Under the pieces are notes generated by a model that was not told the DNA's origin, did not search any database, and worked only from the letters and a program-made list of their open reading frames with translations. 64,000 nt of DNA from Candidatus Woesearchaeota archaeon (lineage in GTDB: Archaea > Nanobdellota > Nanobdellia > CAYMVK01 > CAYYFB01). Where the stretch lies: the NCBI GenBank assembly GCA_964471255.1, contig CAYYFB010000003.1, positions 359-64,358 on the forward strand, given 5' to 3'. Shown here piece after piece: positions 1 through 64,000 of the stretch. Every line of letters starts with the position of its first letter. Position 1 is the first letter of the stretch. Position numbers and translations under genes: made by a program.

Positions 1-96
1 GACGAGGGTACAGATTACTTTAAGATAACAATCACAGGTACTGCAACTAATGTTGATGGGGTAAAAGCCGAGGCTAAGAACTACAAGTATTACTAA
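1..96 (+). CDS. 3' end of a CDS entering from upstream (product unknown; ends ...TITGTATNVDGVKAEAKNYKYY)
   Basis: Frame 1 is open from base 1 to TAA at 94-96. There is no start in the window and 31 aa is too short to assign. Confidence 0.4.
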   Translation, partial: DEGTDYFKITITGTATNVDGVKAEAKNYKYY

Positions 97-105
97 TCTT
101 TTTTT

Positions 106-645
106 ATGTTTTTTAATTTTGTAAAGGAGATCTTTAAAAGATTTCTAATTATAATCCTAGCCCCTCTTTATGAGTTTGAAGTCATTTGGTCTCTCATCCC
201 TGTCTATCTAACCTGGTTTATAACTGATATTCTCGCAGAAAGGAAAGGTGTAGATCCAACAAGCGCTGTACAGAACGGATTTACAGCTCTCTGGATCGGA
301 ATGGACTGGATGCATCAATTAACACGAAAAGGTATAAGCTCCATTGAATTAAGCTCAATGCCCTATTTCGTATTCCCCATTTTTATGATTTTATGGGGGT
401 GCATAGCTATCTATGCTGGTCTTTGGAGAAAGTGGTATATGGGCTTTATAGCGAGAATTAGGGAAGTAAGTTACGCTCAGATTGTTCTTACTCCTATAAT
501 CTATAAGCTCGTACCTCTTGATTTTCTAAGCATAATATCTGTTATTGTTTTTTTCCCATTGATGTATGGGGTAATGGAAGCAATAAATAGGATTGCTGAT
601 AAGTTCTTTGAAAAGATGGAATTATGGGGGGAAGAAGAATGGTAA
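106..645 (+). CDS. Integral membrane protein, unknown function
   Basis: 179-aa ORF with several hydrophobic segments. Its stop overlaps the next gene's likely start (ATGGTAA at 639-645). Confidence 0.55.
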   Translation: MFFNFVKEIFKRFLIIILAPLYEFEVIWSLIPVYLTWFITDILAERKGVDPTSAVQNGFTALWIGMDWMHQLTRKGISSIELSSMPYFVFPIFMILWGCIAIYAGLWRKWYMGFIARIREVSYAQIVLTPIIYKLVPLDFLSIISVIVFFPLMYGVMEAINRIADKFFEKMELWGEEEW

Positions 646-1895
646 ATTATGAAAAAGTCTCTGAAATAATTGAAAGTTTGAAAGATAAGCTAAAAAAAGA
701 GGTCCAAGAAAAAGAGGAGTTTGTGATTTCTACTAAAGAATCTCTTAGAAAGGAGTTTGAAAGAAGAACAAGGGAAGCGGGTATTGAGGGGGATGTTCTG
801 GTGGGCGGATCAATTGAGAAAGGTACTTGGCTCCCTGAGAAGCTAGAATTCGACATTTTTATTAGAATCAGATCAGCAGAAGGCTTTAAAAGATTTTATA
901 CAATCTGCCCGGAAGGGGAAAGGATGCTTGGATCGAGAGATTACTTTAGGATAGAAGAAAAAGAATATGGAGTAGAAATTATCCCAATAAAATACATAGA
1001 AAGACCTGAGGAAGCGGAAGATATAACAGACCTTTCTCCTTTCCATGTGGAATATGTAAATTCGAGGACTAATGAAGACATGAAGTATGATATAAGATTA
1101 TTAAAAAGGTTCATGATGAAAAAAGGAGTTTACGGAGCAGAAACTCATGTGGGAGGATTTTCTGGGTACTTAGCTGAGCTTTTAATAATAAACTATGGAT
1201 CTCTTTTATCTCTTTTTAAAGCTGTAGAATCGGAGTGGAAATCAAAAATTTATCTTGATCCTGAAGGATACTATAGAAATTATTTTGATGCCAAATTTCA
1301 CTTGGGGGAAGATAAAACATATGGACCTATGATTTTCGTTGATCCCACCTTTCGATATAGAAATGCTGCAGCAGCTCTGTCTTTAGAAGCTTATTCCAAA
1401 TTCATTTTCTATGTGAGAATGTTTCTTAGAAACCCAAGTGAGGAGTATTTCCTTTTTGAGGAAAAAATCACAGATGAGGTACTTAAGAGAAGAGCTGAGG
1501 AAAGAGGGACATTAGTGCTTATTTATAAAATCAAAAAATCGGGAAAGGAAGATTTCTTTCTAGGAAAGTTAAAGAGGGTAAGCAGGAGAATTGGAGAAAG
1601 GTTAAGGGAAAAGGGGATCCCTCTATATGATTGTGGGTTTTTCTATAATAAGGAAGGATATTACCTGTTCTTTGAGTTAGAAAGTACCCAATTCAGCAAA
1701 AAGGAGAGAAGAATTGGCCCTCCAGTTTGGGTTAGCGCTAAGTACTTTGATGCCTTCTGCAATAAACATGGGGAAGTTTATGTATACAAGAATAACCTTG
1801 TGGCTGATGTTCCCAGACAAGATTTGCAGCTTCTTTTAAAACAAATGATTGAAGAGTATCAACTAGAGATATTAGAATGGAAGAGTTATTTATAG
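624..1895 (+). CDS. cca: Archaeal class I CCA-adding enzyme (tRNA nucleotidyltransferase)
   Basis: Carries GGSIEKGTWLPEKLEFDIFI (nucleotidyltransferase G-S and E-x-D carboxylates). Also LSPFHVEYV and RLLKRFMMKKGVYGAETHVGGFSGYLAELLIINYGS, typical of archaeal Cca. The likely true start is the ATG at 639. Confidence 0.85.
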   Translation: MGGRRMVNYEKVSEIIESLKDKLKKEVQEKEEFVISTKESLRKEFERRTREAGIEGDVLVGGSIEKGTWLPEKLEFDIFIRIRSAEGFKRFYTICPEGERMLGSRDYFRIEEKEYGVEIIPIKYIERPEEAEDITDLSPFHVEYVNSRTNEDMKYDIRLLKRFMMKKGVYGAETHVGGFSGYLAELLIINYGSLLSLFKAVESEWKSKIYLDPEGYYRNYFDAKFHLGEDKTYGPMIFVDPTFRYRNAAAALSLEAYSKFIFYVRMFLRNPSEEYFLFEEKITDEVLKRRAEERGTLVLIYKIKKSGKEDFFLGKLKRVSRRIGERLREKGIPLYDCGFFYNKEGYYLFFELESTQFSKKERRIGPPVWVSAKYFDAFCNKHGEVYVYKNNLVADVPRQDLQLLLKQMIEEYQLEILEWKSYL

Positions 1896-2743
1896 GAGGA
1901 CATACTGCCTGTCAAGGATGTGCTGCTCCAATAATAGTTAGAAACGTTCTAAGAGTACTTGGAAAAAATACAATAGTAGTGGGAGCTACTGGTTGTTTAG
2001 AAGTTATTTCTACCATTTATCCGAATACATCTTGGAAAGTCCCATTTATTCATGGAGCATTTCAAAATGCAGCCGCTATAGCTTCAGGACTAAGAGAAGC
2101 TTTAGAAACAGAAGGAAAGTCAGAAATAAACGTATGTGTTTTTGCAGGAGATGGTGCTACCTTTGATATTGGAATGGGAGCACTAAGTGGATTGCTGGAG
2201 CGTGGGCATAAAGTTATTTATGTCCTCTATGATAATGAGGCATACTCGAATACCGGTGTACAAAGATCCTCAGCAACTCCGAGATTTTCGAGAACAACAA
2301 CTACCCCTGGAGGGAAAAAGGAAAGAAAAAAACCTATAGCTTTAGTTGTTGGATCTCATGGAGATGTTTATTCAGCTACGGCAAATCCTGCATTTTTGAG
2401 AGACCTAGAAAAAAAGGTTAAAAAAGCGAAAGAGTTTGACGGTCCTAGCTTCCTTCACATCCTATCCCCTTGCCCTACTGGATGGCGATTTGATCCTTCT
2501 CTTACTATTGAGATTGCAAAACTTGCAACAGAAACATTAATTTTTCCCCTTTACGAAATAGAGCGGGGCATTCTTAGAGTAACCGAAAAGGTTTTGAACC
2601 CTAAGCCTCTAGAGGATTATCTAAAGTTACAAGGGAGATTTAAAGGGATGGATCCTGAAAAGATAAAGATACTAGAAAAGGAGGTGAAAGAATTTTATGA
2701 TTGGTTATTGGCTAATGATGGAAAAAGGGTTTTCCCATTTTGA
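1877..2743 (+). CDS. porB: Pyruvate/2-oxoacid:ferredoxin oxidoreductase beta subunit (TPP-binding)
   Basis: Has an N-terminal CQGC cysteine motif, the GDGATFDIGMGALSG TPP-binding motif, and SPCPTGW near the C-terminus. Confidence 0.9.
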   Translation: MEELFIGGHTACQGCAAPIIVRNVLRVLGKNTIVVGATGCLEVISTIYPNTSWKVPFIHGAFQNAAAIASGLREALETEGKSEINVCVFAGDGATFDIGMGALSGLLERGHKVIYVLYDNEAYSNTGVQRSSATPRFSRTTTTPGGKKERKKPIALVVGSHGDVYSATANPAFLRDLEKKVKKAKEFDGPSFLHILSPCPTGWRFDPSLTIEIAKLATETLIFPLYEIERGILRVTEKVLNPKPLEDYLKLQGRFKGMDPEKIKILEKEVKEFYDWLLANDGKRVFPF

Positions 2744-2751
2744 CTGGGCTT

Positions 2752-3585
2752 CTATTCAGCACTAGGCAATAATGTGCTCAAGTAATTGGATATTATTTTA
2801 ATTTTATCTTTCGTGTTCCAGTTTCTTACCCAACCATACACATAGTCTTTGGAAATAAGCTCTTCTATTATCTCATTTACAGTATTGTCTATATTTTCCT
2901 GTGTTGTTTGAGGGAAATAATCATATAAGTCAGATATCCAACTTAACGCTTTTCTTAATTCAGGAATTGCTCTTGAAATACCCAATCTTTCTGCTTCTGA
3001 GTAAACATTGATTAATCTTTCTAATTTCTTCTTTTCTCTCCAAGAATATCCTGCTACTGCTGAAGAAAAAAGCAGAAATGGCACTAAAAATACCCATCCT
3101 GCTAAAGGAAAGAAGATAAGGCCCGGTATAGAAAGAAAGGGAGAAACCTTAAACAACCTGTCTTTTTCCTTTTTTCTTTTCTCAAAATTCCTTTTCTCTT
3201 TTTGATAGACTTTCTCCAAAGGAAGATATTCTTGAACCAATCTCGTTGCTGACAAGATGTCTGGCAAATATGGCTCTAAAGCTTGTGCTAGCTGTCTTTT
3301 TTCTTGATCTTCAAGGGAAGGAATTCCTTGGAGCCTTTGAATTTGATCTCTACTTACTCCACTTGACTCAAGCACATCCTCTATGGTTCTAATCGTTGTG
3401 GGACCTGCCAAAATTCCTGATAGGATCCCATTGTTTGCTACATTAGAGGGTACTTGCCTGACTAATTCTAAATTTTCCTGCAAGAGGGATAGGGCGTTTC
3501 TCACATCCATATTCTCTAAATAGTGGTGACATATATAAAATCTTAAATAACTAAAGACTTTTTTGACAAGCAAGGAAACAAACAA
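2752..3585 (-). CDS. Hypothetical membrane protein (two central TM helices)
   Basis: The ORF-track start is TTG at 3585. The ATG giving MDVRNALS (about 3510) is more plausible. No recognisable domain. Confidence 0.45.
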   Translation of the reverse strand: MFVSLLVKKVFSYLRFYICHHYLENMDVRNALSLLQENLELVRQVPSNVANNGILSGILAGPTTIRTIEDVLESSGVSRDQIQRLQGIPSLEDQEKRQLAQALEPYLPDILSATRLVQEYLPLEKVYQKEKRNFEKRKKEKDRLFKVSPFLSIPGLIFFPLAGWVFLVPFLLFSSAVAGYSWREKKKLERLINVYSEAERLGISRAIPELRKALSWISDLYDYFPQTTQENIDNTVNEIIEELISKDYVYGWVRNWNTKDKIKIISNYLSTLLPSAE

Positions 3586-4209
3586 ATGGACAGTAAAGGT
3601 ATTATGGAGAAAAAAGAAAAAATTGTTGCTAACTCAGTTAGTTTAAAAATAGAAATGTCCTCTTCTAATCCTTTCTTAACCGAGTTTATAGAGGAAATAA
3701 GAAGAACTTTTGGTAATTCAATTAAAATTGACACAATTGAAAATCTCGAAATGGAAAAACCATACAGAATAAGCGTTTATGTTGATGATAAGAACATCCT
3801 GCATTTTTTAGGAATCCCAAAGAAAAGGGAAGTAGAAATGTTCAAGGATATCTTAGAAATTTTTTTAAACAGAGATAAATACCTTAATAAGAAAATATCG
3901 AGAATTTTTAACAAGATAAATGAACATGTTTGGTTAACGGTGTTTATAAGTCCTCTATGCCCTTACTGTCCTATTGCGGTAAGAATGTTGAGTAAGATAT
4001 CGCTTAGTTCTGGTAGTTTGGCTAAGGTTTTCGTTATCGACAGCATGGACAATCCAGATCTTGTTGAAAAGTACAAAATAAGAGTTGTCCCCACGATTTT
4101 TATAACAAAAGATCCTATAGAAAAGGCAAAAAGATATGATATTTTGGTTGGCGCATTTCCTGAGGAGTTTATTCTGGAGCGGATTGTTAAATTTTTCCTA
4201 GGTATATAA
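3586..4209 (+). CDS. Thioredoxin-fold protein, glutaredoxin/protein-disulfide-oxidoreductase-like
   Basis: SPLCPYCPIAVRML contains a CxxC active site, and VVPTIFI is the cis-Pro region. Only one CxxC is present in 207 aa. Confidence 0.7.
   Translation: MDSKGIMEKKEKIVANSVSLKIEMSSSNPFLTEFIEEIRRTFGNSIKIDTIENLEMEKPYRISVYVDDKNILHFLGIPKKREVEMFKDILEIFLNRDKYLNKKISRIFNKINEHVWLTVFISPLCPYCPIAVRMLSKISLSSGSLAKVFVIDSMDNPDLVEKYKIRVVPTIFITKDPIEKAKRYDILVGAFPEEFILERIVKFFLGI
4174..4182 (+). repeat. CTGGAGCGG word, copy 1
   Basis: Exact 9-mer, in-frame Leu-Glu-Arg (FILERIV) of the thioredoxin-fold gene. Confidence 0.95.
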
Positions 4210-5785
4210 GAACTCCTAGAAAGCAAAGGAAAAGCAGAAGTGCCAAAGGTATTGTCAAAAGCTTCTTCGCTGTCTCTTTTCTGACTTCGATAATTTTAGG
4301 AGAAAGTTTTGTATGTTTTATCTCTGAAGGTAAGGAGCTCATCTTAAGTGCAAGTTTAGCAAAATATATCGCAGCATTTTTATCTTCCTCCCATAATACG
4401 CTCGAATATTCTTTATAAAGAAGAGCTAGAATTGGGTAATAGTTCTGAGATACGTAAAATCTTATCCTTTTGTCCAATAGTTCCTGATATTTCTCAAATA
4501 CTTTCTCTTTATCTTCTAAGTTCTCGAGAGCAAGTTCAGATAGTACTTCCGCTTCTTTGGAGAGAAAAAGGGCCCTTACAGCTTTTCCCCTTTCTAACAG
4601 TTCTCTAGCTTTTTCTATTTTAGATTTGGCCTCTGCTACTGGACCTCCAGTATAGTAAGTGGAGGCGTAAATAACTCCTATTTCTGCTCTTTCTATAGCG
4701 TCTCTAGAACACCCTATATATTGATCTTCATCAAACACCCACTTGCCTGGAGGTATAAGGGACAGCCAAGCTTCAGCAGATATTATTCTTGCCTTCGCTC
4801 CAGCTATTTTTTCAATATCTCTAGACTCAACTCCCTCGTTAAGACTCTCATTCGCTTCATAGAGTCTATCTAGAAAGATGAAAACAAGCTCTAAAGAATT
4901 TGGATCATAGGTGAGGCGTTTTTTAGATAGATTCTTTATTTCATTTCTCATCTCCTGAACTTCATTTTCTATATTTTCTATATTCTCCTCTAAGTACTTT
5001 GTGTAAAGCTCTTTGATGGCTCTCACGCAATAACTTGCTGCAGAGTAATACTTGCCTTTCTTTTCCAGTTCTCGTGCTTTTTTAAGCAAATCTGATGGCT
5101 TTTTAGCGAGGTACTCAAAAGATTTAGCTTTTTTACATACCATAACCTCGGCTTTCTTTATCAGATTATTTATTTGTGTAAGGTTTATTTTTTGAATTTT
5201 TATTTGGATTTCTCTCTCCGTGAAGTATTTATAAGCATCCAAGGCATCCTTTACTTCTATTATCTTTGTCTTTTCCTCTATACTTTCTATCTCCTCTGTT
5301 TTTTCACCGTATGGTATTAAGAACAAAGATGCATACTCTTTTGCTGCCAGATACTTTTCTTTTATTCCCCCTACTGGACCAATTGACCAATCAGGATTTA
5401 TTGTGCCTGTCATTATGATGTCTTTCCTCAAAGTGGTATTGGATAAAAGGCCCATAGCAAGAACTGTCATAGCCGCTCCAGCACTGGGTCCTCCTACTAT
5501 TTCCCCCCTTCCCTCAATTCTGAAAAGGAAATCGTACCTACTACAATTAACATTAAAAATCTCGCATGCAACACGAACTGCAACACGAGCTGAGGCTTGG
5601 GTATCTACCTTAGTGAGGGGGCTTGTGCTTATGTAAACATTTCCATTTCCTGGGAGTATTTTAAGAGATAAATTTGCAATTATTCCTTTACCATTATGAA
5701 CCCCTACAATATATATCCAATCTTCGGAAGAAAATACAAAACAAAGGAAAAGAGGTATAGTTAAGACAAACCTACTTAATTTCAT
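4187..5785 (-). CDS. Exported, C-terminally anchored Lon-like (S16) serine protease with a long helical domain
   Basis: N-terminal signal-like MKLSRFVLTIPLFLCFVFS. The Lon proteolytic core is present: GGPSAGAAMTVLAMGLL (Ser) and GPVGGIKEKYLAA (Lys). An alpha-helical region of about 330 aa and a C-terminal TM follow. Confidence 0.7.
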   Translation of the reverse strand: MKLSRFVLTIPLFLCFVFSSEDWIYIVGVHNGKGIIANLSLKILPGNGNVYISTSPLTKVDTQASARVAVRVACEIFNVNCSRYDFLFRIEGRGEIVGGPSAGAAMTVLAMGLLSNTTLRKDIIMTGTINPDWSIGPVGGIKEKYLAAKEYASLFLIPYGEKTEEIESIEEKTKIIEVKDALDAYKYFTEREIQIKIQKINLTQINNLIKKAEVMVCKKAKSFEYLAKKPSDLLKKARELEKKGKYYSAASYCVRAIKELYTKYLEENIENIENEVQEMRNEIKNLSKKRLTYDPNSLELVFIFLDRLYEANESLNEGVESRDIEKIAGAKARIISAEAWLSLIPPGKWVFDEDQYIGCSRDAIERAEIGVIYASTYYTGGPVAEAKSKIEKARELLERGKAVRALFLSKEAEVLSELALENLEDKEKVFEKYQELLDKRIRFYVSQNYYPILALLYKEYSSVLWEEDKNAAIYFAKLALKMSSLPSEIKHTKLSPKIIEVRKETAKKLLTIPLALLLFLCFLGVLIYLGKI

Positions 5786-5794
5786 TATAATATT

Positions 5795-7777
5795 GTGAGG
5801 TTACTGAAGATAAAGTTGGAAGGAATAAGATCCCACCTTAATACTGAAATAGAATTTGGAGAAGGAATTAATGTTTTCATTGGGAACACCGGAAGTGGAA
5901 AGACATCAGTGCTAATTGGCATTGAATTTGCACTTTTTGGGAGAGATTGCGGGAGGGATTTTGCAGAAATACTTTCTTGGAGGAAAAATAGGGGGCGGGT
6001 GATTCTCACAATAGAACATAGAGGAGATATCTATACAATAATACGCGGTCTATTAAGGGAAAAATCTTCAATAAGAACAGATCCTACAACATTAAAAATT
6101 CTAAAAAATGGAAGACTTTTCTTTTCTACCGAAAGAGCTAGGGAATTTAATGAAAAAATAAAAGAAATACTCGGTTTCCCGAAAAAGATAAATCCCATGC
6201 TTCTTTTTGAAACTATCTGTTACTCAAAACAAGACGAAATAAGAAAACTTTTGGAGCTAAGTAAGGAAGAAAGACAGGTTTATATAGACCGTGCTCTCTT
6301 TCTTGATAAATACAGAAAGATTTGGGAGGAAATGAAAGATATAATAGAATATTTTGAGAAAAAACTCGAAAAATTTAACACATTAATCGAATTAAAGAAG
6401 GAGTATGTCAATAAGCTACAAAAGATATCCTCAGAATTGGAAAGCTCAAAGAAAGAGTTAAAAATGATAAATGAAACTTATGAAGATCTTGCTAAAAAAT
6501 TTGGAGAAGTAAGTAGTAATTTAAAAGAAATAAAATACAAACTTGAAACAATAAGAAAGGACTTGGAATTATTGACAAGATTGGAAGAAAGGAAAAAAAT
6601 TTTGATAAGTGAGATCTTTTCTTTGGAAAAAGAGCTTGAGAATTTAAAGGGGCAAATTAAAAAAATTGAAGAGGTCGATATAGAAGAAATAAATCAGCTT
6701 AAAAAGGAATTAGAAAGGGTCAAAAACGAATTGTTTTCTCTAAATGCAAGAAAAGGGGAACTTGAAAAAACAATAAAAAACCTTGGAGGCCTTAAAGGGA
6801 GAAAGTGCCCAATTTGTCAAAGAATAATTAGCAAAGAATTAGCAGATAACCTAATTAATAATGCAAAAACAGAATTGGAGGAATTGCTAGTAAAAATAAA
6901 TGAGTTAGAAGAAAAAGCAAGATCACTTCAAGAATCTTTGAAAGAAAAGGAAGAGAAGCTATCTATTTACCTAGAAAATAAATCTTTAAGAAAAATGGTG
7001 GAGAATGTGAAATCAAAACTATCAATAAAAAGAAAGGAGCTTGAAACAATAGAAGAAAAGCTTCTGGAACTTTCTAAATTTAAAGAAATGGAAATGGATT
7101 TAAAGAAAAAACTTTCAGAGTTAGAACAAGAATATTCGCTATATCTCACAGAATTGAAAGAATTAGAAGGAAAAAGAAAAGCTCTTAGGGAGAAATCAAT
7201 ATTTCTTGAAAAAGAAAAATCTTATTTAGAGGAAAAAATCACTGAAATAGAAAAAAGTGAGAGAAAAAAAGAAAAATTAGAAAAATTAATCTATACCTTA
7301 AAGAATCTAAGAGAGGAAATAAGAAAAATAAGAGAAATCGTAAGAGATAGATTCCTAGATAGTTTTGGGGAGGAATTTGTAAAGTGGTTTAGGCAATTAA
7401 GGAAAGATAGTGAATACTCGGTTTCGATTGGAAAGGATTACGAACCTATAATTTACGACTATGAAGGAAAAGAGGTCTCTTTAAGGAATCTGTCTGGAGG
7501 AGAGAAAACATCAGTTGCTCTGGCCTACCGCCTTGCTCTCTCAAGTGTTGCATCCGAATTGCTTGGAATGCAAACTCTTGGTCTTTTTATTCTAGATGAG
7601 CCTACCACAGGTCTTGATAGTGACGATATAAAAAATCTGGTTGAGGTGATTCAAAATCTAAAGCTTCCACAGTGTATAATTGTTACACATTCAAGGGAGC
7701 TTAAAGAGGCTGCAGATTATAAATTTCTTGTTTATAAAGGACCTGATGGAAGCAAGGTTATTTCTCTAGAGGACTGA
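5795..7777 (+). CDS. rad50: Rad50-like SMC ATPase (short form, GTG start)
   Basis: Walker A GNTGSGKTS, long coiled coil, central CPICQR zinc-hook CxxC, signature LSGGEKTSVALAYRLAL and Walker B LFILDEPTTGLD. Confidence 0.8.
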   Translation: MRLLKIKLEGIRSHLNTEIEFGEGINVFIGNTGSGKTSVLIGIEFALFGRDCGRDFAEILSWRKNRGRVILTIEHRGDIYTIIRGLLREKSSIRTDPTTLKILKNGRLFFSTERAREFNEKIKEILGFPKKINPMLLFETICYSKQDEIRKLLELSKEERQVYIDRALFLDKYRKIWEEMKDIIEYFEKKLEKFNTLIELKKEYVNKLQKISSELESSKKELKMINETYEDLAKKFGEVSSNLKEIKYKLETIRKDLELLTRLEERKKILISEIFSLEKELENLKGQIKKIEEVDIEEINQLKKELERVKNELFSLNARKGELEKTIKNLGGLKGRKCPICQRIISKELADNLINNAKTELEELLVKINELEEKARSLQESLKEKEEKLSIYLENKSLRKMVENVKSKLSIKRKELETIEEKLLELSKFKEMEMDLKKKLSELEQEYSLYLTELKELEGKRKALREKSIFLEKEKSYLEEKITEIEKSERKKEKLEKLIYTLKNLREEIRKIREIVRDRFLDSFGEEFVKWFRQLRKDSEYSVSIGKDYEPIIYDYEGKEVSLRNLSGGEKTSVALAYRLALSSVASELLGMQTLGLFILDEPTTGLDSDDIKNLVEVIQNLKLPQCIIVTHSRELKEAADYKFLVYKGPDGSKVISLED

Positions 7778-8099
7778 AAAAGGATCCCAAATCTTTTTCT
7801 TTAATAATTCTTACTTTTACTTTATCATCCTTTTTATGGATAACTTCTATCTTGGGGACTGATTTCAAATAAAGATATGGCCGTTTTTTTCCGTATTTCT
7901 CCAAATAAACTATCTTTCCATTTAAAATTCCTTTTTTTCTAAGAGACCGGAAAATACGTACAAATTTAACTCTGTTTTTGAAATTATAAAACTTAAATAC
8001 ATTTTTAACAACTTCTCGAAGCTCAGTTGTTGTATTTTGGAATCTTTTTATCCTTCTTAGAACAAATAACCACTTCTTGCTTATTGTTATTTCCCTCAC
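7758..8099 (-). CDS. Small basic hypothetical protein
   Basis: 113-aa K/R-rich ORF that overlaps the rad50 3' end by 20 nt. No recognisable motif. Confidence 0.35.
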   Translation of the reverse strand: MREITISKKWLFVLRRIKRFQNTTTELREVVKNVFKFYNFKNRVKFVRIFRSLRKKGILNGKIVYLEKYGKKRPYLYLKSVPKIEVIHKKDDKVKVRIIKEKDLGSFFSPLEK

Positions 8100-8110
8100 A
8101 TATTAACTAA

Positions 8111-8614
8111 CTATTTCATTCTAAAATCCACTGCCCAACAGCCTTTTTCATTACAAATTATTGGATTTATATCAATTTCTTGAAAATTCTCTTGGACAAT
8201 AAGCTTTGATGCTTTAACAAGGATTTCAATTACCTTTTCTTTATCAATTTTTGGCCTTCCTCTATATCCTTCAAGGATTTTTTTCATTTTAAGTTCTTCT
8301 AACATCTCCTTGGCGTCTTTTTCGGTAATTGGACAAATCCTAAAAGAAACATCTTTGAAAAGTTCTACAAATACTCCTCCAATTCCTACCATAATGACGG
8401 GCCCAAAAATGGGGTCTTTCTTCCCTCCAATGAATATTTCTATTCCTCTTATCATTTCTTGTGCTAAAATTCTGGCTTTAGGAAACTTTCTTTTCAGATC
8501 TAGGAACGCTTCTCTAATATTTTCTATACTACCAAGATTCAATTTAATTGCCCCTACATCTGTCTTGTGAGTAATTTCTGGGGAGATTGCCTTTAGAACT
8601 ATAGGCCCCTTCAC
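8111..8614 (-). CDS. ATP-grasp domain protein resembling the beta subunit/domain of ADP-forming acetyl-CoA synthetase
   Basis: PIVLKAISPEITHKTDVGAIKLNL and the C-terminal INPI region are typical of the ACD/succinyl-CoA-synthetase-like ATP-grasp. The frame stays open upstream to 8707 and encodes a conserved-looking ...EILEKYKIPCARYAFVSSIEEAISFFKEV. That stretch contains no ATG, GTG or TTG. Confidence 0.6.
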   Translation of the reverse strand: MKGPIVLKAISPEITHKTDVGAIKLNLGSIENIREAFLDLKRKFPKARILAQEMIRGIEIFIGGKKDPIFGPVIMVGIGGVFVELFKDVSFRICPITEKDAKEMLEELKMKKILEGYRGRPKIDKEKVIEILVKASKLIVQENFQEIDINPIICNEKGCWAVDFRMK

Positions 8615-8696
8615 CTCTTTAAAAAAAGATATGGCTTCTTCTATGCTTGATACAAAAGCGTAGCGGGCGCACGGTATTTTATATTTTTCTAAGATC

Positions 8697-9479
8697 TCAA
8701 AGATATCTTATCACCTTCTCTCCTAAAACAACGGCGTATAGCTCTAGAAAATCCTCCATTTTTGCAGCTTTTATTTTTTTAAGAAGTAATTCTTCTATTT
8801 GAAATACTCCGACCAAATCCTTCATTAAGACTTCTATTTTGACTGGTTTTTCATCCCCATAGGTTATATTTATCTTATCAATAGCCAATGCGGAGAATTT
8901 ATGAATATCTTCCTTTCCATGGTAGAAAGGGAGCCTAGCTCTTCCTTCTTCCATGTCTAGCCCATCTCCAATTGAAACAACTTTTGCTTCCAACGAACTT
9001 GCTGGAATATTACCCATATGGCAAAAAATGCATTCTAATATGTATCCTCTCATTTTATAGATAGTCTCCTCCTCGTATATTCCGGAAAGCAACTCATCTA
9101 GAAGCAAATTAGCTAGAAACGTGGATGTTATTTCATGATTTATCCTATTAATACTTATTCCTATATCGTGTAACATTGAACCAGCAACTATAATAGAAAG
9201 GACATCTTCAAATCCGAAACCAAACTCTTCCTGAGAAGAAAAAGTTATTTCGCTTTTATTTATTAGGATAGCTATTTTTGAGCTGTTTTTTGCTGTAATT
9301 TTAAGATGAACTGGTCCGTGATCATTATATCCCAACCTATCTACAGCCACCTTATTGGAGGCCTCAGCTAATAGTCTCCATTTTTTGTTTTTAGATATTG
9401 AATAGTACACATCAAGTGCCTTGGGATATTTCTCTAAAAGCTCCTCAACTTCTTTATCAACTTTTTCTTCTGTATTCAT
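8697..9479 (-). CDS. HD-domain metal-dependent phosphohydrolase
   Basis: NDHGPVHLKI and SMLHDIG form the H...HD signature. Confidence 0.75.
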   Translation of the reverse strand: MNTEEKVDKEVEELLEKYPKALDVYYSISKNKKWRLLAEASNKVAVDRLGYNDHGPVHLKITAKNSSKIAILINKSEITFSSQEEFGFGFEDVLSIIVAGSMLHDIGISINRINHEITSTFLANLLLDELLSGIYEEETIYKMRGYILECIFCHMGNIPASSLEAKVVSIGDGLDMEEGRARLPFYHGKEDIHKFSALAIDKINITYGDEKPVKIEVLMKDLVGVFQIEELLLKKIKAAKMEDFLELYAVVLGEKVIRYL

Positions 9480-9492
9480 ATTATTCTTTCCT

Positions 9493-10035
9493 ATGCTAGA
9501 GATTAGGATTCATGGGCTAGGTGGGCAAGGTGCAGTTACCTGTTCTTACTTAATAGCTACTGGTGCCTTTTTAGAGGGTTTTTATGCCCAGGCTTTTCCT
9601 ATGTTTGGGATAGAAAGAAGGGGCGCTCCGGCCAGGGCGTTTGTAAGAATCTCAAAAGAAAAAATAAAACTTAGGGAGCAAATCTACAATCCAGATATAA
9701 TATTAATAATGCATGAAGGATTGATAGAGAAAGATAATGCATTAATTGGAGTGAAAAATAATGGTACGGTCATTGTTAACGCTAAAAAAGAAGAAAAATT
9801 GAAAAAAGATAATATAAATTTTTTCTATTTGGATCTTACAAAAATGGCTTTAGAGCATTTAGGAAGAAATATATTAAGCACTGCTATGTTTGGAGCCTTT
9901 TGTGGAATAACTGGGATAATAAAGTATAAAACAATAAAAGACGTCTTACCCAGGTTTTTTAAGGGAGAGTTACTCCAGAAAAATATTTTAGTAACAGAAA
10001 AAGCATTTGAAGTGGCAAGGAAGATGATATTATGA
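9493..10035 (+). CDS. porG: Pyruvate:ferredoxin oxidoreductase gamma subunit
   Basis: MLEIRIHGLGGQGAVT is the typical gamma-subunit N-terminus. The ORF-track start at 9421 adds a low-complexity extension that overlaps the HD gene, so the ATG at 9493 is preferred. Confidence 0.85.
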   Translation: MLEIRIHGLGGQGAVTCSYLIATGAFLEGFYAQAFPMFGIERRGAPARAFVRISKEKIKLREQIYNPDIILIMHEGLIEKDNALIGVKNNGTVIVNAKKEEKLKKDNINFFYLDLTKMALEHLGRNILSTAMFGAFCGITGIIKYKTIKDVLPRFFKGELLQKNILVTEKAFEVARKMIL

Positions 10036-10274
10036 AAATTGACGTCCCTGTCTGTACTCCTCCAAAGACCAAGGCAAAGAATAAATTTATTTTTGAGAAA
10101 AAACCGGTAATCTCCGGAGAGTGTAGGGGCTGTGGAATTTGTGCCAAATACTGCCCTGAGGGTGCAATTACAATTCAAAAAGGAAAGAAAACAATAGATT
10201 ATGATTTGTGCAAAGGCTGTGGGATCTGTGCTAGAGTTTGTCCTTTCAAAGCTATTGAGATGGTGAGGAGATGA
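10032..10274 (+). CDS. porD: Pyruvate:ferredoxin oxidoreductase delta subunit (2x[4Fe-4S] ferredoxin)
   Basis: Two cluster motifs, CRGCGICAKYCP and CKGCGICARVCP. ATGA start/stop overlaps with both neighbours. Confidence 0.9.
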   Translation: MKIDVPVCTPPKTKAKNKFIFEKKPVISGECRGCGICAKYCPEGAITIQKGKKTIDYDLCKGCGICARVCPFKAIEMVRR

Positions 10275-11377
10275 AAGATATTATTGAGGGCTCATGGGCA
10301 GCTGCTTGGGGGGCTAGGCTAGCTAGAGCTAAGGTCATAGTTGCTTATCCAATAACCCCACAAACCCATATTGTTGAAAAAATAGCTGAGTGGATAGAAA
10401 AAGGAGAAATGAAAGCTAGGATGATAAATATAGAGGGAGAACATAGTGCGCTTTCTGCTGTTTTAGGAGCGGCAACTAGAGTTCGCACTTTTACAGCTAC
10501 TTGCTCCCAAGGCCTTATGTATATGGCAGAGATTCTTTGGATAGTTTCTGGAATGCGGATTCCAACAGTCATGGCCATTGCCAACAGGGCTCTATCAGCT
10601 CCCATTAATATCTGGTGCGATCATTCAGATTCAATGGCGGTGAGGGATTCTGGTTGGCTCCAGTTCTATGCAAAAGACCCTCAGGAAATTTTGGATATGA
10701 TTCTTGTATCTTATAAGGTATCTGAGGAGATTCTTCTCCCTTCTATGGTTTGCTTTGATGGTTTTGTCCTTTCTCATGTTTATGAACCAGTAGAAATACC
10801 GGAGCAAGAAAGGGTAGATAAATTCCTAGGAGAGTACAGGTACCCGTATAAATTGGATCCAGAAAATCCAACAACTCTTGGTCCTGTTGCCACTCCAGCT
10901 CATTATATGGAATTCAAACATGCACAATGGGAGGCTATGGAAAGGGGCCGGGAAATTCTGGAGCAGGCTGTTAAGGAATATGAAAAAAAGGTTAAAGAAT
11001 ATGGAAACATCTTTGTAGAAACGGTAAATAAAGATTCGGATTATTTCCTAGTAGCTATGGGGTCTATTTGTGGCACTATAGAGCATTACTTAGAAAAGGA
11101 AGGACTGGATATAGGATTAGCAAGAATAAAAACGTTCAGACCATTTCCCTTCGATCTAATAAGAAAGATCTTGGAGGGAAAAGAGGTTGCTGTTCTGGAC
11201 CGTGCGGTCAGTTTTGGAAGCAAAGGCCCTCTAGCTTTAGAGATAGAGAGTTGTTTAGAGAAGAAAGTACTAGATTGTATTGTTTCTCTGGGAGGGAAAG
11301 ATTTCACAAAAAAAGATTTAGACAATATTATCCATGCTCTAAAATCCGGTGAGAAAGGAGTTAAATGGATCCTCTAG
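10271..11377 (+). CDS. porA: Pyruvate:ferredoxin oxidoreductase alpha subunit
   Basis: The N-terminal GSWAAAWGARLARAKVIVAYPITPQT and EGEHSALSAVLGAA regions are typical of POR/VOR alpha. It directly follows porG and porD. Confidence 0.9.
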   Translation: MKDIIEGSWAAAWGARLARAKVIVAYPITPQTHIVEKIAEWIEKGEMKARMINIEGEHSALSAVLGAATRVRTFTATCSQGLMYMAEILWIVSGMRIPTVMAIANRALSAPINIWCDHSDSMAVRDSGWLQFYAKDPQEILDMILVSYKVSEEILLPSMVCFDGFVLSHVYEPVEIPEQERVDKFLGEYRYPYKLDPENPTTLGPVATPAHYMEFKHAQWEAMERGREILEQAVKEYEKKVKEYGNIFVETVNKDSDYFLVAMGSICGTIEHYLEKEGLDIGLARIKTFRPFPFDLIRKILEGKEVAVLDRAVSFGSKGPLALEIESCLEKKVLDCIVSLGGKDFTKKDLDNIIHALKSGEKGVKWIL

Positions 11378-12128
11378 CAAGCTCAATAAAAATTCTAGGA
11401 TAAACAAATTCTATTTCTTTTTTATTAAACTTTTGCTTAATATATTCCTCAATACTATCCAAATTTCCGATCTCATCTACCAAATGCATTTTTATAGCTT
11501 CTGGAGCGAGGAAGATATTAGAAGTTTTTATCTCTTTCACCTCCTCTGCAGTTAAATTTCTATTTGCAGCAACTGAAGATAGGAAATTTTCATAAAGCTT
11601 GTTTACTATTTCCTTCAATCTTTCTATTTCTTCTGGAGCGGGCTGCTTAAATGGATTTCCCATTTCTTTTAAACTTCCATTATATATTTCTATATAAGAA
11701 ATGTTAAATCTCTGGAATAACCCATGAAGATTGATGAAAGAAGCTGAGACACCGATATTTCCAACCAATGCTCCCTCTTCCGCAAAGATTCTATCACAAT
11801 AACTTGCAATCCAATAGGCGCCAGATAGAGCTTCTTTGACATAGCAAAGAACTGTTTTATTTTCCTCTTTCAACCCTTTTATAGCATTAATAACATCGAT
11901 AATTCCCGAATAGGTCCCTCCAGGGCTATCGACTTCTAGAACTATTATCTCATATCTCTCATCTTTTCCTTCTTTCAATGCTTCTGCATATATCTTTCCA
12001 CTAAAAGAATCAATTTCCCCGACAATAGGGACAAAAAGAACTTTCTCTTTTCTAACTATCTCCCTAACATAGAGAAGAACAGGCAAAATCATTAAGATTA
12101 TACCTAGAGCTACTAGGAAATCCTTCAT
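11361..12128 (-). CDS. sppA: Signal peptide peptidase SppA (S49, short type)
   Basis: N-terminal TM, LEVDSPGGTYSG, and ALSGAYWIASYCD carrying the catalytic Ser context. Confidence 0.8.
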   Translation of the reverse strand: MKDFLVALGIILMILPVLLYVREIVRKEKVLFVPIVGEIDSFSGKIYAEALKEGKDERYEIIVLEVDSPGGTYSGIIDVINAIKGLKEENKTVLCYVKEALSGAYWIASYCDRIFAEEGALVGNIGVSASFINLHGLFQRFNISYIEIYNGSLKEMGNPFKQPAPEEIERLKEIVNKLYENFLSSVAANRNLTAEEVKEIKTSNIFLAPEAIKMHLVDEIGNLDSIEEYIKQKFNKKEIEFVYPRIFIELARGSI

Positions 12129-12276
12129 ATAATCTATCCTATTCCTTCCAATATTTTCCTTAACTCCAAATAGATTTCATATTCTTCGCGCTCCAGCTAA
12201 AAGGCTAATTGGTAAGCACCTATTTTTTTATCATGCTAACTACCCCTTCAAAAGCTAGGGATCCTAATAAGGTAGT

Positions 12277-12359
12277 GCGGGGGTGCCCGAGAGGCCAAAG
12301 GGGCCGGACTCAGAATCCGGTGGCTTAAGCCGTCGTGGGTTCGAATCCCACCCCCCGCA
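12277..12359 (+). tRNA. tRNA-Leu (anticodon CAG), class II with long variable arm
   Basis: Acceptor GCGGGGG/CCCCCGC, anticodon arm CCGGA-CTCAGAA-TCCGG, variable arm GGC-TTAA-GCC, T arm GTGGG-TTCGAAT-CCCAC, discriminator A. CCA is not encoded. Confidence 0.9.
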
Positions 12360-12818
12360 GGTGTATAAAAAATTTCAAGGAAAATATGGGTGTCCTAGTT
12401 AAACCTTTTGAGAGGTGTAGATATTACTTACCTCTTACTCCTAGATTCTCTTTATTACTTTATTACTGAACTGAATTCATTATAAAGAAGAATTCAAAAC
12501 ACTTCGATTATTCTCTGATGCATCACCTTTAGCTGATAGATACTCTTAAGGTTGGTATTAGTAAAGAAATATCTAAGAAATACTTCAGAGATGTCTTAGT
12601 AGGCTAATAAGGAGAAAAATTAGAAAAATTACTCTTGTGTCGGGACATAGGAGTTCTAAGTTTAAAAAACGTCTCAGAAAAGGCATACTAAAGTCTTCCT
12701 ACTCTCTTGACGACTTTTCATATCTTAAGTAAGCTTGAGAAAAACAAGGTTTCGATCAAAAAGGAAATAGATGGGCTGGAGGTTAGGGCAAGTTCTATCT
12801 TAAAAAATTTTAAACTCT

Positions 12819-12853
12819 GTAACTTGGCAACAAAATTTTTGTTACAAAGTTAC
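12819..12853 (-). terminator. Imperfect 17-bp inverted repeat followed by a T-run, just downstream of the primase gene
   Basis: gtaacttggcaacaaaa / ttttgttacaaagttac (2 mismatches, 1-nt loop) begins 6 nt after the stop at 12859. An oligo-T run follows on the minus strand. Confidence 0.3.
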
Positions 12854-12858
12854 AAAAT

Positions 12859-14220
12859 TTATTCTTTAATTTTACCACCTTTTCTATATTTCTTAATAAT
12901 TTCAAAAAATTTGTCTCTAACTGGCTTGTATACAAGTTCAAAAAAATCTCTCTGTGACTTTAAAACATGTTCTGGGAATTTACTCACATACTCTAGAGCT
13001 GCTTCCCATGCTATTTCGTAAGGAATCACTTTCTCGATTTTTTCAGCTATTTGCCTATCATAATCCTGAGGCAATTGTTCCTGGTCTCCCATCATAAACC
13101 AGCCTCGCTCAGAAACTGGAGCTTGCTCGTCTCCAACATTTTCAAATTTCCCCTTTTCTTCAATTCCAAGTAATTCTCTGACAAATTTTCTTTTGCTCAT
13201 TCCATATCTTGGTTTGTGATACTTGGCCCAAGCATAAAAAATTGCCCTATTTAGACCGAAGGATTTTGCTTTTTCCAGATTTCCTTTGAGTTTATAATAT
13301 CTTGCCGCCTGGAGCAGGGCCATAACTTGAAATCTTCCAATTTTTCCCCTAACTTCCCTCCTAATTTCAGGAATAGATACAGCTTTCTTTCCTATTCCTT
13401 CAAAATATTTTGGTAAATACCTATATCCTTTGCTCAAGGCAATCTCTGCTAGCCTGTCCCCCTCCCCTTCTTCGTACTCCCTCCAGTCTTTCCTATGCCT
13501 ATATTTTAAAGGATTTGCCCAATCAAGAGAAAAGTTCCATAAATCGTCCGGTTTAAAACATACACAGGTAAGATCTAGTTCTCTATGCAAGGAGAGTGGC
13601 GCTGTAAAAACCCTTTGAATATCAATTTTATTTTCTACTTTCAATGGTCTCTCTTCATTTTTAGACAATTTAATAACTTTTAATAACTCATCTTTTTTGC
13701 TCTCCAAAAGGAATTCAACAATAGCATAGGAAATATCAATAGGATTATATTTTTCTCTCAATTCCTTCGAAAAACACTTTTCATGAATGTGTAAATGCAA
13801 ACCTCTTCCAGACCATTTCAGGAAAAGAGATTTTTGTATTCCATACTTTTCAATTTCAGATATAAGAATATCAGCAACTCTTATTATTAGATCTACTTCT
13901 TCCAAATTTCCATCTATATCGATTATTGGACTAGTATAGAGAACATAGCTTGGATCTTTTACTGTGGTTTCATTAAGCTCTTTGTAAATGTTTATACTTG
14001 CATAAATGGTCCTTGGTCTGATGCTTTTGTGAACCAGTAATTGTCTTTTAATATCAGAAGGAAATTTAAATTCTAATGGTTTTCCATGAAAATGTCTAAC
14101 AAATACCCTCCTTATGCCAACTTTCCCTTCCAAAGCTACCCATTTTCCATAACAATAGTCAAAAACCTCCTTTATCACTTCAGGATTTGAATAGTGTTTC
14201 AAGACTTGAGAATAGTCCAT
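12859..14220 (-). CDS. priS: Archaeo-eukaryotic DNA primase catalytic subunit (PriS) with a C-terminal helical extension of about 200 aa
   Basis: AEP motifs are present: I SPIIDIDG, II WSGRGLHLHIHE, III IDIQRVFTAPLSLHRE. The C-terminal region (from about residue 250) is helical and has no Cys cluster. Confidence 0.8.
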   Translation of the reverse strand: MDYSQVLKHYSNPEVIKEVFDYCYGKWVALEGKVGIRRVFVRHFHGKPLEFKFPSDIKRQLLVHKSIRPRTIYASINIYKELNETTVKDPSYVLYTSPIIDIDGNLEEVDLIIRVADILISEIEKYGIQKSLFLKWSGRGLHLHIHEKCFSKELREKYNPIDISYAIVEFLLESKKDELLKVIKLSKNEERPLKVENKIDIQRVFTAPLSLHRELDLTCVCFKPDDLWNFSLDWANPLKYRHRKDWREYEEGEGDRLAEIALSKGYRYLPKYFEGIGKKAVSIPEIRREVRGKIGRFQVMALLQAARYYKLKGNLEKAKSFGLNRAIFYAWAKYHKPRYGMSKRKFVRELLGIEEKGKFENVGDEQAPVSERGWFMMGDQEQLPQDYDRQIAEKIEKVIPYEIAWEAALEYVSKFPEHVLKSQRDFFELVYKPVRDKFFEIIKKYRKGGKIKE

Positions 14221-14227
14221 GAATAAC

Positions 14228-15634
14228 TTACCACAAAGGTGGATTAAGAAGGAAGAAGTAATAAGATGGAGGAAGAGAGGGAAGTTCCATTTTGACTATC
14301 TTTACATATTCGGGCTTTGGAGTTGCCTCTTCCAATACTTTCAAAATCTTACCATAATTCCTGCTCTTATACAATCCTAGATTCCTAATTAAACATTCTA
14401 TATGAGGTTCAGTGCACTTTCCTTCCCTATGGCATCTCAGTAGTCCACCACTCTCCTCTAAAAGTTCAATTACTTTTCTCCTTCTTCTTAGATGGAGATG
14501 TGAAAGAAGTTTCTTAGCAACTTTTATAAACTGCCTTCTTATCTCCCACTGAGCTGCACTACACAATCTTTCTTGTAAGCTTACAATCCATGCTCTTAGG
14601 GTTCCATAGACCTCAGCCTCAGCATACTGACCGAGCAAGGTAAGGTAAACAAACCTTGGATCCCCTTTATTAAGATATTCCACCTGAAGTTTCCACCACT
14701 TTTTTGCAAGTTCTAGATATTCTTTCTTTGCCCACTCTGGAAAAGTAGATGGAATTACAAACTTCCCCTCCATTACAACCTTCTCCCAGGACCATAAGTC
14801 AACATAAAGAAGCCTCTCCCTTACCAATTGAGCAAACATAGAAAGAGATCCTTTAAATTTGAATCTAATTAGACTTCTATCAACTCTATTTCTCTTTTCT
14901 TTTTTCCATATTCTCCCTCTATAAGGAGGCTTATCTACCTCTTTCCCTACAAATTCTTCATTAAGTATTTTCTCTATGCCTTCCTTAATTCTCCTTTGTG
15001 TAGGTAAGTCTTCTCTTAGACAGTGCCAGAGCTTTGCGATGTATCGAGGAGGCATTGAAAAGAGAATAACTGTAGGAGTAAGTTCAGGAAGTACAAATCT
15101 AGCGTCCTGCAATGGAACTCCTGCGTCAACAAGTTTCATATAAAGGGCAATAGATTCTAAACATAATGATTTTATACGTGGATCATTAATCTCCAACTGT
15201 AATAACACTTCATCGATCATTTCCTCGGAAGAATAGCTTCTTAAGTTGACTCTACGTAAGGATCTTTCCAATCCGACTCCAAACACCAAATTTGGAACAT
15301 TTGTGTGTTGCCACATATGGATTGCGTCGAATCTTGTGCAAACTAAATAAAAACCCCTAGATTGGAAATCACCTACAACTCTATGAGCTCTTCCTTTGAA
15401 TATTCTTCTAACGAATTTTTTCAGCTTATTTAAGTCTTTTGCTTTGAGTCGTAAACTTATGAATCCTTCATAAGCTTCCACAGAGCAAGTCAAACCTAGC
15501 TTGTCTATTAGAGTAAACAATGAATCAGGTGAATGAGTAATTGCAGCTCCAAGTGCTCCTAAGGTCATTGATGAGTCTGCCTTAATATAAACTGCAGCTC
15601 CAAGTCCTACTTCAATAATATCATCAAGTCGCAT
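14228..15634 (-). CDS. ThyX-like (flavin-dependent thymidylate synthase fold) protein, apparently two tandem degenerate units
   Basis: The C-terminal unit has SMFAQLVRERLLY (RER where ThyX has RHR) and LQERLCSAAQWEIRRQF (compare the ThyX ...HAQWEI... motif). The N-terminal unit has GRAHRVVGDFQSRGFY and DARFVLPELTPTVILFSMPPRYIAKLWHCLRED. At 468 aa it is about twice the ThyX length. Confidence 0.45.
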   Translation of the reverse strand: MRLDDIIEVGLGAAVYIKADSSMTLGALGAAITHSPDSLFTLIDKLGLTCSVEAYEGFISLRLKAKDLNKLKKFVRRIFKGRAHRVVGDFQSRGFYLVCTRFDAIHMWQHTNVPNLVFGVGLERSLRRVNLRSYSSEEMIDEVLLQLEINDPRIKSLCLESIALYMKLVDAGVPLQDARFVLPELTPTVILFSMPPRYIAKLWHCLREDLPTQRRIKEGIEKILNEEFVGKEVDKPPYRGRIWKKEKRNRVDRSLIRFKFKGSLSMFAQLVRERLLYVDLWSWEKVVMEGKFVIPSTFPEWAKKEYLELAKKWWKLQVEYLNKGDPRFVYLTLLGQYAEAEVYGTLRAWIVSLQERLCSAAQWEIRRQFIKVAKKLLSHLHLRRRRKVIELLEESGGLLRCHREGKCTEPHIECLIRNLGLYKSRNYGKILKVLEEATPKPEYVKIVKMELPSLPPSYYFFLLNPPLW

Positions 15635-15690
15635 ATGATATCCTTCCTTCCTTTATTAACGACTACTCTATATAAGGGGTAAAAAATGAG

Positions 15691-15972
15691 TTATACATTC
15701 TCTATTTTAAATCCCAGTTTTCTCAGGACCTTTATAGCCTTGCTTAAATATTTTTCCTTTAAGAGAATATGATCAGTAGAATAAGATGAAATAACAAGTA
15801 TTGGTATTCCCTCTTTTGCTAGTTCATTTGAAATCCTGGCTATAAATCCAACAAGATTGAATGGAAGCCTCATATCAAATGTTAAAACTCTGAAATCCTT
15901 TTCTATTTCAATTATTTCTTCTTTTCTTATCTTATCTTGCTCTATTATCACTGTTATCTCCTTTTTATCCAC
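15691..15972 (-). CDS. ACT-domain small regulatory protein
   Basis: LVGFIARISNELAKEGIPILVISSYSTDHILLKE matches the ACT beta-alpha-beta-beta-alpha-beta ligand-binding pattern. Confidence 0.55.
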   Translation of the reverse strand: MDKKEITVIIEQDKIRKEEIIEIEKDFRVLTFDMRLPFNLVGFIARISNELAKEGIPILVISSYSTDHILLKEKYLSKAIKVLRKLGFKIENV

Positions 15973-16073
15973 AATATTTGCGAACGCGTTTGGGTCAATC
16001 TTTCTTTGCTTTTACAACTGCGAATTTATCTTTCCACAAAATTACTCTACCGGTCGGCAATCTCTTTTCTAGT

Positions 16074-17057
16074 TTATCTCCAGGTAACTTCAACATCATC
16101 CACCCTCCATTTTTGCAATATGTTTGTCTCTTCTAACCTATCAGGGCCCCTAGATTTGTAAACTAGAATACCTAACCAAGCTATCATCACACCATTATCT
16201 ACGCAATATTCTTTCGGTATTTCAATAAATTTACACCCTCTCTCTTCGCACATGATTTTTCCCATCTCTTTTAGTCTCTCATTTGCCCCAACCCCCCCAG
16301 TGATTATAAATTCTTCCTTGTTTAAATGGGCAATTGCCCTCTCAGAAACTTCAATTAGCATTGCAAATACGGTTTCTTGGATTGAATAACAGAGATCCTC
16401 GATCTTAACCCCTTTTTTTACTAGCTCTTTTACTCTTGTTAATATCCCCCCTAAAACAATATCCATCCCTTTTACATTATAAGGAAGCGGAATATATTTC
16501 TTTCCCTTTTTAGCAAGCTGTTCTATAATTGGGCCTCCAGGAAAGCCCAATCCTAATTCCCTAGCAACACAATCCAAAAAATTTCCTACGCCTATGTCCT
16601 CTGTTTCTCCAAAAATTCTAAATTTTCCCTCATTATAAGCAATAACTTGAGTATTTCCTCCAGAGACATAAAGCATAACCGGGTCCCTTGCTCCAAACAA
16701 CTGGGAAATCTCTAAATGTGCTATACAATGATTAACTCCAACTATAGGTATATTATATTCCAAAGAAAGAGTTCTCGCAGCCACTGCACCAACTCTTAAT
16801 TGAGGGGGCATTCCAGGGCCTCTAGAAAAAGCTATAACATCTATGTCATCAATATCTAAATTAGATCTGTCTAAAGCTGTCTCCAAAACAATAGGAGCAT
16901 TTTTTGCAAGCAACTCCGCAGCTTCAGAAGGTATTATACCTTCTCTTGGCTTGTAAACATACCTTTCGTCAGCTAGAATCTCTCCTTTATCGTTTACAAT
17001 TCCGACACCAAAAGTATGAGCTGTTGATTCTATCCCTAAACATATCATACATCCCAC
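16074..17057 (-). CDS. kae1: tRNA N6-adenosine threonylcarbamoyltransferase Kae1 (stand-alone, no Bud32 fusion)
   Basis: LGIESTAHTFGVGIV, GVNHCIAHLE (metal-binding His pair) and a GGVGANERL-type C-terminal region. Confidence 0.9.
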   Translation of the reverse strand: MGCMICLGIESTAHTFGVGIVNDKGEILADERYVYKPREGIIPSEAAELLAKNAPIVLETALDRSNLDIDDIDVIAFSRGPGMPPQLRVGAVAARTLSLEYNIPIVGVNHCIAHLEISQLFGARDPVMLYVSGGNTQVIAYNEGKFRIFGETEDIGVGNFLDCVARELGLGFPGGPIIEQLAKKGKKYIPLPYNVKGMDIVLGGILTRVKELVKKGVKIEDLCYSIQETVFAMLIEVSERAIAHLNKEEFIITGGVGANERLKEMGKIMCEERGCKFIEIPKEYCVDNGVMIAWLGILVYKSRGPDRLEETNILQKWRVDDVEVTWR

Positions 17058-17090
17058 GATAGCTTAACAATAAAAAGAAGAAATATCCAT

Positions 17091-18515
17091 ATGGTAGACG
17101 AAGAAAAGAAACATTTGTTACTTTTGAGCCCATTTAGGATTTACGATGTGAGAGGTGTTATAGGGGTTAATTTGACCTATGAACTTATCGAAAAGATAGG
17201 AGTTGCACTGTCCCAATACTGGGAAGAGGATGAAACGATAGGAATAGGAAGAGACGTAAGGCTTCACTCACCTAATGTCTTTTCCTCTTTAACTAGAGGA
17301 ATACAAACAAAAGAGAAGAATGTAATAAACTTCGGTGTAATAACAACCGGAATAGCGAATTTTATTGCTTGGAGAAGGAATATTCCTGTAGTAATGATAA
17401 CAGCATCCCATAACCCACCGGAGTGGAACGGTCTCAAATTTTTCCATAAAGGAGGGAAAGAATTCAGTCCGGAAGAACTAAAGAAATTGGAGGATAAAAC
17501 TAAACAGATCAAAGAGATTCCAAAGGGAAGAAAGGGAGCTGTGATGGATGAGAATGTGTTACCAGAATATAAGGACTATATAAGAGAATGTTTCGATATA
17601 ATTGGGGAATATAGGGTTGGATTTGATCCAGCAAACGGATGCGGAGGAGTACTCCTAGATATACTAGAAGAAACCTTTAAGGTTTACGGTATTAATCTTG
17701 AGCTTGATGGGACTTTCCCTGCTCACATTGCTGATCCCTCATATCCTGAAAATCTTGAACAGCTAAGAGATCTCGTTAAGAAAGAAAACCTCGATTTCGG
17801 AGTTGCTATGGATACAGACTGTGATAGATTTTGGGTAGTATGGGAAAATGGGAGAATTGTACCCAGCATTTTTGTAGCCTATCTATTTGCAAAGTACCTC
17901 TTAAAAGGCGGAGATAACATATTGGTGAATTTCGAGATGCCTTTTTTCGTCGAGAGCCTTTTTGAACAGCTAGGAGTAAATTACTCTCTAGAAAAAGTGG
18001 GCTATCCTTTCATGAAAGAGGGCGCAAGAAGAAAAAGATCTTTGCTCTTTGCAGGGTACAGTGGACATTTTGGGTTCAGAGAAAATAACTATTCCGATGA
18101 TGCATTATATGCTTTATTTAGATTTATATCGATGATTGAAGAAATGGAAATAGATGTTAATACAGAAATTAATAATTTCCCCCAATATTTTGAAAAAAGA
18201 ATTGAATTTGAAATAATAGATCATTACGAAGCATACGAAAGAGTTAGAGCTTATGTAGACAATTACAAAATAGGAGATTTAAGAAGAGAGCTTGACGGTT
18301 TGGGAATTTACTTCGGAAGAAAGGGCAGGATTCTCATAAGACCCTCGAATACTGAAGCTTTACTGAGGATAAAAGTAGAAGCTGATAGTATAGAGAGAGT
18401 TAACTCTTTGAGAGATACCGCGGTAGATATAATTTATAAATCTATCCCAAAAGAGAGAATACTAAAGAAAAGAGTAGAGTCAAGAATATTTGGTTTTCCG
18501 AGAGATGTAAAATAA
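17091..18515 (+). CDS. Phosphohexomutase (phosphoglucosamine/phosphomanno/phosphoglucomutase family)
   Basis: Active-site loop TASHNPPEWNGLKF, metal loop GVAMDTDCDR and the C-terminal RPSNTEALLRI loop. Confidence 0.85.
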   Translation: MVDEEKKHLLLLSPFRIYDVRGVIGVNLTYELIEKIGVALSQYWEEDETIGIGRDVRLHSPNVFSSLTRGIQTKEKNVINFGVITTGIANFIAWRRNIPVVMITASHNPPEWNGLKFFHKGGKEFSPEELKKLEDKTKQIKEIPKGRKGAVMDENVLPEYKDYIRECFDIIGEYRVGFDPANGCGGVLLDILEETFKVYGINLELDGTFPAHIADPSYPENLEQLRDLVKKENLDFGVAMDTDCDRFWVVWENGRIVPSIFVAYLFAKYLLKGGDNILVNFEMPFFVESLFEQLGVNYSLEKVGYPFMKEGARRKRSLLFAGYSGHFGFRENNYSDDALYALFRFISMIEEMEIDVNTEINNFPQYFEKRIEFEIIDHYEAYERVRAYVDNYKIGDLRRELDGLGIYFGRKGRILIRPSNTEALLRIKVEADSIERVNSLRDTAVDIIYKSIPKERILKKRVESRIFGFPRDVK

Positions 18516-18520
18516 AAAAA

Positions 18521-19414
18521 TTAAGCAGAAACCCCCTTCTCGTAGATTCCTATTAGTGTCATTTGGGAAACTGGCCCCCAAACTAGCACAACAAATGCAC
18601 TTAGAATAATCACTATTATAATCCCTATTATGCCTGCTATTATCCCTCCCATTAGTCCTCCAGCTGCAATTCCTCCTAATGTCATTGCTCCAGCGGTAAA
18701 GGTGGATATTAACGACACTATAAAATACAAAACAAATGTTATTATTCCTATAAGGATTATAGCTCCAATACTGTAGCCTGGCTTATTTTTAATAAAATTC
18801 CAGGAAGCTAAAGCTGATGATCTTATGTCCTCCTCCTTAGTTGCAAAATGTATCAGAAAATAGGTCGAAAATGCACCCAAGATTAAGGAAACTATTATAA
18901 TCATCAAATAAAGTACTGCAGCCACCCTCACGATCCCCTCTGTTAATAACGCCTGAGCTGTAAGAGAAAGAACAGAAAGTATGACTCCCATTAATATAGG
19001 AATGAATGTAGCTTTTATACAATCAGAATATTTGGAAATTGTGTATTTCAGTGGAGTTGTTGCTCCAAAATCTTCCCCCTTTAGTGCCAAATATAAAGTC
19101 CTAATCATTCCTATAGAAAATGCTATTGGTATCGATCCAATTATTAAAAATAATACTACAAACCCTAGGAATATTGGTAATTGCGATATTGTTATCCCTT
19201 TTTTATAGACAGGAACTGTACTTGGAGGTTTTGGCATTAATGTTTCTTTAGAGGGCATAGGGATCACAAGCGCTAGTACTGTGTAGATTACTAGCAAAAG
19301 AATTGTCATTACTATTCCTGTAACTATTGTTGCTGCTATTATTTTTAGCCATTTTTTCTTATAGGCAGAAAAAGCTTCCCCTAAAGAACTCCTAAAATCT
19401 GCTAGCAATCCCAT
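18521..19414 (-). CDS. Polytopic membrane protein with a Gly-rich C-terminal helix, unknown function
   Basis: 297 aa with at least 6 hydrophobic segments and the stretch GGIAAGGLMGGIIAGIIGIII. Confidence 0.5.
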   Translation of the reverse strand: MGLLADFRSSLGEAFSAYKKKWLKIIAATIVTGIVMTILLLVIYTVLALVIPMPSKETLMPKPPSTVPVYKKGITISQLPIFLGFVVLFLIIGSIPIAFSIGMIRTLYLALKGEDFGATTPLKYTISKYSDCIKATFIPILMGVILSVLSLTAQALLTEGIVRVAAVLYLMIIIVSLILGAFSTYFLIHFATKEEDIRSSALASWNFIKNKPGYSIGAIILIGIITFVLYFIVSLISTFTAGAMTLGGIAAGGLMGGIIAGIIGIIIVIILSAFVVLVWGPVSQMTLIGIYEKGVSA

Positions 19415-19443
19415 ATAAAGTTAAGGTTTCAAAAAATAAAAGC

Positions 19444-19531
19444 TGGGCCCGCGGGGATTCGAACCCCGGACCTACGGCTGTCTCCGGGGATGCCATATAA
19501 GGCCGTCGCTCTACCACTGAGCTACGGGCCC
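19444..19531 (-). tRNA. tRNA-Ile (inferred anticodon UAU) with a 16-nt intron at the canonical 37/38 position
   Basis: The reverse complement reads GGGCCCG-TA-GCTC-AGTGGTA-GAGC-G-ACGGC-CTTATA[TGGCATCCCCGGAGAC]A-GCCGT-AGGTC-CGGGG-TTCGAAT-CCCCG-CGGGCCC-A. The intron maps to 19480-19495. UAU is the only loop reading that keeps U33 and a purine at 37 with an Ile-type acceptor stem. Confidence 0.7.
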
Positions 19532-19575
19532 ACATTTTCAGATATATTCCTACTATAAAATTAGTTGATTTCTTT

Positions 19576-20085
19576 TTAGACTTTTTCTTTTAAGACTTTT
19601 ATAAGTTCTCTTACATCCCTTATTCCATCCGTAAACTGTGGAACGAACTCACTAAGTATTTTCTCCATCGCCTTTAGGCTTGTTTTTACTTCTTTCATTT
19701 CATCTATATGTTCTTTCTCCCTTTCAGCAATTCTAGCCTGAATTTCAGAAAACACCCGCTCCAGCTCAGCAAGTTTTGATGACAATGATGTTATTTTACT
19801 CTCAGTGCTTTTTATTTTGTTCTCAAACTCAACGAGTCGCATATCTACTTTTTTCCATTTTTCCTCCACAATTGCCTCTACAAGCCTTTCTACATCTTCC
19901 ATCGTGGCATAAGCATATGTGGGTTCTGGAGGCTTGGTAACCTCTTTCTTAGGCCTCTCTTCTACCATCTCGATAGCCTCTTCCTTAGGTTCTTCTAGTT
20001 CTAACGGCATTTCTTCAATATCTTTTAATTCCTCTTCGATATCTTCAATCCCCTTCTCTTCTTTCTTTTTGCGTTTAAATATCAT
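19576..20085 (-). CDS. Acidic coiled-coil protein, unknown function
   Basis: 169 aa, E/K-rich, with heptad-like repeats. It overlaps the upstream coiled-coil gene by 4 nt, suggesting an operon. Confidence 0.45.
   Translation of the reverse strand: MIFKRKKKEEKGIEDIEEELKDIEEMPLELEEPKEEAIEMVEERPKKEVTKPPEPTYAYATMEDVERLVEAIVEEKWKKVDMRLVEFENKIKSTESKITSLSSKLAELERVFSEIQARIAEREKEHIDEMKEVKTSLKAMEKILSEFVPQFTDGIRDVRELIKVLKEKV
19756..19764 (-). repeat. CTGGAGCGG word, copy 2
   Basis: Exact 9-mer, in-frame LER (AELERVF) of the coiled-coil gene. Confidence 0.95.
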
Positions 20086-20480
20086 AATCCCTTCTCCCTA
20101 AGAATCCTATTAAGTCTTTCTAAAGTAACAAATTTGGAAGGATTTATTAAGTCAACATACTTTTCAATAATTTTTACTTCATCTTTCCTTGCGAAGTCTT
20201 TCATTCTTTCCTTTATTATTGCAAGTTCATCTGAAAGAAGTGCCAAGGTTTTAGAAATTTCCCCTAATCGCTCCTTTAATGTTTTGATTTCATCTTTGAG
20301 AGAAGACAGTTCTCTTAGAGTACCTGCCTCAATAGAGCTTATTTTTTTCATTATTGATGTTAATCCCTCTTCTACAATTCTTGTCCTTGCCACTAGATCC
20401 GCTAATTCTTTTCCTCCGGTCTCCCTTGGTCTTCTAATCTCTACCTTTTTTTCCTTTTTTGTGGGAATTATTTCTACCAC
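20082..20480 (-). CDS. Coiled-coil protein, unknown function
   Basis: 132-aa helical ORF, divergent from the ATPase gene at 20514 across a 33-bp spacer. Confidence 0.45.
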   Translation of the reverse strand: MVEIIPTKKEKKVEIRRPRETGGKELADLVARTRIVEEGLTSIMKKISSIEAGTLRELSSLKDEIKTLKERLGEISKTLALLSDELAIIKERMKDFARKDEVKIIEKYVDLINPSKFVTLERLNRILREKGL

Positions 20481-20513
20481 AAAAGAGATAAGCTAAGGAA
20501 GTAAATTAATCTT

Positions 20514-22772
20514 GTGAAATGTAAATATCAGCTTGTCTCTACTCCAACTGGAAAAGAATTAATCATTGATCTAGAGAGTTGCAAAATTCTCCCTACATTA
20601 GAGGATAATCCGGAGTGCATGAGAAAAGTGATTGAAATCCTTCTAAAGGTTGGAAAAATAGATTCTCTCTCACTTGTTTATAATCTAGAATACAATTATC
20701 CGAAAGATCAAACAGACATACTAAATGATTACAGACTAGCTCTGATAGATATTTATTTTAAAGAGAAAATTGAAGAAGAGTTAGATCGTATTTCAAAAGA
20801 GCCTATATATTTAAAATACCATGCTCCTACAATCGTAACTCTTAAGCATGTAGTCAAAGATCTGTTGCTTGAAGATCCAATAGAAGCATATCTGGAAGCT
20901 AGAAAGGCCTATTTCATAGAAAAAGCAAAAAAGCCTGTTGATGAGGAAAATAAAAGGACAAAAACAAAGATCCTGCTCCTTTTAGGTAATTTAATCAAAA
21001 AGTTAGAAGAAACAAAAATAATAAAAAAGTTTGAAGGCAGATTTAGAGAATACACAGAAAGAAATTTTTACCGAGAAATCTTTAGACCAATAATTAGGCC
21101 AGCTTTCATAAAAACAAGATTATACACAACCGGCCCCCCAGACTCTGTTGAAATTGAGAGCTATTTCAAATTAGGAAGGAAAATCTCAATTTTTAAAAAG
21201 AAAAATGAGAGTAGGTTTTATTACCTAATCACCCCTCCAGAGTATTTCCTAAAAAAAGATGAGATGGACATATTAATTTCAGTTAGAGATATTTTAGGAA
21301 AGCTCACTCCAGAAGAGACTCCCTTTATCCGAACTAGAAAGGTTAGAGAGATAGTAAAGGGAATGGCGATTGATCTCATTAACAAAGAGGCAAAAGAAAA
21401 AGGTTTAGACCTTTCTGGAGAAGATATTGAAAAACTTGCGGAAATTTTGACAAAAATAACGGTTGGGTTTGGAATTTTGGAAGATATAGTGGCTGATGAC
21501 AAAATAGAAGATGTATATATTAATTCTCCAATAGGGGAGATACCTATTATTGTAAAGCACTCGGATTATGGTGAAATGATTACTAATATTTTACCAAATG
21601 AAGAAGAAGTAAGAAGTTGGATATCAAAAATAAGACTTCTTTCTGGAAGACCGTTAGATGAAGCACATCCTGTTCTTGACTATGATCTTACCTTGCCCAC
21701 CGCAAGGACAAGGGTTGCAATAGTCCAACAACCCTTTTCAATGAAAGGTTATGCTATCGCCATCAGAAGACACAGAGCAAGACCTTGGACGCTCCCTCTT
21801 TTTATAAAAAATGGGATGATCTCTTCTTTAGGAGCTGCCTTGTTATGGTTCCTGGTAGATGGGGGAAGAACAATTCTAATAGCTGGAACCAGAGGGGCTG
21901 GAAAGACCTCTTTATTAATGAGTCTTATACTTCAAATATCAAGAAGATATCGTATAATTACAATTGAAGACACTCCAGAGCTTCCGGTAGATTATTATAG
22001 AAAATTAGGCTATAATATCCTTCCTCTTAAAGTAAGAAGCGCTACAGCTATTGAATCTGCGGAATTAACTGCTGAACAGGGAATAAGAACTTCCTTAAGA
22101 CTTGGAGATTCCTGCCTCATTATTGGAGAGGTAAGAGGAAAAGAAGCAAGAAGCCTTTACGAAGCAATGCGAGTGGGAGCAATGGCAAATGTTGTGGCTG
22201 GAACTATTCATGGAGATTCTCCTTATTCAGTATTCGATAGGGTTGTTAATGACATTGGTATTCCTCCGACATCTTTCAAAGCTACAGATATTATAGTGAT
22301 AGCCAATAAAATCAGAACCCCTGGTGGTCTAAGGGAGGTGAGGAGGGTTGTGGAGATTTCAGAAATAAGGAAACATTGGGAAAAAGATCCGCTTCTGGAG
22401 CGGGGGTTTATTACTCTAATGAGATATGACGGAAAAAAAGATTTGCTTGTCCCCACTCCAGAATTGATAGAAGGGGATAGCGAGATACTAAAATCCATAG
22501 CATCTAGAGTCAGAGAATTCATAGGAAGATGGGAGAAAATATGGGAAAACATCCTCCTAAGGAAGGAGGTGCTTGAGACTATCATTTCAATCTCAAACAA
22601 TGCAGGAAATCCTGAAATTTTGGAAGCAGAGTGTATAGTAGCTTCTAATGATATTTTTGCAAATGCAGTAGACAAAATAAAAGACGAATTAGGAGATCTG
22701 ATAAAGGAAGAGATCTACAAAGAATGGAAAGACAATTTTACAAAATATCTAAAAGAAAAAGGATATATATAG
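20514..22772 (+). CDS. Type II/IV secretion-system ATPase (FlaI/PilB/VirB11 superfamily) with an N-terminal extension of about 430 aa (GTG start)
   Basis: Walker A GTRGAGKTS, followed by IITIEDTPEL, IIGEVRGKEA and GTIHG boxes in the C-terminal half. The N-terminal half is not recognisable. Confidence 0.8.
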   Translation: MKCKYQLVSTPTGKELIIDLESCKILPTLEDNPECMRKVIEILLKVGKIDSLSLVYNLEYNYPKDQTDILNDYRLALIDIYFKEKIEEELDRISKEPIYLKYHAPTIVTLKHVVKDLLLEDPIEAYLEARKAYFIEKAKKPVDEENKRTKTKILLLLGNLIKKLEETKIIKKFEGRFREYTERNFYREIFRPIIRPAFIKTRLYTTGPPDSVEIESYFKLGRKISIFKKKNESRFYYLITPPEYFLKKDEMDILISVRDILGKLTPEETPFIRTRKVREIVKGMAIDLINKEAKEKGLDLSGEDIEKLAEILTKITVGFGILEDIVADDKIEDVYINSPIGEIPIIVKHSDYGEMITNILPNEEEVRSWISKIRLLSGRPLDEAHPVLDYDLTLPTARTRVAIVQQPFSMKGYAIAIRRHRARPWTLPLFIKNGMISSLGAALLWFLVDGGRTILIAGTRGAGKTSLLMSLILQISRRYRIITIEDTPELPVDYYRKLGYNILPLKVRSATAIESAELTAEQGIRTSLRLGDSCLIIGEVRGKEARSLYEAMRVGAMANVVAGTIHGDSPYSVFDRVVNDIGIPPTSFKATDIIVIANKIRTPGGLREVRRVVEISEIRKHWEKDPLLERGFITLMRYDGKKDLLVPTPELIEGDSEILKSIASRVREFIGRWEKIWENILLRKEVLETIISISNNAGNPEILEAECIVASNDIFANAVDKIKDELGDLIKEEIYKEWKDNFTKYLKEKGYI
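22395..22403 (+). repeat. CTGGAGCGG word, copy 3
   Basis: Exact 9-mer, in-frame LER (PLLERGF) of the 752-aa ATPase. Confidence 0.95.
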
Positions 22773-22774
22773 AG

Positions 22775-23752
22775 TTATTCTAACCAGATAGATACTTCCT
22801 TATCCAAACTAGAGATAAATTTTTCAAACTTTCCAGCGGGAATCCTGGCGCCGCAAGCATATTTATGGCCTCCACCACTCCCTCCAAACTTGAGCGAGAG
22901 TTTCCTCAGAATTAGGTTTAGATCCAACATTGGAATCTCATTGGCCCTTAAGCTCATATCTATCATCTTATCCTTTTTTCTTATTACCCCGGCTAGTCCT
23001 ACTGGAGCGCGAGTGACAGCTTTAGCAAAAATAGCAGCCCTGGAGAGGGGGCCAGGAGGATTAATCACAAATGCTATATTTCCTACCTTTTTCACATTAT
23101 CCTTAACCCAATTTCTTAACTTTTCTTCTATCTTCGCTTCTTCTATAGCTAGTCCAACTAAAAGCCTCCATTCGCTTGGTAGAAGGTTTTTTCTTAAATA
23201 ATTTACAAGCTCTCTTTTGAAATCATAATCTCCTCTTTTCCTTTCTAAAGAATTTATTAAAATTCCTGCCTCAAAATAAAGGGAACGTTTATCCCAAAAT
23301 CTTAATAATTCCTTCATATAGGGGGTAGTATCCATATAATCTCCAATCCCACCGTAGATAGCAACTCTTGATAAATCTCCAGGAATTCTTCGCTCAAGAA
23401 ATCTATAGACTAACTCAGAAGTACAAGCAAACTGTGAATACACAAACTTAGAAGTTACTCTTCTAATGTCTCCGATGTGGATGCCCAGAGGAAGCGGATG
23501 ATGATCAATATATATGACATTACCCAATTGTTTAAACAAAGCCAAAAGCTCATTTAAATCTCTCTCATTGAGAGAAATGTCCAAGATAAAGATATTATCA
23601 TATGGTCCGTTCTTAATATTTTCTTTTAGGTCCTCTAAGAGACCATAAGGATGTGAAAAGAAAACTTTTACGTCTTTTCTCCATCGACTTATAAGAGCCG
23701 CTGAACAAATTCCATCTACATCTCCGTGGGAGAGTATTAGATCCATAAACAT
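22775..23752 (-). CDS. DHH/DHHA1 family phosphoesterase (RecJ/NrnA-like)
   Basis: LSHGDVDGICSA (motif I), YIDHHP (the DHH motif) and GGSGGGHKYACGA (DHHA1). Confidence 0.75.
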   Translation of the reverse strand: MFMDLILSHGDVDGICSAALISRWRKDVKVFFSHPYGLLEDLKENIKNGPYDNIFILDISLNERDLNELLALFKQLGNVIYIDHHPLPLGIHIGDIRRVTSKFVYSQFACTSELVYRFLERRIPGDLSRVAIYGGIGDYMDTTPYMKELLRFWDKRSLYFEAGILINSLERKRGDYDFKRELVNYLRKNLLPSEWRLLVGLAIEEAKIEEKLRNWVKDNVKKVGNIAFVINPPGPLSRAAIFAKAVTRAPVGLAGVIRKKDKMIDMSLRANEIPMLDLNLILRKLSLKFGGSGGGHKYACGARIPAGKFEKFISSLDKEVSIWLE

Positions 23753-23798
23753 TACTGAAAAGTCCTTTTATCTTAGGATACCAAAAACTTTTTCCCTA

Positions 23799-23870
23799 TG
23801 CGGCCGCCGGGATTCGAACCCGGGACCTCTGGCTTGGAAGGCCAGCGTCCTACCACTAGACTACGGCCGC
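23799..23870 (-). tRNA. tRNA-Gly (anticodon UCC)
   Basis: The reverse complement reads GCGGCCG-TA-GTCT-AGTGGTA-GGAC-G-CTGGC-CTTCCAA-GCCAG-AGGTC-CCGGG-TTCGAAT-CCCGG-CGGCCGC-A. Confidence 0.9.
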
Positions 23871-23905
23871 ATGTTCTTCTTTCTGTTCCTACCTCTTTAT
23901 CCTTT

Positions 23906-24271
23906 ATGTCAAAAAGATATGCCTCAGAGGTGGAAAGAGAACTCCTCAGAAGAATTGAAAGTAGTGGAGGTATTTGTTTTAGAGTCGCTGGTTCTGGAAG
24001 TTATGGTGGAAAACCAGACCTTATAGCAAGGATTGGAAACAAATACTATGTAATAGAAGTAAAGTATACGAAAAACAATTTTGTTTATATAAAAGAGGAA
24101 CAGAAGTTAAAATTAATTGAACAAGCTCTAAAATTTAATGCAATTCCAGTACTGGCGGTGAAATTTAGAAAGAAAGGTTGGCGCTTTTTCGATTTGAGAT
24201 TAGTTGAAAACAAAATAGAAATAAATACAAAAAAAGGTTTAATTGATATTTTTCATAAATCATTGATCTAA
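23906..24271 (+). CDS. hjc: Holliday junction resolvase Hjc
   Basis: ASEVERELLRRIESSGGICFRVAGSG...KPDLIA...YVIEVKY matches the Hjc E..(P)D..E.K nuclease core. The ORF-track start at 23798 lies inside tRNA-Gly, so the ATG at 23906 is used. Confidence 0.8.
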   Translation: MSKRYASEVERELLRRIESSGGICFRVAGSGSYGGKPDLIARIGNKYYVIEVKYTKNNFVYIKEEQKLKLIEQALKFNAIPVLAVKFRKKGWRFFDLRLVENKIEINTKKGLIDIFHKSLI

Positions 24272-24960
24272 AACCAGCACCTTTCAATTTTTCCGTTAGT
24301 AATAAGGAGAAAAGATCTACTTTGAGAGAGTCTGGAGGAACAGACGGTTATTTGAAGATTATAGAAATTTTCATTCCTATGGATATGGCCACTAATGATA
24401 CATTTTTTCCTAACCCGCTCCAGAAACTCTTTCATTTTCTCTTTTCCATATACCCAAATCCCCGCTAATGGATCAAAGCCCGTCCTTGGGGAAGGTATTA
24501 CACCTTTTATTCTAGCAGGATCATTCCAAACTATTTGAGTAATAATACCCTCGTCTAGTCTTTTGATTTCGCACTCCAGAGGAATCCCTCCATGAAGAAA
24601 CACAAAATTGGGGGAGAAAACAGCAACGTAAAACGTCTCAAAAAAGCCTATATCATCTGGAGTGGGTTCGTAGGTCCTCGGATAACAACCAGGTCCACCT
24701 AAATACTGCCACTCGTGGTTTCCTATTAAGTTTATAATTCTTCCTGGATACTTTTTCTTTATATTTTTGAGCCACTCCAGAACCTCCCTAGAATTTGGGA
24801 ATCTGTCTATATTATCTCCCAGATTTATTAGTATGTATCCCTGTCTCACCTTCTCCTCAAGAAAACCCGATATTTGATCCAAAGAAGCAATATCCCCGTG
24901 GAAATCAGAAACTACGACTAGGTCCTCGTGCTCAATTACGAGATTTTTAGGCTTATACAT
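24268..24960 (-). CDS. Calcineurin-like metallophosphoesterase
   Basis: Motifs SDFHGD, LGDNIDR, GNHE and GHIH are present. Confidence 0.75.
   Translation of the reverse strand: MYKPKNLVIEHEDLVVVSDFHGDIASLDQISGFLEEKVRQGYILINLGDNIDRFPNSREVLEWLKNIKKKYPGRIINLIGNHEWQYLGGPGCYPRTYEPTPDDIGFFETFYVAVFSPNFVFLHGGIPLECEIKRLDEGIITQIVWNDPARIKGVIPSPRTGFDPLAGIWVYGKEKMKEFLERVRKKCIISGHIHRNENFYNLQITVCSSRLSQSRSFLLITNGKIERCWF
24415..24423 (-). repeat. CTGGAGCGG word, copy 4
   Basis: Exact 9-mer, in-frame LER (EFLERVR) of a metallophosphoesterase. Confidence 0.95.
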
Positions 24961-27238
24961 ATTTTACTAGCTCCTTATAATCAACTTTGTAGACTTTTAA
25001 GTCTGGGTTTCTTTCGTTTAGAAGACTTATTAAAGATAACTCTTTTTCCTTAACAATTTTACCATTTTCAAAGCTAAAAGCCCAATTGTCGTAAACTCTT
25101 TTAAACCAAGGAAGGTCTCTCGATAGAATATAGGTCTGAATGAATGTTGTATTTAGAATTCTTTTTGGAAAGGTTAGGAGAAAACCTGGATAGATTGTTA
25201 TGCATTCCCCAACCCCTTCTCTAAAAATACATCCAACCCCCGGTTCGCATATACATCCTATTTTAACCTGATGAAACATTCTTTTTTTCTCTGGAGTGAA
25301 GAGGATGGCGTAGTACCCATCAGTAGTGACGTTAACTCCTATTATCTTGGTGCCTCTAAAGAAGGTCAAATTACCTTCCGTGTAATCCTCCTCCAGCTCT
25401 CTTATTGCCCTTCCAACATAAAAAGAGTCTTGAGGGACGTATAGGCCAATCCATGTATCTACATACCCTATCCTTGCTATTTGGTAGAACACGAACGGCT
25501 CTCTTGAAGTTATCAGTATATAATCCGGATAGCCTAGCATCTCCATCGCTTTTAAAAACTCACTAGCATTTTTCGAACAAAAGAAAAATCTTGCGTTATA
25601 GAAGTTCCTAACGTAATATCTATTCCCTCCATCTACAGGGGTAAACCTGTCAGCATAGAAATGTGTCCAGTATCCATAATCCCACCAATGACTTACTATA
25701 TCATAAGGACTAGTAGAATTCTTAATCCAACGGTATGTTTCTAGCCAAACGTCACTAAAAGTTGGCACTATTCCTCTCGTTTGAGTTAAGTAGTCTCCCT
25801 TCAGAAGAGTTGCGATGACAAGCAACATTCCTATTAACACCAGCTTTTCGAAGTTTTTACCTATGTTCCTTGAATAATCTAAAATCTTTTTAGAAATATA
25901 GGACAAAAAGAGAGAAAGAGGAATTGAAAACACGAAAAAGACCCTCATTGCCGACCTTGCCCCTATTGCCGACAAAAAGAAAAAAGACAGTAAGAATACT
26001 TTCCAACATTCTACCTTTTCATTTTTTAAATAGTAATAAAATATAACGAATGAGATCACCACAAAAATCCAGTAGAATTTGCTTAGAATATTTTCTCCGA
26101 CGTAAGGTGAGTATCTTGAGAAAAGGAGAAGCAAGAACGATATAAAAAACATAGCCACGACTTTTTTATCTTTAACAATGTCAAGAAGAGCTATAGGTAA
26201 AAGCAAAATTACGATCAGAAATAGATAAGAAAGATGTCCTACCCATTCCTCAAAATATGGAGGTTGATTTTCTGCTACAGATAATGCAAACCTATTCCCT
26301 CCGTAGGGGGTTATAAAAACAACGTTTATTATTCTAGTTATTTCTTTTGAGAAGATAAGAATCCCTAGAAGCGCTACACAAATTAATACAATATCAAAAG
26401 TGTCAATATTAATTTTCCAAACTTTTCTTTTGATATCTATATTCATTTTTCTCAGAATTTCAATAAGAAATGAGGCAAAGATTGAGAACCAGAAAGCTAA
26501 TCCGTAATAGCTTTTGATAGAAAAAGAAAGAAGTTTATATTTATGAGTAAAAAGAAAAAAGGGTAAAAAACCAGCAGCCATCACCAAGAAAAACTTTCTA
26601 ACATCCTTCTCTCTTATAAGCAAAAAGGTTGTAAGAGAGTACGAAACAAGAAGGAATTGGAACCCTCCCCAAGCACTCATCATGAGCCCCAAAAAGACCC
26701 CGCTATAAAATGCCCAATAATTTTCTCTTTTTTCTAGATACCTTAAGAAGCAATAGACTGATAAAGAGAAGAAAAAATATGCCAAAGGTTCTTTATCAGA
26801 AAATCCTGCAGATAATCTAAAGAGAAAAGAAGGAAGAAGAGATAGAGACAGGCAAAGAACATAAGTTGCTTTTGAGCCAAAAATCCTCCTAAACCCGCAC
26901 GCCAGAATAAAGGATCCTAATAAAAACATTAAAGGTGGGTAAAAGACTGCTGCTAGATATAAGGAGCCCATCATTTTGCCTAGGAAATATAAAAAGAAGG
27001 ATATTATCCAGTTCTCTGCTTTAACATCATTACCAATAGGAAAATATTGATAATAATCTATTTCTGGAAGATATCCTTTTTTCTCTATAAAATTAGCCCA
27101 TTTGAAGAAAAGATAGGGATCTAAACCAATAAGCTTTCCTTCTAAATTCCTGGCAGGCAGAAGTCTGAGAAAAAATCCTATTAGCAGTATAAGGAAAAAA
27201 ATGGCATGGTGTCTTTGAAATATTCTTGACTTTATCAT
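24953..27238 (-). CDS. aglB: Archaeal oligosaccharyltransferase AglB (STT3 family)
   Basis: About 13 TM segments are followed by the catalytic HWWDYGYW (WWDYG) motif and a soluble C-terminal domain. Confidence 0.9.
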   Translation of the reverse strand: MIKSRIFQRHHAIFFLILLIGFFLRLLPARNLEGKLIGLDPYLFFKWANFIEKKGYLPEIDYYQYFPIGNDVKAENWIISFFLYFLGKMMGSLYLAAVFYPPLMFLLGSFILACGFRRIFGSKATYVLCLSLSLLPSFLFRLSAGFSDKEPLAYFFFSLSVYCFLRYLEKRENYWAFYSGVFLGLMMSAWGGFQFLLVSYSLTTFLLIREKDVRKFFLVMAAGFLPFFLFTHKYKLLSFSIKSYYGLAFWFSIFASFLIEILRKMNIDIKRKVWKINIDTFDIVLICVALLGILIFSKEITRIINVVFITPYGGNRFALSVAENQPPYFEEWVGHLSYLFLIVILLLPIALLDIVKDKKVVAMFFISFLLLLFSRYSPYVGENILSKFYWIFVVISFVIFYYYLKNEKVECWKVFLLSFFFLSAIGARSAMRVFFVFSIPLSLFLSYISKKILDYSRNIGKNFEKLVLIGMLLVIATLLKGDYLTQTRGIVPTFSDVWLETYRWIKNSTSPYDIVSHWWDYGYWTHFYADRFTPVDGGNRYYVRNFYNARFFFCSKNASEFLKAMEMLGYPDYILITSREPFVFYQIARIGYVDTWIGLYVPQDSFYVGRAIRELEEDYTEGNLTFFRGTKIIGVNVTTDGYYAILFTPEKKRMFHQVKIGCICEPGVGCIFREGVGECITIYPGFLLTFPKRILNTTFIQTYILSRDLPWFKRVYDNWAFSFENGKIVKEKELSLISLLNERNPDLKVYKVDYKELVKYV

Positions 27239-27268
27239 ATTTCATATCCTGCTGAAAATATATCTCTT

Positions 27269-27919
27269 ATGCGAAGTGTGTTTTACAGTTGGTTTTTTAT
27301 ACTAACAGCCTCCTTAATTCTTCTCATTGTATCCTACTGGAATTATGAGTACTTTCTCATCCAAAATTTGACAGAGAAACTAAAAAGTAAGAGATTTGTA
27401 GAAGATTACTATGCTGGCGTCTCTTTAAAAGTCAAAAGAAAGTTTCCTCTGACTTTTGAAGATAAATGCGTTCTCTATACACCCAGGAACTTTTCCCTCT
27501 ATGTAACAATCCTAAATAAGACAAATACCATATTAGGAGAAAACTTCTCGGTCAATTTCACTTCTGATTTCCGCCTTATTAACATTTCTATGTGTTCCCA
27601 GAATTACTCATTTCTTTTTAACAAGGATTATAGCATAATAAATTCTACAGCACCTGGAGATGTTCGCTTTATGTTTTTCTATAATGGAGTATTAAAAGGA
27701 GATTATAATATATCCCATGGTAATTTCACGTTAAATTTCTCTAACAATAAAGTAATCAATATTTCTTACAGATCTTGCCTCCTTTTAATAATGAACCTGC
27801 CCAATTATAGCTATAAGGTTTGCTTTAATCAGAGTGTTATGCAAACAAAGGAACTAAGATGGAAAATTAAAATAGAGAAGTGGAATGTAAATTATAGGGG
27901 GTTTATAAGATGGAGATAG
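27269..27919 (+). CDS. N-terminally anchored, extremely sequon-rich extracellular protein
   Basis: It has one N-terminal hydrophobic helix. I count 14 N-x-S/T sequons by hand in 216 aa. It is the first gene of the pilus operon and is divergent from aglB. Confidence 0.55.
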   Translation: MRSVFYSWFFILTASLILLIVSYWNYEYFLIQNLTEKLKSKRFVEDYYAGVSLKVKRKFPLTFEDKCVLYTPRNFSLYVTILNKTNTILGENFSVNFTSDFRLINISMCSQNYSFLFNKDYSIINSTAPGDVRFMFFYNGVLKGDYNISHGNFTLNFSNNKVINISYRSCLLLIMNLPNYSYKVCFNQSVMQTKELRWKIKIEKWNVNYRGFIRWR

Positions 27920-28152
27920 TAACCATCATTGACAAGATTTACGAAGACATTAAAAGAAAAAAGAAAATGAAGTTTAGTGAAATAAAGGAAAACTACAAAA
28001 TAGATCCATTTCTTCTTGAATCCCTATTAAAGGAATTAGAAAAGGATGGTCTAGTAAAAATTATATATCCAACTTCTCCCTTTTCTGATATCGTAGTCTA
28101 CGAGGCTGAGGCCTGGGAACATGAGAGAAGTATTAGAAGAGAAAGAACTTAA
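27910..28152 (+). CDS. Small helical (possibly winged-helix) protein
   Basis: 80-aa ORF overlapping both neighbours. LLESLLKELEKDGLVKIIYP resembles a wHTH recognition/wing region. Support is weak. Confidence 0.35.
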   Translation: MEIVTIIDKIYEDIKRKKKMKFSEIKENYKIDPFLLESLLKELEKDGLVKIIYPTSPFSDIVVYEAEAWEHERSIRRERT

Positions 28153-29617
28153 TGTCAGGGGAGTTCCAGTAAAAATTACAATTTTTAAAAGAAAAGGAGA
28201 TTTTATTCCGGCTTATTTTGTAGAGATACCCTCAATTAGGCGAGCTACAAAGTCAATATTAGAGAAAATAAAAAGGGAAATAACAGAAGAAATAGGATTT
28301 AGCCCTGAGGAAATGTCAGATATAAATCTTATCAGGAAACTGGAAGAAAGAATAAAGGACAAAATAAAAGAGAAGATTGAAAAGTACCTCCTTGTAAAGG
28401 ATGAGGCAGCGAAAAATATTCTCTGTGGATACCTATTGATGGAAACTTTAGGTTTAGGAGTTTTAGATGTTTTTTTAGAAGACGGAGAGTTAGAAGAGGT
28501 CGTAATAAACAATGCAATAGATCCTATTTATGTTTTCCATAGGAAATGGGGATGGCTAAAGACGAATATTAATATAGGAAGTGAGGAAAAACTATTTCAC
28601 CTCGCCCAAGAGATTGGAAGAAGAGCAGGAAGACAAATAGATCTTCTTCACCCTTTGCTTGATGCTCATTTACCTACAGGAGATAGGGTTAATGCAACTC
28701 TTTCTCCTATTTCTACTTTTGGGAACACTTTGACAATAAGAAAATTTAGGAGGATTCCTTTTACAATTGTTGATTTGATCAACAATGGGACAGTTAATAC
28801 TGAGATAGCTGCTTTTTCTTGGTTGTGTGTTCAATATGAAATGTCTACTCTAATTAGCGGAGGTACAGCCTCTGGTAAAACAACATATCTCAATTGTATC
28901 TCTTGTTTCTTTCCGCCTAACCATAGGATCGTTTCTATAGAACAAACTAGAGAAATCAACCTTCCCTCTTTCCTACACTGGGTCCCCCTTGTCACCAGAT
29001 CCGCAAATCCAGAGGGGCTAGGAGAAGTCACTATGTACGACCTTATGATAAATGCTCTGAGAATGCGACCTGACAGGATTATAGTAGGAGAGGTACGACG
29101 AAAGGAAGAAGCTGAGGTAATGTTTGAAGCAATGCGTACTGGGCACTCTGTTTATGGGACTCTTCATGCAAATACCGTAGATCATTTCATAAAAAGAATG
29201 ACCTCTCCTCCTATTTCTATGGAACCGCAAGTTTTGGAAGCTATTGATGCTGTATTCGTACTTTATCGAGACAGGAAGCGAGGAATAAGGAGGATGTTAG
29301 AAGTAGGAGAACTTATTCCTACAGAAAGAGGAATAACTTACAATTTGATATATAGATGGAGACCAGCTACAGATACATTTACCCCAATGGCAGAATCTAA
29401 AAGACTTTTCCCAGAATTAGAGCTCTTCACCGGAATGACCCCAAAAGAGATAGTGGATGATATAAAAGAAAAAATGCAGGTGTTGGACTGGATGAGAAAG
29501 TGGAATGTTAATACTGTAGATGATATTGGGAAAATAGTTGCTGTTTACTATACTGATAGGGAATATTTACTTGATTTGGTCTGGAAAGATAAAAATCCTT
29601 TTGAGGAAGTGCTATGA
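28121..29617 (+). CDS. Type IV pilus/Tad-like assembly ATPase (FlaI/TadA family)
   Basis: Walker A SGGTASGKTT, followed by IVSIEQTREI, IVGEVRRKEEAEVMFEAMRTGH and GTLHAN. Confidence 0.85.
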   Translation: MREVLEEKELNVRGVPVKITIFKRKGDFIPAYFVEIPSIRRATKSILEKIKREITEEIGFSPEEMSDINLIRKLEERIKDKIKEKIEKYLLVKDEAAKNILCGYLLMETLGLGVLDVFLEDGELEEVVINNAIDPIYVFHRKWGWLKTNINIGSEEKLFHLAQEIGRRAGRQIDLLHPLLDAHLPTGDRVNATLSPISTFGNTLTIRKFRRIPFTIVDLINNGTVNTEIAAFSWLCVQYEMSTLISGGTASGKTTYLNCISCFFPPNHRIVSIEQTREINLPSFLHWVPLVTRSANPEGLGEVTMYDLMINALRMRPDRIIVGEVRRKEEAEVMFEAMRTGHSVYGTLHANTVDHFIKRMTSPPISMEPQVLEAIDAVFVLYRDRKRGIRRMLEVGELIPTERGITYNLIYRWRPATDTFTPMAESKRLFPELELFTGMTPKEIVDDIKEKMQVLDWMRKWNVNTVDDIGKIVAVYYTDREYLLDLVWKDKNPFEEVL

Positions 29618-30516
29618 GAACAATAGAAGAAAAGGAAATACCCATAAGGATACCACTTACAGCCCAGCTTGTGAAAATCGCCCCTAGATACAGATGGTTC
29701 GGCTCAACCCTGCTCAGATTTGCATTTGGTGTCGATAAGTGGCTCATAAAGTCAAAATTTAAAATCACTCCGGAAGATTATGTATTTATTGGATTTGGGA
29801 CGTCTGTATTTCTGGGAATCGTTATTGGTGGATTTTTTCTAGCCCTTTCCTTTCTTCTCGGATTAGAAAAGAAAGAAATAATAATGTATGGGATTCCAGT
29901 AAGCTTTTTTCCTACTCTTCTAGCCTGGTTTAATTTTGTAACTTATCCAAAGAGACTGGTAATAAAAAGGGGGAAAGAAATGGAAAGAAGACTCATTTAT
30001 GGATTACGGGAATTGCTTTTAACCATGAAATCTGGAGCTACATTATTTGATGGTATTAAAGCCGTAGCAGAAGGGGACTTTGGGGGTCTATCGCTGGAAT
30101 TTCAAAGAATACTACGAGACGTAAAATCGGGCGTTCCTCTTGCTAGGGCTCTAGAGGAATCAGTAATGCGTGTTGAATCAAAGTTCTATAAATCAGCTAT
30201 TTGGACAATTCTTAATGCTTTAAGATCTGGAGTAGATGTTTCAGAAGCGTTAGCAAATGTTGTTGATAGCTTGGTTGAGGAACAAAAGATAGCTATTAAA
30301 GAGCACTCTCAGTTTCTTAATTCCATCATTCTAATATACATGATGATATCTGTTATTTTCCCAATTCTGCTTGTTACTTTTATGATGGTTATTGGCTCAC
30401 TTGGTGGTATTGAGTTAAGGGCTGAAACCTTTTATCTCATGTGGTTTGTGATTATTATCGCTAATGTTATGTTTATTAGTGTTATAAAGGCGAGGAGGCC
30501 CGCGGTGTTAGAATAA
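29614..30516 (+). CDS. Pilus platform membrane protein, T2SSF/TadB-like (first half of a split FlaJ/PilC-like platform)
   Basis: TM pair, cytoplasmic helical T2SSF-like domain (LRELLLTMKSGATLFDGIKAVAE) and C-terminal TMs. Its start overlaps the ATPase stop (ATGA). Confidence 0.7.
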   Translation: MRTIEEKEIPIRIPLTAQLVKIAPRYRWFGSTLLRFAFGVDKWLIKSKFKITPEDYVFIGFGTSVFLGIVIGGFFLALSFLLGLEKKEIIMYGIPVSFFPTLLAWFNFVTYPKRLVIKRGKEMERRLIYGLRELLLTMKSGATLFDGIKAVAEGDFGGLSLEFQRILRDVKSGVPLARALEESVMRVESKFYKSAIWTILNALRSGVDVSEALANVVDSLVEEQKIAIKEHSQFLNSIILIYMMISVIFPILLVTFMMVIGSLGGIELRAETFYLMWFVIIIANVMFISVIKARRPAVLE

Positions 30517-31511
30517 TGATAGAAATAATTATCCCATCAATGATTAGAAGGAGTTTTTACTCAGAAATAAAATACCTAGGAATTGAAGACTATGTTTCTT
30601 ATTTTCGTAACATTGTTAAAGTTCTTCTCTTGGTTTCTTTTCTCTCAACACTTCTTATCTTTTTTATTTATTTTAAACAAAAATTAAATATTCCAGGATT
30701 GATAATATCTTATATCCTGTTCTTTTTTTTCTATCTCTTCATAGCTTATCAAATAGTAAAAATAGGAGTAACAAAAAGAACGAAAGAGATTGAAGTAACC
30801 TTGCCTGATGCTTTGTTCCTTTTAGCATCAAACTTGAGAGCTGGAATGACAATAGATAGAGCATTATGGAGATCAGCAAGGAAAGAGTTCGGGATAGTTG
30901 GAGCAGAATTTGAAAGAGCAGCCCGTGAGTTATCGGCTGGTGTTCCATTACCTATTGTTTTCAGAAGAATAGGAGAAAGACATAGGTCTGATAACCTCAA
31001 GAGAGTTGTTAACCTTATCATACAAGGAGTCATTTCTGGAGCATCGCTCGCTCCTTTGCTTGAAAGGATAGCAATAGATTTAAGAACAGAACAAGCTGTA
31101 GAGAAAGAGGCATCAACCTCTCTTAAGACTTATATTTACTTTATAATAATGGCCTCTGCTGTAATTGGACCTATTCTTTTTGCTCTTTCAATTTCTCTCA
31201 TCGAGTTAATGACCGGCATGACAGCAAGGTTAGGAGAAGCAGAACTAGAAGAAGCAGCTAAGAGCCTTGGCTTAGAAATTCCCATTATAACAGGAGCAAA
31301 ATCAAGACTTACTCCAGAACAACTGCGAGATCATGCATTTATTACAGTTGCCATCATAAATATAGTATCTTCTTTTGTCTTAGCTGAAATAAAAGACAAG
31401 AAATACTCACTGGGGGTAAGATATATGCCCTTCCTTGTACTCTGCTCTTTAACCATCTTCTTTATAGTTCACAAATTTGCTTGGGCTTATTTTAGTAGGA
31501 TACTTAGGTAG
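30516..31511 (+). CDS. Pilus platform membrane protein, T2SSF/TadC-like (second half)
   Basis: Same architecture as the previous gene (LPDALFLLASNLRAGMTIDRAL). One-nucleotide start/stop overlap. Confidence 0.7.
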   Translation: MIEIIIPSMIRRSFYSEIKYLGIEDYVSYFRNIVKVLLLVSFLSTLLIFFIYFKQKLNIPGLIISYILFFFFYLFIAYQIVKIGVTKRTKEIEVTLPDALFLLASNLRAGMTIDRALWRSARKEFGIVGAEFERAARELSAGVPLPIVFRRIGERHRSDNLKRVVNLIIQGVISGASLAPLLERIAIDLRTEQAVEKEASTSLKTYIYFIIMASAVIGPILFALSISLIELMTGMTARLGEAELEEAAKSLGLEIPIITGAKSRLTPEQLRDHAFITVAIINIVSSFVLAEIKDKKYSLGVRYMPFLVLCSLTIFFIVHKFAWAYFSRILR

Positions 31512-31520
31512 TAAATTTCC

Positions 31521-31528
31521 TATTTAAA
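31521..31528 (+). promoter_or_regulatory. TATA-box-like element upstream of pilin 1 (leaderless geometry)
   Basis: TATTTAAA lies about 26-33 nt upstream of the ATG at 31554. Confidence 0.35.
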
Positions 31529-31551
31529 GGAACGGATTTAAATAAACATGG

Positions 31552-31610
31552 TTATGAAAAGAAGGGCCCAGGCAGCTTTAGAGTACTTGATGACCTATGG
31601 TTGGGCACTA
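31552..31610 (+). repeat. 59-nt block identical to 32105-32163 (pilin leader/N-terminal helix)
   Basis: ttATGAAAAGAAGGGCCCAGGCAGCTTTAGAGTACTTGATGACCTATGGTTGGGCACTA is identical in both pilin genes. The sequences diverge immediately afterwards. Confidence 0.9.
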
Positions 31611-32030
31611 CTCGTAATTCTGATAGTCTTTATTGCATTGTACTTAATGGGGGTCCTTAAACCCAAAATGAAAGAAAGAATAGTGCAACCGTTCGAAAAT
31701 TTCTATGTACAGGGATATATTCTCAATAAGTCAGGAAATGTATTCAAAATTGCGATAAAGAATATTGGCAAAGATCCAGTAGTGTTAAGAAGGATAAAAC
31801 TACAGGCTATCTGGATAGATCCCTCATTATTCTTAGAGGCAGAATATAATCTCCCAATAGGGATTGGCAATTCTACTGTAATAAATGTAACAGACCCCCG
31901 AGTAGGACAATGCGGTTTAGGGAAATATTACAAAACAATGGTTATGCTAGAATTCCAGAGGTATACAGAATGGGGATTAACAAATTATACGATGACGGAC
32001 ACAGCAGAAATCATAGCTCTTTGTAAGTAA
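31554..32030 (+). CDS. Archaeal type IV pilin-like protein with class III signal peptide (pilin 1)
   Basis: MKRRAQAALEYLMTYGWALLVILIV combines a basic leader, a Q-x-[AS]-x-E motif and a hydrophobic helix. There are 4 N-x-S/T sequons. The ORF-track start at 31548 adds MV; the ATG at 31554 matches the paralogue. Confidence 0.8.
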   Translation: MKRRAQAALEYLMTYGWALLVILIVFIALYLMGVLKPKMKERIVQPFENFYVQGYILNKSGNVFKIAIKNIGKDPVVLRRIKLQAIWIDPSLFLEAEYNLPIGIGNSTVINVTDPRVGQCGLGKYYKTMVMLEFQRYTEWGLTNYTMTDTAEIIALCK

Positions 32031-32050
32031 TTTTTTATTTTTCTCTTTTT
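32031..32050 (+). terminator. Oligo-T tract after pilin 1
   Basis: ttttttatttttctcttttt follows the stop codon immediately. Archaeal terminators are typically T-runs. Confidence 0.35.
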
Positions 32051-32075
32051 AGTAGTAACTCTGACTTATCTCCTC

Positions 32076-32087
32076 TTTTTTATTAAA
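32076..32087 (+). promoter_or_regulatory. TATA-box-like element upstream of pilin 2
   Basis: tttttattaaat is centred about 25 nt upstream of the ATG at 32107. Confidence 0.35.
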
Positions 32088-32104
32088 TTCTTATGATGTA
32101 ATTT

Positions 32105-32163
32105 TTATGAAAAGAAGGGCCCAGGCAGCTTTAGAGTACTTGATGACCTATGGTTGGGCACTA
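32105..32163 (+). repeat. Second copy of the 59-nt pilin leader block
   Basis: Identical to 31552-31610 by direct comparison. Confidence 0.9.
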
Positions 32164-32592
32164 TTAATAATTGCAATAGTAGCAATAGCTCTTTGGAAAT
32201 TAGGAGTGTTCTCCCCAGGAAGGAGAGAAAGAGTTATCAAAAACTTTTTATATTTGGACTTAGTAGGTTTTGGAATTCATGACCAGGGCAATCTCTCACT
32301 AGAAATAGTGAACACAAAGGTTAATCCAATGATTAATATTACAATGATCAAAGCAGAAGTTCCTTGGGCTCCTCCAGGAACTACCGCTAATATAACTCCA
32401 AATTATGTACTTGCTATTAATGAGAAATTTTCCACGGATATAAATTTAAGCGCTGTTGCAGGCTCTCCATGCAGGCCAGGAACATTTTATGATATTCCAC
32501 TAACTGTTGAATTTATAAGATTTATTCCAGGAGTAGGATGGACAACAACAAGCACTATAGATACAGCCACTATAACGGTAATTTGTAGGTAA
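32107..32592 (+). CDS. Archaeal type IV pilin-like protein with class III signal peptide (pilin 2)
   Basis: MKRRAQAALEYLMTYGWALLIIAIV. There are 4 sequons. It is a paralogue of pilin 1 with a diverged C-terminal globular part. Confidence 0.8.
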   Translation: MKRRAQAALEYLMTYGWALLIIAIVAIALWKLGVFSPGRRERVIKNFLYLDLVGFGIHDQGNLSLEIVNTKVNPMINITMIKAEVPWAPPGTTANITPNYVLAINEKFSTDINLSAVAGSPCRPGTFYDIPLTVEFIRFIPGVGWTTTSTIDTATITVICR

Positions 32593-32594
32593 AT

Positions 32595-32930
32595 TTATTC
32601 TTTTTTTATTCCTTTTATTCCTCCTTTAATAGCAAAAGCCTCTATTCCTAACTTCTTTAAATATTCACATAAAATTTTAGAAGTAATTCCTAAATAATCT
32701 ACAAACACGTATTTTTTCCCCTTATCAAATTTGAACTTGTAAAGAAGAATGTCGTCTACATCCACTCTCCTTGCAGATGGCAGGGGTTCCTTCTTAACAT
32801 CCTCTGCTTTTCGTAAATCTATCAGTATGCCCCCCTCTTCCTCTATTATTCTTCTCGCTTCATTCCAATCAATTTCAATAGGGTCTCTATTAGTAGCTAC
32901 TTCTGATTTCCTCTCTATAGTCATCGTCAT
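32595..32930 (-). CDS. Rhodanese-homology-domain protein, probably catalytically inactive
   Basis: GGILIDLRKAEDV ... VFVDYLGITSKILCEYLKKLGIEAFAIKGGIKG fits a rhodanese fold, but Asp replaces the active-site Cys. Confidence 0.5.
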   Translation of the reverse strand: MTMTIERKSEVATNRDPIEIDWNEARRIIEEEGGILIDLRKAEDVKKEPLPSARRVDVDDILLYKFKFDKGKKYVFVDYLGITSKILCEYLKKLGIEAFAIKGGIKGIKKE

Positions 32931-32974
32931 CCCCTATATAATCCTTATATGGCAAGGAAGTATAAAAATATTAG

Positions 32975-33283
32975 GTGAAAGAAGAAAAAGAGGAAATAAT
33001 AAGAATAAGACTCCCCGAAGGGGAAGAAATGTTTGGGATAGTTGAGCAAATGCTCGGCAACGCATGGATGTATGTGAGGTGTCAGGACGGCAAGGTAAGA
33101 TTGGGAAAGATACCAGGAAAGTACATAAAAAGCAGATTATGGGTTAGAGTAGGGGATATAGTTATTGTTAAACCTTGGCAAGTTATGAAAGATCGCGTTT
33201 TTATAGTTCATAAGTATACTAAGACAGAGACTGAATGGTTGTTTGAGAGGGGGTACCTTAAATGGCTAGAAGAACATGAATGA
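32975..33283 (+). CDS. eif1a: Translation initiation factor aIF-1A (GTG start)
   Basis: RIRLPEGEEMFGIVEQMLGNAWMYVRCQDGKVRLGKIPGK...VGDIVIVKPW is the S1-like OB fold of eIF1A. Confidence 0.9.
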   Translation: MKEEKEEIIRIRLPEGEEMFGIVEQMLGNAWMYVRCQDGKVRLGKIPGKYIKSRLWVRVGDIVIVKPWQVMKDRVFIVHKYTKTETEWLFERGYLKWLEEHE

Positions 33284-33989
33284 AGAGCTTAAAAAACTAT
33301 ATCTAAAGGTTCTTGATTATTACACCTTACAAACCCTCAACAAGCTTTCCAGTTCTGGTTATTTTGATGAGCTTCTCTTTCCAATCTCAGAGGGAAAAGA
33401 AGCTGTTGTGTTCCTTGCTAGCTCTAGAGATAGGAGGTACGTTGCTATAAAGGTGTACAGGGTAAATATGGCAACATTTAAACATATAAGAAAATATATT
33501 GAAGGAGATCCCCGCTTTAGAACAGGAAAAAGAAGAACGACGGTTATTTTTCAGTGGGTTAGAAAAGAATTTAGAAATCTTGTAAAAGCATGGAAAGTAG
33601 GAGTAAGGGTACCGGAACCTATAACCTTTAGTAAAAATGTTTTAATTATGGAATTCATAGGAGAAAATGGTACACCTGCTCCTACTGCAAAAGATAAACC
33701 TCCTAGAAATCCTTATACGTGGTTTAACACAATTACTAATTGGATTAGGATTCTTTATAAGGAGGCAAAACTGGTTCATGCAGATTTGAACGAGTATAAT
33801 ATCCTAAATATGAAAGAAAAGCCTGTTATTATAGATTGGGGGCAGGCTGTGACACTAGATCACGAAAGAGCTTTGGAACTCCTTTACAGGGACATAGAGA
33901 GAATATTTTCCTTTTTCCAGAAACTAGGAGTAAATACAGGGGATCCTCTTAACCTATACTCTGAAATGATCCATGATGAGATTCTATAG
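33276..33989 (+). CDS. rio1: RIO-type serine/threonine protein kinase
   Basis: GKEAVVF...AIKVYR (ATP Lys), HADLNEYNIL (catalytic loop) and IIDWGQAV (metal-binding). The conserved aIF1A-RIO-KH gene order supports the call. Confidence 0.85.
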   Translation: MNEELKKLYLKVLDYYTLQTLNKLSSSGYFDELLFPISEGKEAVVFLASSRDRRYVAIKVYRVNMATFKHIRKYIEGDPRFRTGKRRTTVIFQWVRKEFRNLVKAWKVGVRVPEPITFSKNVLIMEFIGENGTPAPTAKDKPPRNPYTWFNTITNWIRILYKEAKLVHADLNEYNILNMKEKPVIIDWGQAVTLDHERALELLYRDIERIFSFFQKLGVNTGDPLNLYSEMIHDEIL

Positions 33990-34482
33990 AGAACTGACCG
34001 ATTTACCACAAAATGTTATGAAAAAAATAGAAGAATTATCAGAAGAATTCGAACTTTTAGGGTTTAAAGTCAACAAAAGTGAGGATATTATTGTTATATC
34101 TTCAGAAGATCCTTTAAAAATGAGACTCTTGGAATCGTTTATCAAAGCGATAGAAGCTGGGTATCCTTTAGAGGACGCGTTTAGAATTTTAAAAGAGGAA
34201 GCCATTTTGGAAAGGATAGATGTAGATGAATACGCAAAGAAAAAACGAGCCCATCGACAGAGACTGATAGGACGAGTAATAGGACGCAAGGGGAGTTGTA
34301 AAAGAAGGATAGAAGAATTTACAAATACAAAAATTCTCATAGGAAAAAAGAATATATGGATTCTAGGCACAGAAAAGAATGTTTTTCTTGCACGAGAAAT
34401 TATAATGGAATTACTTTCAGGCAGAACACATGAAACAGCTTTTAAACGTGGGATAAGAAAAGCTAAAAGCGCTAAAGTGTAA
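33973..34482 (+). CDS. KH-domain RNA-binding protein (Pno1/Dim2-like)
   Basis: IGRVIGRKGSCKRRIEEFTNTKILIG contains the KH GxxG loop, and the position after the RIO kinase fits. Confidence 0.75.
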   Translation: MMRFYRELTDLPQNVMKKIEELSEEFELLGFKVNKSEDIIVISSEDPLKMRLLESFIKAIEAGYPLEDAFRILKEEAILERIDVDEYAKKKRAHRQRLIGRVIGRKGSCKRRIEEFTNTKILIGKKNIWILGTEKNVFLAREIIMELLSGRTHETAFKRGIRKAKSAKV

Positions 34483-34519
34483 TTATAATAGAAATAAAAA
34501 TTAGCTAGAATATATTATT

Positions 34520-34582
34520 TTTTGTGATGAGTACCCCTGTTTCTGAGATTTGTAGATGATGATGTATTACGCTACTGATAAT
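34520..34582 (+). ncRNA. C/D box sRNA (2'-O-methylation guide)
   Basis: C box GTGATGA 34524-34530, 12-nt guide GTACCCCTGTTT, D' CTGA 34543-34546, 9-nt spacer, C' ATGATGA 34556-34562, 12-nt guide TGTATTACGCTA and D box CTGA 34575-34578. This is the canonical archaeal C-12-D'-C'-12-D geometry. The 3' part overlaps the stop region of the convergent HIT gene. Confidence 0.7.
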
Positions 34583-35043
34583 CTTTCCTTTATCTTCATC
34601 AATACTGCATCATCTAATGGATTCATGCTTTCGTAGATGGGCCTCCAATCAATGAAAACCATATCAAAAGTTGATCTCGGGATGACATGGATAGCTAAAT
34701 GTTTTATTATTCTTTCATTATCTTCTCTAATTAGGATAAGGGTACCGGTTCTTACCTCTTTTTTTAAGAAATCATCTAAATTAGCTTTTCTTATCTTTTG
34801 ATCTATTTCTTTTACAAGCAAAAAAAGATCTTGAATTTCATCCTCCGTAAGGTCAGTAAGCTTTTCGACGTGCCTTTTTGGTATTATTATCACATGGCCC
34901 CAGTTTATTTGTCGAAGATCTAAGAATGCTATTGATTTTTCGGTCTCTTTAATTACATATGCTGGTGCTTTTTTGTTCGCTATCATACAGAAAGGACACT
35001 CTCCTTTTTTCAAGAGGAGTTTTTCTAGCTTCTTCTCTTCCAT
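34567..35043 (-). CDS. HIT-family nucleotide hydrolase/transferase
   Basis: CPFCMIA, NWGHVIIIPKRHV and the triad region KHLAIHVIPR. Ala replaces the middle His of the triad. Confidence 0.8.
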   Translation of the reverse strand: MEEKKLEKLLLKKGECPFCMIANKKAPAYVIKETEKSIAFLDLRQINWGHVIIIPKRHVEKLTDLTEDEIQDLFLLVKEIDQKIRKANLDDFLKKEVRTGTLILIREDNERIIKHLAIHVIPRSTFDMVFIDWRPIYESMNPLDDAVLMKIKERLSVA

Positions 35044-35044
35044 A

Positions 35045-35614
35045 TTAAACCCTCAATGCATCCTCAAAAATTTCGCTTGCCATGTAAATTAACTCATCCA
35101 AAACTTCGCCTGGAGGCATTTTTCTCTCAATCTCGTATTTTTTAATTGTTTGGAGAATTTTTTCATAAAACACAGCATCCTCATAAAATTCAGGTAAGTT
35201 CTTCTTAACGAAATTAGGTATTTCCTTCGGTACTTTTATAACTCCTTTCTTTTTTATTATTATTGCTTGTAAAGCATCTGTTGCAGCCTGGTATAGATTT
35301 ATTAGTATATCTTCTTTTAGTTTTTCTATTCCTTCCACTTCAAGAATAATCACAGCCAACCTAGCAATTATTGTTTTATAAGTAGACAAAAATAAATTCT
35401 TTCTTATCCCTTCTTTTAAAGAATTAACAATCCCATAGGGATCATATACTACACTGCCTTTTTCTAAACTTTCCATGATTTTTTCGTCAAAGCTTGCTAT
35501 TTTTTTGATAAATTCGTTTGTGGTTAGATACTCCCCCTCTTCAGGGCCCTTTTCTTCTTTTTCCATTAGAAAATATTTTCTTCCTTTGTGTTCCCAAACA
35601 GCAATAGTACCCAT
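35045..35614 (-). CDS. Helical protein paralogous to the C-terminal half of the adjacent nucleotidyltransferase (HEPN-like?)
   Basis: The all-helical C-terminal region aligns by eye with 35650-36441 (...DALQAIIIKKKG.. versus ..EALQILLLIDKK..). It has no nucleotidyltransferase motif. Confidence 0.4.
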   Translation of the reverse strand: MGTIAVWEHKGRKYFLMEKEEKGPEEGEYLTTNEFIKKIASFDEKIMESLEKGSVVYDPYGIVNSLKEGIRKNLFLSTYKTIIARLAVIILEVEGIEKLKEDILINLYQAATDALQAIIIKKKGVIKVPKEIPNFVKKNLPEFYEDAVFYEKILQTIKKYEIERKMPPGEVLDELIYMASEIFEDALRV

Positions 35615-35649
35615 AGAAAAGAACTAAGAGATTCTACTTAATTTTTATT

Positions 35650-36441
35650 ATGAAAGAAAATCCTGTTTTCGCAAGCCTCTCCGGTATTGTCGAAGATTTA
35701 AAAAGAGATTTTGGAGACGTAATTGTAGGGATAATGCTATTTGGTTCAGCTGTAAAAGAAGAAAAGCCTAGAGATATTGATGTTTTGATTATTTATGAAG
35801 ACTCTACTCCTTTTGAGAAAAAAACGACTCTTCTAGAGAAACTTAATTTAATTGAAGAGAAAAACAAAAAAATGCACTTTCAAGTTCTAAAATTGTCCCA
35901 AATCTGGCTATCCCTCTTTAAGGCAGAACCTTGGATAATAACCGCTCTCAGTAATGGGATTATTCTTTATCAAAAGGGAGACTCGCTGGAATGCCTTAAG
36001 AAAATTGCTTTATACACTAGTTATTTCTTTGAGGAAAAAACAGAAAGACTAATAGAGAGGGCTAGAAGGAGTCTTAAAAAAGTAGAAAGAGCCAAAGTTG
36101 AAATGTTTGAAAAACTTAGTGAAGCTGTGATAGAAGCATTACAAATTTTATTGCTTATTGATAAAAAATTAGTTTTTGAGAAGAAGAGAATAATCGATGC
36201 TGTTAAAAAGTATTACAAAGATATCCTCGGGGAGGAGTTAGACGAAATTATAGAACTCCTCTTTTTATACGAAAAATACCTTGAAGAAGGAACAATAAGA
36301 ATAAAAATAGAAGAAATGGATCATTTTTTAAAGAAAGCGAGAATTTTCCTAAAAAAGGTTAAAGATCTTATATTACAAAAAATTAGGAAAAAGGAAAGTA
36401 ACAAACAAATTGAGCATGAGGCACTCCAGAAATCTTTTTGA
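35650..36441 (+). CDS. Pol-beta-superfamily nucleotidyltransferase with a helical (HEPN-like) C-terminal domain
   Basis: LFGSAVKEEKPRDIDVLIIY contains the G-S...D-x-D minimal nucleotidyltransferase motif. Confidence 0.65.
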   Translation: MKENPVFASLSGIVEDLKRDFGDVIVGIMLFGSAVKEEKPRDIDVLIIYEDSTPFEKKTTLLEKLNLIEEKNKKMHFQVLKLSQIWLSLFKAEPWIITALSNGIILYQKGDSLECLKKIALYTSYFFEEKTERLIERARRSLKKVERAKVEMFEKLSEAVIEALQILLLIDKKLVFEKKRIIDAVKKYYKDILGEELDEIIELLFLYEKYLEEGTIRIKIEEMDHFLKKARIFLKKVKDLILQKIRKKESNKQIEHEALQKSF

Positions 36442-36688
36442 CATTTCCTACAACTCCTGCCTTCCTCCCAGCTTCTACCGCATTTTCACCAACCAAATTT
36501 CCTATAGTAGCTTTTTTCAATTCCTCTATTAATTTTTCTTCATCTACAACTTTTCCTCCATAAAATCTTGGAGAGACATATAGTCTCAAATTTCCTTCTT
36601 TAAACTCTTTTCCAAGCAATTCATAATCACAAGCAGCAACCATATACTCTTCCCTTATTATATGGATCTTCATCCAAAATTTTTTCAT
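36383..36688 (-). CDS. Conserved archaeal small protein (DUF424-like)
   Basis: AACDYELLGKEF...LYVSPRFYGG...NLVGENAV resembles the DUF424 family, which often sits near aIF2-beta. Its 3' end overlaps the convergent gene by 59 nt. Confidence 0.45.
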   Translation of the reverse strand: MKKFWMKIHIIREEYMVAACDYELLGKEFKEGNLRLYVSPRFYGGKVVDEEKLIEELKKATIGNLVGENAVEAGRKAGVVGNVKKISGVPHAQFVCYFPFS

Positions 36689-37353
36689 AGTTCCACATCT
36701 ATCCTAGTTATTCTCCTCGTTAGACAATATGCAACATTATATATTGGCTTCCCTTTTACTAAGGAGAAATTTTTTCCCATATGAGAATGGCCATGGATTC
36801 CTATATCAAATAAATCAATTACTTCTTCCCATTTTTTGCTTCCCATTTCAGGCCAAATCCAAGGTTTTTCTTTTACCAAGTTAGAGTATGTTATTGCATA
36901 ATGGGATAATAGAATTTTAAATCCTTTTTTCCGCTCCAGAATCTCTTTTATCTTTTCAAACCGCTTTCTATAAATCTCGTCAATATTAGGAATATTCCTC
37001 CTTTGCCATCGGGTTGGTTTGTCCAAAATGCCGGGTGTGCCTATTATCGAGATCTTCTTTCCTTGAATCTTTAGATCTATTACCTCATCCTCTAATAAAA
37101 TTATAGAGGAAAGATATTTCCTTGTGGCTTCATAAGTAAATTCATTATTTCCTCTAACCATTATTTTGGTGCAGTTCAATTTTGATATGTCGTTTTCAAA
37201 CCTCTTTAAATAGACATATGCGCCATTATCTATTACATCACCAGCTATGAGAAAAAGCTCACATTCTTCTTTTATTTTGTCTAATTCTTCCAAAAACATC
37301 TTGTACAATTCCCAATATCGAGGCAGGTGAAAATCAGAAACTGCAAATATCAT
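36685..37353 (-). CDS. Calcineurin-like metallophosphoesterase
   Basis: Motifs SDFHLP, AGDVIDNG, GNNE and GHSH are present. Confidence 0.75.
   Translation of the reverse strand: MIFAVSDFHLPRYWELYKMFLEELDKIKEECELFLIAGDVIDNGAYVYLKRFENDISKLNCTKIMVRGNNEFTYEATRKYLSSIILLEDEVIDLKIQGKKISIIGTPGILDKPTRWQRRNIPNIDEIYRKRFEKIKEILERKKGFKILLSHYAITYSNLVKEKPWIWPEMGSKKWEEVIDLFDIGIHGHSHMGKNFSLVKGKPIYNVAYCLTRRITRIDVEL
36931..36939 (-). repeat. CTGGAGCGG word, copy 5
   Basis: Exact 9-mer, in-frame LER (EILERKK) of a metallophosphoesterase. Confidence 0.95.
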
Positions 37354-37772
37354 AGGGTTATTTTAACTGGCCTCTTCGCACCGCAACCCAAACATTTTAA
37401 ATAAAGAATTCTCTTTTCCCTAATAAGCACAGTATCCGGACACTTGCACTCCTTGCAAAAAACTAGCTCTTGGACAAATTTTCTAAGCTTTTCATTTACT
37501 TTATATCCTGGAATTACCCCTCGCAATATTAATCTGTTCTTATCCAATGTTCCTGTAGTAGCTAGCTCCTTAAAGAGGAATTTTGCTAGAAGTTTTTCAT
37601 CCCTATTTAGATAATCTGCTATTGACTTAAAGTTAAGTATTATTGTTTTGTTTTTTTCAAAACTTATCTTAGCAATGGGCATTTCAAATCTTTCTTTCTT
37701 CATCCTTTGAGAAGGCAATGACATGTAAGCCCTCTCGAGTAACCAATCGTAATCATACCATCCTCTTCCCAT
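37350..37772 (-). CDS. eif2b: Translation initiation factor aIF-2 beta subunit
   Basis: The C-terminal zinc ribbon CKECKCPDT...CLGCGA and the central FLFKELATTGTLD region are typical of aIF2-beta. Confidence 0.9.
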   Translation of the reverse strand: MGRGWYDYDWLLERAYMSLPSQRMKKERFEMPIAKISFEKNKTIILNFKSIADYLNRDEKLLAKFLFKELATTGTLDKNRLILRGVIPGYKVNEKLRKFVQELVFCKECKCPDTVLIREKRILYLKCLGCGAKRPVKITL

Positions 37773-38076
37773 ATTTAAGTATCTCTAGAAGCCTAAATAG
37801 CTCGTCATAAATCCCTCTTTTGAGAATCTTATGGGCAATAATAAATACTTTTTCATCTCTTTTTCTAACTTCTCCGAAAATTTCTACAATATCCCCCACC
37901 TTGATTTCTCTTTTTCTAGTCTTCACCCAGCATTCCGAAGTAAAATCCCTTATCAGAAAATCTTTCTTGTTTATCTTTAAAACTGTTCCGATAACCCTTA
38001 TTTTTTTAAAAAGAGCTATGTCTTTTAGGAAACATTTTCTGTAAAAATCTTCTTTCTCCATAAATATAAAAAGCAA
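37753..38076 (-). CDS. Small OB-fold-like protein, unknown function
   Basis: VIGTVLKINKKDFLIRDFTSECWVKT...VGDIVEIFGEV shows a beta-barrel-like pattern. Assignment is weak. Confidence 0.3.
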   Translation of the reverse strand: MLFIFMEKEDFYRKCFLKDIALFKKIRVIGTVLKINKKDFLIRDFTSECWVKTRKREIKVGDIVEIFGEVRKRDEKVFIIAHKILKRGIYDELFRLLEILKYGKRMV

Positions 38077-38594
38077 AAGAATAGGCCATTAGAATTAAGG
38101 AACCAGTTTTGAGGTAAAAAAGGTATAGAATTTATAATCGAACAAACGAGCGATACAATTAGGGCATAAGGATTCATCACAACAGAAAGCAAGGAGGGAG
38201 AAATAATTTTTCTATAGGGAATAAATGAAATTGCTAGAAAAAAGAGATAGAGAAGAGTCCCGAGAAAGGTTTTTATCAAGAAAGTTCTCAAAAGGGAAGG
38301 GTACAAAAATATTTGAGGATACTTCCTTAACAAAACGGGATCCACCGCCACTCCAGTTAGAGCAAGCCCCAATATATATAAAACGAAATAGAAAGATACT
38401 AAAAGAATTGTAAGGGGCAATTTTTTAAGAGAAACGATAGTAAGTTTATATATATTCTTTTTATTAGCTATTAGATTTCCATTACCTATTGTATAAATTA
38501 TTCCCACTGTGAAAAATCTTCCTAAAATAGGGATTGAAGATAAGAAGTGATAAAAAAGTACTGAAAACACTTGTTTGAATTTTGTTAATTCCAT
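38025..38594 (-). CDS. Polytopic membrane protein, unknown function
   Basis: 189 aa with 5-6 hydrophobic segments. Confidence 0.45.
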   Translation of the reverse strand: MELTKFKQVFSVLFYHFLSSIPILGRFFTVGIIYTIGNGNLIANKKNIYKLTIVSLKKLPLTILLVSFYFVLYILGLALTGVAVDPVLLRKYPQIFLYPSLLRTFLIKTFLGTLLYLFFLAISFIPYRKIISPSLLSVVMNPYALIVSLVCSIINSIPFLPQNWFLNSNGLFFCFLYLWRKKIFTENVS

Positions 38595-38626
38595 ATTCTT
38601 TATTCATTCTCAATAAAATCAAAATA

Positions 38627-38699
38627 TAGCCCGGCCCGGATTCGAACCGGGGTCACGGGGTTCAAAGCCCCGCATCCTAGGCCGCTAGACGACCGGGCT
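38627..38699 (-). tRNA. tRNA-Gln (anticodon UUG)
   Basis: The reverse complement starts AGCCCGG. It has anticodon arm CGGGG-CTTTGAA-CCCCG, T arm CCCGG-TTCGAAT-CCGGG and acceptor CCGGGCT-A. Confidence 0.9.
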
Positions 38700-38730
38700 A
38701 TCTATGAATATAACTTAGGTTAGCATTCCC

Positions 38731-39687
38731 TTAAACCTTAATAATCTCAAATTTGCTGCTTCCAAGCCCAATTTCCTCTGCTGTTTCTATCTGGAGCCAA
38801 GGATCTATCCCATGTAATCTTTCAAATATTTTTCCACATTTTTTCTCTATTAGCCATAAAGATGCTGCATCAACAGCTACTATATCTCTTCCCACTAGCC
38901 ATCCAATATCTTGACAAACTATCGGACCTGGATCAGAATTACAATCACAATATTTCGTTATATTGCCAAGCCAATTAATACAGATGTATTCTTTATTTTC
39001 TAAGCAAAGTTTGCAAGAAATAGCTATATTTCTTTGCAATCCTGATATTTTTATGGCTTTAGTCGGACAGGCTTTCATACATATGCCACATCCTATGCAG
39101 TTCCCTTTTAGGACTAGATTTGAATCTTGAAAAGTTAGCGCTCCAGAAGGACAGGAATTTACGCATGTTTTACAAAAGATACATTTAGACGACTCCCAAT
39201 TAAAAGAGGTCTTTGAATGAAGATCTATTTTACTTTTCTTACTAACACAGCCCATGCCAACGTTTTTTATTGCTCCTCCAAAACCTGTAAGTTCATGCCC
39301 TTTTACATGAGATAGAATAAGGATAAACTCGGATTCTGCTATTTCTTTTGCTATTTCTATTTCAAGATCTTCAAACCTTCTCTTTGGACCCTTATCCCCT
39401 ATTACTATCCTAGCGAAATTAAATCCCCTTCTTTTCGCTAAATCCAAATATCCCTGTTTAGTAGATCTAGGTGAAGAATAAGCAACTACTGTATCAAATA
39501 AAAAAGGTTCAAAGCCTTTTTCCTTGAATAATAAATAAATTTTTCTAACATATTCTGGATTAATTGCATATTTATTTCCAATTTCTCCCATATGCAGTTT
39601 TATAGGAAAAACTCTCTCGGGGATTTTAAATTTTTCCAAAACTTTCAAAATATTTTCAAAACTAGGAGAAAAGTATACCTTAGGCAT
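38731..39687 (-). CDS. DUF362-type protein with two [4Fe-4S] ferredoxin motifs
   Basis: CIFCKTCVNSCP and CIGCGICMKACP are inserted in a DUF362-like scaffold. Confidence 0.7.
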   Translation of the reverse strand: MPKVYFSPSFENILKVLEKFKIPERVFPIKLHMGEIGNKYAINPEYVRKIYLLFKEKGFEPFLFDTVVAYSSPRSTKQGYLDLAKRRGFNFARIVIGDKGPKRRFEDLEIEIAKEIAESEFILILSHVKGHELTGFGGAIKNVGMGCVSKKSKIDLHSKTSFNWESSKCIFCKTCVNSCPSGALTFQDSNLVLKGNCIGCGICMKACPTKAIKISGLQRNIAISCKLCLENKEYICINWLGNITKYCDCNSDPGPIVCQDIGWLVGRDIVAVDAASLWLIEKKCGKIFERLHGIDPWLQIETAEEIGLGSSKFEIIKV

Positions 39688-39741
39688 ATGATGTATGCCT
39701 TTGGGATAATTTAAATAGAAAAGGAATAATGTGTATGGTAG

Positions 39742-41175
39742 GTGGGCATTTTTCCTATTGATATAGATCTCTTTCGGAAGTATCCTAAAAAATTTGAAAA
39801 AGAGTTTGAAAAGAGATTTCTTGACAAGAAAGTTCTGGAGCGGGCAAGAGAATTAGATAAAAAGTGGAGAGAAAAGATAAAACAGGTAAATAAGTTAAGG
39901 CATGAAATAAATAAAAGATCTAAAGCGATAGCAATAATTAAGGCTTTCTTAGAAAAGAAAATTAAAAAGGAAGAAGCTAAAGAAAAAATAAGGAAAATTC
40001 TGGAGCGGGATGTAGAAATAAATAAGAAAACTATAGAAAAGATTAAAAAGGAAGTAGGAGAGATAGAAAAAAAGCTAAAAGTAATAGAAAATGAGACAGA
40101 AAACATAAGAAGAGAGCTCTATAATATCCTTCTCACATTCCCACAATTCTCTTTAGATAAAATCCCAATCGGACCCGATGAAAGATATAACAAACCAATA
40201 AGATTTTGGGGGAAGCCAAAAGTTTGGAGAAATTATTTGGATCAGTTTAAAGAACAAATAGATGGCTTTGATGTAAAATATGAAGTAATTGAGGTAAAAC
40301 CCAAGCATCATTACGATATTATTAAGGAATATGATTTAGCGGATACAGAATTAGCAGGAAAAATGGCTGGAGCAAGGTTTTATATAGAAAAAAATGAGCT
40401 TGTTTTCTTAGACTTTGCACTAACTCTTTATGCCTTAGAGTTTTACAAGAAGAAGGGATTCGATTATGTTATAGTACCACCATATTTGATGAAAAGGGAT
40501 GTAGAAGAGAGAATAACCCATATAACAACTTTTGAGGATGCAATTTATACAACTAGGGAGGATGACTTAATACTAATACCAACCTCAGAACATCCCATCT
40601 GCGCTATGTTTATTGACAGAGTTTTTCTGGAGCGGGAGCTTCCACTTCGAATCCTTGCTTGGAGCCCAGCATTTAGGAGAGAGGCTGGAGCGCATGGTAA
40701 GGACACAAAAGGAATTTTTAGGACGCACCAGTTTCATAAGGTAGAATTGCATTCAGTAACAACACTTGACCAGGATCTGGAGGAATTGGAATACATGCTA
40801 AAAATCTTTGAGGAATTTAATAGAACTTTAAACATTCCTTACAGGGTTATAATCCTATCCAGCGGAGATATGGACAAAAGAGCTAGAATACAATACGATT
40901 TGGAGGCTTGGTTCCCAGGACAAGGGAAATATAGAGAACTTGGGTCTCTGGCTACAATGGGGGACTGGGTATCAAGAAAAATAAACACTAGGGTAGAAAG
41001 AAAAGGGAAAACAGAGTTTGTAGCTAACCTATATGCCACTGGTTGTGCTATTCAAAGGACCTGGTGCGCGATTTTAGAAAATAATTGGGATCCAAAGAAG
41101 AATATAATAAAAATTCCAAAACCTTTGTGGAGGTACACTGGGATAAAAAAGCTTTATCCTAAAGCTTCTTCCTAA
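39742..41175 (+). CDS. serS: Seryl-tRNA synthetase (GTG start)
   Basis: It has an N-terminal coiled-coil arm. Class II motifs are present: PTSEHPICAMF, FRREAGAHGKDTKGIFRTHQFHKVE and GCAIQRTWCAILEN. Confidence 0.9.
   Translation: MGIFPIDIDLFRKYPKKFEKEFEKRFLDKKVLERARELDKKWREKIKQVNKLRHEINKRSKAIAIIKAFLEKKIKKEEAKEKIRKILERDVEINKKTIEKIKKEVGEIEKKLKVIENETENIRRELYNILLTFPQFSLDKIPIGPDERYNKPIRFWGKPKVWRNYLDQFKEQIDGFDVKYEVIEVKPKHHYDIIKEYDLADTELAGKMAGARFYIEKNELVFLDFALTLYALEFYKKKGFDYVIVPPYLMKRDVEERITHITTFEDAIYTTREDDLILIPTSEHPICAMFIDRVFLERELPLRILAWSPAFRREAGAHGKDTKGIFRTHQFHKVELHSVTTLDQDLEELEYMLKIFEEFNRTLNIPYRVIILSSGDMDKRARIQYDLEAWFPGQGKYRELGSLATMGDWVSRKINTRVERKGKTEFVANLYATGCAIQRTWCAILENNWDPKKNIIKIPKPLWRYTGIKKLYPKASS
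39835..39843 (+). repeat. CTGGAGCGG word, copy 6
   Basis: Exact 9-mer, in-frame LER (KVLERAR) of serS. Confidence 0.95.
40000..40008 (+). repeat. CTGGAGCGG word, copy 7
   Basis: Exact 9-mer, in-frame LER (KILERDV) of serS. Confidence 0.95.
40627..40635 (+). repeat. CTGGAGCGG word, copy 8
   Basis: Exact 9-mer, in-frame LER (VFLEREL) of serS. Confidence 0.95.
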
Positions 41176-41650
41176 TTTTCTTATCACATTTCACTTTGCT
41201 TTTCATCCTTTCTTCTATTTCTTTATCTCCTATTTTGTGCTCTTGAATTCTTTCTTTAGTTAAAATATGAATAACTTTTATACCCATCTTGACCAAGTCA
41301 TTCGCAATGTATTTTCTGTGACACTTCCACCATTTCCATTCAGAGCAAAGAATTACTGTCGGGGCCTTCTTTGCAATTTTTATTAACTCTTTAAGACCCT
41401 CTTTATACTCCTTTGTCTTAGTATAAGCCACATAACCTCCTTCCCTATATCCTCCAAGCTTTTCGATATGAACATAACCTATTCCTTCCCGCTCCAGAGA
41501 TTCTTTCAAATTTTCTTTATTGAACCAAGGAAACTTCTTGCTTGTTGGGAATCTTCTCACATCTATAACAATTTTGATTCCAAAATGTTTTAATATGTCT
41601 AAAAACTCATCTAAGGTTTTTGTTGAATGTCCGATAGTATAAACCTTCAT
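41159..41650 (-). CDS. DUF488-family protein
   Basis: MKVYTIGHSTKTLDEFLDILKHFGIKIVIDVRRFP is the characteristic DUF488 N-terminus. Confidence 0.75.
   Translation of the reverse strand: MKVYTIGHSTKTLDEFLDILKHFGIKIVIDVRRFPTSKKFPWFNKENLKESLEREGIGYVHIEKLGGYREGGYVAYTKTKEYKEGLKELIKIAKKAPTVILCSEWKWWKCHRKYIANDLVKMGIKVIHILTKERIQEHKIGDKEIEERMKSKVKCDKKIRKKL
41489..41497 (-). repeat. CTGGAGCGG word, copy 9
   Basis: Exact 9-mer, in-frame LER (ESLEREG) of the DUF488 gene. Confidence 0.95.
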
Positions 41651-42188
41651 GATTAGAAATGAAATTATATCTCTTATAGAGAAGTATAAACTCGAACCAA
41701 AGCTTCAGCTAGGACAACACTTTCTAGCTGATGACGAAATAATCTTTAATATTATAGAATTGTTTGATAAGAAGGACGAAGTTTTTTGTGTTGGGTTAGG
41801 TTTGGGAACTTTAATATCAAAAATTGCAGTAAGGGTGAAGAAAATTATAGTTTGTGAAATAGATAGGGAATTAGTAAAGATATTTGAAAAAGAATATGGG
41901 CCTTGTCTGGGAAATGTTGAAATAATCTTAGGGGACGCATTTAAGATAGCTTGGCCCAATCTTCCAGTTTTCTTTTCCTCTCTCCCCTATCATGCAGCAG
42001 AAGGATTAATAAAAAAGGCTATAACACATTCTTCTTTTAAAAAGATAATTCTAATAATGCCCTTTTCACTTTTCAAGAGAAGTAAGGAAATCTTTGATGT
42101 AGAGTTTGAACTTATAAGAGAAATAGATGGAAAGAAATTTTATCCAGAATCTAGTAGCAAGTCATGCCTAGTAAGACTAGTAAGATGA
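41649..42188 (+). CDS. Short KsgA/Dim1-like methyltransferase homologue with degenerate motifs
   Basis: It starts with the KsgA-type LGQHFL. The SAM loop reads CVGLGLGTL and the NLPY motif reads SSLPY. At 179 aa it lacks the C-terminal domain. Confidence 0.5.
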   Translation: MIRNEIISLIEKYKLEPKLQLGQHFLADDEIIFNIIELFDKKDEVFCVGLGLGTLISKIAVRVKKIIVCEIDRELVKIFEKEYGPCLGNVEIILGDAFKIAWPNLPVFFSSLPYHAAEGLIKKAITHSSFKKIILIMPFSLFKRSKEIFDVEFELIREIDGKKFYPESSSKSCLVRLVR

Positions 42189-43006
42189 TATTGATTGTAA
42201 CCCATCAAGGACCCCCTAGCGATCTTATGAGAGAAATTACTATAGAAAAGCTTGGTTTAAAGGCCCGCTCCAGAAAGTTTGACGGCTTCTTAATATACGA
42301 AGGAACTTTTGAAGAATATCTTATTAACCTTATTACAGTAAAAAAAGAAATAGTTTACACAGATTATGTTTTCCAAACCTTTTCTCCAGAACTTGCAATT
42401 TTTTTATCTAAACATTCTTCAGAAAAGGGAATTCCATCTTTATGTGTTCATTGCACAGGAAATTTTGGTAAAGCTGAGCTAGGAGGAAAGGATAAATGTC
42501 TTTCAATAGCCCATGCTCCTTTTATGAAAAATGCAGTAAATTATTTAGCAAAGCATAAAATCCCCGGCTTTGAAATAGCTAGAGAAGTAACCCATCACGG
42601 ACCAACCCCTCTTGTCCCTGTCATATTCCTTGAGGTAGGATCTGGAGAAAAAGAATGGAAGAATGAGGAAGCTAGTGAATTAATAGTTGAATGTATGATC
42701 TATTGTTTGGAGAGATTAGATGAAGTATATGAAAGTTGTATATGTTTTGGAGGCCCACATTATTCTCCTTTTATCCAAATTGACCTTCAAACAAAGTACG
42801 CGACGGGTCACATTCTTCCAAAATGGGCCCAGGGGGATGTAAGTAAAGAGATAATAAAGCAAATGATAAAGAGGACCTATCCAGAGCCAAAATTTGCTGT
42901 CATAGACAAGAAGGGGCTTAGTAAAGAAAGTAGGGAAAAAATATTGAAATGGTTAGATGAAATGGGGGTGGAGGTAAAAAAGAAAAGAAATTTGTTAAAA
43001 GGATAG
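42164..43006 (+). CDS. dtdA: Archaeal-type D-aminoacyl-tRNA deacylase (DtdA)
   Basis: LCVHCTGNFG, EVTHHGPT and LEVGSGEKEW match the archaeal tRNA_deacylase family. Confidence 0.7.
   Translation: MPSKTSKMILIVTHQGPPSDLMREITIEKLGLKARSRKFDGFLIYEGTFEEYLINLITVKKEIVYTDYVFQTFSPELAIFLSKHSSEKGIPSLCVHCTGNFGKAELGGKDKCLSIAHAPFMKNAVNYLAKHKIPGFEIAREVTHHGPTPLVPVIFLEVGSGEKEWKNEEASELIVECMIYCLERLDEVYESCICFGGPHYSPFIQIDLQTKYATGHILPKWAQGDVSKEIIKQMIKRTYPEPKFAVIDKKGLSKESREKILKWLDEMGVEVKKKRNLLKG
42265..42273 (-). repeat. CTGGAGCGG word, copy 10
   Basis: Exact 9-mer, antisense to dtdA, where the sense strand reads A-R-S-R. Confidence 0.95.
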
Positions 43007-43007
43007 T

Positions 43008-44108
43008 ATGAAAGTTGAAGAAATAATGACAAAGAACCCTATTATAGTTGATCCTGAGGATACATTATTAGATGTTCTAGAAAAGCTTAAGAGAAAGGAT
43101 TCTTGTTTTGTTTTTTCGAAAAAATACTATGGAGGATTAACTAGATTTCACATTCTAAAAAGAAGAATTCCATTATCTACAACAAAAGCAAAAACTATAG
43201 CTGTGCCTACTCCAAAACTCTCTCCCGAAGAAGAGATAAAGGATTTGGCTAGAAAAATGATAGAGGCTGACTTTTATTTCCTACCAGTATTTAAAGATGA
43301 AAGAATAGTAGGGGAAGTAAGCTGGACAAATTTAGCTGAAGCTAGGAAAAATATTCTTTCAAAGATAGAAGTTGGGGATGTAATGAGCAGGGATGTTATT
43401 TTTGCTTATCCTAATGATAGTATTGGAAGAGTAATTGGCCTAATGAGAAAAAATAAGGTCTCAAGCATTCCAATAATTGAGGAAAATAAAGTAGTTGGGA
43501 TTATAACTTCTAAAGAGATAGTAGAGAAAGTATTGTCCCCAAGAGATAGACAAGAATTTGGTGAAATAAGGGGAGAAAAAATCCTTCCTTTAAAGACTCC
43601 TTGTAGAGAAATAATGGATAAGGTTATTCCAATTGTCAACCTCGGAAATAGTCTATATTACGCGTTAACTCTAATGAAAGAGCTAAAGAAAGACGTATGC
43701 CTTGTCACAAAAAAAGGAAAGCTTGTTGGCATAATAACAAGAAAAGATATCTTAGAAACACTTATATCAGAAGAAAGAGAAGAAAATCTTAATTTTTGCA
43801 TAGCTTCAAACTTTGAAATGAAAAAGGAATGGATAATGCCTTATATAAATGAAATATGGGAAAAATTTGGCAAATTTCTGGAGTGGGCCTATTTTTTCAT
43901 TTATGTAAAAAGAGTAGGAAGAAGTCCAGATTTTAGATATATTACTAGGATAAAACTTAGAGCACATCCAAAAACTTGGAATGTTTGGACTGAAAATTAT
44001 TCCTTCCAATACTCAGTAAAGCAGGCTTTTGATATCTTAGAAAGAGAAATTTTGGAAGAGAAAGAAGAATTATTAGAAAGGCATAGAAGAATTGAGATGG
44101 AATTATGA
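43008..44108 (+). CDS. CBS-domain protein (two CBS pairs) with an uncharacterised C-terminal domain
   Basis: Repeated CBS patterns are present (VEEIMTKNPIIV..., VGDVMSRDVIFA..., VSSIPIIEENKVVGIIT, CREIMDKVIPIV...GKLVGIITRKDIL). Confidence 0.7.
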   Translation: MKVEEIMTKNPIIVDPEDTLLDVLEKLKRKDSCFVFSKKYYGGLTRFHILKRRIPLSTTKAKTIAVPTPKLSPEEEIKDLARKMIEADFYFLPVFKDERIVGEVSWTNLAEARKNILSKIEVGDVMSRDVIFAYPNDSIGRVIGLMRKNKVSSIPIIEENKVVGIITSKEIVEKVLSPRDRQEFGEIRGEKILPLKTPCREIMDKVIPIVNLGNSLYYALTLMKELKKDVCLVTKKGKLVGIITRKDILETLISEEREENLNFCIASNFEMKKEWIMPYINEIWEKFGKFLEWAYFFIYVKRVGRSPDFRYITRIKLRAHPKTWNVWTENYSFQYSVKQAFDILEREILEEKEELLERHRRIEMEL

Positions 44109-45028
44109 AGAAAGTAGAGGATATCTATTTAAAAAAAGGTAAAAGGGTTGGGGAATTAGTAGAAGATTTTGAAAAAATAGGGGGATTTATGGCCAAGCAT
44201 GTTGCAAAAGGGGAAGAAATACTAGAAAAAATGATAAAGGATAAAGAATGTTTTAGGATTATTTCCTTTCCAGCCTGTATAGTAGCAACTGGACTTAGAG
44301 GAATTATACGTGATATGATTAAGTTCAAATGGTTTGATTTAGTTATTACAACCTGCGGAACTTTGGACCACGATCTGGCAAGGACTTTTAAAGATTATTA
44401 CCATGGAGAATTCTTGGCTAATGACCTAGAATTAAGAAAGGAAGGAATAAACAGATTAGGGAACGTTTTTGTCCCAGATGAATCCTACGGTCTTATTATA
44501 GAAGAAAAAATGAAAGAAATTCTCTCTGAAATGTATGAGGAAGGAATGAGGAATTTAGGAACTTATGAGCTTTGTTGGGAAATTGGAAAGAGGCTAAATG
44601 AATCATCAATTCTCTTTTGGGCTTGGAAAAATCAAATACCCATTATTATACCTGGGATAACAGATGGAGCTGTAGGTTCTCAGCTTCTCTTTTTTAGGGA
44701 AAAGAAACCAGACTTTAATGTAGATATTCTAAAAGATGAGAAATTGCTTTCTTCCCTTATATGGAAAAAGAAAAAATTAGGAGCTTTAATTATAGGTGGA
44801 GGAATATCAAAACATCACACAATATGGTGGGCTCAGTTTAGGGGTGGCTTAGATTATGCCATTTATATAACCACTGCAATAGAATGGGATGGATCTCTTT
44901 CTGGAGCACGGCCAGAAGAAGCAATTTCTTGGAAAAAAATAAAAGAGAAAGCCGATTATGTTATGATTTGGGGAGATGCTACCTTAATTCTTCCAATAAT
45001 AGCAAATTCGCTCATCGAAAAAGTATAG
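44105..45028 (+). CDS. dys: Deoxyhypusine synthase
   Basis: ITTCGTLDHD, IPGITDGAVG, IIGGGISKHH and the EAISWKK region are typical of DHS. Confidence 0.9.
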   Translation: MKKVEDIYLKKGKRVGELVEDFEKIGGFMAKHVAKGEEILEKMIKDKECFRIISFPACIVATGLRGIIRDMIKFKWFDLVITTCGTLDHDLARTFKDYYHGEFLANDLELRKEGINRLGNVFVPDESYGLIIEEKMKEILSEMYEEGMRNLGTYELCWEIGKRLNESSILFWAWKNQIPIIIPGITDGAVGSQLLFFREKKPDFNVDILKDEKLLSSLIWKKKKLGALIIGGGISKHHTIWWAQFRGGLDYAIYITTAIEWDGSLSGARPEEAISWKKIKEKADYVMIWGDATLILPIIANSLIEKV

Positions 45029-45060
45029 GCTTTTAAGCATTTACCACTAATTAGTAATAT

Positions 45061-45912
45061 ATGAGAAAAAATATGAACCTAGAAGACCTACTCAATTCCC
45101 AGTTCATAGAAGCACTAAATTATGTTGAGAATGCGTTAGGAATAAGAAATTATTGTATAATTGGAGGATTTGCTATTTATTCTTACCTTAGGCTTGCTTT
45201 AGAGAAAGGAATCATAGATAAAACCAAATTTAGGAAATTGCTTCAAATAGTCTTCCCGGAAGGTAGAAAATATGAGACAGATCTTGATATTGTAGTAGAA
45301 GAGATAAGTGAAAATGGAAGAGAAGAATTAAGAAAGAAAGGGTTCGAACTAATGCATCCAATAGAGAGAGGGTGTAAATTGGGGACCCTCAAAAGAGAAT
45401 ACCCACAAGAAAATCCACATATGGATATTTACTCAAAAAGAATAAAAACAAGCGTAAAGGAGATGGAAATACAAATAATAGATGGAAAAATACTATCTTT
45501 GCTTTCACCAAGAATAGATATAGAGTATGAAGAGGGTCAGAGTGCTAAGTTAGAAATAGATGGGAGAGAAATAAATGTTCTATCACTAGAATATCTTATA
45601 ACTTGTTATATTCCCTTAACAGGTGGAAAAGATAAGAAAAGGCTAAACAGGACATTAATATTAATTTCTCTCCTTAGACTAAAATACGCCAATCCGGAGG
45701 AGGTAGTAAGGATGGGTTATAAAATTGCTGGAGTGCTTATTAAGAACTCTTTAAATCCTCCCGAAATGATAGGGTATTTACAGAAGTTCCTAGGATATTG
45801 CGAACAAAGAAGGAAATTTATTGAGAGAAAATTGTCTGAAGGAAAGGATTACATAGACGCGTTCTTAGAGGGAGTAAAAAGAAAAATAGCCGAGTACGAA
45901 TCAGTGACTTAA
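45061..45912 (+). CDS. Hypothetical protein, possibly nucleotidyltransferase-fold
   Basis: IIGGFAIYSY ... ETDLDIVVEE gives a weak G-G...D-x-D pattern and nothing else. Confidence 0.3.
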   Translation: MRKNMNLEDLLNSQFIEALNYVENALGIRNYCIIGGFAIYSYLRLALEKGIIDKTKFRKLLQIVFPEGRKYETDLDIVVEEISENGREELRKKGFELMHPIERGCKLGTLKREYPQENPHMDIYSKRIKTSVKEMEIQIIDGKILSLLSPRIDIEYEEGQSAKLEIDGREINVLSLEYLITCYIPLTGGKDKKRLNRTLILISLLRLKYANPEEVVRMGYKIAGVLIKNSLNPPEMIGYLQKFLGYCEQRRKFIERKLSEGKDYIDAFLEGVKRKIAEYESVT

Positions 45913-48524
45913 ACTCTTCTAAATATCCTCATTACCTCTTTTCTCTCTTCATCGGCTATCTTAGATATAAGCTCCTTCAAATCCGTTGAATATTTTCCTA
46001 AAATATCAGATCTTTTCTCCTTTGGAACAAAAGAAGCTATAACATATAAAGCTGGCTTTCTATAAGTCTGAACTAAATCTGCATTCAAATATATTTCTTC
46101 CTCATCAGCCTCCAGACTTCTTACATAGGAAAGTATCCCACCACAATGGGGACACTTAAATTCATAGATTTCCCTTACTTCTCTTTCCCAAAGGAATCTT
46201 TTCTCATTAATGCAATATGCATAAAGTTTTGTTCTTTCAAGCCTCTCTCTTACTAAAGCAAGAGTTTCCTCTTTAGTAAAGTAAACATCCCTAACTTCAA
46301 ATGAACATTCCTTTGTTAGATCAGAAACCCCTCTATAAACGTTTATTTTTATTTTTCCAGTTTTTATCTTTTCCATTATTTCTTTTGCTTTTTCTATCTC
46401 TGTTTTGTCAACTATAAACTCCCTTAGAGCTTCTGCCTCAACTGGAGTGCCTGCTAATTCCCTTAGAGTAGATAGAACAAAAGAAGAATCAAAACTAGCC
46501 TCTCTTGAAAATATCCCAAACCTTCTCGCCACATGAAACATCCTAATCCTAAAAAGAGATGTCCTCTTTATCCCCTCTATCAAATCATCATAATCGAATC
46601 CTAATTTAAGCAAACGAATGACATCTTCATACTCATCATATTTTATTACAATCCTATAGGGATCAACCTTAATTCTTACATCCATTCCAAGTTCTTCTCC
46701 CAACCTTCTGGCAAGGATTCTTCCTATAACTTCATTTACTTTCAAACCAAATGGACAGTTTAAAATTGTATATTTTCCATCCCATTCTACAACTATTTCA
46801 TCTTTTCTTGGAATCCAAGGAGGATTTTTAAAGAATTTTGTAATTAGCCTCCCCCTATATTCGGTAGCTTTTTGTGCTACATCAAAGTTCACCGGAATTA
46901 ACTCACCTTCCCATGCTGGGATTTCTCCTGGTTCCTTTTCTCTTCTAACAAATATTTTGGTTCCATGCAAACCCACTATTCTCCAGCATTCCCCTTTTAT
47001 TACAATAACATTCCCTACGTGGCCATAATTAGCAACAAATTCTTCATGCAGAATACCTATAGGCTTCCTTTCCTCTTCATCTATAACCAGATATGATTTT
47101 TCATCTGGAATCATTGAAATGTTTTCAATATAATATAAAAGTGTCCTTTTCCTCATTTTCACATTACCATCGGACTCAAAAAACCTAATAATTCTTATTT
47201 CATCCATAAACTTTAGCAAGGATTTTAGCATTTCCTTTTTGAATTTTCTGTAGTATTTTGATCTCCTTATTATTCTAAATATCTCATCTAAGTTCGTTCT
47301 CCTTTTATCTATTAAAATACCAGCTATTTGATGACATAAAACATCTAAAGCATTTGCATGAATATCCTCCTCTTCCAAATAGCCTTGTAAACCCAATTCT
47401 TTTATAGCAAGAGATTCACAGTAATCATCAAAATTCATAGTTACAATATATCCAATCGAAACTTCTCCCATCCGATGTCTGGAGCGGCCTACTCTTTGAA
47501 CTAGTCTTTTTACTTGCCTTGGGCTCATGAACTGAATCACGGCATCTATATGTCCAATATCTATACCTAATTCCATTGAACTTGTTGCTACTAGTCCTTT
47601 CAACTCTCCTTCCCTAAGCATTTTTTCATGTTCCTCCCTTACCGCTCTAGACAAGCTGGAATGGTGGGTCTCGATCGATATTCCTTTAAAAAGGGCTTTT
47701 ATTCTGGAAGAAATCAACTCTGCTGTCTCTCTCGTATTAGTAAAGATGAGGCATGATCCAGGAGTATTTATTATTAAATCATAAATTTTCCTAATGCTCC
47801 ATGCCACTCTCTTTGGAACAAACAAAATTGATGCTATTTCCTCATCCTTTTTCGTTATCTCTGGATAAAATACTTTTATCCTATATGCCCTCGTTCCAGA
47901 AAAGTTTATAACCTCGAACTCTTCCTCTCCCATGAAATACTCAGCGTATTCCCTAGGCCTCTTTACAGTAGCTGAAAGAAGTATTGTTTGAAATTTAGTT
48001 ATCTCCCTAAGCCGCTCCAGACCTAGGGATAGCTGAACGCCTCTCTTGGATCCTATCATTTCATGAACTTCATCAATTATAACATATTTCACCTGCTCCA
48101 GAATTTTTCTCAATCTTTTCCCAAAAAAGAGAATTTGAAATGTTTCTGGTGTTGTAATTAAGACATCTGGAGGGCTTAATGCTTGTTTCCTTCTTAAGGA
48201 AGGAGGAGTGTCTCCATGCCTTACATCAACTGAGATTCCTAGCTGAATTCCTGCCTTAATCAATCTTCTAAACATGTCCCTATTCAAAGATCTTAAAGGA
48301 GTTATGTAAAGACATTTTCCCTTTTCTTTAATTATCCTATAAAATATTCCCGCCATTGCGGCCTCTGTTTTTCCATATCCTGTAGGAGCAACAATTATAA
48401 TGTTTTTTCCTTCAATAACTAGAGGGATAGATTCTTTTTGTAGTTCATTAAATTCTTTAAACCCAAAAGCACTTCTTATTTTTTCTAATAATTCTTTATC
48501 CACATAGATGATAGGAAAATTCAT
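45909..48524 (-). CDS. Lhr-type superfamily 2 DEAD/DEAH-box helicase with a C-terminal zinc ribbon
   Basis: APTGYGKT (motif I), DEVH (II), SAT (III) and QRVGRSRHR (VI). The extended C-terminal region carries CPHCGG. Confidence 0.85.
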   Translation of the reverse strand: MNFPIIYVDKELLEKIRSAFGFKEFNELQKESIPLVIEGKNIIIVAPTGYGKTEAAMAGIFYRIIKEKGKCLYITPLRSLNRDMFRRLIKAGIQLGISVDVRHGDTPPSLRRKQALSPPDVLITTPETFQILFFGKRLRKILEQVKYVIIDEVHEMIGSKRGVQLSLGLERLREITKFQTILLSATVKRPREYAEYFMGEEEFEVINFSGTRAYRIKVFYPEITKKDEEIASILFVPKRVAWSIRKIYDLIINTPGSCLIFTNTRETAELISSRIKALFKGISIETHHSSLSRAVREEHEKMLREGELKGLVATSSMELGIDIGHIDAVIQFMSPRQVKRLVQRVGRSRHRMGEVSIGYIVTMNFDDYCESLAIKELGLQGYLEEEDIHANALDVLCHQIAGILIDKRRTNLDEIFRIIRRSKYYRKFKKEMLKSLLKFMDEIRIIRFFESDGNVKMRKRTLLYYIENISMIPDEKSYLVIDEEERKPIGILHEEFVANYGHVGNVIVIKGECWRIVGLHGTKIFVRREKEPGEIPAWEGELIPVNFDVAQKATEYRGRLITKFFKNPPWIPRKDEIVVEWDGKYTILNCPFGLKVNEVIGRILARRLGEELGMDVRIKVDPYRIVIKYDEYEDVIRLLKLGFDYDDLIEGIKRTSLFRIRMFHVARRFGIFSREASFDSSFVLSTLRELAGTPVEAEALREFIVDKTEIEKAKEIMEKIKTGKIKINVYRGVSDLTKECSFEVRDVYFTKEETLALVRERLERTKLYAYCINEKRFLWEREVREIYEFKCPHCGGILSYVRSLEADEEEIYLNADLVQTYRKPALYVIASFVPKEKRSDILGKYSTDLKELISKIADEERKEVMRIFRRV
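47479..47487 (+). repeat. CTGGAGCGG word, copy 11
   Basis: Exact 9-mer, antisense to the helicase, where the sense strand reads G-R-S-R (motif VI). Confidence 0.95.
48012..48020 (-). repeat. CTGGAGCGG word, copy 12
   Basis: Exact 9-mer, in-frame LER (LGLERLR) of the helicase. Confidence 0.95.
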
Positions 48525-48548
48525 AACTTATGTGGGCTTATTATTCTT

Positions 48549-49091
48549 ATGGAAATTTGCGACTGGCAAGTAGCAGCAACAGGGATTCTCAATAGAATTA
48601 AAGAGGGAATTCAAGACTTATTTAGCAATCTGGAGCAGCCGGACGTAATTGCTTCAGAAACTCTAGAAGATATACTAGAAAGAGCCATTTCTTTGGAAGA
48701 AGAGATAACATTTTTCGGTATGTCTTCCGAATATGAGTTATTTGAACAAAATATTCATGAAATAGCGTATTTTTTAGCTTTTTGCAGATATATTAAATCT
48801 AGGGCTGAAGAACTATATTGTTCCTTAGATAGTCCTAAAGTTTTCCTCTTTACTCTCTTCAGGCTTCTCTTTGGGTGGGTAAAAGATGGGATAGAATACG
48901 AAACTTTAAGAAACGACATGTATGAGTGTGTAGAAGAGGTAAAAGGCTTTTATAAGTTATTAAAAAGAGAAGAAAGAAGAATGGTAAGAGATAGATTAAA
49001 GGAAGAGAAGAAAGAAATAAAGAAAATATGGAAAGAGGCAATAATAGAGCTAAGAAAGGAAGCAAAGGAAAGGAGGTTGCTTGTGTACTAA
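48549..49091 (+). CDS. Hypothetical helical protein
   Basis: 180-aa ORF with a K/E-rich C-terminus and no recognisable motif. Confidence 0.4.
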   Translation: MEICDWQVAATGILNRIKEGIQDLFSNLEQPDVIASETLEDILERAISLEEEITFFGMSSEYELFEQNIHEIAYFLAFCRYIKSRAEELYCSLDSPKVFLFTLFRLLFGWVKDGIEYETLRNDMYECVEEVKGFYKLLKREERRMVRDRLKEEKKEIKKIWKEAIIELRKEAKERRLLVY

Positions 49092-50332
49092 ATTTTGGCT
49101 GCCCTACTTCTCTATTTGAATCTGAACTTATTAGAGGAATTTTGGAGAAAAACGGCTATGAAATAACCGATGATCTGGAGCGGGCGAATGTAGTTATAAT
49201 CCATGGCTGTATAGTTAAGGAACCTACCGAAAAAAGAGAATTAAGCCTTCTGGAGCGGCTCCAGAAAAAAGGAAAGAAAGTTATTGTTTCTGGATGTTTA
49301 GCAGATTATTTTCCAGATAGATTTATAAAAAAAGGCATTCCATGTTGTGGGGTTAATTTTCTTGATAAAATAGTCCAATGTATTGAAAAAGGGATATCTT
49401 TTACAAATGGAAAGAAAAAAGAAAAGTTAGGATATCCTAGAAAACTAAGAAAAAAGGTATGTGCTCCACTAGTTATCTGTGAGGGCTGCACTTTTAACTG
49501 CTCCTATTGTGCTGGGAAACTTGTAAGAAAAAACTTGTTTTCTTACTCCCTGGAGCGGATAAAAAAAGAATTTGTATGGCTGCTCCAGAAAGGGATAAAA
49601 GAAATATGGATTACTGGGCAGGATGTAGGAGCATATGGATTAGATAAAGGAACTGATTTGGTAAAACTTCTTAAAAACCTGCTTGAAATAGAAGGGGAAT
49701 ATAGGATTAGAATAGGGATGATGCACCCTCTTTCGCTTAAGAGAATTATTGAGGGAATTATAGCCTTGCTTAATTCGGAAGAAAGAATATACAAATTTAT
49801 TCACATTCCGCTCCAGTCTGGTTCAAATAGGGTACTCCAGTTAATGAGAAGGGAATATACTAAGGAGGAATTCGAAGAAATTTTTCTTACTTTAAGAAAA
49901 GAGGTTAAAAATATCTCAATTGGAACGGATGTAATAGTAGGTTTTCCTACTGAAACTGAAGAAGAATTTTGGGAAACTGTTGAATTAATAAGAAAATTAA
50001 AACCTGATTTCTTAAATGTAACAAGATATTGGCCAAGAAAAGGAACCGAAGCATATAAGTTAAAACCTCACCCTCCAGAATTGGTAAAGGAAAGAAGCAG
50101 GATTATGAGCAAAGTGCATAGGGAAGTTTCTTTAAAAAGAAATCTGGAGTGGGTCGGATGGAAAGGAAAAGTTCTCGTTAATGAGATTGGTGTTAAAAAC
50201 TCGTTCATATCAAGGAACAATTCGTATAAGCCGGTTGTTATTAGAGAGTTTGTAGAGCTTGGGTCATTTGTGAAAGTAAAAATAATAGAAGCCAAGGAAT
50301 TCTTTTTGATTGGAAAGATTCATAATAAGTGA
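49028..50332 (+). CDS. Radical-SAM methylthiotransferase, archaeal MiaB-like/MtaB (CDKAL1) type
   Basis: N-terminal UPF0004 region (NFGCPTS...), radical-SAM CTFNCSYC (CxxxCxxC) and a C-terminal TRAM-like domain. The start is uncertain because 49028 overlaps the upstream ORF by 64 nt. Confidence 0.85.
   Translation: MERGNNRAKKGSKGKEVACVLNFGCPTSLFESELIRGILEKNGYEITDDLERANVVIIHGCIVKEPTEKRELSLLERLQKKGKKVIVSGCLADYFPDRFIKKGIPCCGVNFLDKIVQCIEKGISFTNGKKKEKLGYPRKLRKKVCAPLVICEGCTFNCSYCAGKLVRKNLFSYSLERIKKEFVWLLQKGIKEIWITGQDVGAYGLDKGTDLVKLLKNLLEIEGEYRIRIGMMHPLSLKRIIEGIIALLNSEERIYKFIHIPLQSGSNRVLQLMRREYTKEEFEEIFLTLRKEVKNISIGTDVIVGFPTETEEEFWETVELIRKLKPDFLNVTRYWPRKGTEAYKLKPHPPELVKERSRIMSKVHREVSLKRNLEWVGWKGKVLVNEIGVKNSFISRNNSYKPVVIREFVELGSFVKVKIIEAKEFFLIGKIHNK
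49175..49183 (+). repeat. CTGGAGCGG word, copy 13
   Basis: Exact 9-mer, in-frame LER (DDLERAN) of the MiaB-like gene. Confidence 0.95.
49250..49264 (+). repeat. CTGGAGCGG word, copy 14, embedded in the inverted repeat CTGGAGC-G-GCTCCAG
   Basis: The exact 9-mer occupies 49250-49258 (LLERLQ). The 15-mer is a perfect 7-bp inverted repeat around one central base, so the bottom strand carries a one-mismatch copy. Confidence 0.95.
49550..49558 (+). repeat. CTGGAGCGG word, copy 15
   Basis: Exact 9-mer, in-frame LER (YSLERIK) of the MiaB-like gene. Confidence 0.95.
49808..49816 (-). repeat. CTGGAGCGG word, copy 16
   Basis: Exact 9-mer, antisense to the MiaB-like gene, where the sense strand reads P-L-Q. 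Confidence 0.95.
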
Positions 50333-50372
50333 ATAATCAACTTAAATATGAAACCACTGTTAAGATAGGATT

Positions 50373-51386
50373 ATGACAGGAGTACAAACCACATTATATG
50401 ATTATTTCAGCTGTAACAACGACGAAAGTAAAATAATAGATGAAATTAATGAAAAAACAGTCACATTTCTTCAAGAATTATCAGATATTCTCGCTAAATA
50501 TGATGAGTTCCATGAACCAAGCGAGATATTTTTAGGATTGGAAGCATATATTCTTCACCCAATAAAATCTCTCTGTGATTTGGGTTACCTAATCGGAAAC
50601 TCAGTCGTCAGGTTTGGTTATTTAAAAGAAGTTATGCTATTATTAGACAAAATCTTTAGTCATGTTACTAGATATGTTGAGATGACAGAGAGATTTTTTG
50701 ATATACCCGAAGAATACAAATATAAACTAGCGACTAGTGAATTAACTCCTTCCTTATTGGAAAAACTCCAAGGAAAATTATTGAGAATTGTAGTAAGAAA
50801 TGTAAAAAAGATAGTAAGTACCATAGCAGATTTAATATATAATACCCTCTCTTTGCCATTTTCAGAACAAATAAGAGGGCAAAGGTACATTGTTGCAAAG
50901 GAAGTCTTAAGCTTTATTGGAGTCTTATTAGATTCCTTGCCTAGAACTTATGTGAGATCCTTAAAAATAGTTTACGAAATATGCGGAATGTTTTCCCGTT
51001 TTTACCTTAACGAGTTTTTGAACTTTTCTATACTTCTTAAAAACCTGATCATAGAGCTAAGCTATATAGGTGCATTTTCTGACCAATACTTTATTATTTC
51101 TCTAAAGAAAGCTATTTTACATATCTTGTGGCAAAGAGATGCTGCTACTAAAACAAGGAAAAGAATGCTATATCTATTGTTCCTTACAATCAAAATGGCT
51201 AGGCAAGTTTTTCCTAGAGAAGAGGCTCGGTCCTTTATAGAAAAACTTTTAATAAAAATTCGCGGACCCACATCTTCTCCTACTTCTCCTCGTGAATGTC
51301 TTACAGTGCTCTACCGGGCTTTAAAGGATTTAAAAAAGACCACTTTAAAGAATTTAAAAATAAATCCTATTACATATTATTTTTGA
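50373..51386 (+). CDS. Hypothetical helical protein
   Basis: 337-aa ORF with no recognisable motif. Confidence 0.4.
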   Translation: MTGVQTTLYDYFSCNNDESKIIDEINEKTVTFLQELSDILAKYDEFHEPSEIFLGLEAYILHPIKSLCDLGYLIGNSVVRFGYLKEVMLLLDKIFSHVTRYVEMTERFFDIPEEYKYKLATSELTPSLLEKLQGKLLRIVVRNVKKIVSTIADLIYNTLSLPFSEQIRGQRYIVAKEVLSFIGVLLDSLPRTYVRSLKIVYEICGMFSRFYLNEFLNFSILLKNLIIELSYIGAFSDQYFIISLKKAILHILWQRDAATKTRKRMLYLLFLTIKMARQVFPREEARSFIEKLLIKIRGPTSSPTSPRECLTVLYRALKDLKKTTLKNLKINPITYYF

Positions 51387-51397
51387 CATTCTAAGAT

Positions 51398-51892
51398 ATG
51401 GTAAGATACCTTTACTTAAAAAGGAGTGTAATAAAACCAAAAGCATTAAAAATATTGCTAAAATACGCATTTCCTTGCATTGTTTTTTGGAGAAGGGAAA
51501 GAAATATTGATGAAAAAACAATCCTCCAAATCTATAAAATTGCGACTGGAGAGGAAGAGCCCACTCCAGAAATCTCCCAAGCTCTAGAGAAACTAATACC
51601 TGTAGCAATTCGTGAATTGGAATCAATGTCCTCTGGAGTTATAACAGAGGATATTGTAAGAGAATATTTTCTAAAAAGACATCCAAAAGTAATTGGAGAG
51701 GACAAGCCAGAATGGATTAGGGATCTTTGTCTTGTGAAAACTGGTGTTATAAATAAAATAAGAGGGTGTTATGGAGAGGTTGTTTTTGAGGATGGAAAGC
51801 GAAGGCTTGTAAGATTAGACTTCATTAAAAAACCTAAGGTCGGAGATAAGGTTACAGTTCACTATACTTTTGCTTGCGAAAAAATAGAGTAA
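51398..51892 (+). CDS. Hypothetical protein with a HypC/HupF-like beta-barrel pattern at the C-terminus
   Basis: CLVKTGVINKIRG..GEVVFEDGKRRLVRLDFIKKPKVGDKVTVHYTFACEKIE parallels the HypC pattern (CL..PG.I.....A.VDF.G..R.V.L.L....VGD.VLVH.GFA). The Cys is internal rather than N-terminal. Support is weak. Confidence 0.3.
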   Translation: MVRYLYLKRSVIKPKALKILLKYAFPCIVFWRRERNIDEKTILQIYKIATGEEEPTPEISQALEKLIPVAIRELESMSSGVITEDIVREYFLKRHPKVIGEDKPEWIRDLCLVKTGVINKIRGCYGEVVFEDGKRRLVRLDFIKKPKVGDKVTVHYTFACEKIE

Positions 51893-51917
51893 ACCTTACT
51901 ATTTACTTTAAGCTAGT

Positions 51918-52532
51918 ATGAAAAAGTTATTCTATCAGAAAGTTAAGAAATGTATACAAGGGCTTTCTCTTGGATATTTCTTTATTATAAGCGAACATGC
52001 GTTTATTTGCAATAGGATTAATGATATACCAAAATTTGCTGCAATTAGGTATTTCTTTCCAATTATTAATCTCTGGCTTTTTCAACCTTTTCCAGCATTT
52101 TTGCTTTTCTTCTTCAGTTTGCCTTTCCTGTATGTTTCTCTCTATGGAGTTAAATCTATATCAAAAAAGGCTTTGTTATTAATAGCTATAGGCTCTACTT
52201 ATTACCCCCTCTCTTATTTTTTGAAGCAATCCTACTATTATCCCTTAATTTGGTCTATTCTTATATTTTTCTGGCTCGGGGTTAATTCTTTAGTTAGGAG
52301 CATCAATTTTCTTTTTTCTTCTGCACTCATTTGTGTTCTCTGGGATTTAATAACTGCTCTTGCTGCTTTTAGGCTTGGAATGGAAAGGATAGGAGTTCCA
52401 TATTCCCCTTCTCTTCCTATCAAGTACGTAATATGTATCGATGTCTCTTTACTGATGCTTCTTTTATTTTTGTGGCAAAAGAAGGGCCTTTTGTTAAGAT
52501 TAGAAAAAGTACCCAAACTGGGTTTCAAGTAA
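51918..52532 (+). CDS. Polytopic membrane protein, unknown function
   Basis: 204 aa with about 6 hydrophobic segments. Confidence 0.45.
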   Translation: MKKLFYQKVKKCIQGLSLGYFFIISEHAFICNRINDIPKFAAIRYFFPIINLWLFQPFPAFLLFFFSLPFLYVSLYGVKSISKKALLLIAIGSTYYPLSYFLKQSYYYPLIWSILIFFWLGVNSLVRSINFLFSSALICVLWDLITALAAFRLGMERIGVPYSPSLPIKYVICIDVSLLMLLLFLWQKKGLLLRLEKVPKLGFK

Positions 52533-52600
52533 GGAAAACTATTGTTTAAAGAGTACGCCTTTTATAATAACATAAACATAACTAAAACATAACTAAAAAA

Positions 52601-53536
52601 TTATATCCATTCAGAAGGAATGGAAGATTTTTCACAAATTGTTTCTCTTAAAGATTCTGGTTTTTCATATTTTTGAGCTAAACTCCTCAATTTTCTTCTT
52701 ACTCTATTAGCCAATCTATCTTTATATTGACGCACTTCTATAGGCCAGAGTCCTAGGTTCTTTCTTTTTGAGAGAGTAACCACCGGAACTAGCCTTCTTT
52801 TTCTCTCAACGAACTGTACAATTCCTATCCCAGGAATAAATGTTGGTCTTACTTCCTTGCTCTCCACATAGGTAAAAGTAATACTCACATCTCTTCTTAA
52901 CTTCCTAATAATTCTCCTTATTCTCTCTATCAACTTAGGTAGTAACTTAACATACTCCTGTATTTCCGTATAAAGGCTCTTTAATTTTTCCAAAAAATCT
53001 ATAATGTACTTCCCGTAACCAAACAATTCTAAAACGGCTTTAATATTTTGTTTTGCCTCCAATATTTCTGGGAATTTTTCTTCAGCATCTTGAACTATTC
53101 CTTCTAAAGTTAAAACCATGTTTCCTAACCCTCTTTTCTCCAGAAAATCAGTCATGTCCCTAAAACTATCTAAAAGCTCTTGCATTAGCCTTTTATAATA
53201 GATAATCTCATCTAGTCCCCTTTCAAGCCGATCAGCAACCCAGCAGGAGGCACTTATTCTATCCAGATGATAATAAGACATCCTTTTTATTGTTTCTCCA
53301 AGATTTGTCCAGATTTTCTGGAGCGGCTCAAAATAACCTCTATATAAAACATGATAAATCCAAAATAGATCCTGAATGATCCAAATTGTATATCCTCTAA
53401 ATTCATTTTTACGTGAAAGGAAATTATCATCTAAAATCTCTTTCAAATGCCTCAATCCGTTTTTAAGTGAGGTGGTTCTTACCCTAAGGAAATCTAGAAG
53501 ATCTCTTCGGTTAGAAATATAGGAGCCTATCTCCAT
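52601..53536 (-). CDS. Hypothetical helical, R/K-rich protein
   Basis: 311-aa ORF with no recognisable motif. Confidence 0.4.
   Translation of the reverse strand: MEIGSYISNRRDLLDFLRVRTTSLKNGLRHLKEILDDNFLSRKNEFRGYTIWIIQDLFWIYHVLYRGYFEPLQKIWTNLGETIKRMSYYHLDRISASCWVADRLERGLDEIIYYKRLMQELLDSFRDMTDFLEKRGLGNMVLTLEGIVQDAEEKFPEILEAKQNIKAVLELFGYGKYIIDFLEKLKSLYTEIQEYVKLLPKLIERIRRIIRKLRRDVSITFTYVESKEVRPTFIPGIGIVQFVERKRRLVPVVTLSKRKNLGLWPIEVRQYKDRLANRVRRKLRSLAQKYEKPESLRETICEKSSIPSEWI
53318..53326 (+). repeat. CTGGAGCGG word, copy 17
   Basis: Exact 9-mer, antisense to the 52601-53536 gene, where the sense strand reads P-L-Q. Confidence 0.95.
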
Positions 53537-53711
53537 AACATTTATTGCTCTTATTTCCTATATATTCTTTACTAATAAGTAGTAATAACTTTATGAAGGG
53601 GTTAGCAATCCGGTTGAATTCTCATATATTATCCATTCTCTCACATTGCATTCCTTTTAGAGTTCTGCCATTTAGGTTGTGTTTGGAGGAAAAATAGTTA
53701 GTTGTGAGTTC

Positions 53712-53921
53712 TTATACAAAAGATAAAAGAGTAATAGCTGATAGAAACACCAGTAAAAGCGTGAGGAATCTTATTCTTTTCTCTAGATGGAAATCACGAA
53801 ACACTGTTGTCTTATCTAATAAACTTGCTATGCTTAGAATCAAAAGTACTAAAAGAAGGAAAGAGAAGAGCCCCCTCTTCAAGTAAGGGATTTGTTTATA
53901 TATAAAAGATATTATAGACAT
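53712..53921 (-). CDS. Possible small two-TM membrane protein at the 3' end of the MoxR operon
   Basis: 69-aa ORF with two hydrophobic helices. It is on the same strand as the DUF58 gene and overlaps its stop by 26 nt. There is no other support. Confidence 0.3.
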   Translation of the reverse strand: MSIISFIYKQIPYLKRGLFSFLLLVLLILSIASLLDKTTVFRDFHLEKRIRFLTLLLVFLSAITLLSFV

Positions 53922-55551
53922 ATCTCTCTATTTTTTGAGGGTTTATAAGTAAATATCTTGCCCCTCTAACTTTGCTTGGAGATAGAATTAAATATTTAAG
54001 TTTTTTTGCCAATATTTTCTCTGTTAGGAACTTTGATAAGTGAGGTGGAAGATTAGGGGTTAAAAATAAAACTTTACAAGTTTTTCTTAGAGATCTAAAC
54101 AAATTAGAATAATTCTTTTTAAAAACCTGCTCCCTATTCCAATAAAATAGCCTTATTTTCTTTCTGAGAATCCCAGAGTAAAAAAGATAAGAAGAAAATG
54201 CTATACCTCCATCTTTCAATCTTCCTTTTATTATTTCGGCCTCCTTTCCTAAACAATCTTTAAGTATGGAAAGTGACGCTTTTGGACTTATTATTTCCCC
54301 AAACTTCTCCCCTTTTAGGAGAAAAGATAACAGTTCCTTCTTGTCTTTTAAAAATGGGGAAAGAGAGTAAGAGTATCTCACAACAGCTACTGCTATCTCA
54401 ATATCCCTTCTTGAAAAAGTTTCAATAAAAACTCTTGCAAACTTAAAAAAAGCGTCTTCTAAGTCTTTTCTTATTTTTGGTTCGGTAAGATCAAGAACCA
54501 AGAGATATCTATCCTCTGCATGTGCGTAAAACTTTTTTGTATACAATTTTCCCGCCTTTGCCAATCCTTTCCACCATATCCTCGAAATTGGATCCCCAGG
54601 GGTATATCTTCCTATTTCAGCAAAGTCAAGAGAACTTCCATAGGCCTTCTTTATAAGGGCACCTGTCTCTCTAGGTATTAGGGGCATCTTAATAGGTAAC
54701 CTCAGTAATAATTTCCTCTTTAGTTTAGGAAGAACATATATACTAACAGGAGTTGAAGTTGCCCTATAAAGAACTGTAGAAAAGAAAGGCAAGGTAACTA
54801 TCTCCACTTTTACCACATCTAGTGAATAAAATCCTAATCTTTTCGGGAAAAATTCAAATTCTAGTCTAATTTTCGTTGAAAAAATGTTTTCTTTCCAACT
54901 ATGAAGCTTCAACTCTGGATGGAGAGGACAAACATATACATTAAACAAAGGAAAAGGGGAGGAAATATTCAAGTAAAACTTTGTGCTTGTTTCCGTTGAA
55001 ATTGTTTTCTTTTCAGTTTTTCCCTCAATTTTTGTTCTTTTAGCGAAGAAAATGGACAAAATATGATATATATAGCCAGCTAAAGGGGCGGCGACAATCA
55101 GAGAGGAAAGACTCAAATCTCCAAACAAAGAAATAACAATATTAACTAGGCTTCTTAATGCTGAAAAGCGATTTGGGATTCTTTCTACAAATGTGCTAAG
55201 ATAAAAAGGAAGGGGAGGAAGTATTAAAACGATGCCAGAAATGAAAACTACAAAGAAAATAGCAAAACCAACTTTTGGTTTTATAGGAGAGTATATCATT
55301 TTTTCTACCCACCACCTTGGTAGCAAGAAGAAAGACAGTATCTTCCTTAGAAGTGAGAAAAGTGATGAATATCCAGCTGCAAGAAAGATATAAGGGAGAA
55401 GGATAATAAATATTACCCAAATTAAATCAATATAAGGGTTGTTTACTCTTACTTTTATCAAAAAATTTCTATAAAAGGGAAAAAAGGCCAAGAAGAAAAA
55501 AATACAAGCTAAAATAATATCCCACTTAATCCATTTAATTAATTCTCTCAA
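53896..55551 (-). CDS. DUF58-domain membrane protein (MoxR partner)
   Basis: Several N-terminal TMs, then FAEIGRYTPGDPISRIWWKGLAKAGKLYTKKF, the DUF58 signature. Four-nucleotide overlap with moxR. Confidence 0.75.
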   Translation of the reverse strand: MRELIKWIKWDIILACIFFFLAFFPFYRNFLIKVRVNNPYIDLIWVIFIILLPYIFLAAGYSSLFSLLRKILSFFLLPRWWVEKMIYSPIKPKVGFAIFFVVFISGIVLILPPLPFYLSTFVERIPNRFSALRSLVNIVISLFGDLSLSSLIVAAPLAGYIYHILSIFFAKRTKIEGKTEKKTISTETSTKFYLNISSPFPLFNVYVCPLHPELKLHSWKENIFSTKIRLEFEFFPKRLGFYSLDVVKVEIVTLPFFSTVLYRATSTPVSIYVLPKLKRKLLLRLPIKMPLIPRETGALIKKAYGSSLDFAEIGRYTPGDPISRIWWKGLAKAGKLYTKKFYAHAEDRYLLVLDLTEPKIRKDLEDAFFKFARVFIETFSRRDIEIAVAVVRYSYSLSPFLKDKKELLSFLLKGEKFGEIISPKASLSILKDCLGKEAEIIKGRLKDGGIAFSSYLFYSGILRKKIRLFYWNREQVFKKNYSNLFRSLRKTCKVLFLTPNLPPHLSKFLTEKILAKKLKYLILSPSKVRGARYLLINPQKIERYVYNIFYI

Positions 55552-56480
55552 GGGGCATCAACTTTGGAAAGAACATCAATTATTATATCTTTGTTGCTTA
55601 TTCCCTCGGTTTCGTATTCGGGCTTTATTCCTATCCTGTGCTGAAGTATCCAAACAGCATATTTGTTAACATCTGAAGGCTTAACAAAGTTTCTTCCCTC
55701 AATGAGGGCAAGGGCTCTGGATACATTCATGAGAGCTATGGATGCTCTAGGACTTGGGCCCCAGACAACTTCGGGTCTCTCCCTTACCGAACAAACTATG
55801 TCAACGATATATTTTTTAGCTGCCGGTGAAATAAAGACGTTTTTTAACATCTCTGAATATCTAAGCACATCCTCTTTAGACAAAATGGGCTCTATTTTTC
55901 CTCCCGTCTTTAATTTTCTTTCTAAAATTCTAAGTTCATCTGTCTTGTTTGGATAGTTTAGATCTATTTTAAAGAGGAACCTATCTAGCTGGGCTTCGGG
56001 AAGAGGATATGTTCCCTCTTGCTCAATAGGGTTTTGAGTTGCAATTACCATAAAGGGCTCTTCAAGTCTATAAGTCACACCTTCAATAGTTACTTGCCGC
56101 TCTTCCATTGCCTCCAAAAGCGCTGATTGGGTCTTTGGAGGAGCCCTATTTATTTCATCAGCTAAGAGAATATTTGTAAAAATAGGCCCAAGTCTTACTT
56201 TAAAGGTAGCCCCTCTCAAATCATAAATTGTAGTCCCAATAATATCCGAAGGGAGTAAATCTGGGGTAAATTGGATTCTTCTAAATTTAGCATTAATTAA
56301 TCTTGAAAAGAGCTTTACTAAACTTGTTTTAGCTATCCCTGGTGGTCCTTCAAGTAAAACATGACCTTTACAAATTAAAGCGACGAACAAAGCCTTTACT
56401 ATTTCTTCATATCCAACAATGTATTTGGAAACCTCTTTAATTAATTTCTCAAGTTTAGGTATCATATTTTTGATAAACAA
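55548..56480 (-). CDS. moxR: MoxR-family AAA+ ATPase
   Basis: Walker A GPPGIAKTS, Walker B/sensor LLADEINRAPPKTQSALLEAMEE, VIATQNP and LDRF. Confidence 0.9.
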   Translation of the reverse strand: MFIKNMIPKLEKLIKEVSKYIVGYEEIVKALFVALICKGHVLLEGPPGIAKTSLVKLFSRLINAKFRRIQFTPDLLPSDIIGTTIYDLRGATFKVRLGPIFTNILLADEINRAPPKTQSALLEAMEERQVTIEGVTYRLEEPFMVIATQNPIEQEGTYPLPEAQLDRFLFKIDLNYPNKTDELRILERKLKTGGKIEPILSKEDVLRYSEMLKNVFISPAAKKYIVDIVCSVRERPEVVWGPSPRASIALMNVSRALALIEGRNFVKPSDVNKYAVWILQHRIGIKPEYETEGISNKDIIIDVLSKVDAP

Positions 56481-57529
56481 ATAAGTGAAAATAGAACCAC
56501 AAGCATAAGCAAGAGAGGGAAGAAAGAGGGAGAAAGTATTTTTTTAGCCAAAGTAGAAAGAATGTGTTTTCCAACCATTCCATAGATCCTAGAATAAAAT
56601 TCTCTTTGGATATTTGGATCTTTTATGAGTTTTTCTATCTCTTTTATTTGTCCACTCTCAATTAGATATCTAAGATAGTCCCTTATCATTTCCGCTAAAA
56701 GCCTTTTATCAAGTTTAGAAAGAAATTCTAGAAGAAGTTTCCAATATTCGTATTTTGACAAAATTTCCATTAAAGCATCTTTGAATTGTTTATTTTTCCA
56801 TAATTTTTCCCCCTCTCTCAATGATTTCTCGATATATTTTCTTACCGCCGGATCATTAAGAATCTTAGATAACTCAAGTAGCTTGCTTACATCCTTCTCT
56901 TTAAGTAGGGAGGAGAGAAGACTAAAATACTGGAAATACCCAAGTCTTCTATTAGCTAGGTTTTCATAAATATTTAGGAGATCATAGGCGGGATTTAGCT
57001 CATAATGTGAAAAGACAAATTCATCCAGTAAACTCGCTTTTTTTCTATCGCTTTCAGCTTTCATCAGAGTTTTGTAAAAGGAGGGGGATTCTTCCCTTAT
57101 TTTATAAAGGAAATAATCTGCAAAGGACTCATATGGATATTTTACTTTCCCTTCCTTGACTAGATAAGAATCAAAGTTGGGATAAAGCCATCTCCCATAG
57201 TTTATCTCATAAACTAAGTTCTCAATTTCTTTCCCGCCAATTACATATCCATAATCATAAAGAAAGGAAGATTTTGACAAGCGTGAGCCAAATTTTCTCC
57301 CTTCCCAATTAATCTCTAAAACTTTCTTGCCATCCTTTAAGTAATAAAGGGGATCCCCTTCTTCTGTAAGCAAAGGAAAAATATTCTTTTTTCTCATGTC
57401 CTCCAGAACATCCGGGGAAAAAATGGGGTGTTTTACACTACTATTGTCAGAAAATGGAAGAAATACAAGAGTAGAGAAACTAGGACTTAAGAAAAAGATT
57501 AAACAGGTCATTAACAATTTGCTTTTCAT
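56462..57529 (-). CDS. Exported, C-terminally anchored hypothetical protein
   Basis: Signal-like N-terminus MKSKLLMTCLIFFLSPSFS, a mixed beta then helical body and a C-terminal TM. Confidence 0.45.
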   Translation of the reverse strand: MKSKLLMTCLIFFLSPSFSTLVFLPFSDNSSVKHPIFSPDVLEDMRKKNIFPLLTEEGDPLYYLKDGKKVLEINWEGRKFGSRLSKSSFLYDYGYVIGGKEIENLVYEINYGRWLYPNFDSYLVKEGKVKYPYESFADYFLYKIREESPSFYKTLMKAESDRKKASLLDEFVFSHYELNPAYDLLNIYENLANRRLGYFQYFSLLSSLLKEKDVSKLLELSKILNDPAVRKYIEKSLREGEKLWKNKQFKDALMEILSKYEYWKLLLEFLSKLDKRLLAEMIRDYLRYLIESGQIKEIEKLIKDPNIQREFYSRIYGMVGKHILSTLAKKILSPSFFPLLLMLVVLFSLICLSKI

Positions 57530-57938
57530 TAGGGATCTCCCTTTTTCCGTATATTTTCATCTCATAAAGCTCAAAAATCTTTTCTAAAACCTTCCTTATC
57601 TTTCCTTTCGTTTTTTCTAGAGCTTTTTTTCTAGCCAAGTATCCTTTTCCGTCTTTTTCATCTAAGATTCCATCTATTCTTAATTTTTGAATGCAGAAAG
57701 AATAGAGGTTTTCCACGTTATCTACCTTATTAGGTTTTTTCTCAAGTTTCCAAGAAAGAGAGGAAACCAGGCTTTTAAGATGTTTAAATGGGAAAGATAT
57801 CTTTCTTTTCTTTTTTGATAAAAACAAAACCAGATTAAAGAACACAAATAGGAATATTAATATATTGAATAGGAAAGCAAGGAAAATAAGTGGATTTTCT
57901 CTAGCCAAATACAAAAGAAGCAAAAATATCCTTTTCAT
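57480..57938 (-). CDS. N-terminally anchored small protein, DUF4129-like
   Basis: It has an N-terminal TM pair. The helical C-terminus ends ...VLEKIFELYEMKIYGKREIP, resembling the DUF4129 tail seen in MoxR/DUF58 operons. Support is weak. Confidence 0.35.
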   Translation of the reverse strand: MKRIFLLLLYLARENPLIFLAFLFNILIFLFVFFNLVLFLSKKKRKISFPFKHLKSLVSSLSWKLEKKPNKVDNVENLYSFCIQKLRIDGILDEKDGKGYLARKKALEKTKGKIRKVLEKIFELYEMKIYGKREIPNEKQIVNDLFNLFLKS

Positions 57939-57939
57939 T

Positions 57940-59805
57940 TTACATTATCCTTCTTAACATAATATATGCAATTAACCCCAATAAAGCTGAAAATGTTAAA
58001 AGCGCTGAAGCTACTTTTCTCGCTTTTTCACCCAAAACTACAACAGAAAAACTCCCTGTAATGTGTTTAGGGAAGTATCCCTCACCTACACATTCTATTA
58101 TGTATTCAACCCTGGCTGGGCTCTCAGCTGGGATTGAAAGATAATAAAATCCCTCTCTTTCCATCATTTTTGTTCTTTCTCTTTTTACAGCTCTTTTTGT
58201 AAGAGGATCATAATATTGCAATATAACAAAGCAAGAAACATTTGCCATTCTTCCTAATTTGTCTCTTACACTTATTTCAAAGTCTATCCTGTTCCCTATT
58301 TTATATTCTTTAGCTATTTTTGATCTTTCTCTTATTAAGAGCTCTACTTTGTTGACAAAAATTTTAAAAACCTTTCTGGAGCTTTTATACCCATATTTTT
58401 GGCAACTTACCTCCATGGGATACTCTCTTCCTCCAGCAGGAAAGTTTAGCTCTAAAGTTCCACCGCTAGTCAACGTGTAGCTTTTATCCAACCATTTTAC
58501 TTGGCATTCTCCTTCTATTTCTTGACCAGTTATGGTGTCTAGATACCTTATTTCCACTTCCTTCTTTTCAAAGGAATAAATAATGCGGGAAGGGATTTCA
58601 ATATCTATTCTAGTTGGTCTCTCTATTATTTCTATCCTTAAGTCTTTAAACTTGGGCTCATAGAAAGGCGCTGAACATTCTATCTCTATCCTATGCTTTC
58701 CTATTTCTAGATTCCTTATTTTTAGTCTATCATATATTGATGAAACTTTCCTTCCATCAATTTTTGCTTCACATGTTTTTCCAGTTATCTCCTCCCCACT
58801 ATCTTTTCTTACATATCTAAATTTGATCCACTCTCTTTCTCTGTAGTAAAATCTGGTTTTTGATGGGAATATTTCTATTTCAGTAGGAATTTTACTAATT
58901 GGCTCTATTACCTCTACTGTCGCTTTTTCATACTTAGGAGAGTAACAGACACTGTGTACTTTCAAATCCCCTAAAGCTAGAGGTAACTGCATTTTTACTC
59001 TTTCATTTGGATTTACTTTTCCGGAGAATACCTTTAAACTGTTAACCTCAGCATTTAGCTCACATTCCCCAGTCCATATCTTTTCGCCAGTTTCCTGAGA
59101 AATATATTCTGGAATTACTACTATCTCCTCCCCAGGATACTTTTTTCCCAGAATTTTAATATTAAGAAGAGTCCTCTCCTTTCTAACAAAGAGAAATGCC
59201 TCCGCGCTTGCTTCATCATATCCAGGTTTAAAGCAAGTTACTGAAACAATATAATCTCCTTCCTCCTCAGGAGCTGTAAGCAATATTTTCCCACTTCCCA
59301 TTACTCTCTTTTTCAGTATTGTGCTCCCATCTTTTTTTATTGACAGGTTGCAATCAGCTCCATAGATAATTTGAGGAGAAATATGAGCAGTGACTCTCTC
59401 TTGATATTTGATGTCAAGAACAAATTCATCTTTTGGCCTGAGATAGAAAATAGAAGGAGAGAGGACTAGAGATGTTTCGGTTCCCTTTACCTCAACATAA
59501 AAAGAGATCGTTTCATCATAACATGAAATTATGACCTCCCTTGTTCCATGTGTTCTGAATACTTTTTCAAAATAAGCGTATTCTGAATAAGGATACATTG
59601 AGGTTGTTTCCCCATCAATTGTAATTAAACAGCTTGGATGATCCACCAGATCACTCCCATTATAGACATACGCCCTTACAAACCATGTATATCCTGTGTA
59701 GACTTCGGGAGCATAGGAGGGATTAATACTTATTTGAGAGAATGTGAAGTGAAAGGATAAAAAGAAAATGGTTAAAAAAAGGGCTATTTTAAATCTCTTT
59801 TCCAT
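57940..59805 (-). CDS. Large exported surface protein with about six tandem beta-rich repeats, each bracketed by a Cys pair, and a C-terminal TM anchor
   Basis: It has a signal peptide MEKRFKIALFLTIFFLSFHFTFS. Repeats of about 95-100 aa each contain C...(40-55 aa)...C, for example GECELNAEV...VHSVCYSPKYE and KTCEAKIDG...IEIECSAPFYE. Confidence 0.55.
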   Translation of the reverse strand: MEKRFKIALFLTIFFLSFHFTFSQISINPSYAPEVYTGYTWFVRAYVYNGSDLVDHPSCLITIDGETTSMYPYSEYAYFEKVFRTHGTREVIISCYDETISFYVEVKGTETSLVLSPSIFYLRPKDEFVLDIKYQERVTAHISPQIIYGADCNLSIKKDGSTILKKRVMGSGKILLTAPEEEGDYIVSVTCFKPGYDEASAEAFLFVRKERTLLNIKILGKKYPGEEIVVIPEYISQETGEKIWTGECELNAEVNSLKVFSGKVNPNERVKMQLPLALGDLKVHSVCYSPKYEKATVEVIEPISKIPTEIEIFPSKTRFYYREREWIKFRYVRKDSGEEITGKTCEAKIDGRKVSSIYDRLKIRNLEIGKHRIEIECSAPFYEPKFKDLRIEIIERPTRIDIEIPSRIIYSFEKKEVEIRYLDTITGQEIEGECQVKWLDKSYTLTSGGTLELNFPAGGREYPMEVSCQKYGYKSSRKVFKIFVNKVELLIRERSKIAKEYKIGNRIDFEISVRDKLGRMANVSCFVILQYYDPLTKRAVKRERTKMMEREGFYYLSIPAESPARVEYIIECVGEGYFPKHITGSFSVVVLGEKARKVASALLTFSALLGLIAYIMLRRIM

Positions 59806-59849
59806 AGAAATATTACTGAGGGGAACTTAAGTAGCCTAAAAGTGCTTTA

Positions 59850-60836
59850 TTAATAAGAGTGCTGGAGATAATCTAAAAGATAAATTATGTTGTCAAACGA
59901 AAGGACAGGTATTTTTACTTTATTCCAAATTTCCTCTTTCATATTTACTTTAATAGGATGGCATTCCCTGTACACCCAGGTAATTCCTGGCAATTCTTTC
60001 TTCTCTTCTTTACATTGCATTTTCCAACCAACTTCATTTTCCTTCGGCATAATGAATATTGTTTTGTTCCCTTTCTTGCAAGCCTCTGCCTTCTCCATTA
60101 TCCCTCCGACTTTTCTAAGCTTCCCTAGATTATCTATTGCTCCAGTTATGCAAACATTATTTGGGAATTCCTTTCCTGTTAGGGTAAAATACAGGGCTGA
60201 GGTTAGGGCTGCTCCAATGCTTGGGCCATCTATTGTAACATTTTTCCCACTAAAACTTATATAAATATCATACTTTGAAGTATCTATTCCTAGAATGCCC
60301 TTAACAATATTCATCGACTCACTTATTGTCTCTTGAAGTTCTACCCCATATAATGGGCCAAGATTTACATAAAGCCTTCCCGCTCCAGGGCAAGCTCTAA
60401 TGGAAACATTAACTAAGACTCCCTTTCCATCCGAGACTGCTGGAGCTTGAAACTCATTTGAATAGCAAGCCTCTATTGTTTTATTTTTAATTATTCTTCC
60501 TACTCTCTGTATTTCTCTTTCGCAAATAACTATTTTTGACTTGCTATCATATACTAGCTTTAGTGCTCCAGCTTCCCTAATCCTACATGCCTCTTCTGAA
60601 TTCTTATCTAGAAATCTTGAACAAATTAGTGCTCCAGTATCTACATCATACACATTAACTTTCCCACTATAGCCCCTAGAAGAAATTATAAGGTAATTAT
60701 GCTTGCAATAAGCAAAAATTGCCTCCCTTTCTCCGCTTCCATATTTTGACATTCTTAGATTTTGATGGCCAAGAAAGAGCATTTCAAGCAAGGCTAAAAT
60801 TCCTAAGCAGATTACTCCTATTCTTACTAAATCCAT
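59850..60836 (-). CDS. N-terminally anchored Lon-like (S16) serine protease
   Basis: It has an N-terminal TM. TIDGPSIGAALTSALYFTLTG carries the Ser and ITGAIDNLGKLRKVGGIMEKAEA the Lys. It is a paralogue of the catalytic domain at 4187-5785. Confidence 0.65.
   Translation of the reverse strand: MDLVRIGVICLGILALLEMLFLGHQNLRMSKYGSGEREAIFAYCKHNYLIISSRGYSGKVNVYDVDTGALICSRFLDKNSEEACRIREAGALKLVYDSKSKIVICEREIQRVGRIIKNKTIEACYSNEFQAPAVSDGKGVLVNVSIRACPGAGRLYVNLGPLYGVELQETISESMNIVKGILGIDTSKYDIYISFSGKNVTIDGPSIGAALTSALYFTLTGKEFPNNVCITGAIDNLGKLRKVGGIMEKAEACKKGNKTIFIMPKENEVGWKMQCKEEKKELPGITWVYRECHPIKVNMKEEIWNKVKIPVLSFDNIIYLLDYLQHSY
60380..60388 (-). repeat. CTGGAGCGG word, copy 18
   Basis: Exact 9-mer on the sense strand of the S16 protease gene but out of frame (read as P-G-A-G). 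Confidence 0.95.
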
Positions 60837-60872
60837 AAAAAAAGATTAGGTATTATATTAAAGATAACCTAA

Positions 60873-62120
60873 CTAGAAATAATAGGGTTTAACATAATAA
60901 ACCAGGGTATTTTTATATCTCTCCATTTTGACTTCTCTTAAATTAATGACAAAGGCAGCCTTTGGTGAATATTCTTTTATAAAAAGCTTTAGTCCGGGGG
61001 TTATCTTGCTTTTCAGTGTCTTGACCTCTATTGGAATTAGTTCCCCTCCCTTCTCCAGAACAAAATCCACTTCTGTTTTTTCTTTTGTCCTCCAATATTT
61101 TATTTCAAAGTCTTTTAAATTTCTTCTTAACTCATTAAAGATAAAATTCTCAATTATTTCCCCTTTATTATATCTATCCTCAAAATCTCTAAAATCATTT
61201 AAAATAGAATTAGCTAACCCCTGATCCAGAAAATATATTTTTCTCGCTTTTTTTATCTCCTTAATTGGATTTCTAAAAAACGGCTTTACATTAAAGAAAA
61301 AATAAGTATACTTTAGAATTGAAAAGTAATTGGAAAGAGTCTTATAGGAAATTCCTAAATCTGAGGATGCAGAAGAAAGATTTAATACTTTTCCTATTTT
61401 ATAAACTAAGTATTTAGCAAAGCTCATAAACTTGTCAGTATCTCTTATATCAAAGAAAAAAGAAACATCCCTCTCTAAATAGGTCAATATAATGTTTTTA
61501 AGGATTTCTTTTTTTATCTTTTCATCCTCTTCTTTTGCAACAGCAGGCATTCCCCCAAATTTTAGATATTCACTAAATAGAGAGTAAAACTCCCTTTCGA
61601 AAGGAATTTCATATATATCTTTAGCTTCTCCAGAGATTGCTTCAATTAGAAACCTTTTTGCCTCCCTAATAAAGGGCAATAAATCCTTTGATTTCCAACT
61701 TATAAATTCCTCAAAATCTAGTGGAAATAACTCAAAATAAACGCATCTACCTACCAAATAGGCCCCTACTGGAACTTTAATATCAAAAGAGCCGGAGCCT
61801 GTAACCACAAGCTTTATTTTTTCTGAATAGAGATCATAAATTAGCTTCAATATTTTTCCTGCCTTCTTTGAATACTGGATTTCATCTATATACAAAATCT
61901 TGTTCTTTTGATACCTTCTTATAAATTCCTTTGGGTTTCTTTCGAATTCTCTTTTTACGTCCATATCTTCAAGCGTAATATATTTTCCTCCATATTTTTC
62001 TTCGAAATGTCTAAGTAAGGTTGTTTTTCCTGCCTGTCTTGGCCCTTTTATTACAATTATTTCTTTTCTCTTCATAAACTTATCTATTTCTTCCTCGAGC
62101 TTCCTTGGATAGTACTCCAT
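60873..62120 (-). CDS. AAA+ ATPase of the AAA_14/DUF4143 type
   Basis: IVIKGPRQAGKTTLL (Walker A) and LYIDEIQ (Walker B), plus a C-terminal DUF4143-like region ending with a restriction-endonuclease-like EVDFVLE...IPIEVK. Confidence 0.8.
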   Translation of the reverse strand: MEYYPRKLEEEIDKFMKRKEIIVIKGPRQAGKTTLLRHFEEKYGGKYITLEDMDVKREFERNPKEFIRRYQKNKILYIDEIQYSKKAGKILKLIYDLYSEKIKLVVTGSGSFDIKVPVGAYLVGRCVYFELFPLDFEEFISWKSKDLLPFIREAKRFLIEAISGEAKDIYEIPFEREFYSLFSEYLKFGGMPAVAKEEDEKIKKEILKNIILTYLERDVSFFFDIRDTDKFMSFAKYLVYKIGKVLNLSSASSDLGISYKTLSNYFSILKYTYFFFNVKPFFRNPIKEIKKARKIYFLDQGLANSILNDFRDFEDRYNKGEIIENFIFNELRRNLKDFEIKYWRTKEKTEVDFVLEKGGELIPIEVKTLKSKITPGLKLFIKEYSPKAAFVINLREVKMERYKNTLVYYVKPYYF

Positions 62121-62276
62121 AAAAAGTATAGAATTTTTTGGTATATATATCCAAATTTAGTTCAGACTTGCTTGGTGGGTTAGGAGCTTTGAATGATAAG
62201 AACTCTTTTCTGAAGCGACTCTAGAAATATTCTGTTGTTGCTTCAACTTAGAGCATAATAGTTTTTATATTTCTCA

Positions 62277-62516
62277 ATGTGTTTAAATATGCAACTAGTA
62301 ATTAAAGCGGTACTTTATCGAATCTCTTCATGGCTAATTACTTTCATTGTTATTTTTGTATTTACCCATAACTTCCCAGCAACAACATTTTTAACCCTAT
62401 TTATCGAAGGTCTGAAGACTTTTTGGTATTATACCTATGATAAGCTGTGGTTGTGGATGAAAAGCAAGACTTCAGGTACAAACGAAACCAAAAATTTTAT
62501 AAGAAAAAATCACTGA
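62277..62516 (+). CDS. Small membrane protein (DUF2061-like)
   Basis: Two TM helices and the FWYYTYDKLW motif, which resembles the DUF2061 YY.HER.W. Confidence 0.35.
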   Translation: MCLNMQLVIKAVLYRISSWLITFIVIFVFTHNFPATTFLTLFIEGLKTFWYYTYDKLWLWMKSKTSGTNETKNFIRKNH

Positions 62517-62718
62517 ATAAACTGTTTTACTCGTAGTATTTTTAGTAGGGAATAAACAAGAGATTTAATGTAATAAAATAACCATCTATAGATCTCCTTA
62601 ATACTTGCTTTCTCCTTAATTCTTTCTTTTTTAATTTTCGTCCTTCCCATTTATTAAGGACTAATATCCCTTCTCCCCGCGTCCCAATATACTAGCCGAC
62701 CAACTTCTGGTTCGGTTA

Positions 62719-62961
62719 TTATCCATTGATTACCAGCCATACCCCGTAACTTATATTAGCTATTTCCCCTATCTCTGATTGGGAAAGATTAATAGCTCCA
62801 ATATCTTTTAACTCTTTGAGTATATGCCTTACGACATGCTTTGCAGCAATATTTTCTGGATTTTTCCAGAACTCACAGCTTTCCTTTTCTATTTCTCCTG
62901 AGGCTATAAAATTTTTAATAGTTACTTGGATTCTTATGCCTTCCTCTTCATAATAAAGCAA
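62719..62961 (-). CDS. Hypothetical small protein (TTG start)
   Basis: 80-aa ORF with a non-ATG start and no motif. It lies in a locally low-density region. Confidence 0.25.
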   Translation of the reverse strand: MLYYEEEGIRIQVTIKNFIASGEIEKESCEFWKNPENIAAKHVVRHILKELKDIGAINLSQSEIGEIANISYGVWLVING

Positions 62962-63096
62962 AATAAGATAAATATCTGCATAATATGCTTTAACTTATTC
63001 TATCCTATCTATAAATGGGGACCTAACCAAAGCAACATTGGCTTTTTGAAAGTGTTCATCAATTTTGCTCTTTATTTCTAACCAGAAATAGCTCTC

Positions 63097-63942
63097 CTAT
63101 ACAAAAACAAACATCGCACCGACAAACATCAGAATTGACCCAAATATTTTTTGTTTTATCCTCTTTGTTTCACCGAGAAAAGTTATGCCTGCAAAGGTCG
63201 TAACAAGAACTGATACTCTCATTAAAGGAAATGCTAAGCTTAGTTCTAAGTATTTATAGGCAGTTAGTTGAAAATAAAATCTCCATGCTGACATAAAGGA
63301 GGTTAAGGCTATAAAGCCAGCAGCCTCTCTAATAAAATTAAGCATTCTCTCCTTTCTCTTGACAATTAAAGGGAGGAAGTAGACTGCAGGTAAAATAAAC
63401 TGAAGAAATCCATAAAAATTTTGGGAGAAGCATTGAATTGCAATTTTGTCGAGTAGTGCTGATAAGGAAATAAAAAATGCGGTTATGATTGCCAATTGAA
63501 CCCCTCTTTCTGAGATCCTTCTAAAGGGTTTCTTTTCAAATGTTAGAACAAATAATCCTAAAAAGATAAAAACAGATGATATTACCCTAAAGATTGTTAT
63601 TTCTTCTTTAAGGAAAAGAAAGGACAATAGTAAAACAAAGAATATTCTTAAATTCATTAAAGGTGACCTTATAGATACCTCCAGAAGCTGGTGGGACTTA
63701 AAACCAGTAAAGGCTGCAAGAAACCAGAATAGGGAAGAAGCAAAGCAAAGAATCCAAGGATACAGATGGTTTGGGTAGGTTATTCCTTGTAAAAGAGAAG
63801 GTACAAAATACAAAGAGGAGTACAGATTGAAAAGAAATCCATATAAAATAAAATCTATTTTTCTTCTCAAAACAAATCGATGGATTACTCCATTAATTCC
63901 CTGGAAAAGAATAGTAAAAAAGAGCGCTACATAGCCTATCAT
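63097..63942 (-). CDS. EamA/DMT-superfamily transporter
   Basis: 281 aa with about 10 TM segments in the two-repeat 5+5 arrangement typical of EamA. Confidence 0.7.
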   Translation of the reverse strand: MIGYVALFFTILFQGINGVIHRFVLRRKIDFILYGFLFNLYSSLYFVPSLLQGITYPNHLYPWILCFASSLFWFLAAFTGFKSHQLLEVSIRSPLMNLRIFFVLLLSFLFLKEEITIFRVISSVFIFLGLFVLTFEKKPFRRISERGVQLAIITAFFISLSALLDKIAIQCFSQNFYGFLQFILPAVYFLPLIVKRKERMLNFIREAAGFIALTSFMSAWRFYFQLTAYKYLELSLAFPLMRVSVLVTTFAGITFLGETKRIKQKIFGSILMFVGAMFVFV

Positions 63943-63972
63943 ATTTTATATGATATTTACTATTCAAGAATC

Positions 63973-64000
63973 CGCCGCGGGGAGGACTCGAACCTCCGAC
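63973..64000 (-). tRNA. 3' portion of a tRNA gene running off the window (identity undetermined)
   Basis: The reverse complement reads ...GTC-GGAGG-TTCGAGT-CCTCC-CCGCGGC-G: T arm, 7-nt acceptor strand and discriminator G. Confidence 0.7.

Follow-up and report, generated by a model that had tools for sequence, protein, structure and literature searches.

The window analysed here, a 64-kb stretch of DNA with a G+C content of 34.7%, derives from a low-GC archaeon, probably of the DPANN type, and an independent Logan assembly of SRR7051321 gives a sequence identical to it. According to Pfam it carries two type IV pilus-type loci (T2SSE/T2SSF); it also encodes an Lhr helicase, a Rad50/SbcC-like ATPase and a Hjc resolvase, and has a tRNA-Leu(CAG) at 12276–12360. 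Pfam searches of the window recovered neither ComEC, DprA or another recognisable competence gene, nor a methyltransferase or restriction–modification gene, nor, again within the window only, RecBCD/AddAB or FtsK. Type IV-like pili are essential to natural transformation in Methanococcus, and no archaeal DNA transporter has been identified to date (PMC10133366). Such pili are, however, very widespread in archaea, so that the pilus genes are only weak evidence for DNA uptake. A preliminary description, made from the sequence alone, had placed the tRNA at 12277–12359 and noted both pilus machineries, which we confirm; it called any link between these features and uptake speculation, and speculation it remains.

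The genes of this window are pervaded by a nine-nucleotide word, CTGGAGCGG, of which we count 20 exact copies on both strands, a density of one per 3.2 kb. Dinucleotide shuffles predict 0.07 copies and Markov models of orders 1–4 predict 0.08–0.54, and permuting synonymous codons within each gene yields a mean of 0.19 with a maximum of 2 in 500 permutations. The enrichment over expectation is more than 100-fold, and within the 64 kb the word is massively over-represented relative to both composition and codon usage. These counts cover no more of the genome than the window and a further 319 nt.

All 20 copies lie inside open reading frames, across 15 genes, and 13 are read in frame as Leu-Glu-Arg (LER). 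These in-frame copies occupy 4174–4182 (+) in a thioredoxin-like gene (3586–4209), 19756–19764 (−) in a hypothetical gene (19576–20085), 22395–22403 (+) in a T2SSE-family ATPase gene (20514–22772), 24415–24423 (−) and 36931–36939 (−) in two metallophosphoesterase genes (24268–24960 and 36685–37353), 39835–39843, 40000–40008 and 40627–40635 (all +) in the seryl-tRNA synthetase (SerRS) gene, 41489–41497 (−) in a DUF488 gene (41159–41650), 48012–48020 (−) in the Lhr helicase gene, and 49175–49183, 49250–49258 and 49550–49558 (all +) in a MiaB/CDKAL1-like methylthiotransferase gene. Two copies are sense but in frame +1, and both fall in Lon_C-domain genes: 5473–5481 (−; gene 4187–5785), where the word encodes the AGAA of a PSAGAAM motif, and 60380–60388 (−; gene 59850–60836), where it encodes PGAG. 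The remaining five are antisense, at 11633–11641 (+; PAPE, S49 peptidase gene 11361–12128), 42265–42273 (−; ARSR, D-aminoacyl-tRNA deacylase gene 42164–43006), 47479–47487 (+; GRSR, Lhr gene), 49808–49816 (−; the conserved PLQ of HIPLQSG) and 53318–53326 (+; PLQ, hypothetical gene 52601–53536). The copy at 49250–49258 is contained in a 19-nt palindrome at 49248–49266.

Much of the preliminary description survives this count. The 18 copies that it listed all stand at the positions given, each within a coding sequence, and its 13 in-frame LER copies and 18 other LERs with different codon sets are correct. Its total was too low, the copies at 5473 and 11633 having been missed, and with it the numbers of sense out-of-frame copies (two, not one) and antisense copies (five, not four, with PAPE added). 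Among the outcomes that it had named as refuting a DNA-level signal, two fail to hold: a codon-preserving shuffle giving a similar count, which the permutations above did not, and a general preference for CTG, GAG and CGG, which make up only 6.3%, 35% and 2.5% of their respective codon families. For a third, a lack of enrichment beyond the window, the check extended over just 319 nt.

The word fills a large share of the positions at which it could be accommodated, whatever the frame: 13 of the 31 LER tripeptides in the window (the other 18 use different codons), 2/2 xGAx, 2/3 PLQ, 1/3 xAPx and 2/4 xRS[RS] sites. As at least one third of compatible sites is occupied in all five frames that have compatible peptides, and in both orientations, the abundance reflects a word at the level of DNA and not a peptide or codon effect. 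The alternative, that LER itself is favoured or that the rare codons CTG-GAG-CGG are under selection in mRNA, acting for example to pause the ribosome or as an RNA-binding site, can draw on the 13 of 20 copies that are sense-strand, in-frame LER, on the tRNA-Leu(CAG), and on a 2.7-fold over-representation of LER among the window's proteins. That excess is nothing special, since LEK and REL are likewise over-represented about twofold. Against this alternative, no more than 0.017 in-frame copies would follow from codon usage, the antisense and out-of-frame copies number seven where 0.13 would be expected (P ~1e-10), and compatible sites are converted as often in antisense frames (5/10) as in sense frames (15/33). 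We rejected a codon-usage or peptide motif on the in-frame expectation, the shuffle mean and the seven non-LER copies, and regard this alternative as effectively refuted. Of the 30 CGG codons in the window, 13 fall inside the word.

The signal extends beyond nine nucleotides, the full motif being TTCTGGAG(C/T)GGG. TT directly precedes the word in 12 of 20 copies and G directly follows it in 11, which upholds the flank bias first described for 18 copies (10 and 9); the enrichment of T at positions −2 and −1, and of G at +10, carries the motif across codon boundaries. The same flanks recur, weakly, at non-LER copies (TT before 3/7, G after 3/7), a further point against a peptide effect. Among 25 GAGCGG hexamers, 21 have C at −3 and 20 are directly preceded by CTG. 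The 12-mer TTCTGGAGCGGG is present in seven exact copies, those at 11633, 22395, 24415, 39835, 40000, 40627 and 42265. Allowing up to two mismatches, its family grows to 41 sites between 2193 and 61231 (20 on the + strand and 21 on the −, about one per 1.6 kb), against an expectation of 2.45 from dinucleotide shuffling or 4.7 from codon shuffling.

The commonest variants of the word sit at its CpG. A C-to-T change at position 7 gives eight copies of CTGGAGTGG, where 0.12 would be expected, starting at 10890(−), 22453(−), 24657(+), 24772(−), 38348(−), 43878(+), 50144(+) and 51561(−) and spanning 10890–51569; four of the eight are TTCTGGAGTGGG, and they are read as LEW (three), PTP(E/D) (three), ATPA and TGVA. 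A G-to-A change at position 8 gives five copies of CTGGAGCAG, starting at 10958(+), 13309(+), 48093(−), 48630(+) and 49580(−) and spanning 10958–49588. The one-mismatch copies noted earlier are all present, but these two commonest classes had been overlooked. That LEW and PTPE variants share the DNA word also counts against a peptide effect. The family is a graded one, and such variants resemble the best match that a given peptide permits. The genome's CpG observed/expected ratio is 0.45, and the excess of variants at this dinucleotide is equally compatible with methylation-linked decay.

Comparison with homologues indicates how the word arose. Where the peptide is conserved, a relative with 52–59% protein identity uses other synonymous codons, mostly A/T-richer: the LER at 48012 is coded TTGGAAAGA there, the PLQ at 49808 CCTTTGCAG and the identical PSAGAAM peptide GCAGGAGCCGCG. 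At variable positions the residues themselves have been altered to LER or RSR; the relative has GRAG (GGAAGGGCAGGG) in place of the GRSR at 47479. Six of the seven LER-word sites tested are unconserved. LER occurs in 0/39 orthologues at each of the three sites in the MiaB-like gene (the relative has PKD at 49175, VRK at 49250 and KDI at 49550), and in SerRS in 1/58 homologues at 39835, in 0/58 at 40000, a lineage-specific segment missing from 57 of the 58, and in 0/58 at 40627 (EEK in the closest). This lack of conservation again speaks against selection for the peptide; from these orthologue comparisons, it is the word and not the peptide that was gained in this lineage. It also agrees with a report that uptake sequences favour poorly conserved amino acids (Findlay & Redfield 2009, PMC2817400).

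In none of the homologue alignments did we find short indels coinciding with the word; insertions relative to orthologues are absent at nine of ten aligned sites, and the tenth lies within a long lineage-specific segment. Outside the 12-mer, the flanks of different copies are unrelated (identity ~0.3, as in random sequence). Many identical short copies could in principle be the footprint of a tiny mobile element or stem from gene conversion among repeats, and faulty assembly or contamination could also mimic them. The unrelated flanks, the absence of insertions, the intact reading frames and the exact agreement of the Logan assembly all but exclude these possibilities, and an insertion origin was rejected because the orthologue alignments show substitution. 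The word has spread through genes by substitution, at the expense of the usual codons and in places of the protein sequence as well.

The word is also lineage-specific. It is missing from 59 kb of two relatives, where a rate equal to the window's would give 18.5 copies; these relatives are distant only (38–59% protein identity) and have no comparable word of their own. Low-GC archaeal metagenome DNA totalling 386 kb contains the word once, and no comparably enriched word turned up in any of 49 archaeal loci that are 8 kb or longer. Within the 64-kb window it is strand-symmetric and without polarity, the two orientations being interleaved, with exact copies split 11:9 and the family 20:21. A strand skew of 75% is disfavoured for both (P = 0.04 and 0.0009), and a polar word of the Chi or KOPS kind is disfavoured accordingly.

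These observations bear on the possibility that the word is a host-selected binding site for a chromosomal protein, serving architecture or condensation, or a 'self' tag of the Chi kind, modulating a helicase–nuclease or shielding a symbiont's own DNA from nucleases where that symbiont scavenges foreign DNA. In favour are its strong lineage specificity, the Lhr, Rad50/SbcC-like and Hjc genes in the window, and a resemblance to Chi: Chi occurs about once per 5 kb in E. coli, a similar density, and the 3′ part of the word, AGCGG, is the same as Chi of B. subtilis and similar to GAAGCGG, which is Chi in S. aureus. Against it stand the missing polarity, the fact that RecBCD and AddAB are, to our knowledge, not known in archaea, and the archaeal polar words described so far (ASPS), which are 4-mers (PMC2958812). 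Architectural sites are, moreover, mostly few and intergenic, and about one site per 1.6–3 kb, maintained at a cost in amino acids, is hard to explain by selection for binding. We consider both versions of this explanation unlikely.

The main rival to our preferred reading, and a possible one, is biased repair or mutation without any DNA transfer, a process suggested for HIP1 and known from very-short-patch (VSP) repair, in which a sequence-specific enzyme preferentially resolves near-cognate mismatches towards the word. A methyltransferase-linked mismatch endonuclease or a glycosylase might act in this way, with spread by substitution within the lineage. Such a process would fit the origin by substitution and the presence in all frames and orientations, and the CpG variants (eight TGG, five CAG) together with the low CpG ratio hint at cytosine methylation or deamination there. 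CTGGAG is the recognition sequence of Type IIG restriction enzymes (BpmI/GsuI), and HIP1 provides a precedent for in-gene, all-frame hyper-abundance reportedly propagated by nucleotide substitution. However, the word lacks the palindromic symmetry of HIP1 and of the usual methyltransferase or VSP targets, and the window has no methyltransferase or restriction–modification gene detectable by Pfam. VSP repair in E. coli shifts word frequencies by a small factor, whereas the enrichment here exceeds 100-fold. Such repair would also lower the number of T-variants, of which the window has an excess. Finally, patch repair of single mismatches would hardly build 9–12 specified positions; converting TTGGAAAGA to CTGGAGCGG alone takes four changes.

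We favour, by analogy and with a probability of only about 0.4, an uptake or transfer signal similar to USS and DUS that has spread by molecular drive. In this view TTCTGGAG(C/T)GGG would be a lineage-specific, strand-symmetric DNA recognition word, installed through point substitutions that are driven by a directional pressure which exceeds the A/T codon bias and, at poorly conserved residues, overrides the amino-acid sequence as well. The DNA-binding part of an import or cell-to-cell transfer apparatus would favour fragments bearing the word, with a graded preference that extends to near-matches; homologous recombination of imported DNA would spread word-bearing alleles in the population, and purifying selection on proteins would confine the word to tolerated frames and positions. 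The receptor, the uptake or transfer of DNA and the recombination-driven spread are all inferred, with no functional evidence in this organism. Biased repair without DNA transfer would yield an identical static pattern.

A bolder form of the uptake reading, which we raise only as a possibility, is that Archaea have here yielded their first sequence for DNA uptake or self-recognition, with TTCTGGAGCGGG tagging the cell's own DNA and a pilus-linked or other receptor selectively importing or exchanging conspecific DNA, or sparing DNA marked by TTCTGGAGCGGG from nucleases. If true, sequence-specific 'sex' or discrimination between self and non-self DNA would have arisen independently in an archaeal episymbiont lineage. 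We found no report of a comparably hyper-abundant, uptake-like word in archaea.

The word can be set against several known classes of repeated sequence. Like Rickettsia palindromic elements and MITEs, it repeats within protein-coding genes without breaking the frame, but those elements are inserted and at least ~100 bp long, whereas copies of the archaeal word share 12 bp and arose by substitution; an inserted element of this type was rejected on the unrelated flanks and the absence of indels at nine of ten aligned sites. With Chi (E. coli GCTGGTGG, B. subtilis AGCGG, S. aureus GAAGCGG) and KOPS/ASPS it shares the character of a short, over-represented, G-rich word, and with Chi the 3′ AGCGG and a density close to that in E. 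coli. Chi and KOPS are, however, strongly co-oriented with replication, a skew that our data do not meet, and their cognates RecBCD/AddAB and FtsK are not known in archaea. HIP1 (GCGATCGC) of cyanobacteria is likewise hyper-abundant, in-gene, present in all frames, lineage-specific and reportedly spread by substitution, and for both words a link to DNA methylation is possible, but HIP1 is palindromic, 8 bp long and associated with orphan methyltransferases (PMC4390886). The archaeal word is asymmetric (its reverse complement is CCGCTCCAG), 9–12 bp long and without a linked methyltransferase, and thus matches HIP1 in its in-gene, all-frame hyper-abundance by substitution and fails the palindrome criterion.

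The closest known systems are the USS of Pasteurellaceae (core AAGTGCGGT) and the DUS of Neisseriaceae (GCCGTCTGAA, with dialects). The preliminary description had offered DUS/USS, Chi and KOPS as analogies; USS/DUS is the better one. Several differences remain: the host is an archaeon with no shown uptake bias, competence or receptor such as the minor pilin ComP; between genes of the window we saw no inverted pairs of copies that would act as terminators, although such pairs are common for USS and DUS; and the frames favoured by uptake sequences use preferred codons (Findlay & Redfield, PMC2817400), whereas here all frames use rare, G/C-rich ones. The DNA-level character of the archaeal word, tolerated wherever a peptide fits, is now well supported by frames, flanks and orthologues. 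Like USS and DUS, the archaeal word is non-palindromic and 9–12 bp long, strict in its core and more relaxed in its flanks, and like USS in H. influenzae it is richer in G+C than its genome. It occurs in both orientations, once per ~1.6–3.2 kb, which for both exact copies and family differs by only a few-fold from the density of USS/DUS, about one per 1.2 kb (derived from PMC2817400 with generally known genome sizes). As with uptake sequences, many copies lie within genes, in tolerated frames and preferentially at poorly conserved residues (PMC2817400), and as with the DUS dialects (PMC3630211) the word is specific to its lineage and accompanied by many one-off variants. The criteria of over-representation, balanced orientation (in one 64-kb window), tolerated frames and poorly conserved residues, and origin by substitution are thus all met.

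The 64-kb window, whose G+C content is 34.7%, contains 20 copies of the GC-rich 9-mer CTGGAGCGG, counting both strands. All 18 copies listed in the preliminary description were confirmed, and two more exact copies were found, at 5473-5481 on the minus strand and at 11633-11641 on the plus strand. Against these 20 copies, the expected count is 0.07 under dinucleotide-preserving shuffles and 0.08-0.54 under Markov models of order 1-4. Permuting synonymous codons within genes, which keeps all proteins and the codon usage of each gene, the word's own codons included, yields a mean of 0.19 words and a maximum of 2 over 500 runs. The empirical background is 1 copy in 386 kb for 38 low-GC (<40%) archaeal metagenome loci, and 8 copies in 877 kb for all 80 archaeal metagenome loci. 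Further, an unbiased k-mer scan of the window ranks the word and its sub- and superstrings at the top at each k from 7 to 12, and once the family of related sites described below is masked, no other word of comparable enrichment is left in the window. CTGGAG alone, with 103 copies, lies 8-fold above the zero-order expectation, and was not taken as a signal because much of it is ordinary xCT-GGA-Gxx coding. An assembly artefact is effectively excluded by two Logan contigs, matched through proteins P0001 and P0122, that are identical in sequence to the window; they add 319 nt on its left, and these contain one exact copy and one copy of the T-variant (the word with C to T at position 7).

The motif extends beyond nine bases. 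Of the 25 sites anchored on GAGCGG, 21-22 match C, T and G at positions -3, -2 and -1, 17 have T at -4 and 14 have T at -5, and those anchored on TCTGGAG continue downstream with C or T and then G, G and G; the consensus drawn from these base preferences is therefore TTCTGGAG(C/T)GGG. The 12-mer TTCTGGAGCGGG is present exactly seven times, and sites within two mismatches of it, which we refer to as the family, number 41 in the window, versus 2.45 expected from dinucleotide shuffles and 4.7 +/- 2.0 from codon shuffles. Outside the 12-mer, the flanks are unrelated from copy to copy.

The signal is one of DNA, not of peptides or codons. Thirteen copies are read in frame as Leu-Glu-Arg (LER), and codon usage predicts 0.017 among the 31 LER tripeptides, given that CTG accounts for 6.3% of Leu, GAG for 35% of Glu and CGG for 2.5% of Arg codons in the window. 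We counted every word-compatible peptide site in all six combinations of frame and orientation, and then those that carry the word. On the sense strand, this is the case for 13 of 31 LER sites in frame 0 and both xGAx sites in frame +1, and no xWSG site (frame +2) is present in the window; on the antisense strand, it is the case for two of three PLQ sites (frame 0), one of three xAPx sites (frame +1) and two of four xRS(R/S) sites (frame +2). Conversion is thus as high antisense (5/10) as sense (15/33), and 0.13 non-LER copies would be expected where seven are present (P about 1e-10). The predominance of sense LER copies therefore reflects how common LER is and not a requirement of the signal, and the antisense and out-of-frame copies all but rule out explanations at the level of peptide or translation. 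With T at position 7, the word is read as LEW, PTPE, PTPD, ATPA and TGVA. The copy at 5473-5481 overlies the peptide PSAGAAM of a Lon_C-domain protein (gene at 4187-5785), which resembles the Lon catalytic-serine motif, and a second Lon_C-domain gene (59850-60836) also has an out-of-frame copy.

The copies arose through multiple point substitutions and not by insertion. The relative GCA_054036315.1, at 52-59% protein identity, encodes orthologues of several word-bearing genes, and no short indel coincides with the word in the orthologue alignments, hence this conclusion; insertion of a mini-element is effectively excluded by the same alignments. For conserved peptides, other synonymous codons are used in the relative: it encodes LGLERL of Lhr as TTGGAAAGA, HIPLQSG of the MiaB-like protein as CCTTTGCAG and the identical PSAGAAM of the Lon-type protein as GCAGGAGCCGCG, with four substitutions required to convert TTGGAAAGA into CTGGAGCGG. 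Elsewhere the residues themselves changed in the lineage of the window, with PKD, VRK and KDI in the relative corresponding to LER, and RAG to RSR. LER is found in none of 39 homologues at each of the three LER-word positions of the MiaB-like protein, whose PLQ word sits in a motif that is nearly invariant among them, and in 1, 0 and 0 of 58 homologues at the three word positions of SerRS. One SerRS word lies within a lineage-specific segment of the N-terminal arm, around residue 87 (gene at 39742-41175), that is missing from 57 of the 58. The substitutions that built the word ran counter to the A/T-biased codon usage and, where residues are unconstrained, replaced the ancestral amino acids. 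An origin by substitution and not by insertion agrees with what is reported for the uptake sequences of Haemophilus and Neisseria (PMC2817400).

The 20 copies are spread from 4.2 to 60.4 kb across 15 unrelated genes, among them those for thioredoxin-like, Lon-like, S49 peptidase, pilus ATPase, SerRS, DUF488, D-Tyr-tRNA deacylase, Lhr and MiaB-like proteins and two metallophosphoesterases. Within the MiaB-like gene, TTCTGGAGCGGCTCCAGAA (49248-49266; peptide LLERLQK) is a perfect 9+1+9 palindrome in which the word overlaps with an inverted near-copy of itself. Clustering is modest (variance/mean 1.65 in 4-kb bins), and exact copies are absent from 12.2-19.7, 24.8-36.9 and 53.4-60.3 kb; the stretch at 24.8-36.9 kb, which holds AglB, a T2SSE/T2SSF pilus operon, eIF-1A, a RIO kinase and a KH protein, contains only one two-mismatch site. 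Genes that lack a Pfam hit contain fewer family sites than expected (3 of 41 versus 11.3, P = 0.0013), an observation that we do not use as evidence, as such genes also have fewer LER peptides.

Orientations are balanced and interleaved, with 11 exact copies on the plus and 9 on the minus strand and a ratio of 20:21 in the family (P = 0.04 and 0.0009, respectively, against a 75% skew), which argues against replication-polar words. A selected protein-binding site or 'self' tag, for which there are no binding data, appears unlikely. In its favour, the 3' AGCGG of the word is the Chi sequence of B. subtilis; against classical Chi, the word has no polarity and archaea are not known to encode RecBCD or AddAB.

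The uncultured organism probably belongs to the DPANN-type archaea, because the named best hits of its CCA-adding enzyme and MiaB-like protein are Nanoarchaeota, Parvarchaeota and Woesearchaeota metagenome-assembled genomes; eIF-1A, eIF-2 beta, Hjc, AglB and Kae1 mark its gene content as archaeal. No copies occur in 59 kb from two relatives, versus 18.5 expected at the rate of the window (P about 1e-8), and neither relative shows a hyper-abundant word of its own in the 38 kb of GCA_054036315.1 or the 21 kb of GCA_054042545.1. Likewise, none of the 49 archaeal metagenome loci that span at least 8 kb and carry a MiaB-like gene has a 9-mer matching the enrichment and copy number of any 16-kb slice of the window. 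The hyper-abundant word is therefore lineage-specific and unusual, in a comparison that includes no close relatives. The locus of GCA_054042545.1 (JBPKUX010000006.1), a distant low-GC relative, has the palindrome-centred words TGCAATTGCA and TTCCAATTGCA, four copies each in 21 kb; these could represent a different repeated signal, on weak evidence. In IMG/VR, a two-word scan returned 69 matches, nearly all in tandem repeats, tRNA genes or high-GC DNA. One phage-like contig of 4 kb (IMGVR_UViG_3300005590_000446; 37.8% GC, terminase-like and portal genes) carries exact TTCTGGAGCGGG four times on one strand (1278-1289, 3630-3641, 3696-3707 and 3744-3755). We rejected it as a viral link, given that each of the four encodes (D/A)PAPE in an acidic linker and that the word is missing from three related viral contigs; the copies are probably coincidence or a local peptide repeat.

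An Rfam scan of the window returned four tRNAs and nothing else. tRNA-Gly(TCC) is encoded on the minus strand at 23798-23871, where the longest open reading frame for the Hjc resolvase (23798-24271, plus strand) has its 5' end, so that the two overlap and the true Hjc start is likely to lie further downstream. tRNA-Ile(UAU) (19442-19532) spans 91 nt, a length that suggests it may carry an intron. At 14228-15634, a 468-residue protein has two stretches matching the ThyX (Thy1) family, an unusually long and apparently duplicated form.

Within these 64 kb of one genome, we thus describe a lineage-specific DNA word of 9-12 bp that is strand-symmetric and non-polar and comes with near matches forming a graded family. 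Its best fit is a signal of the USS/DUS type, the bacterial DNA uptake sequences, to which we assign a probability of about 0.4, short of even odds; uptake or transfer is inferred, with neither experiments nor population data behind it. In this reading, DNA uptake or transfer would be biased towards word-bearing DNA, and recombination after uptake would let the word accumulate by molecular drive. The type IV pilus-like loci encoded in the window are circumstantial support; natural transformation in Methanococcus requires such pili, as well as OB-fold and TctA-like proteins, and the DNA transporter is still unknown there (PMC10133366).

The main rival, HIP1-like biased repair, bears on the variants. 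One-mismatch variants of the 9-mer are nearly absent at positions 1-6 and concentrated at 7-9, with CTGGAGTGG present in 8 copies, CTGGAGCAG in 5 and CTGGAGCGC in 4 in the window. The two commonest (TGG, 8 copies; CAG, 5) are transition products of the word's internal CpG, in a window where CpG is depleted (observed/expected 0.45) and GpC is not (0.98). Such CpG-centred variants fit biased repair, which would work without any DNA transfer and remains possible in the absence of methylation data. Against it, the word is not palindromic, and known patch-repair systems are far weaker and would deplete the T-variant, not enrich it.

The 12-mer is a concrete probe and opens a test of whether such symbionts exchange DNA selectively. 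The word can also serve as a practical marker when contigs of the lineage are binned or recently acquired genes identified. As it rewrites both codons and residues, it implies a sequence-specific DNA-binding activity that would be genome-wide, an inference from the 64 kb examined. The literature searched contains no report of the word as a genomic signal nor of an uptake-type sequence in archaea, where only the polar 4-nt ASPS turned up, and the Methanococcus transformation study makes no mention of uptake sequences (PMC10133366); the sample and assembly accessions returned no paper either. We regard the word as a likely archaeal representative of the hyper-abundant genomic words of the USS/DUS/HIP type, without an archaeal counterpart in that literature; ASPS, the known archaeal architecture words, differ from it as polar 4-mers. 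Hyper-abundant genomic words are rare, and those that are understood, USS, DUS, Chi and KOPS, have each exposed a dedicated DNA-handling machine.

Follow-up and report, generated by a model that had tools for sequence, protein, structure and literature searches.

Gene content and layout of the locus

Seven minus-strand open reading frames were found at 53712-60836 of the window, the term used here for the whole 64,000-nt stretch of DNA that was analysed, exactly where the first-pass annotation had placed them and, as it had described, tightly packed or overlapping. In the direction of reading, the first encodes Lon328 (59850-60836), an N-anchored, ATPase-less Lon-like S16 serine peptidase and the upstream neighbour of the remaining six. 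Rep621 (57940-59805), an exported surface protein, is encoded by the first gene of what is described below as a conserved module. It is followed by TM152 (57480-57938), a small N-out/C-in membrane protein, P355 (56462-57529), which is exported and carries a C-terminal TM anchor, MoxR (55548-56480), a cytoplasmic AAA+ ATPase of the MoxR-proper (AAA_3) type, and DUF58L (53896-55551), a long DUF58 protein with 4-6 N-terminal TM helices. The last gene of the module encodes s69 (53712-53921), a 69-aa two-TM micro-protein. The topologies given in the first-pass annotation were backed by a crude hydropathy scan.

The spacing is +44 nt between Lon328 and Rep621 and +1 nt between Rep621 and TM152, after which each gene overlaps the next, by 50 nt (TM152 and P355), 19 nt (P355 and MoxR), 4 nt (MoxR and DUF58L, the start of the latter lying over the stop of the former) and 26 nt (DUF58L and s69). 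The flanking genes at 60873-62120 and 52601-53536 are located on the minus strand too, so strand and packing alone do not define an operon. The entire 52601-62120 stretch is tightly packed on this strand, and the genome that carries it measures 855 kb and is about 90% complete.

A six-gene module in related archaeal contigs

The order Rep621, TM152, P355, MoxR, DUF58L, s69 recurs in about ten other distinct archaeal contigs and is shared by loci L037, L117-L129 and L132-L135, which come from one Aenigmatarchaeota-labelled MAG and from metagenome contigs of sediment or vent origin. Protein identity among the module loci is 22-36% (60% for MoxR), with GC contents of 0.34-0.56. After start refinement, TM152 and P355 share 50 nt in at least eight of the nine aligned loci, and MoxR and DUF58L share 4 nt in four of the nine. 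The repeat gene is missing in three of the about ten related contigs, all of one sub-lineage (L037, L127/L132 and L135), and is therefore not obligatory. In L117/L120 and L119 a divergent gene precedes the repeat gene, which indicates that the conserved operon begins at the repeat gene. An exported PLD-like hydrolase is encoded at the equivalent upstream position in the Aenigmatarchaeota-like lineage.

The segment 53712-59805 is a conserved six-gene module with which the Lon-like gene is not conserved, a statement we make with little doubt. The best explanation of the six genes, taken as a joint statement and held to be probable, is a module that is translationally coupled, membrane-associated and rare. 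The first-pass annotation had proposed a MoxR-DUF58 membrane or surface operon with every non-ATPase component anchored or exported, and the synteny in about ten other loci agrees with this, Rep621 and TM152 being true partners that are syntenic there. Tight packing on one strand is common in an 855-kb genome, which favours adjacency by chance, with no functional unit. However, chance is contradicted for the six-gene core, in which order, overlaps and co-phylogeny have been kept despite the low protein identity and very different GC contents, and as an account of the locus it is very improbable; for Lon328 it is the default reading.

MoxR scored 219.6 bits against AAA_3 (Pfam cut-off 27) and 65.4 bits against AAA_lid_2, and contains the Walker A motif GPPGIAKT at residues 45-52, with LLADEINR visible in the translation. 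By AAA_3, Walker A/B and AAA_lid_2 it is a MoxR-proper (MRP) AAA+ ATPase. It is 60% identical to the MoxR of L119. The module MoxRs form their own clade (SH-aLRT 95), apart from the Bat-type MoxRs that other genomes of the class Nanoarchaeia encode, and the module MoxR groups with archaeal MoxRs, away from the bacterial cluster MoxRs of the L107/L056/L055 type.

The DUF58 domain (PF01882) of DUF58L scored 21.5 bits, below the cut-off of 23.4, and matched at residues 315-357 and profile positions 4-46 only; the L037 orthologue reached 22.7 bits. With a profile of four relatives' DUF58 proteins, DUF58L was the sole match genome-wide (E 3.4e-6). Its signature GSSLDFAxxxxYxxGDPxSRIWWK is intact when aligned to the motif G..LDF...R.Y..GD....I.WK and is followed by a VWA beta-strand, and the gene is directly downstream of MoxR. 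Judged from these sequence features, the DUF58 assignment is sub-threshold in Pfam yet real; the domain calls of the first-pass annotation mostly stood, that of MoxR clearly. The protein comprises 4-6 N-terminal TM helices, a beta-rich middle, the DUF58 signature and a degenerate VWA-like domain, in which DLTEP replaces the DxSxS of a functional MIDAS (LVLDLTEPK here, LVLDMTNPN in L037), so that metal-dependent binding of the classical VWA kind may not apply. The sequence turns strongly basic after the final TM helix, which suggests that the C-domain is cytoplasmic. DUF58L is ~30% identical over its full length to a 600-aa L037 protein (E 8.5e-58) and has orthologues at 13 metagenome loci, but 400 other genomes sampled from the same phylum lack it.

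What had been listed as a possible 69-aa two-TM ORF aligns with two-TM ORFs of related loci, present after the DUF58 gene in most of them. ORFs of the s69 type, 55-69 aa in length and of the same topology, are located 3' of DUF58L in L037, L118, L119 and L123-L128, and those of L132-L135 were called by independent gene callers. On this alignment s69 is a real, conserved micro-protein.

TM152 (152 aa) carries a conserved ExP motif at the membrane, and its tail, helical and cytoplasmic, ends F..YE.K.YG. Homologues were found in all nine aligned module loci (E 1e-14 to 1e-24), and a Pfam search of nine members of the family gave no match in any. When compared with eight bacterial DUF4129 (PF13559) proteins by hhalign, TM152 gave a weak match (E 0.013, probability 3.4%) that places its ...YE.K.YG on the ...FE.HWYG of DUF4129. 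TM152 may be DUF4129-like, and the tail so named in the first-pass annotation is weakly supported.

P355 (355 aa) begins with a signal peptide and a small beta domain, continues as a long ectodomain of helical repeats and ends in a TM anchor, and its position is that of DUF4350/arCOG01314 in related clusters. Its relatives at E<=1e-3 number only 18 among 1.84 billion representative proteins. A Pfam search with nine family members returned nothing above threshold, including no DUF4350 (PF14258), the best sub-threshold match being DUF7674 in one relative (26.2 bits against a cut-off of 27). An hhalign comparison of the P355 family alignment (A3) with a DUF4350 alignment (A7) detected no homology (E 0.25 over 22 columns).

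Structure prediction, which the first-pass annotation had proposed as a check, was informative for Rep621 and not for P355, the AF2 model of the latter having an unreliable pLDDT of 46. In Rep621 (621 aa), six Cys-bracketed domains follow a signal peptide and precede a C-terminal TM anchor with a short basic tail. Its 12 Cys are arranged in six pairs (59/95, 152/191, 248/287, 345/377, 434/468 and 525/572) with a period of about 95 aa. The AF2 model (mean pLDDT 81) is all-beta, with six beta-sandwich domains flanked by a signal helix at the N-terminus and a TM helix at the C-terminus, and its top Foldseek matches are the MG-domain arrays of C3/C5/TEP1/alpha-2-macroglobulin (E about 1e-17). As modelled, the domains are macroglobulin/Ig-like beta-sandwiches. 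Homologues lie at the same position in L117/L120, L118, L119, L121, L123 and L124 (E 1e-13 to 7e-34). In the family alignment (A5) 10 of the 12 Cys are invariant, the exception being the pair of an inserted domain, and the copy in the window has one domain more than these relatives. Weak MG2/A2M Pfam matches were obtained in two of six family members. Identity as an alpha-2-macroglobulin or thioester-containing protein was rejected: a search of Rep621 for the CxEQ thioester motif did not find it, and the model has no room for TED or CUB domains.

Lon328, the upstream neighbour

Lon328 (328 aa) scored 50.6 bits against Lon_C (cut-off 21.1) over residues 139-271. Its Ser206 (DGPSIG) and Lys249 (GGIMEK) align with DGPAAG and GGLKEK of solved Lon protease domains, in which we take the aligned Ala to be the engineered catalytic Ser679 of E. 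coli Lon and the second Lys of GGLKEK is presumably Lys722. Lon_C and the Ser-Lys dyad place Lon328 by sequence among the Lon (S16) peptidases, and because the dyad expected by the first-pass annotation is retained in the alignment the protease looks functional. The protein carries a Cys-rich insertion of about 100 aa, and the 10 Cys that follow its N-terminal anchor suggest that it lies outside the cytoplasm, like Rep621. Lon328 is apparently an active, ATP-independent S16 peptidase, and probably an extracytoplasmic one. Pfam detected no AAA domain in it, and all NCBIfam Lon equivalogs scored far under their cut-offs; a LonA/LonB ATP-dependent protease, which would require an AAA+ module, was rejected.

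Like the Lon-like S16 peptidases of the SepM/YlbL type, Lon328 has an N-terminal anchor, Lon_C and the Ser-Lys dyad and no AAA+ module. However, its match to NCBIfam SepM_fam_S16 (E 2.2e-6) reached only 26.9 bits, far below the cut-off of 200, no PDZ domain was found by Pfam, and the Cys-rich N-terminal insertion is extra. Its nearest relatives are instead DPANN exported Lon-like proteins with an N-terminal Lon_C domain. At full length Lon328 is an orphan, and a 537-aa paralogue is encoded at 4187-5800 of the window on the minus strand. An exported Lon-like protease is common among DPANN archaea, and Lon328 is a shortened paralogue of it.

The first-pass annotation had put the Lon-fold protease in a partner position, within a seven-gene system in which anchored Lon328 would be a functional partner of MoxR-DUF58, for example by processing or maturing Rep621 or P355. 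The gene is co-directional with Rep621 and 44 nt upstream of it, and the spacer contains no clear promoter, TATA box or T-rich terminator; Lon328 may be co-transcribed with the module in this genome. The retained catalytic Ser and Lys, the Cys content past the anchor and the PLD-like exported hydrolase at the equivalent position in the Aenigmatarchaeota-like lineage also favour partnership. However, a Lon328 homologue was sought at every related module locus and none was found, the six downstream genes alone being syntenic. The Aenigmatarchaeota-labelled genome (L037) keeps its short anchored Lon-like gene on a different contig, divergent genes precede the repeat gene in L117/L120 and L119, Lon328 has its own TATA-like element (TTTAATATAA, about 20-30 nt upstream of the ATG), and the Bat-type MoxR locus of the same-family genome G001 is without Lon. 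Since synteny is lacking for Lon328, the partner claim is unsupported, and we consider a seven-gene system unlikely. By gene neighbourhood, Lon328 is a lineage-specific upstream neighbour rather than a conserved module component, and would have landed beside the module in this lineage only. The protease gave the locus its unusual look, yet is only a neighbour in one genome.

Related systems and a proposed working of the module

The first-pass annotation had likened the locus to Bat-type operons. As in the Bat-type operons of class-level relatives, MoxR (AAA_3) is directly followed by DUF58 and large anchored Ig-like surface proteins are nearby; however, the DUF58 protein here is of the long multi-TM type and the MoxR belongs to a different clade. 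No VWA domain was detected in the locus by Pfam, and a profile of three relatives' BatA-like proteins found no BatA/BatB-type VWA protein genome-wide (855 kb, about 90% complete). Without BatA_N/VWA membrane proteins in the locus or the genome, Bat-type identity was rejected.

In the Bifidobacterium PFNA operon (pkb2-fn3-aaa-atp-duf58-tgm) an FN3 adhesin adjoins MoxR-DUF58 (PMC6803598). There, as in the module, the gene for a beta-sandwich-repeat surface protein lies upstream of MoxR (MRP subfamily) and DUF58 in a single operon, but the module has no Ser/Thr kinase and no transglutaminase, has other intervening genes and belongs to an archaeal host. Bacterial DUF4129-DUF4350-MoxR-DUF58(-SpoIIM) clusters, such as those of Pyrinomonadaceae (L107), Syntrophobacterales (L056) and Caldilineaceae (L055), have the identical order of a TM protein with a C-terminal helical domain, an exported C-anchored protein, MoxR and a TM-anchored long DUF58 protein, and their MoxRs are 47-50% identical to the module MoxR. 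They differ in that TM152 is far shorter than their DUF4129 protein (about 360 aa) and only marginally matches it, P355 is not DUF4350, and no SpoIIM gene is adjacent in the module.

The arCOG01314 (DUF4350)-MoxR-vWA system is a predicted archaeal secretion or membrane-remodelling complex with MoxR, an Ig+vWA protein and Ig-like surface proteins among its members, the arCOG01314 proteins being defined by a signal peptide combined with a TM segment at the C-terminus (Makarova, Galperin and Koonin 2015, PMC5898192). In operon composition (Table 2 and Fig. 2 of PMC5898192) the module is of this type, sharing a MoxR-family AAA+ ATPase with a gene for an exported C-anchored protein upstream of it, a beta-rich (possibly Ig-like) and vWA-like (DUF58) protein, Ig-like anchored surface proteins and small membrane proteins in a single operon, and the topology of P355 is arCOG01314-like. 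It differs in that P355 has a small beta domain and helical repeats and no detectable DUF4350 or flavodoxin-like domain, DUF58L combines 4-6 TM helices with a degenerate MIDAS, the surface protein is built as an MG-like array of Cys-bracketed domains, and a 2-TM micro-protein is conserved. By analogy, the core is best understood as a divergent form of the predicted arCOG01314 (DUF4350)/MoxR/vWA surface-assembly complex; because P355 is without DUF4350 homology and the link of TM152 to DUF4129 is marginal, this reading rests on position and topology.

MoxR ATPases are described as generally working with VWA partners to mature dedicated complexes (PMC9976466, PMC3893208). In the working proposed here, a cytoplasmic MoxR hexamer would dock on the cytoplasmic VWA-like DUF58 domain of polytopic DUF58L, with the cytoplasmic tail of TM152 as a putative adaptor. 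ATP-driven remodelling would be relayed via the membrane-embedded parts, namely the DUF58L helices, TM152, s69 and the C-terminal anchors, and could result in the assembly, maturation or a state switch of two outward-facing tail-anchored proteins, Rep621 as a macroglobulin/Ig-like stalk and P355 as a helical-repeat protein. This mechanism is tentative and falls somewhat short of an even chance: gene content, order and overlaps, conservation, domain identities and the lack of Lon at related loci are observed, whereas the topology, the existence of a physical complex, the direction in which it acts and a role at the surface or in attachment are inferred. Synteny, overlaps, the MoxR clade, bacterial collinearity, P355 topology, the Rep621 fold and MoxR precedents are the reasons for reading 53712-59805 as a six-gene coupled module, a divergent MoxR/DUF58 envelope-complex variant; this statement as a whole, the proposed working and Lon328 as a bystander included, we favour as reasonably likely. 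The module is rare but conserved in tiny symbiotic-type archaea, and links two surface proteins, both anchored, with MoxR and a membrane protein of the DUF58 type.

A role in general envelope or membrane homeostasis or stress tolerance, of the kind reported for Bat and other MoxR operons, with Rep621 and P355 as structural envelope proteins and not clients, is a lesser possibility. Among the MoxR papers surveyed, the reported phenotypes are mainly of stress-tolerance and chaperone type (e.g. PMC11834572, PMC11432383), and the repeat gene is dispensable in one sub-lineage. However, the genome is without BatA/BatB-type VWA proteins, and the tight and specific coupling of two outward-facing anchored proteins with the ATPase pair argues against a general role. 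A further extension of the client reading, speculative and rather improbable, would make the six-gene core a self-contained surface machine of DPANN archaea that works 'inside-out' and has not been described before; in it MoxR would act via DUF58L, TM152 and s69 to control how the MG-domain stalk Rep621 and its helical-repeat partner P355 are assembled or which conformation they adopt for host-cell contact, and the 5' end would be a slot for interchangeable exported hydrolases, Lon-like here and PLD-like in the Aenigmatarchaeota-like lineage.

The sequencing runs that contain the locus sequence are DNA runs only. The single copy of the CTGGAGCGG word that the first-pass annotation had counted in the locus is located at 60380-60388 on the minus strand, within the Lon-like gene.

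The six-gene core and its recurrence in other archaea

All seven minus-strand ORFs that the first-pass annotation had proposed for this locus were found, each with exactly the boundaries proposed. In order of transcription they encode the anchored Lon-like protein Lon328 (59850-60836), the repeat surface protein Rep621 (57940-59805), the small transmembrane (TM) protein TM152 (57480-57938), the exported, C-anchored P355 (56462-57529), MoxR (55548-56480), DUF58L (53896-55551) and the two-TM micro-protein s69 (53712-53921). The spacers, beginning with Lon328/Rep621, are +44, +1, -50, -19, -4 and -26 nt. Both flanking genes, an AAA_14/DUF4143 ATPase (60873-62120) and a 311-aa protein of unknown type (52601-53536), also lie on the minus strand, so strand and packing alone do not delimit an operon. 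A sigma-70 promoter and terminator scan applies a bacterial model and is uninformative for an archaeon. The host genome comprises 855 kb in 51 contigs and was obtained from hydrothermal-vent metagenomes.

Related loci were reached solely by scanning genome contigs with MoxR and metagenomes with a DUF58L profile. In the species-representative genomes the best match to MoxR, at 55% identity, was found in a MAG labelled Candidatus Aenigmatarchaeota (locus L037), which holds collinear homologues of TM152 (E 9e-28), P355 (E 5e-15), MoxR and DUF58L (E 8.5e-58). Directly downstream is a 69-aa two-TM ORF that is 26% identical to s69 in a near-ungapped alignment (one gap per sequence). The metagenome scan gave 13 further contigs, and exact-protein look-ups gave three further loci, of which L135 is new and the other two repeat the L127 contig. 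By phmmer and gene maps, the order Rep, TM152-like, P355-like, MoxR, DUF58L and a 55-69-aa two-TM ORF recurs in L117/L120, L118, L119, L121, L123 and L124, the last ORF excepted in L117/L120, where no small ORF was found after DUF58L, and in L121, where the contig stops at DUF58L. L121 also carries two extra ORFs (1.3-kb gap) between MoxR and DUF58L. The claimed membrane and surface MoxR-DUF58 operon is thus real and conserved. Of the seven-gene reading, the six-gene core from Rep621 to s69 (53712-59805) stands, and the Lon protease drops out as a component.

In a sub-lineage made up of L037, L127/L132 and L135, Rep is missing and an exported PLD-like protein is encoded upstream; L124 contains both. 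The PLD-like gene (PLDc_2) encodes a C-anchored product and is co-directional, just upstream of the module (L124 4217-5446; L127 5934-7181; L037 6150-8243; L132 5949-7196; L135 6035-7279). In this Aenigmatarchaeota-like lineage it takes the same position that Lon328 takes upstream of Rep621 in the window, and it could reflect either lineage synteny or a slot for an accessory hydrolase.

The 3' end of TM152 and the 5' end of P355, which encodes its signal peptide, overlap out of frame by 50 nt (57480-57529) in at least eight of nine loci, counting from a Met-Lys/Arg signal-peptide start, with the P355 start in L117 unclear. Positions were compared among L037, L117-L124, L127 and L132. That the overlap is kept despite protein identities of 22-36% and GC contents of 0.34-0.56 suggests obligatory translational coupling of the two genes.

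The module MoxRs form one clade (SH-aLRT 95), which is distinct from the Bat-type MoxRs found in the host's class. MoxR orthologues at 48-51% identity occur in 9 of 40 class relatives, where most of the neighbouring genes make up canonical Bat-type sets, with DUF58 proteins about 300 aa long, BatA_N-VWA, VWA with GATase1_like, DUF7502, DUF7406-8 and large anchored Ig-like proteins. No BatA-like VWA protein was found anywhere in the window's genome. A DUF58L search of the 40 class-level relatives returned essentially nothing, and a sample of 400 other genomes from the phylum yielded no long DUF58. The module is therefore untypical of the phylum to which the host belongs. The only same-family genome, G001, carries a canonical Bat-type locus of MoxR, a 311-aa DUF58 and a BatA-like VWA (L030 3-9767), so that two genomes of one family have different types of MoxR system. 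Ahead of this Bat-type locus, an open frame longer than 3,250 aa runs beyond the stretch examined.

Proteins of the core

MoxR matches AAA_3 (219.6 bits) and AAA_lid_2 (65.4 bits) in Pfam and has the Walker A motif GPPGIAKT. DUF58L (551 aa) scores 21.5 bits against Pfam DUF58, just below the cut-off of 23.4. With a profile built from the DUF58 proteins of four relatives, it is the sole match in the whole genome and its signature motif is intact. The sequence at the MIDAS-equivalent position is DLTEP, making that motif degenerate. Rep621 has six Cys pairs with a period of about 95 aa, and its AF2 model (pLDDT 81) opens with a signal helix, continues with six beta-sandwich domains and closes with a C-terminal TM helix. 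The top Foldseek matches are the macroglobulin-domain arrays of C3/C5/TEP1/alpha-2-macroglobulins (E ~1e-17). An alpha-2-macroglobulin identity was ruled out because both the thioester motif and the extra domains are absent, leaving Rep621 as an MG/Ig-like stalk.

The P355 family is rare, with 18 proteins at E<=1e-3 among 1.84 billion 50%-identity representatives, about nine of them full length; a word-indexed homologue search with P355 returned the query alone. Pfam scans of all TM152 and P355 family members gave no family above threshold. Membership of the P355 family in DUF7674 was rejected, the match reaching 26.2 bits against a cut-off of 27 and covering a short helical stretch alone. The AF2 model of P355, built from a nine-sequence alignment, is unusable (pLDDT 46). 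Its low-confidence secondary structure, together with weak HEAT-like matches, hints that helical repeats come after a small beta domain.

Known systems and a proposed mechanism

The bacterial clusters with the MoxRs nearest in sequence have the order DUF4129, DUF4350, MoxR and DUF58 (2 TM), with SpoIIM next in the bacterial locus L107, and are collinear with TM152, P355, MoxR and DUF58L in the window. The link between the TM152 tail and DUF4129 is marginal and falls at a conserved YG motif (hhalign). For archaea, a complex that acts in secretion or membrane remodelling was predicted by Makarova, Galperin and Koonin (2015; PMC5898192). At its centre is arCOG01314, a DUF4350 protein with a signal peptide and C-terminal TM; the other members are Ig-like S-layer-type proteins, an Ig+vWA protein and a MoxR ATPase. 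The window module matches this template in position and topology; however, hhalign detected no homology between the P355 family and DUF4350. A described analogue of a beta-sandwich adhesin adjoining MoxR-DUF58 is the bifidobacterial PFNA operon, pkb2-fn3-MoxR-duf58-tgm (PMC6803598). The core is a rare variant within a known type of MoxR-DUF58 system, with a function that is predicted from sequence.

In DUF58L the last TM is followed by a strongly basic stretch (KRTKIEGKTEKK), as is the TM of TM152 (SKKKRK). The positive-inside rule thus predicts a cytoplasmic location, shared with MoxR, for the VWA-like domain of DUF58L and for the tail of TM152. Rep621 and P355 each carry a signal peptide and a C-terminal anchor that ends in a tail of two to four residues, which would place the bulk of both proteins facing outward. 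In the mechanism we propose, MoxR would dock on DUF58L with TM152 as adaptor, and its use of ATP would assemble, mature or switch the two anchored ectoproteins, Rep621 and P355, through membrane-embedded parts, of which s69 would be one. Such a mechanism accords with the general role of maturing dedicated complexes that is ascribed to MoxR/VWA pairs in PMC9976466 and PMC3893208.

What is specific to this locus is the compact six-gene form, the three unannotated protein families that it defines (P355, TM152 and s69) and the conserved 50-nt gene overlap. Of the prokaryotic ATPase modules that have no known client, MoxR-DUF58 pairs are, to our knowledge, some of the most widespread. In the present form the module is reduced to a small, tightly coupled set in which only two anchored proteins face outward, and the genomes that carry it, at less than 1.3 Mb, have little room for dispensable genes. 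This makes Rep621 and P355 concrete candidate clients and the module a compact system for structural or heterologous study.

Lon328 and its relatives

The first-pass annotation had regarded the Lon protease as a partner in the MoxR-DUF58 operon, yet no Lon328 homologue was found in any of the related module loci. The gene upstream of Rep is divergent in L117/L120 and L119, so the conserved operon begins at Rep. No Lon-like gene lies beside MoxR in any of the class relatives' MoxR loci examined. The L037 genome does have a Lon-like gene of its own, short and N-anchored (30% identity, E 7e-23), on a different contig from the module, with TatD-like, PAC2-like and SpoIIM-like neighbours (named from translations alone). 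Lon328 is a lineage-specific neighbour of the module, and the record is corrected in that the protease link that made the locus seem special is not conserved. The 44-nt Lon328/Rep621 spacer lacks a clear TATA box as well as a T-rich terminator, and read-through from Lon328 into Rep621 may therefore occur in this one genome. A TATA-like TTTAATATAA lies about 20-30 nt upstream of the Lon328 ATG.

Within the L037 genome (L131 2723-3550, plus strand, and 1462-2445, minus strand), the short anchored Lon-like gene divergently adjoins a membrane protein that, from its sequence, looks SpoIIM-like. SpoIIM also neighbours the bacterial DUF4129-DUF4350-MoxR-DUF58 cluster in L107.

Lon328 matches Lon_C at 50.6 bits against a cut-off of 21.1 (Pfam), and by phmmer its DGPSIG and GGIMEK align on the active-site motifs DGPAAG and GGLKEK of solved Lon protease domains. 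We take Ser206 and Lys249 to be the equivalents of catalytic Ser679 and Lys722 of E. coli Lon, and the aligned Ala would then presumably be the engineered Ser679Ala. With an N-terminal TM segment, 11 Cys and no AAA+ module, Lon328 resembles anchored ATP-independent S16 peptidases. Its score against the SepM-family model is far under the family cut-off (E 2.2e-6), and a word-indexed homologue search returned the query alone.

The best-hit loci examined in relatives show, as the best match to Lon328, an exported protein whose Lon_C domain is N-terminal and usually precedes a long extension; in a full-length relative from genome G006 the extension is helical, judging by its sequence, and terminates in a TM at the C-terminus. 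The window itself encodes a 537-aa Lon-like paralogue (4187-5800, minus strand), in which a signal peptide and an N-terminal Lon_C (GGPSAGAA, GGIKEK) precede a long, probably helical extension and the C-terminal TM anchor. Together with the relatives' matches, it looks like a member of a family of exported ATP-independent Lon-like proteases common in DPANN archaea. Given these longer proteins, Lon328 is a shortened paralogue with an extra Cys-rich insertion.

The 9-mer CTGGAGCGG, previously counted 18 times in the window, occurs on recount at 20 sites, compared with 0.07 expected from shuffles. These include 60380-60388 and 5473-5481 (both minus strand), and at positions that are not homologous between the two Lon-like genes the 9-mer falls within coding motifs rich in Gly/Ala, namely PGAG in Lon328 and the AGAA of GPSAGAA in the 537-aa paralogue.
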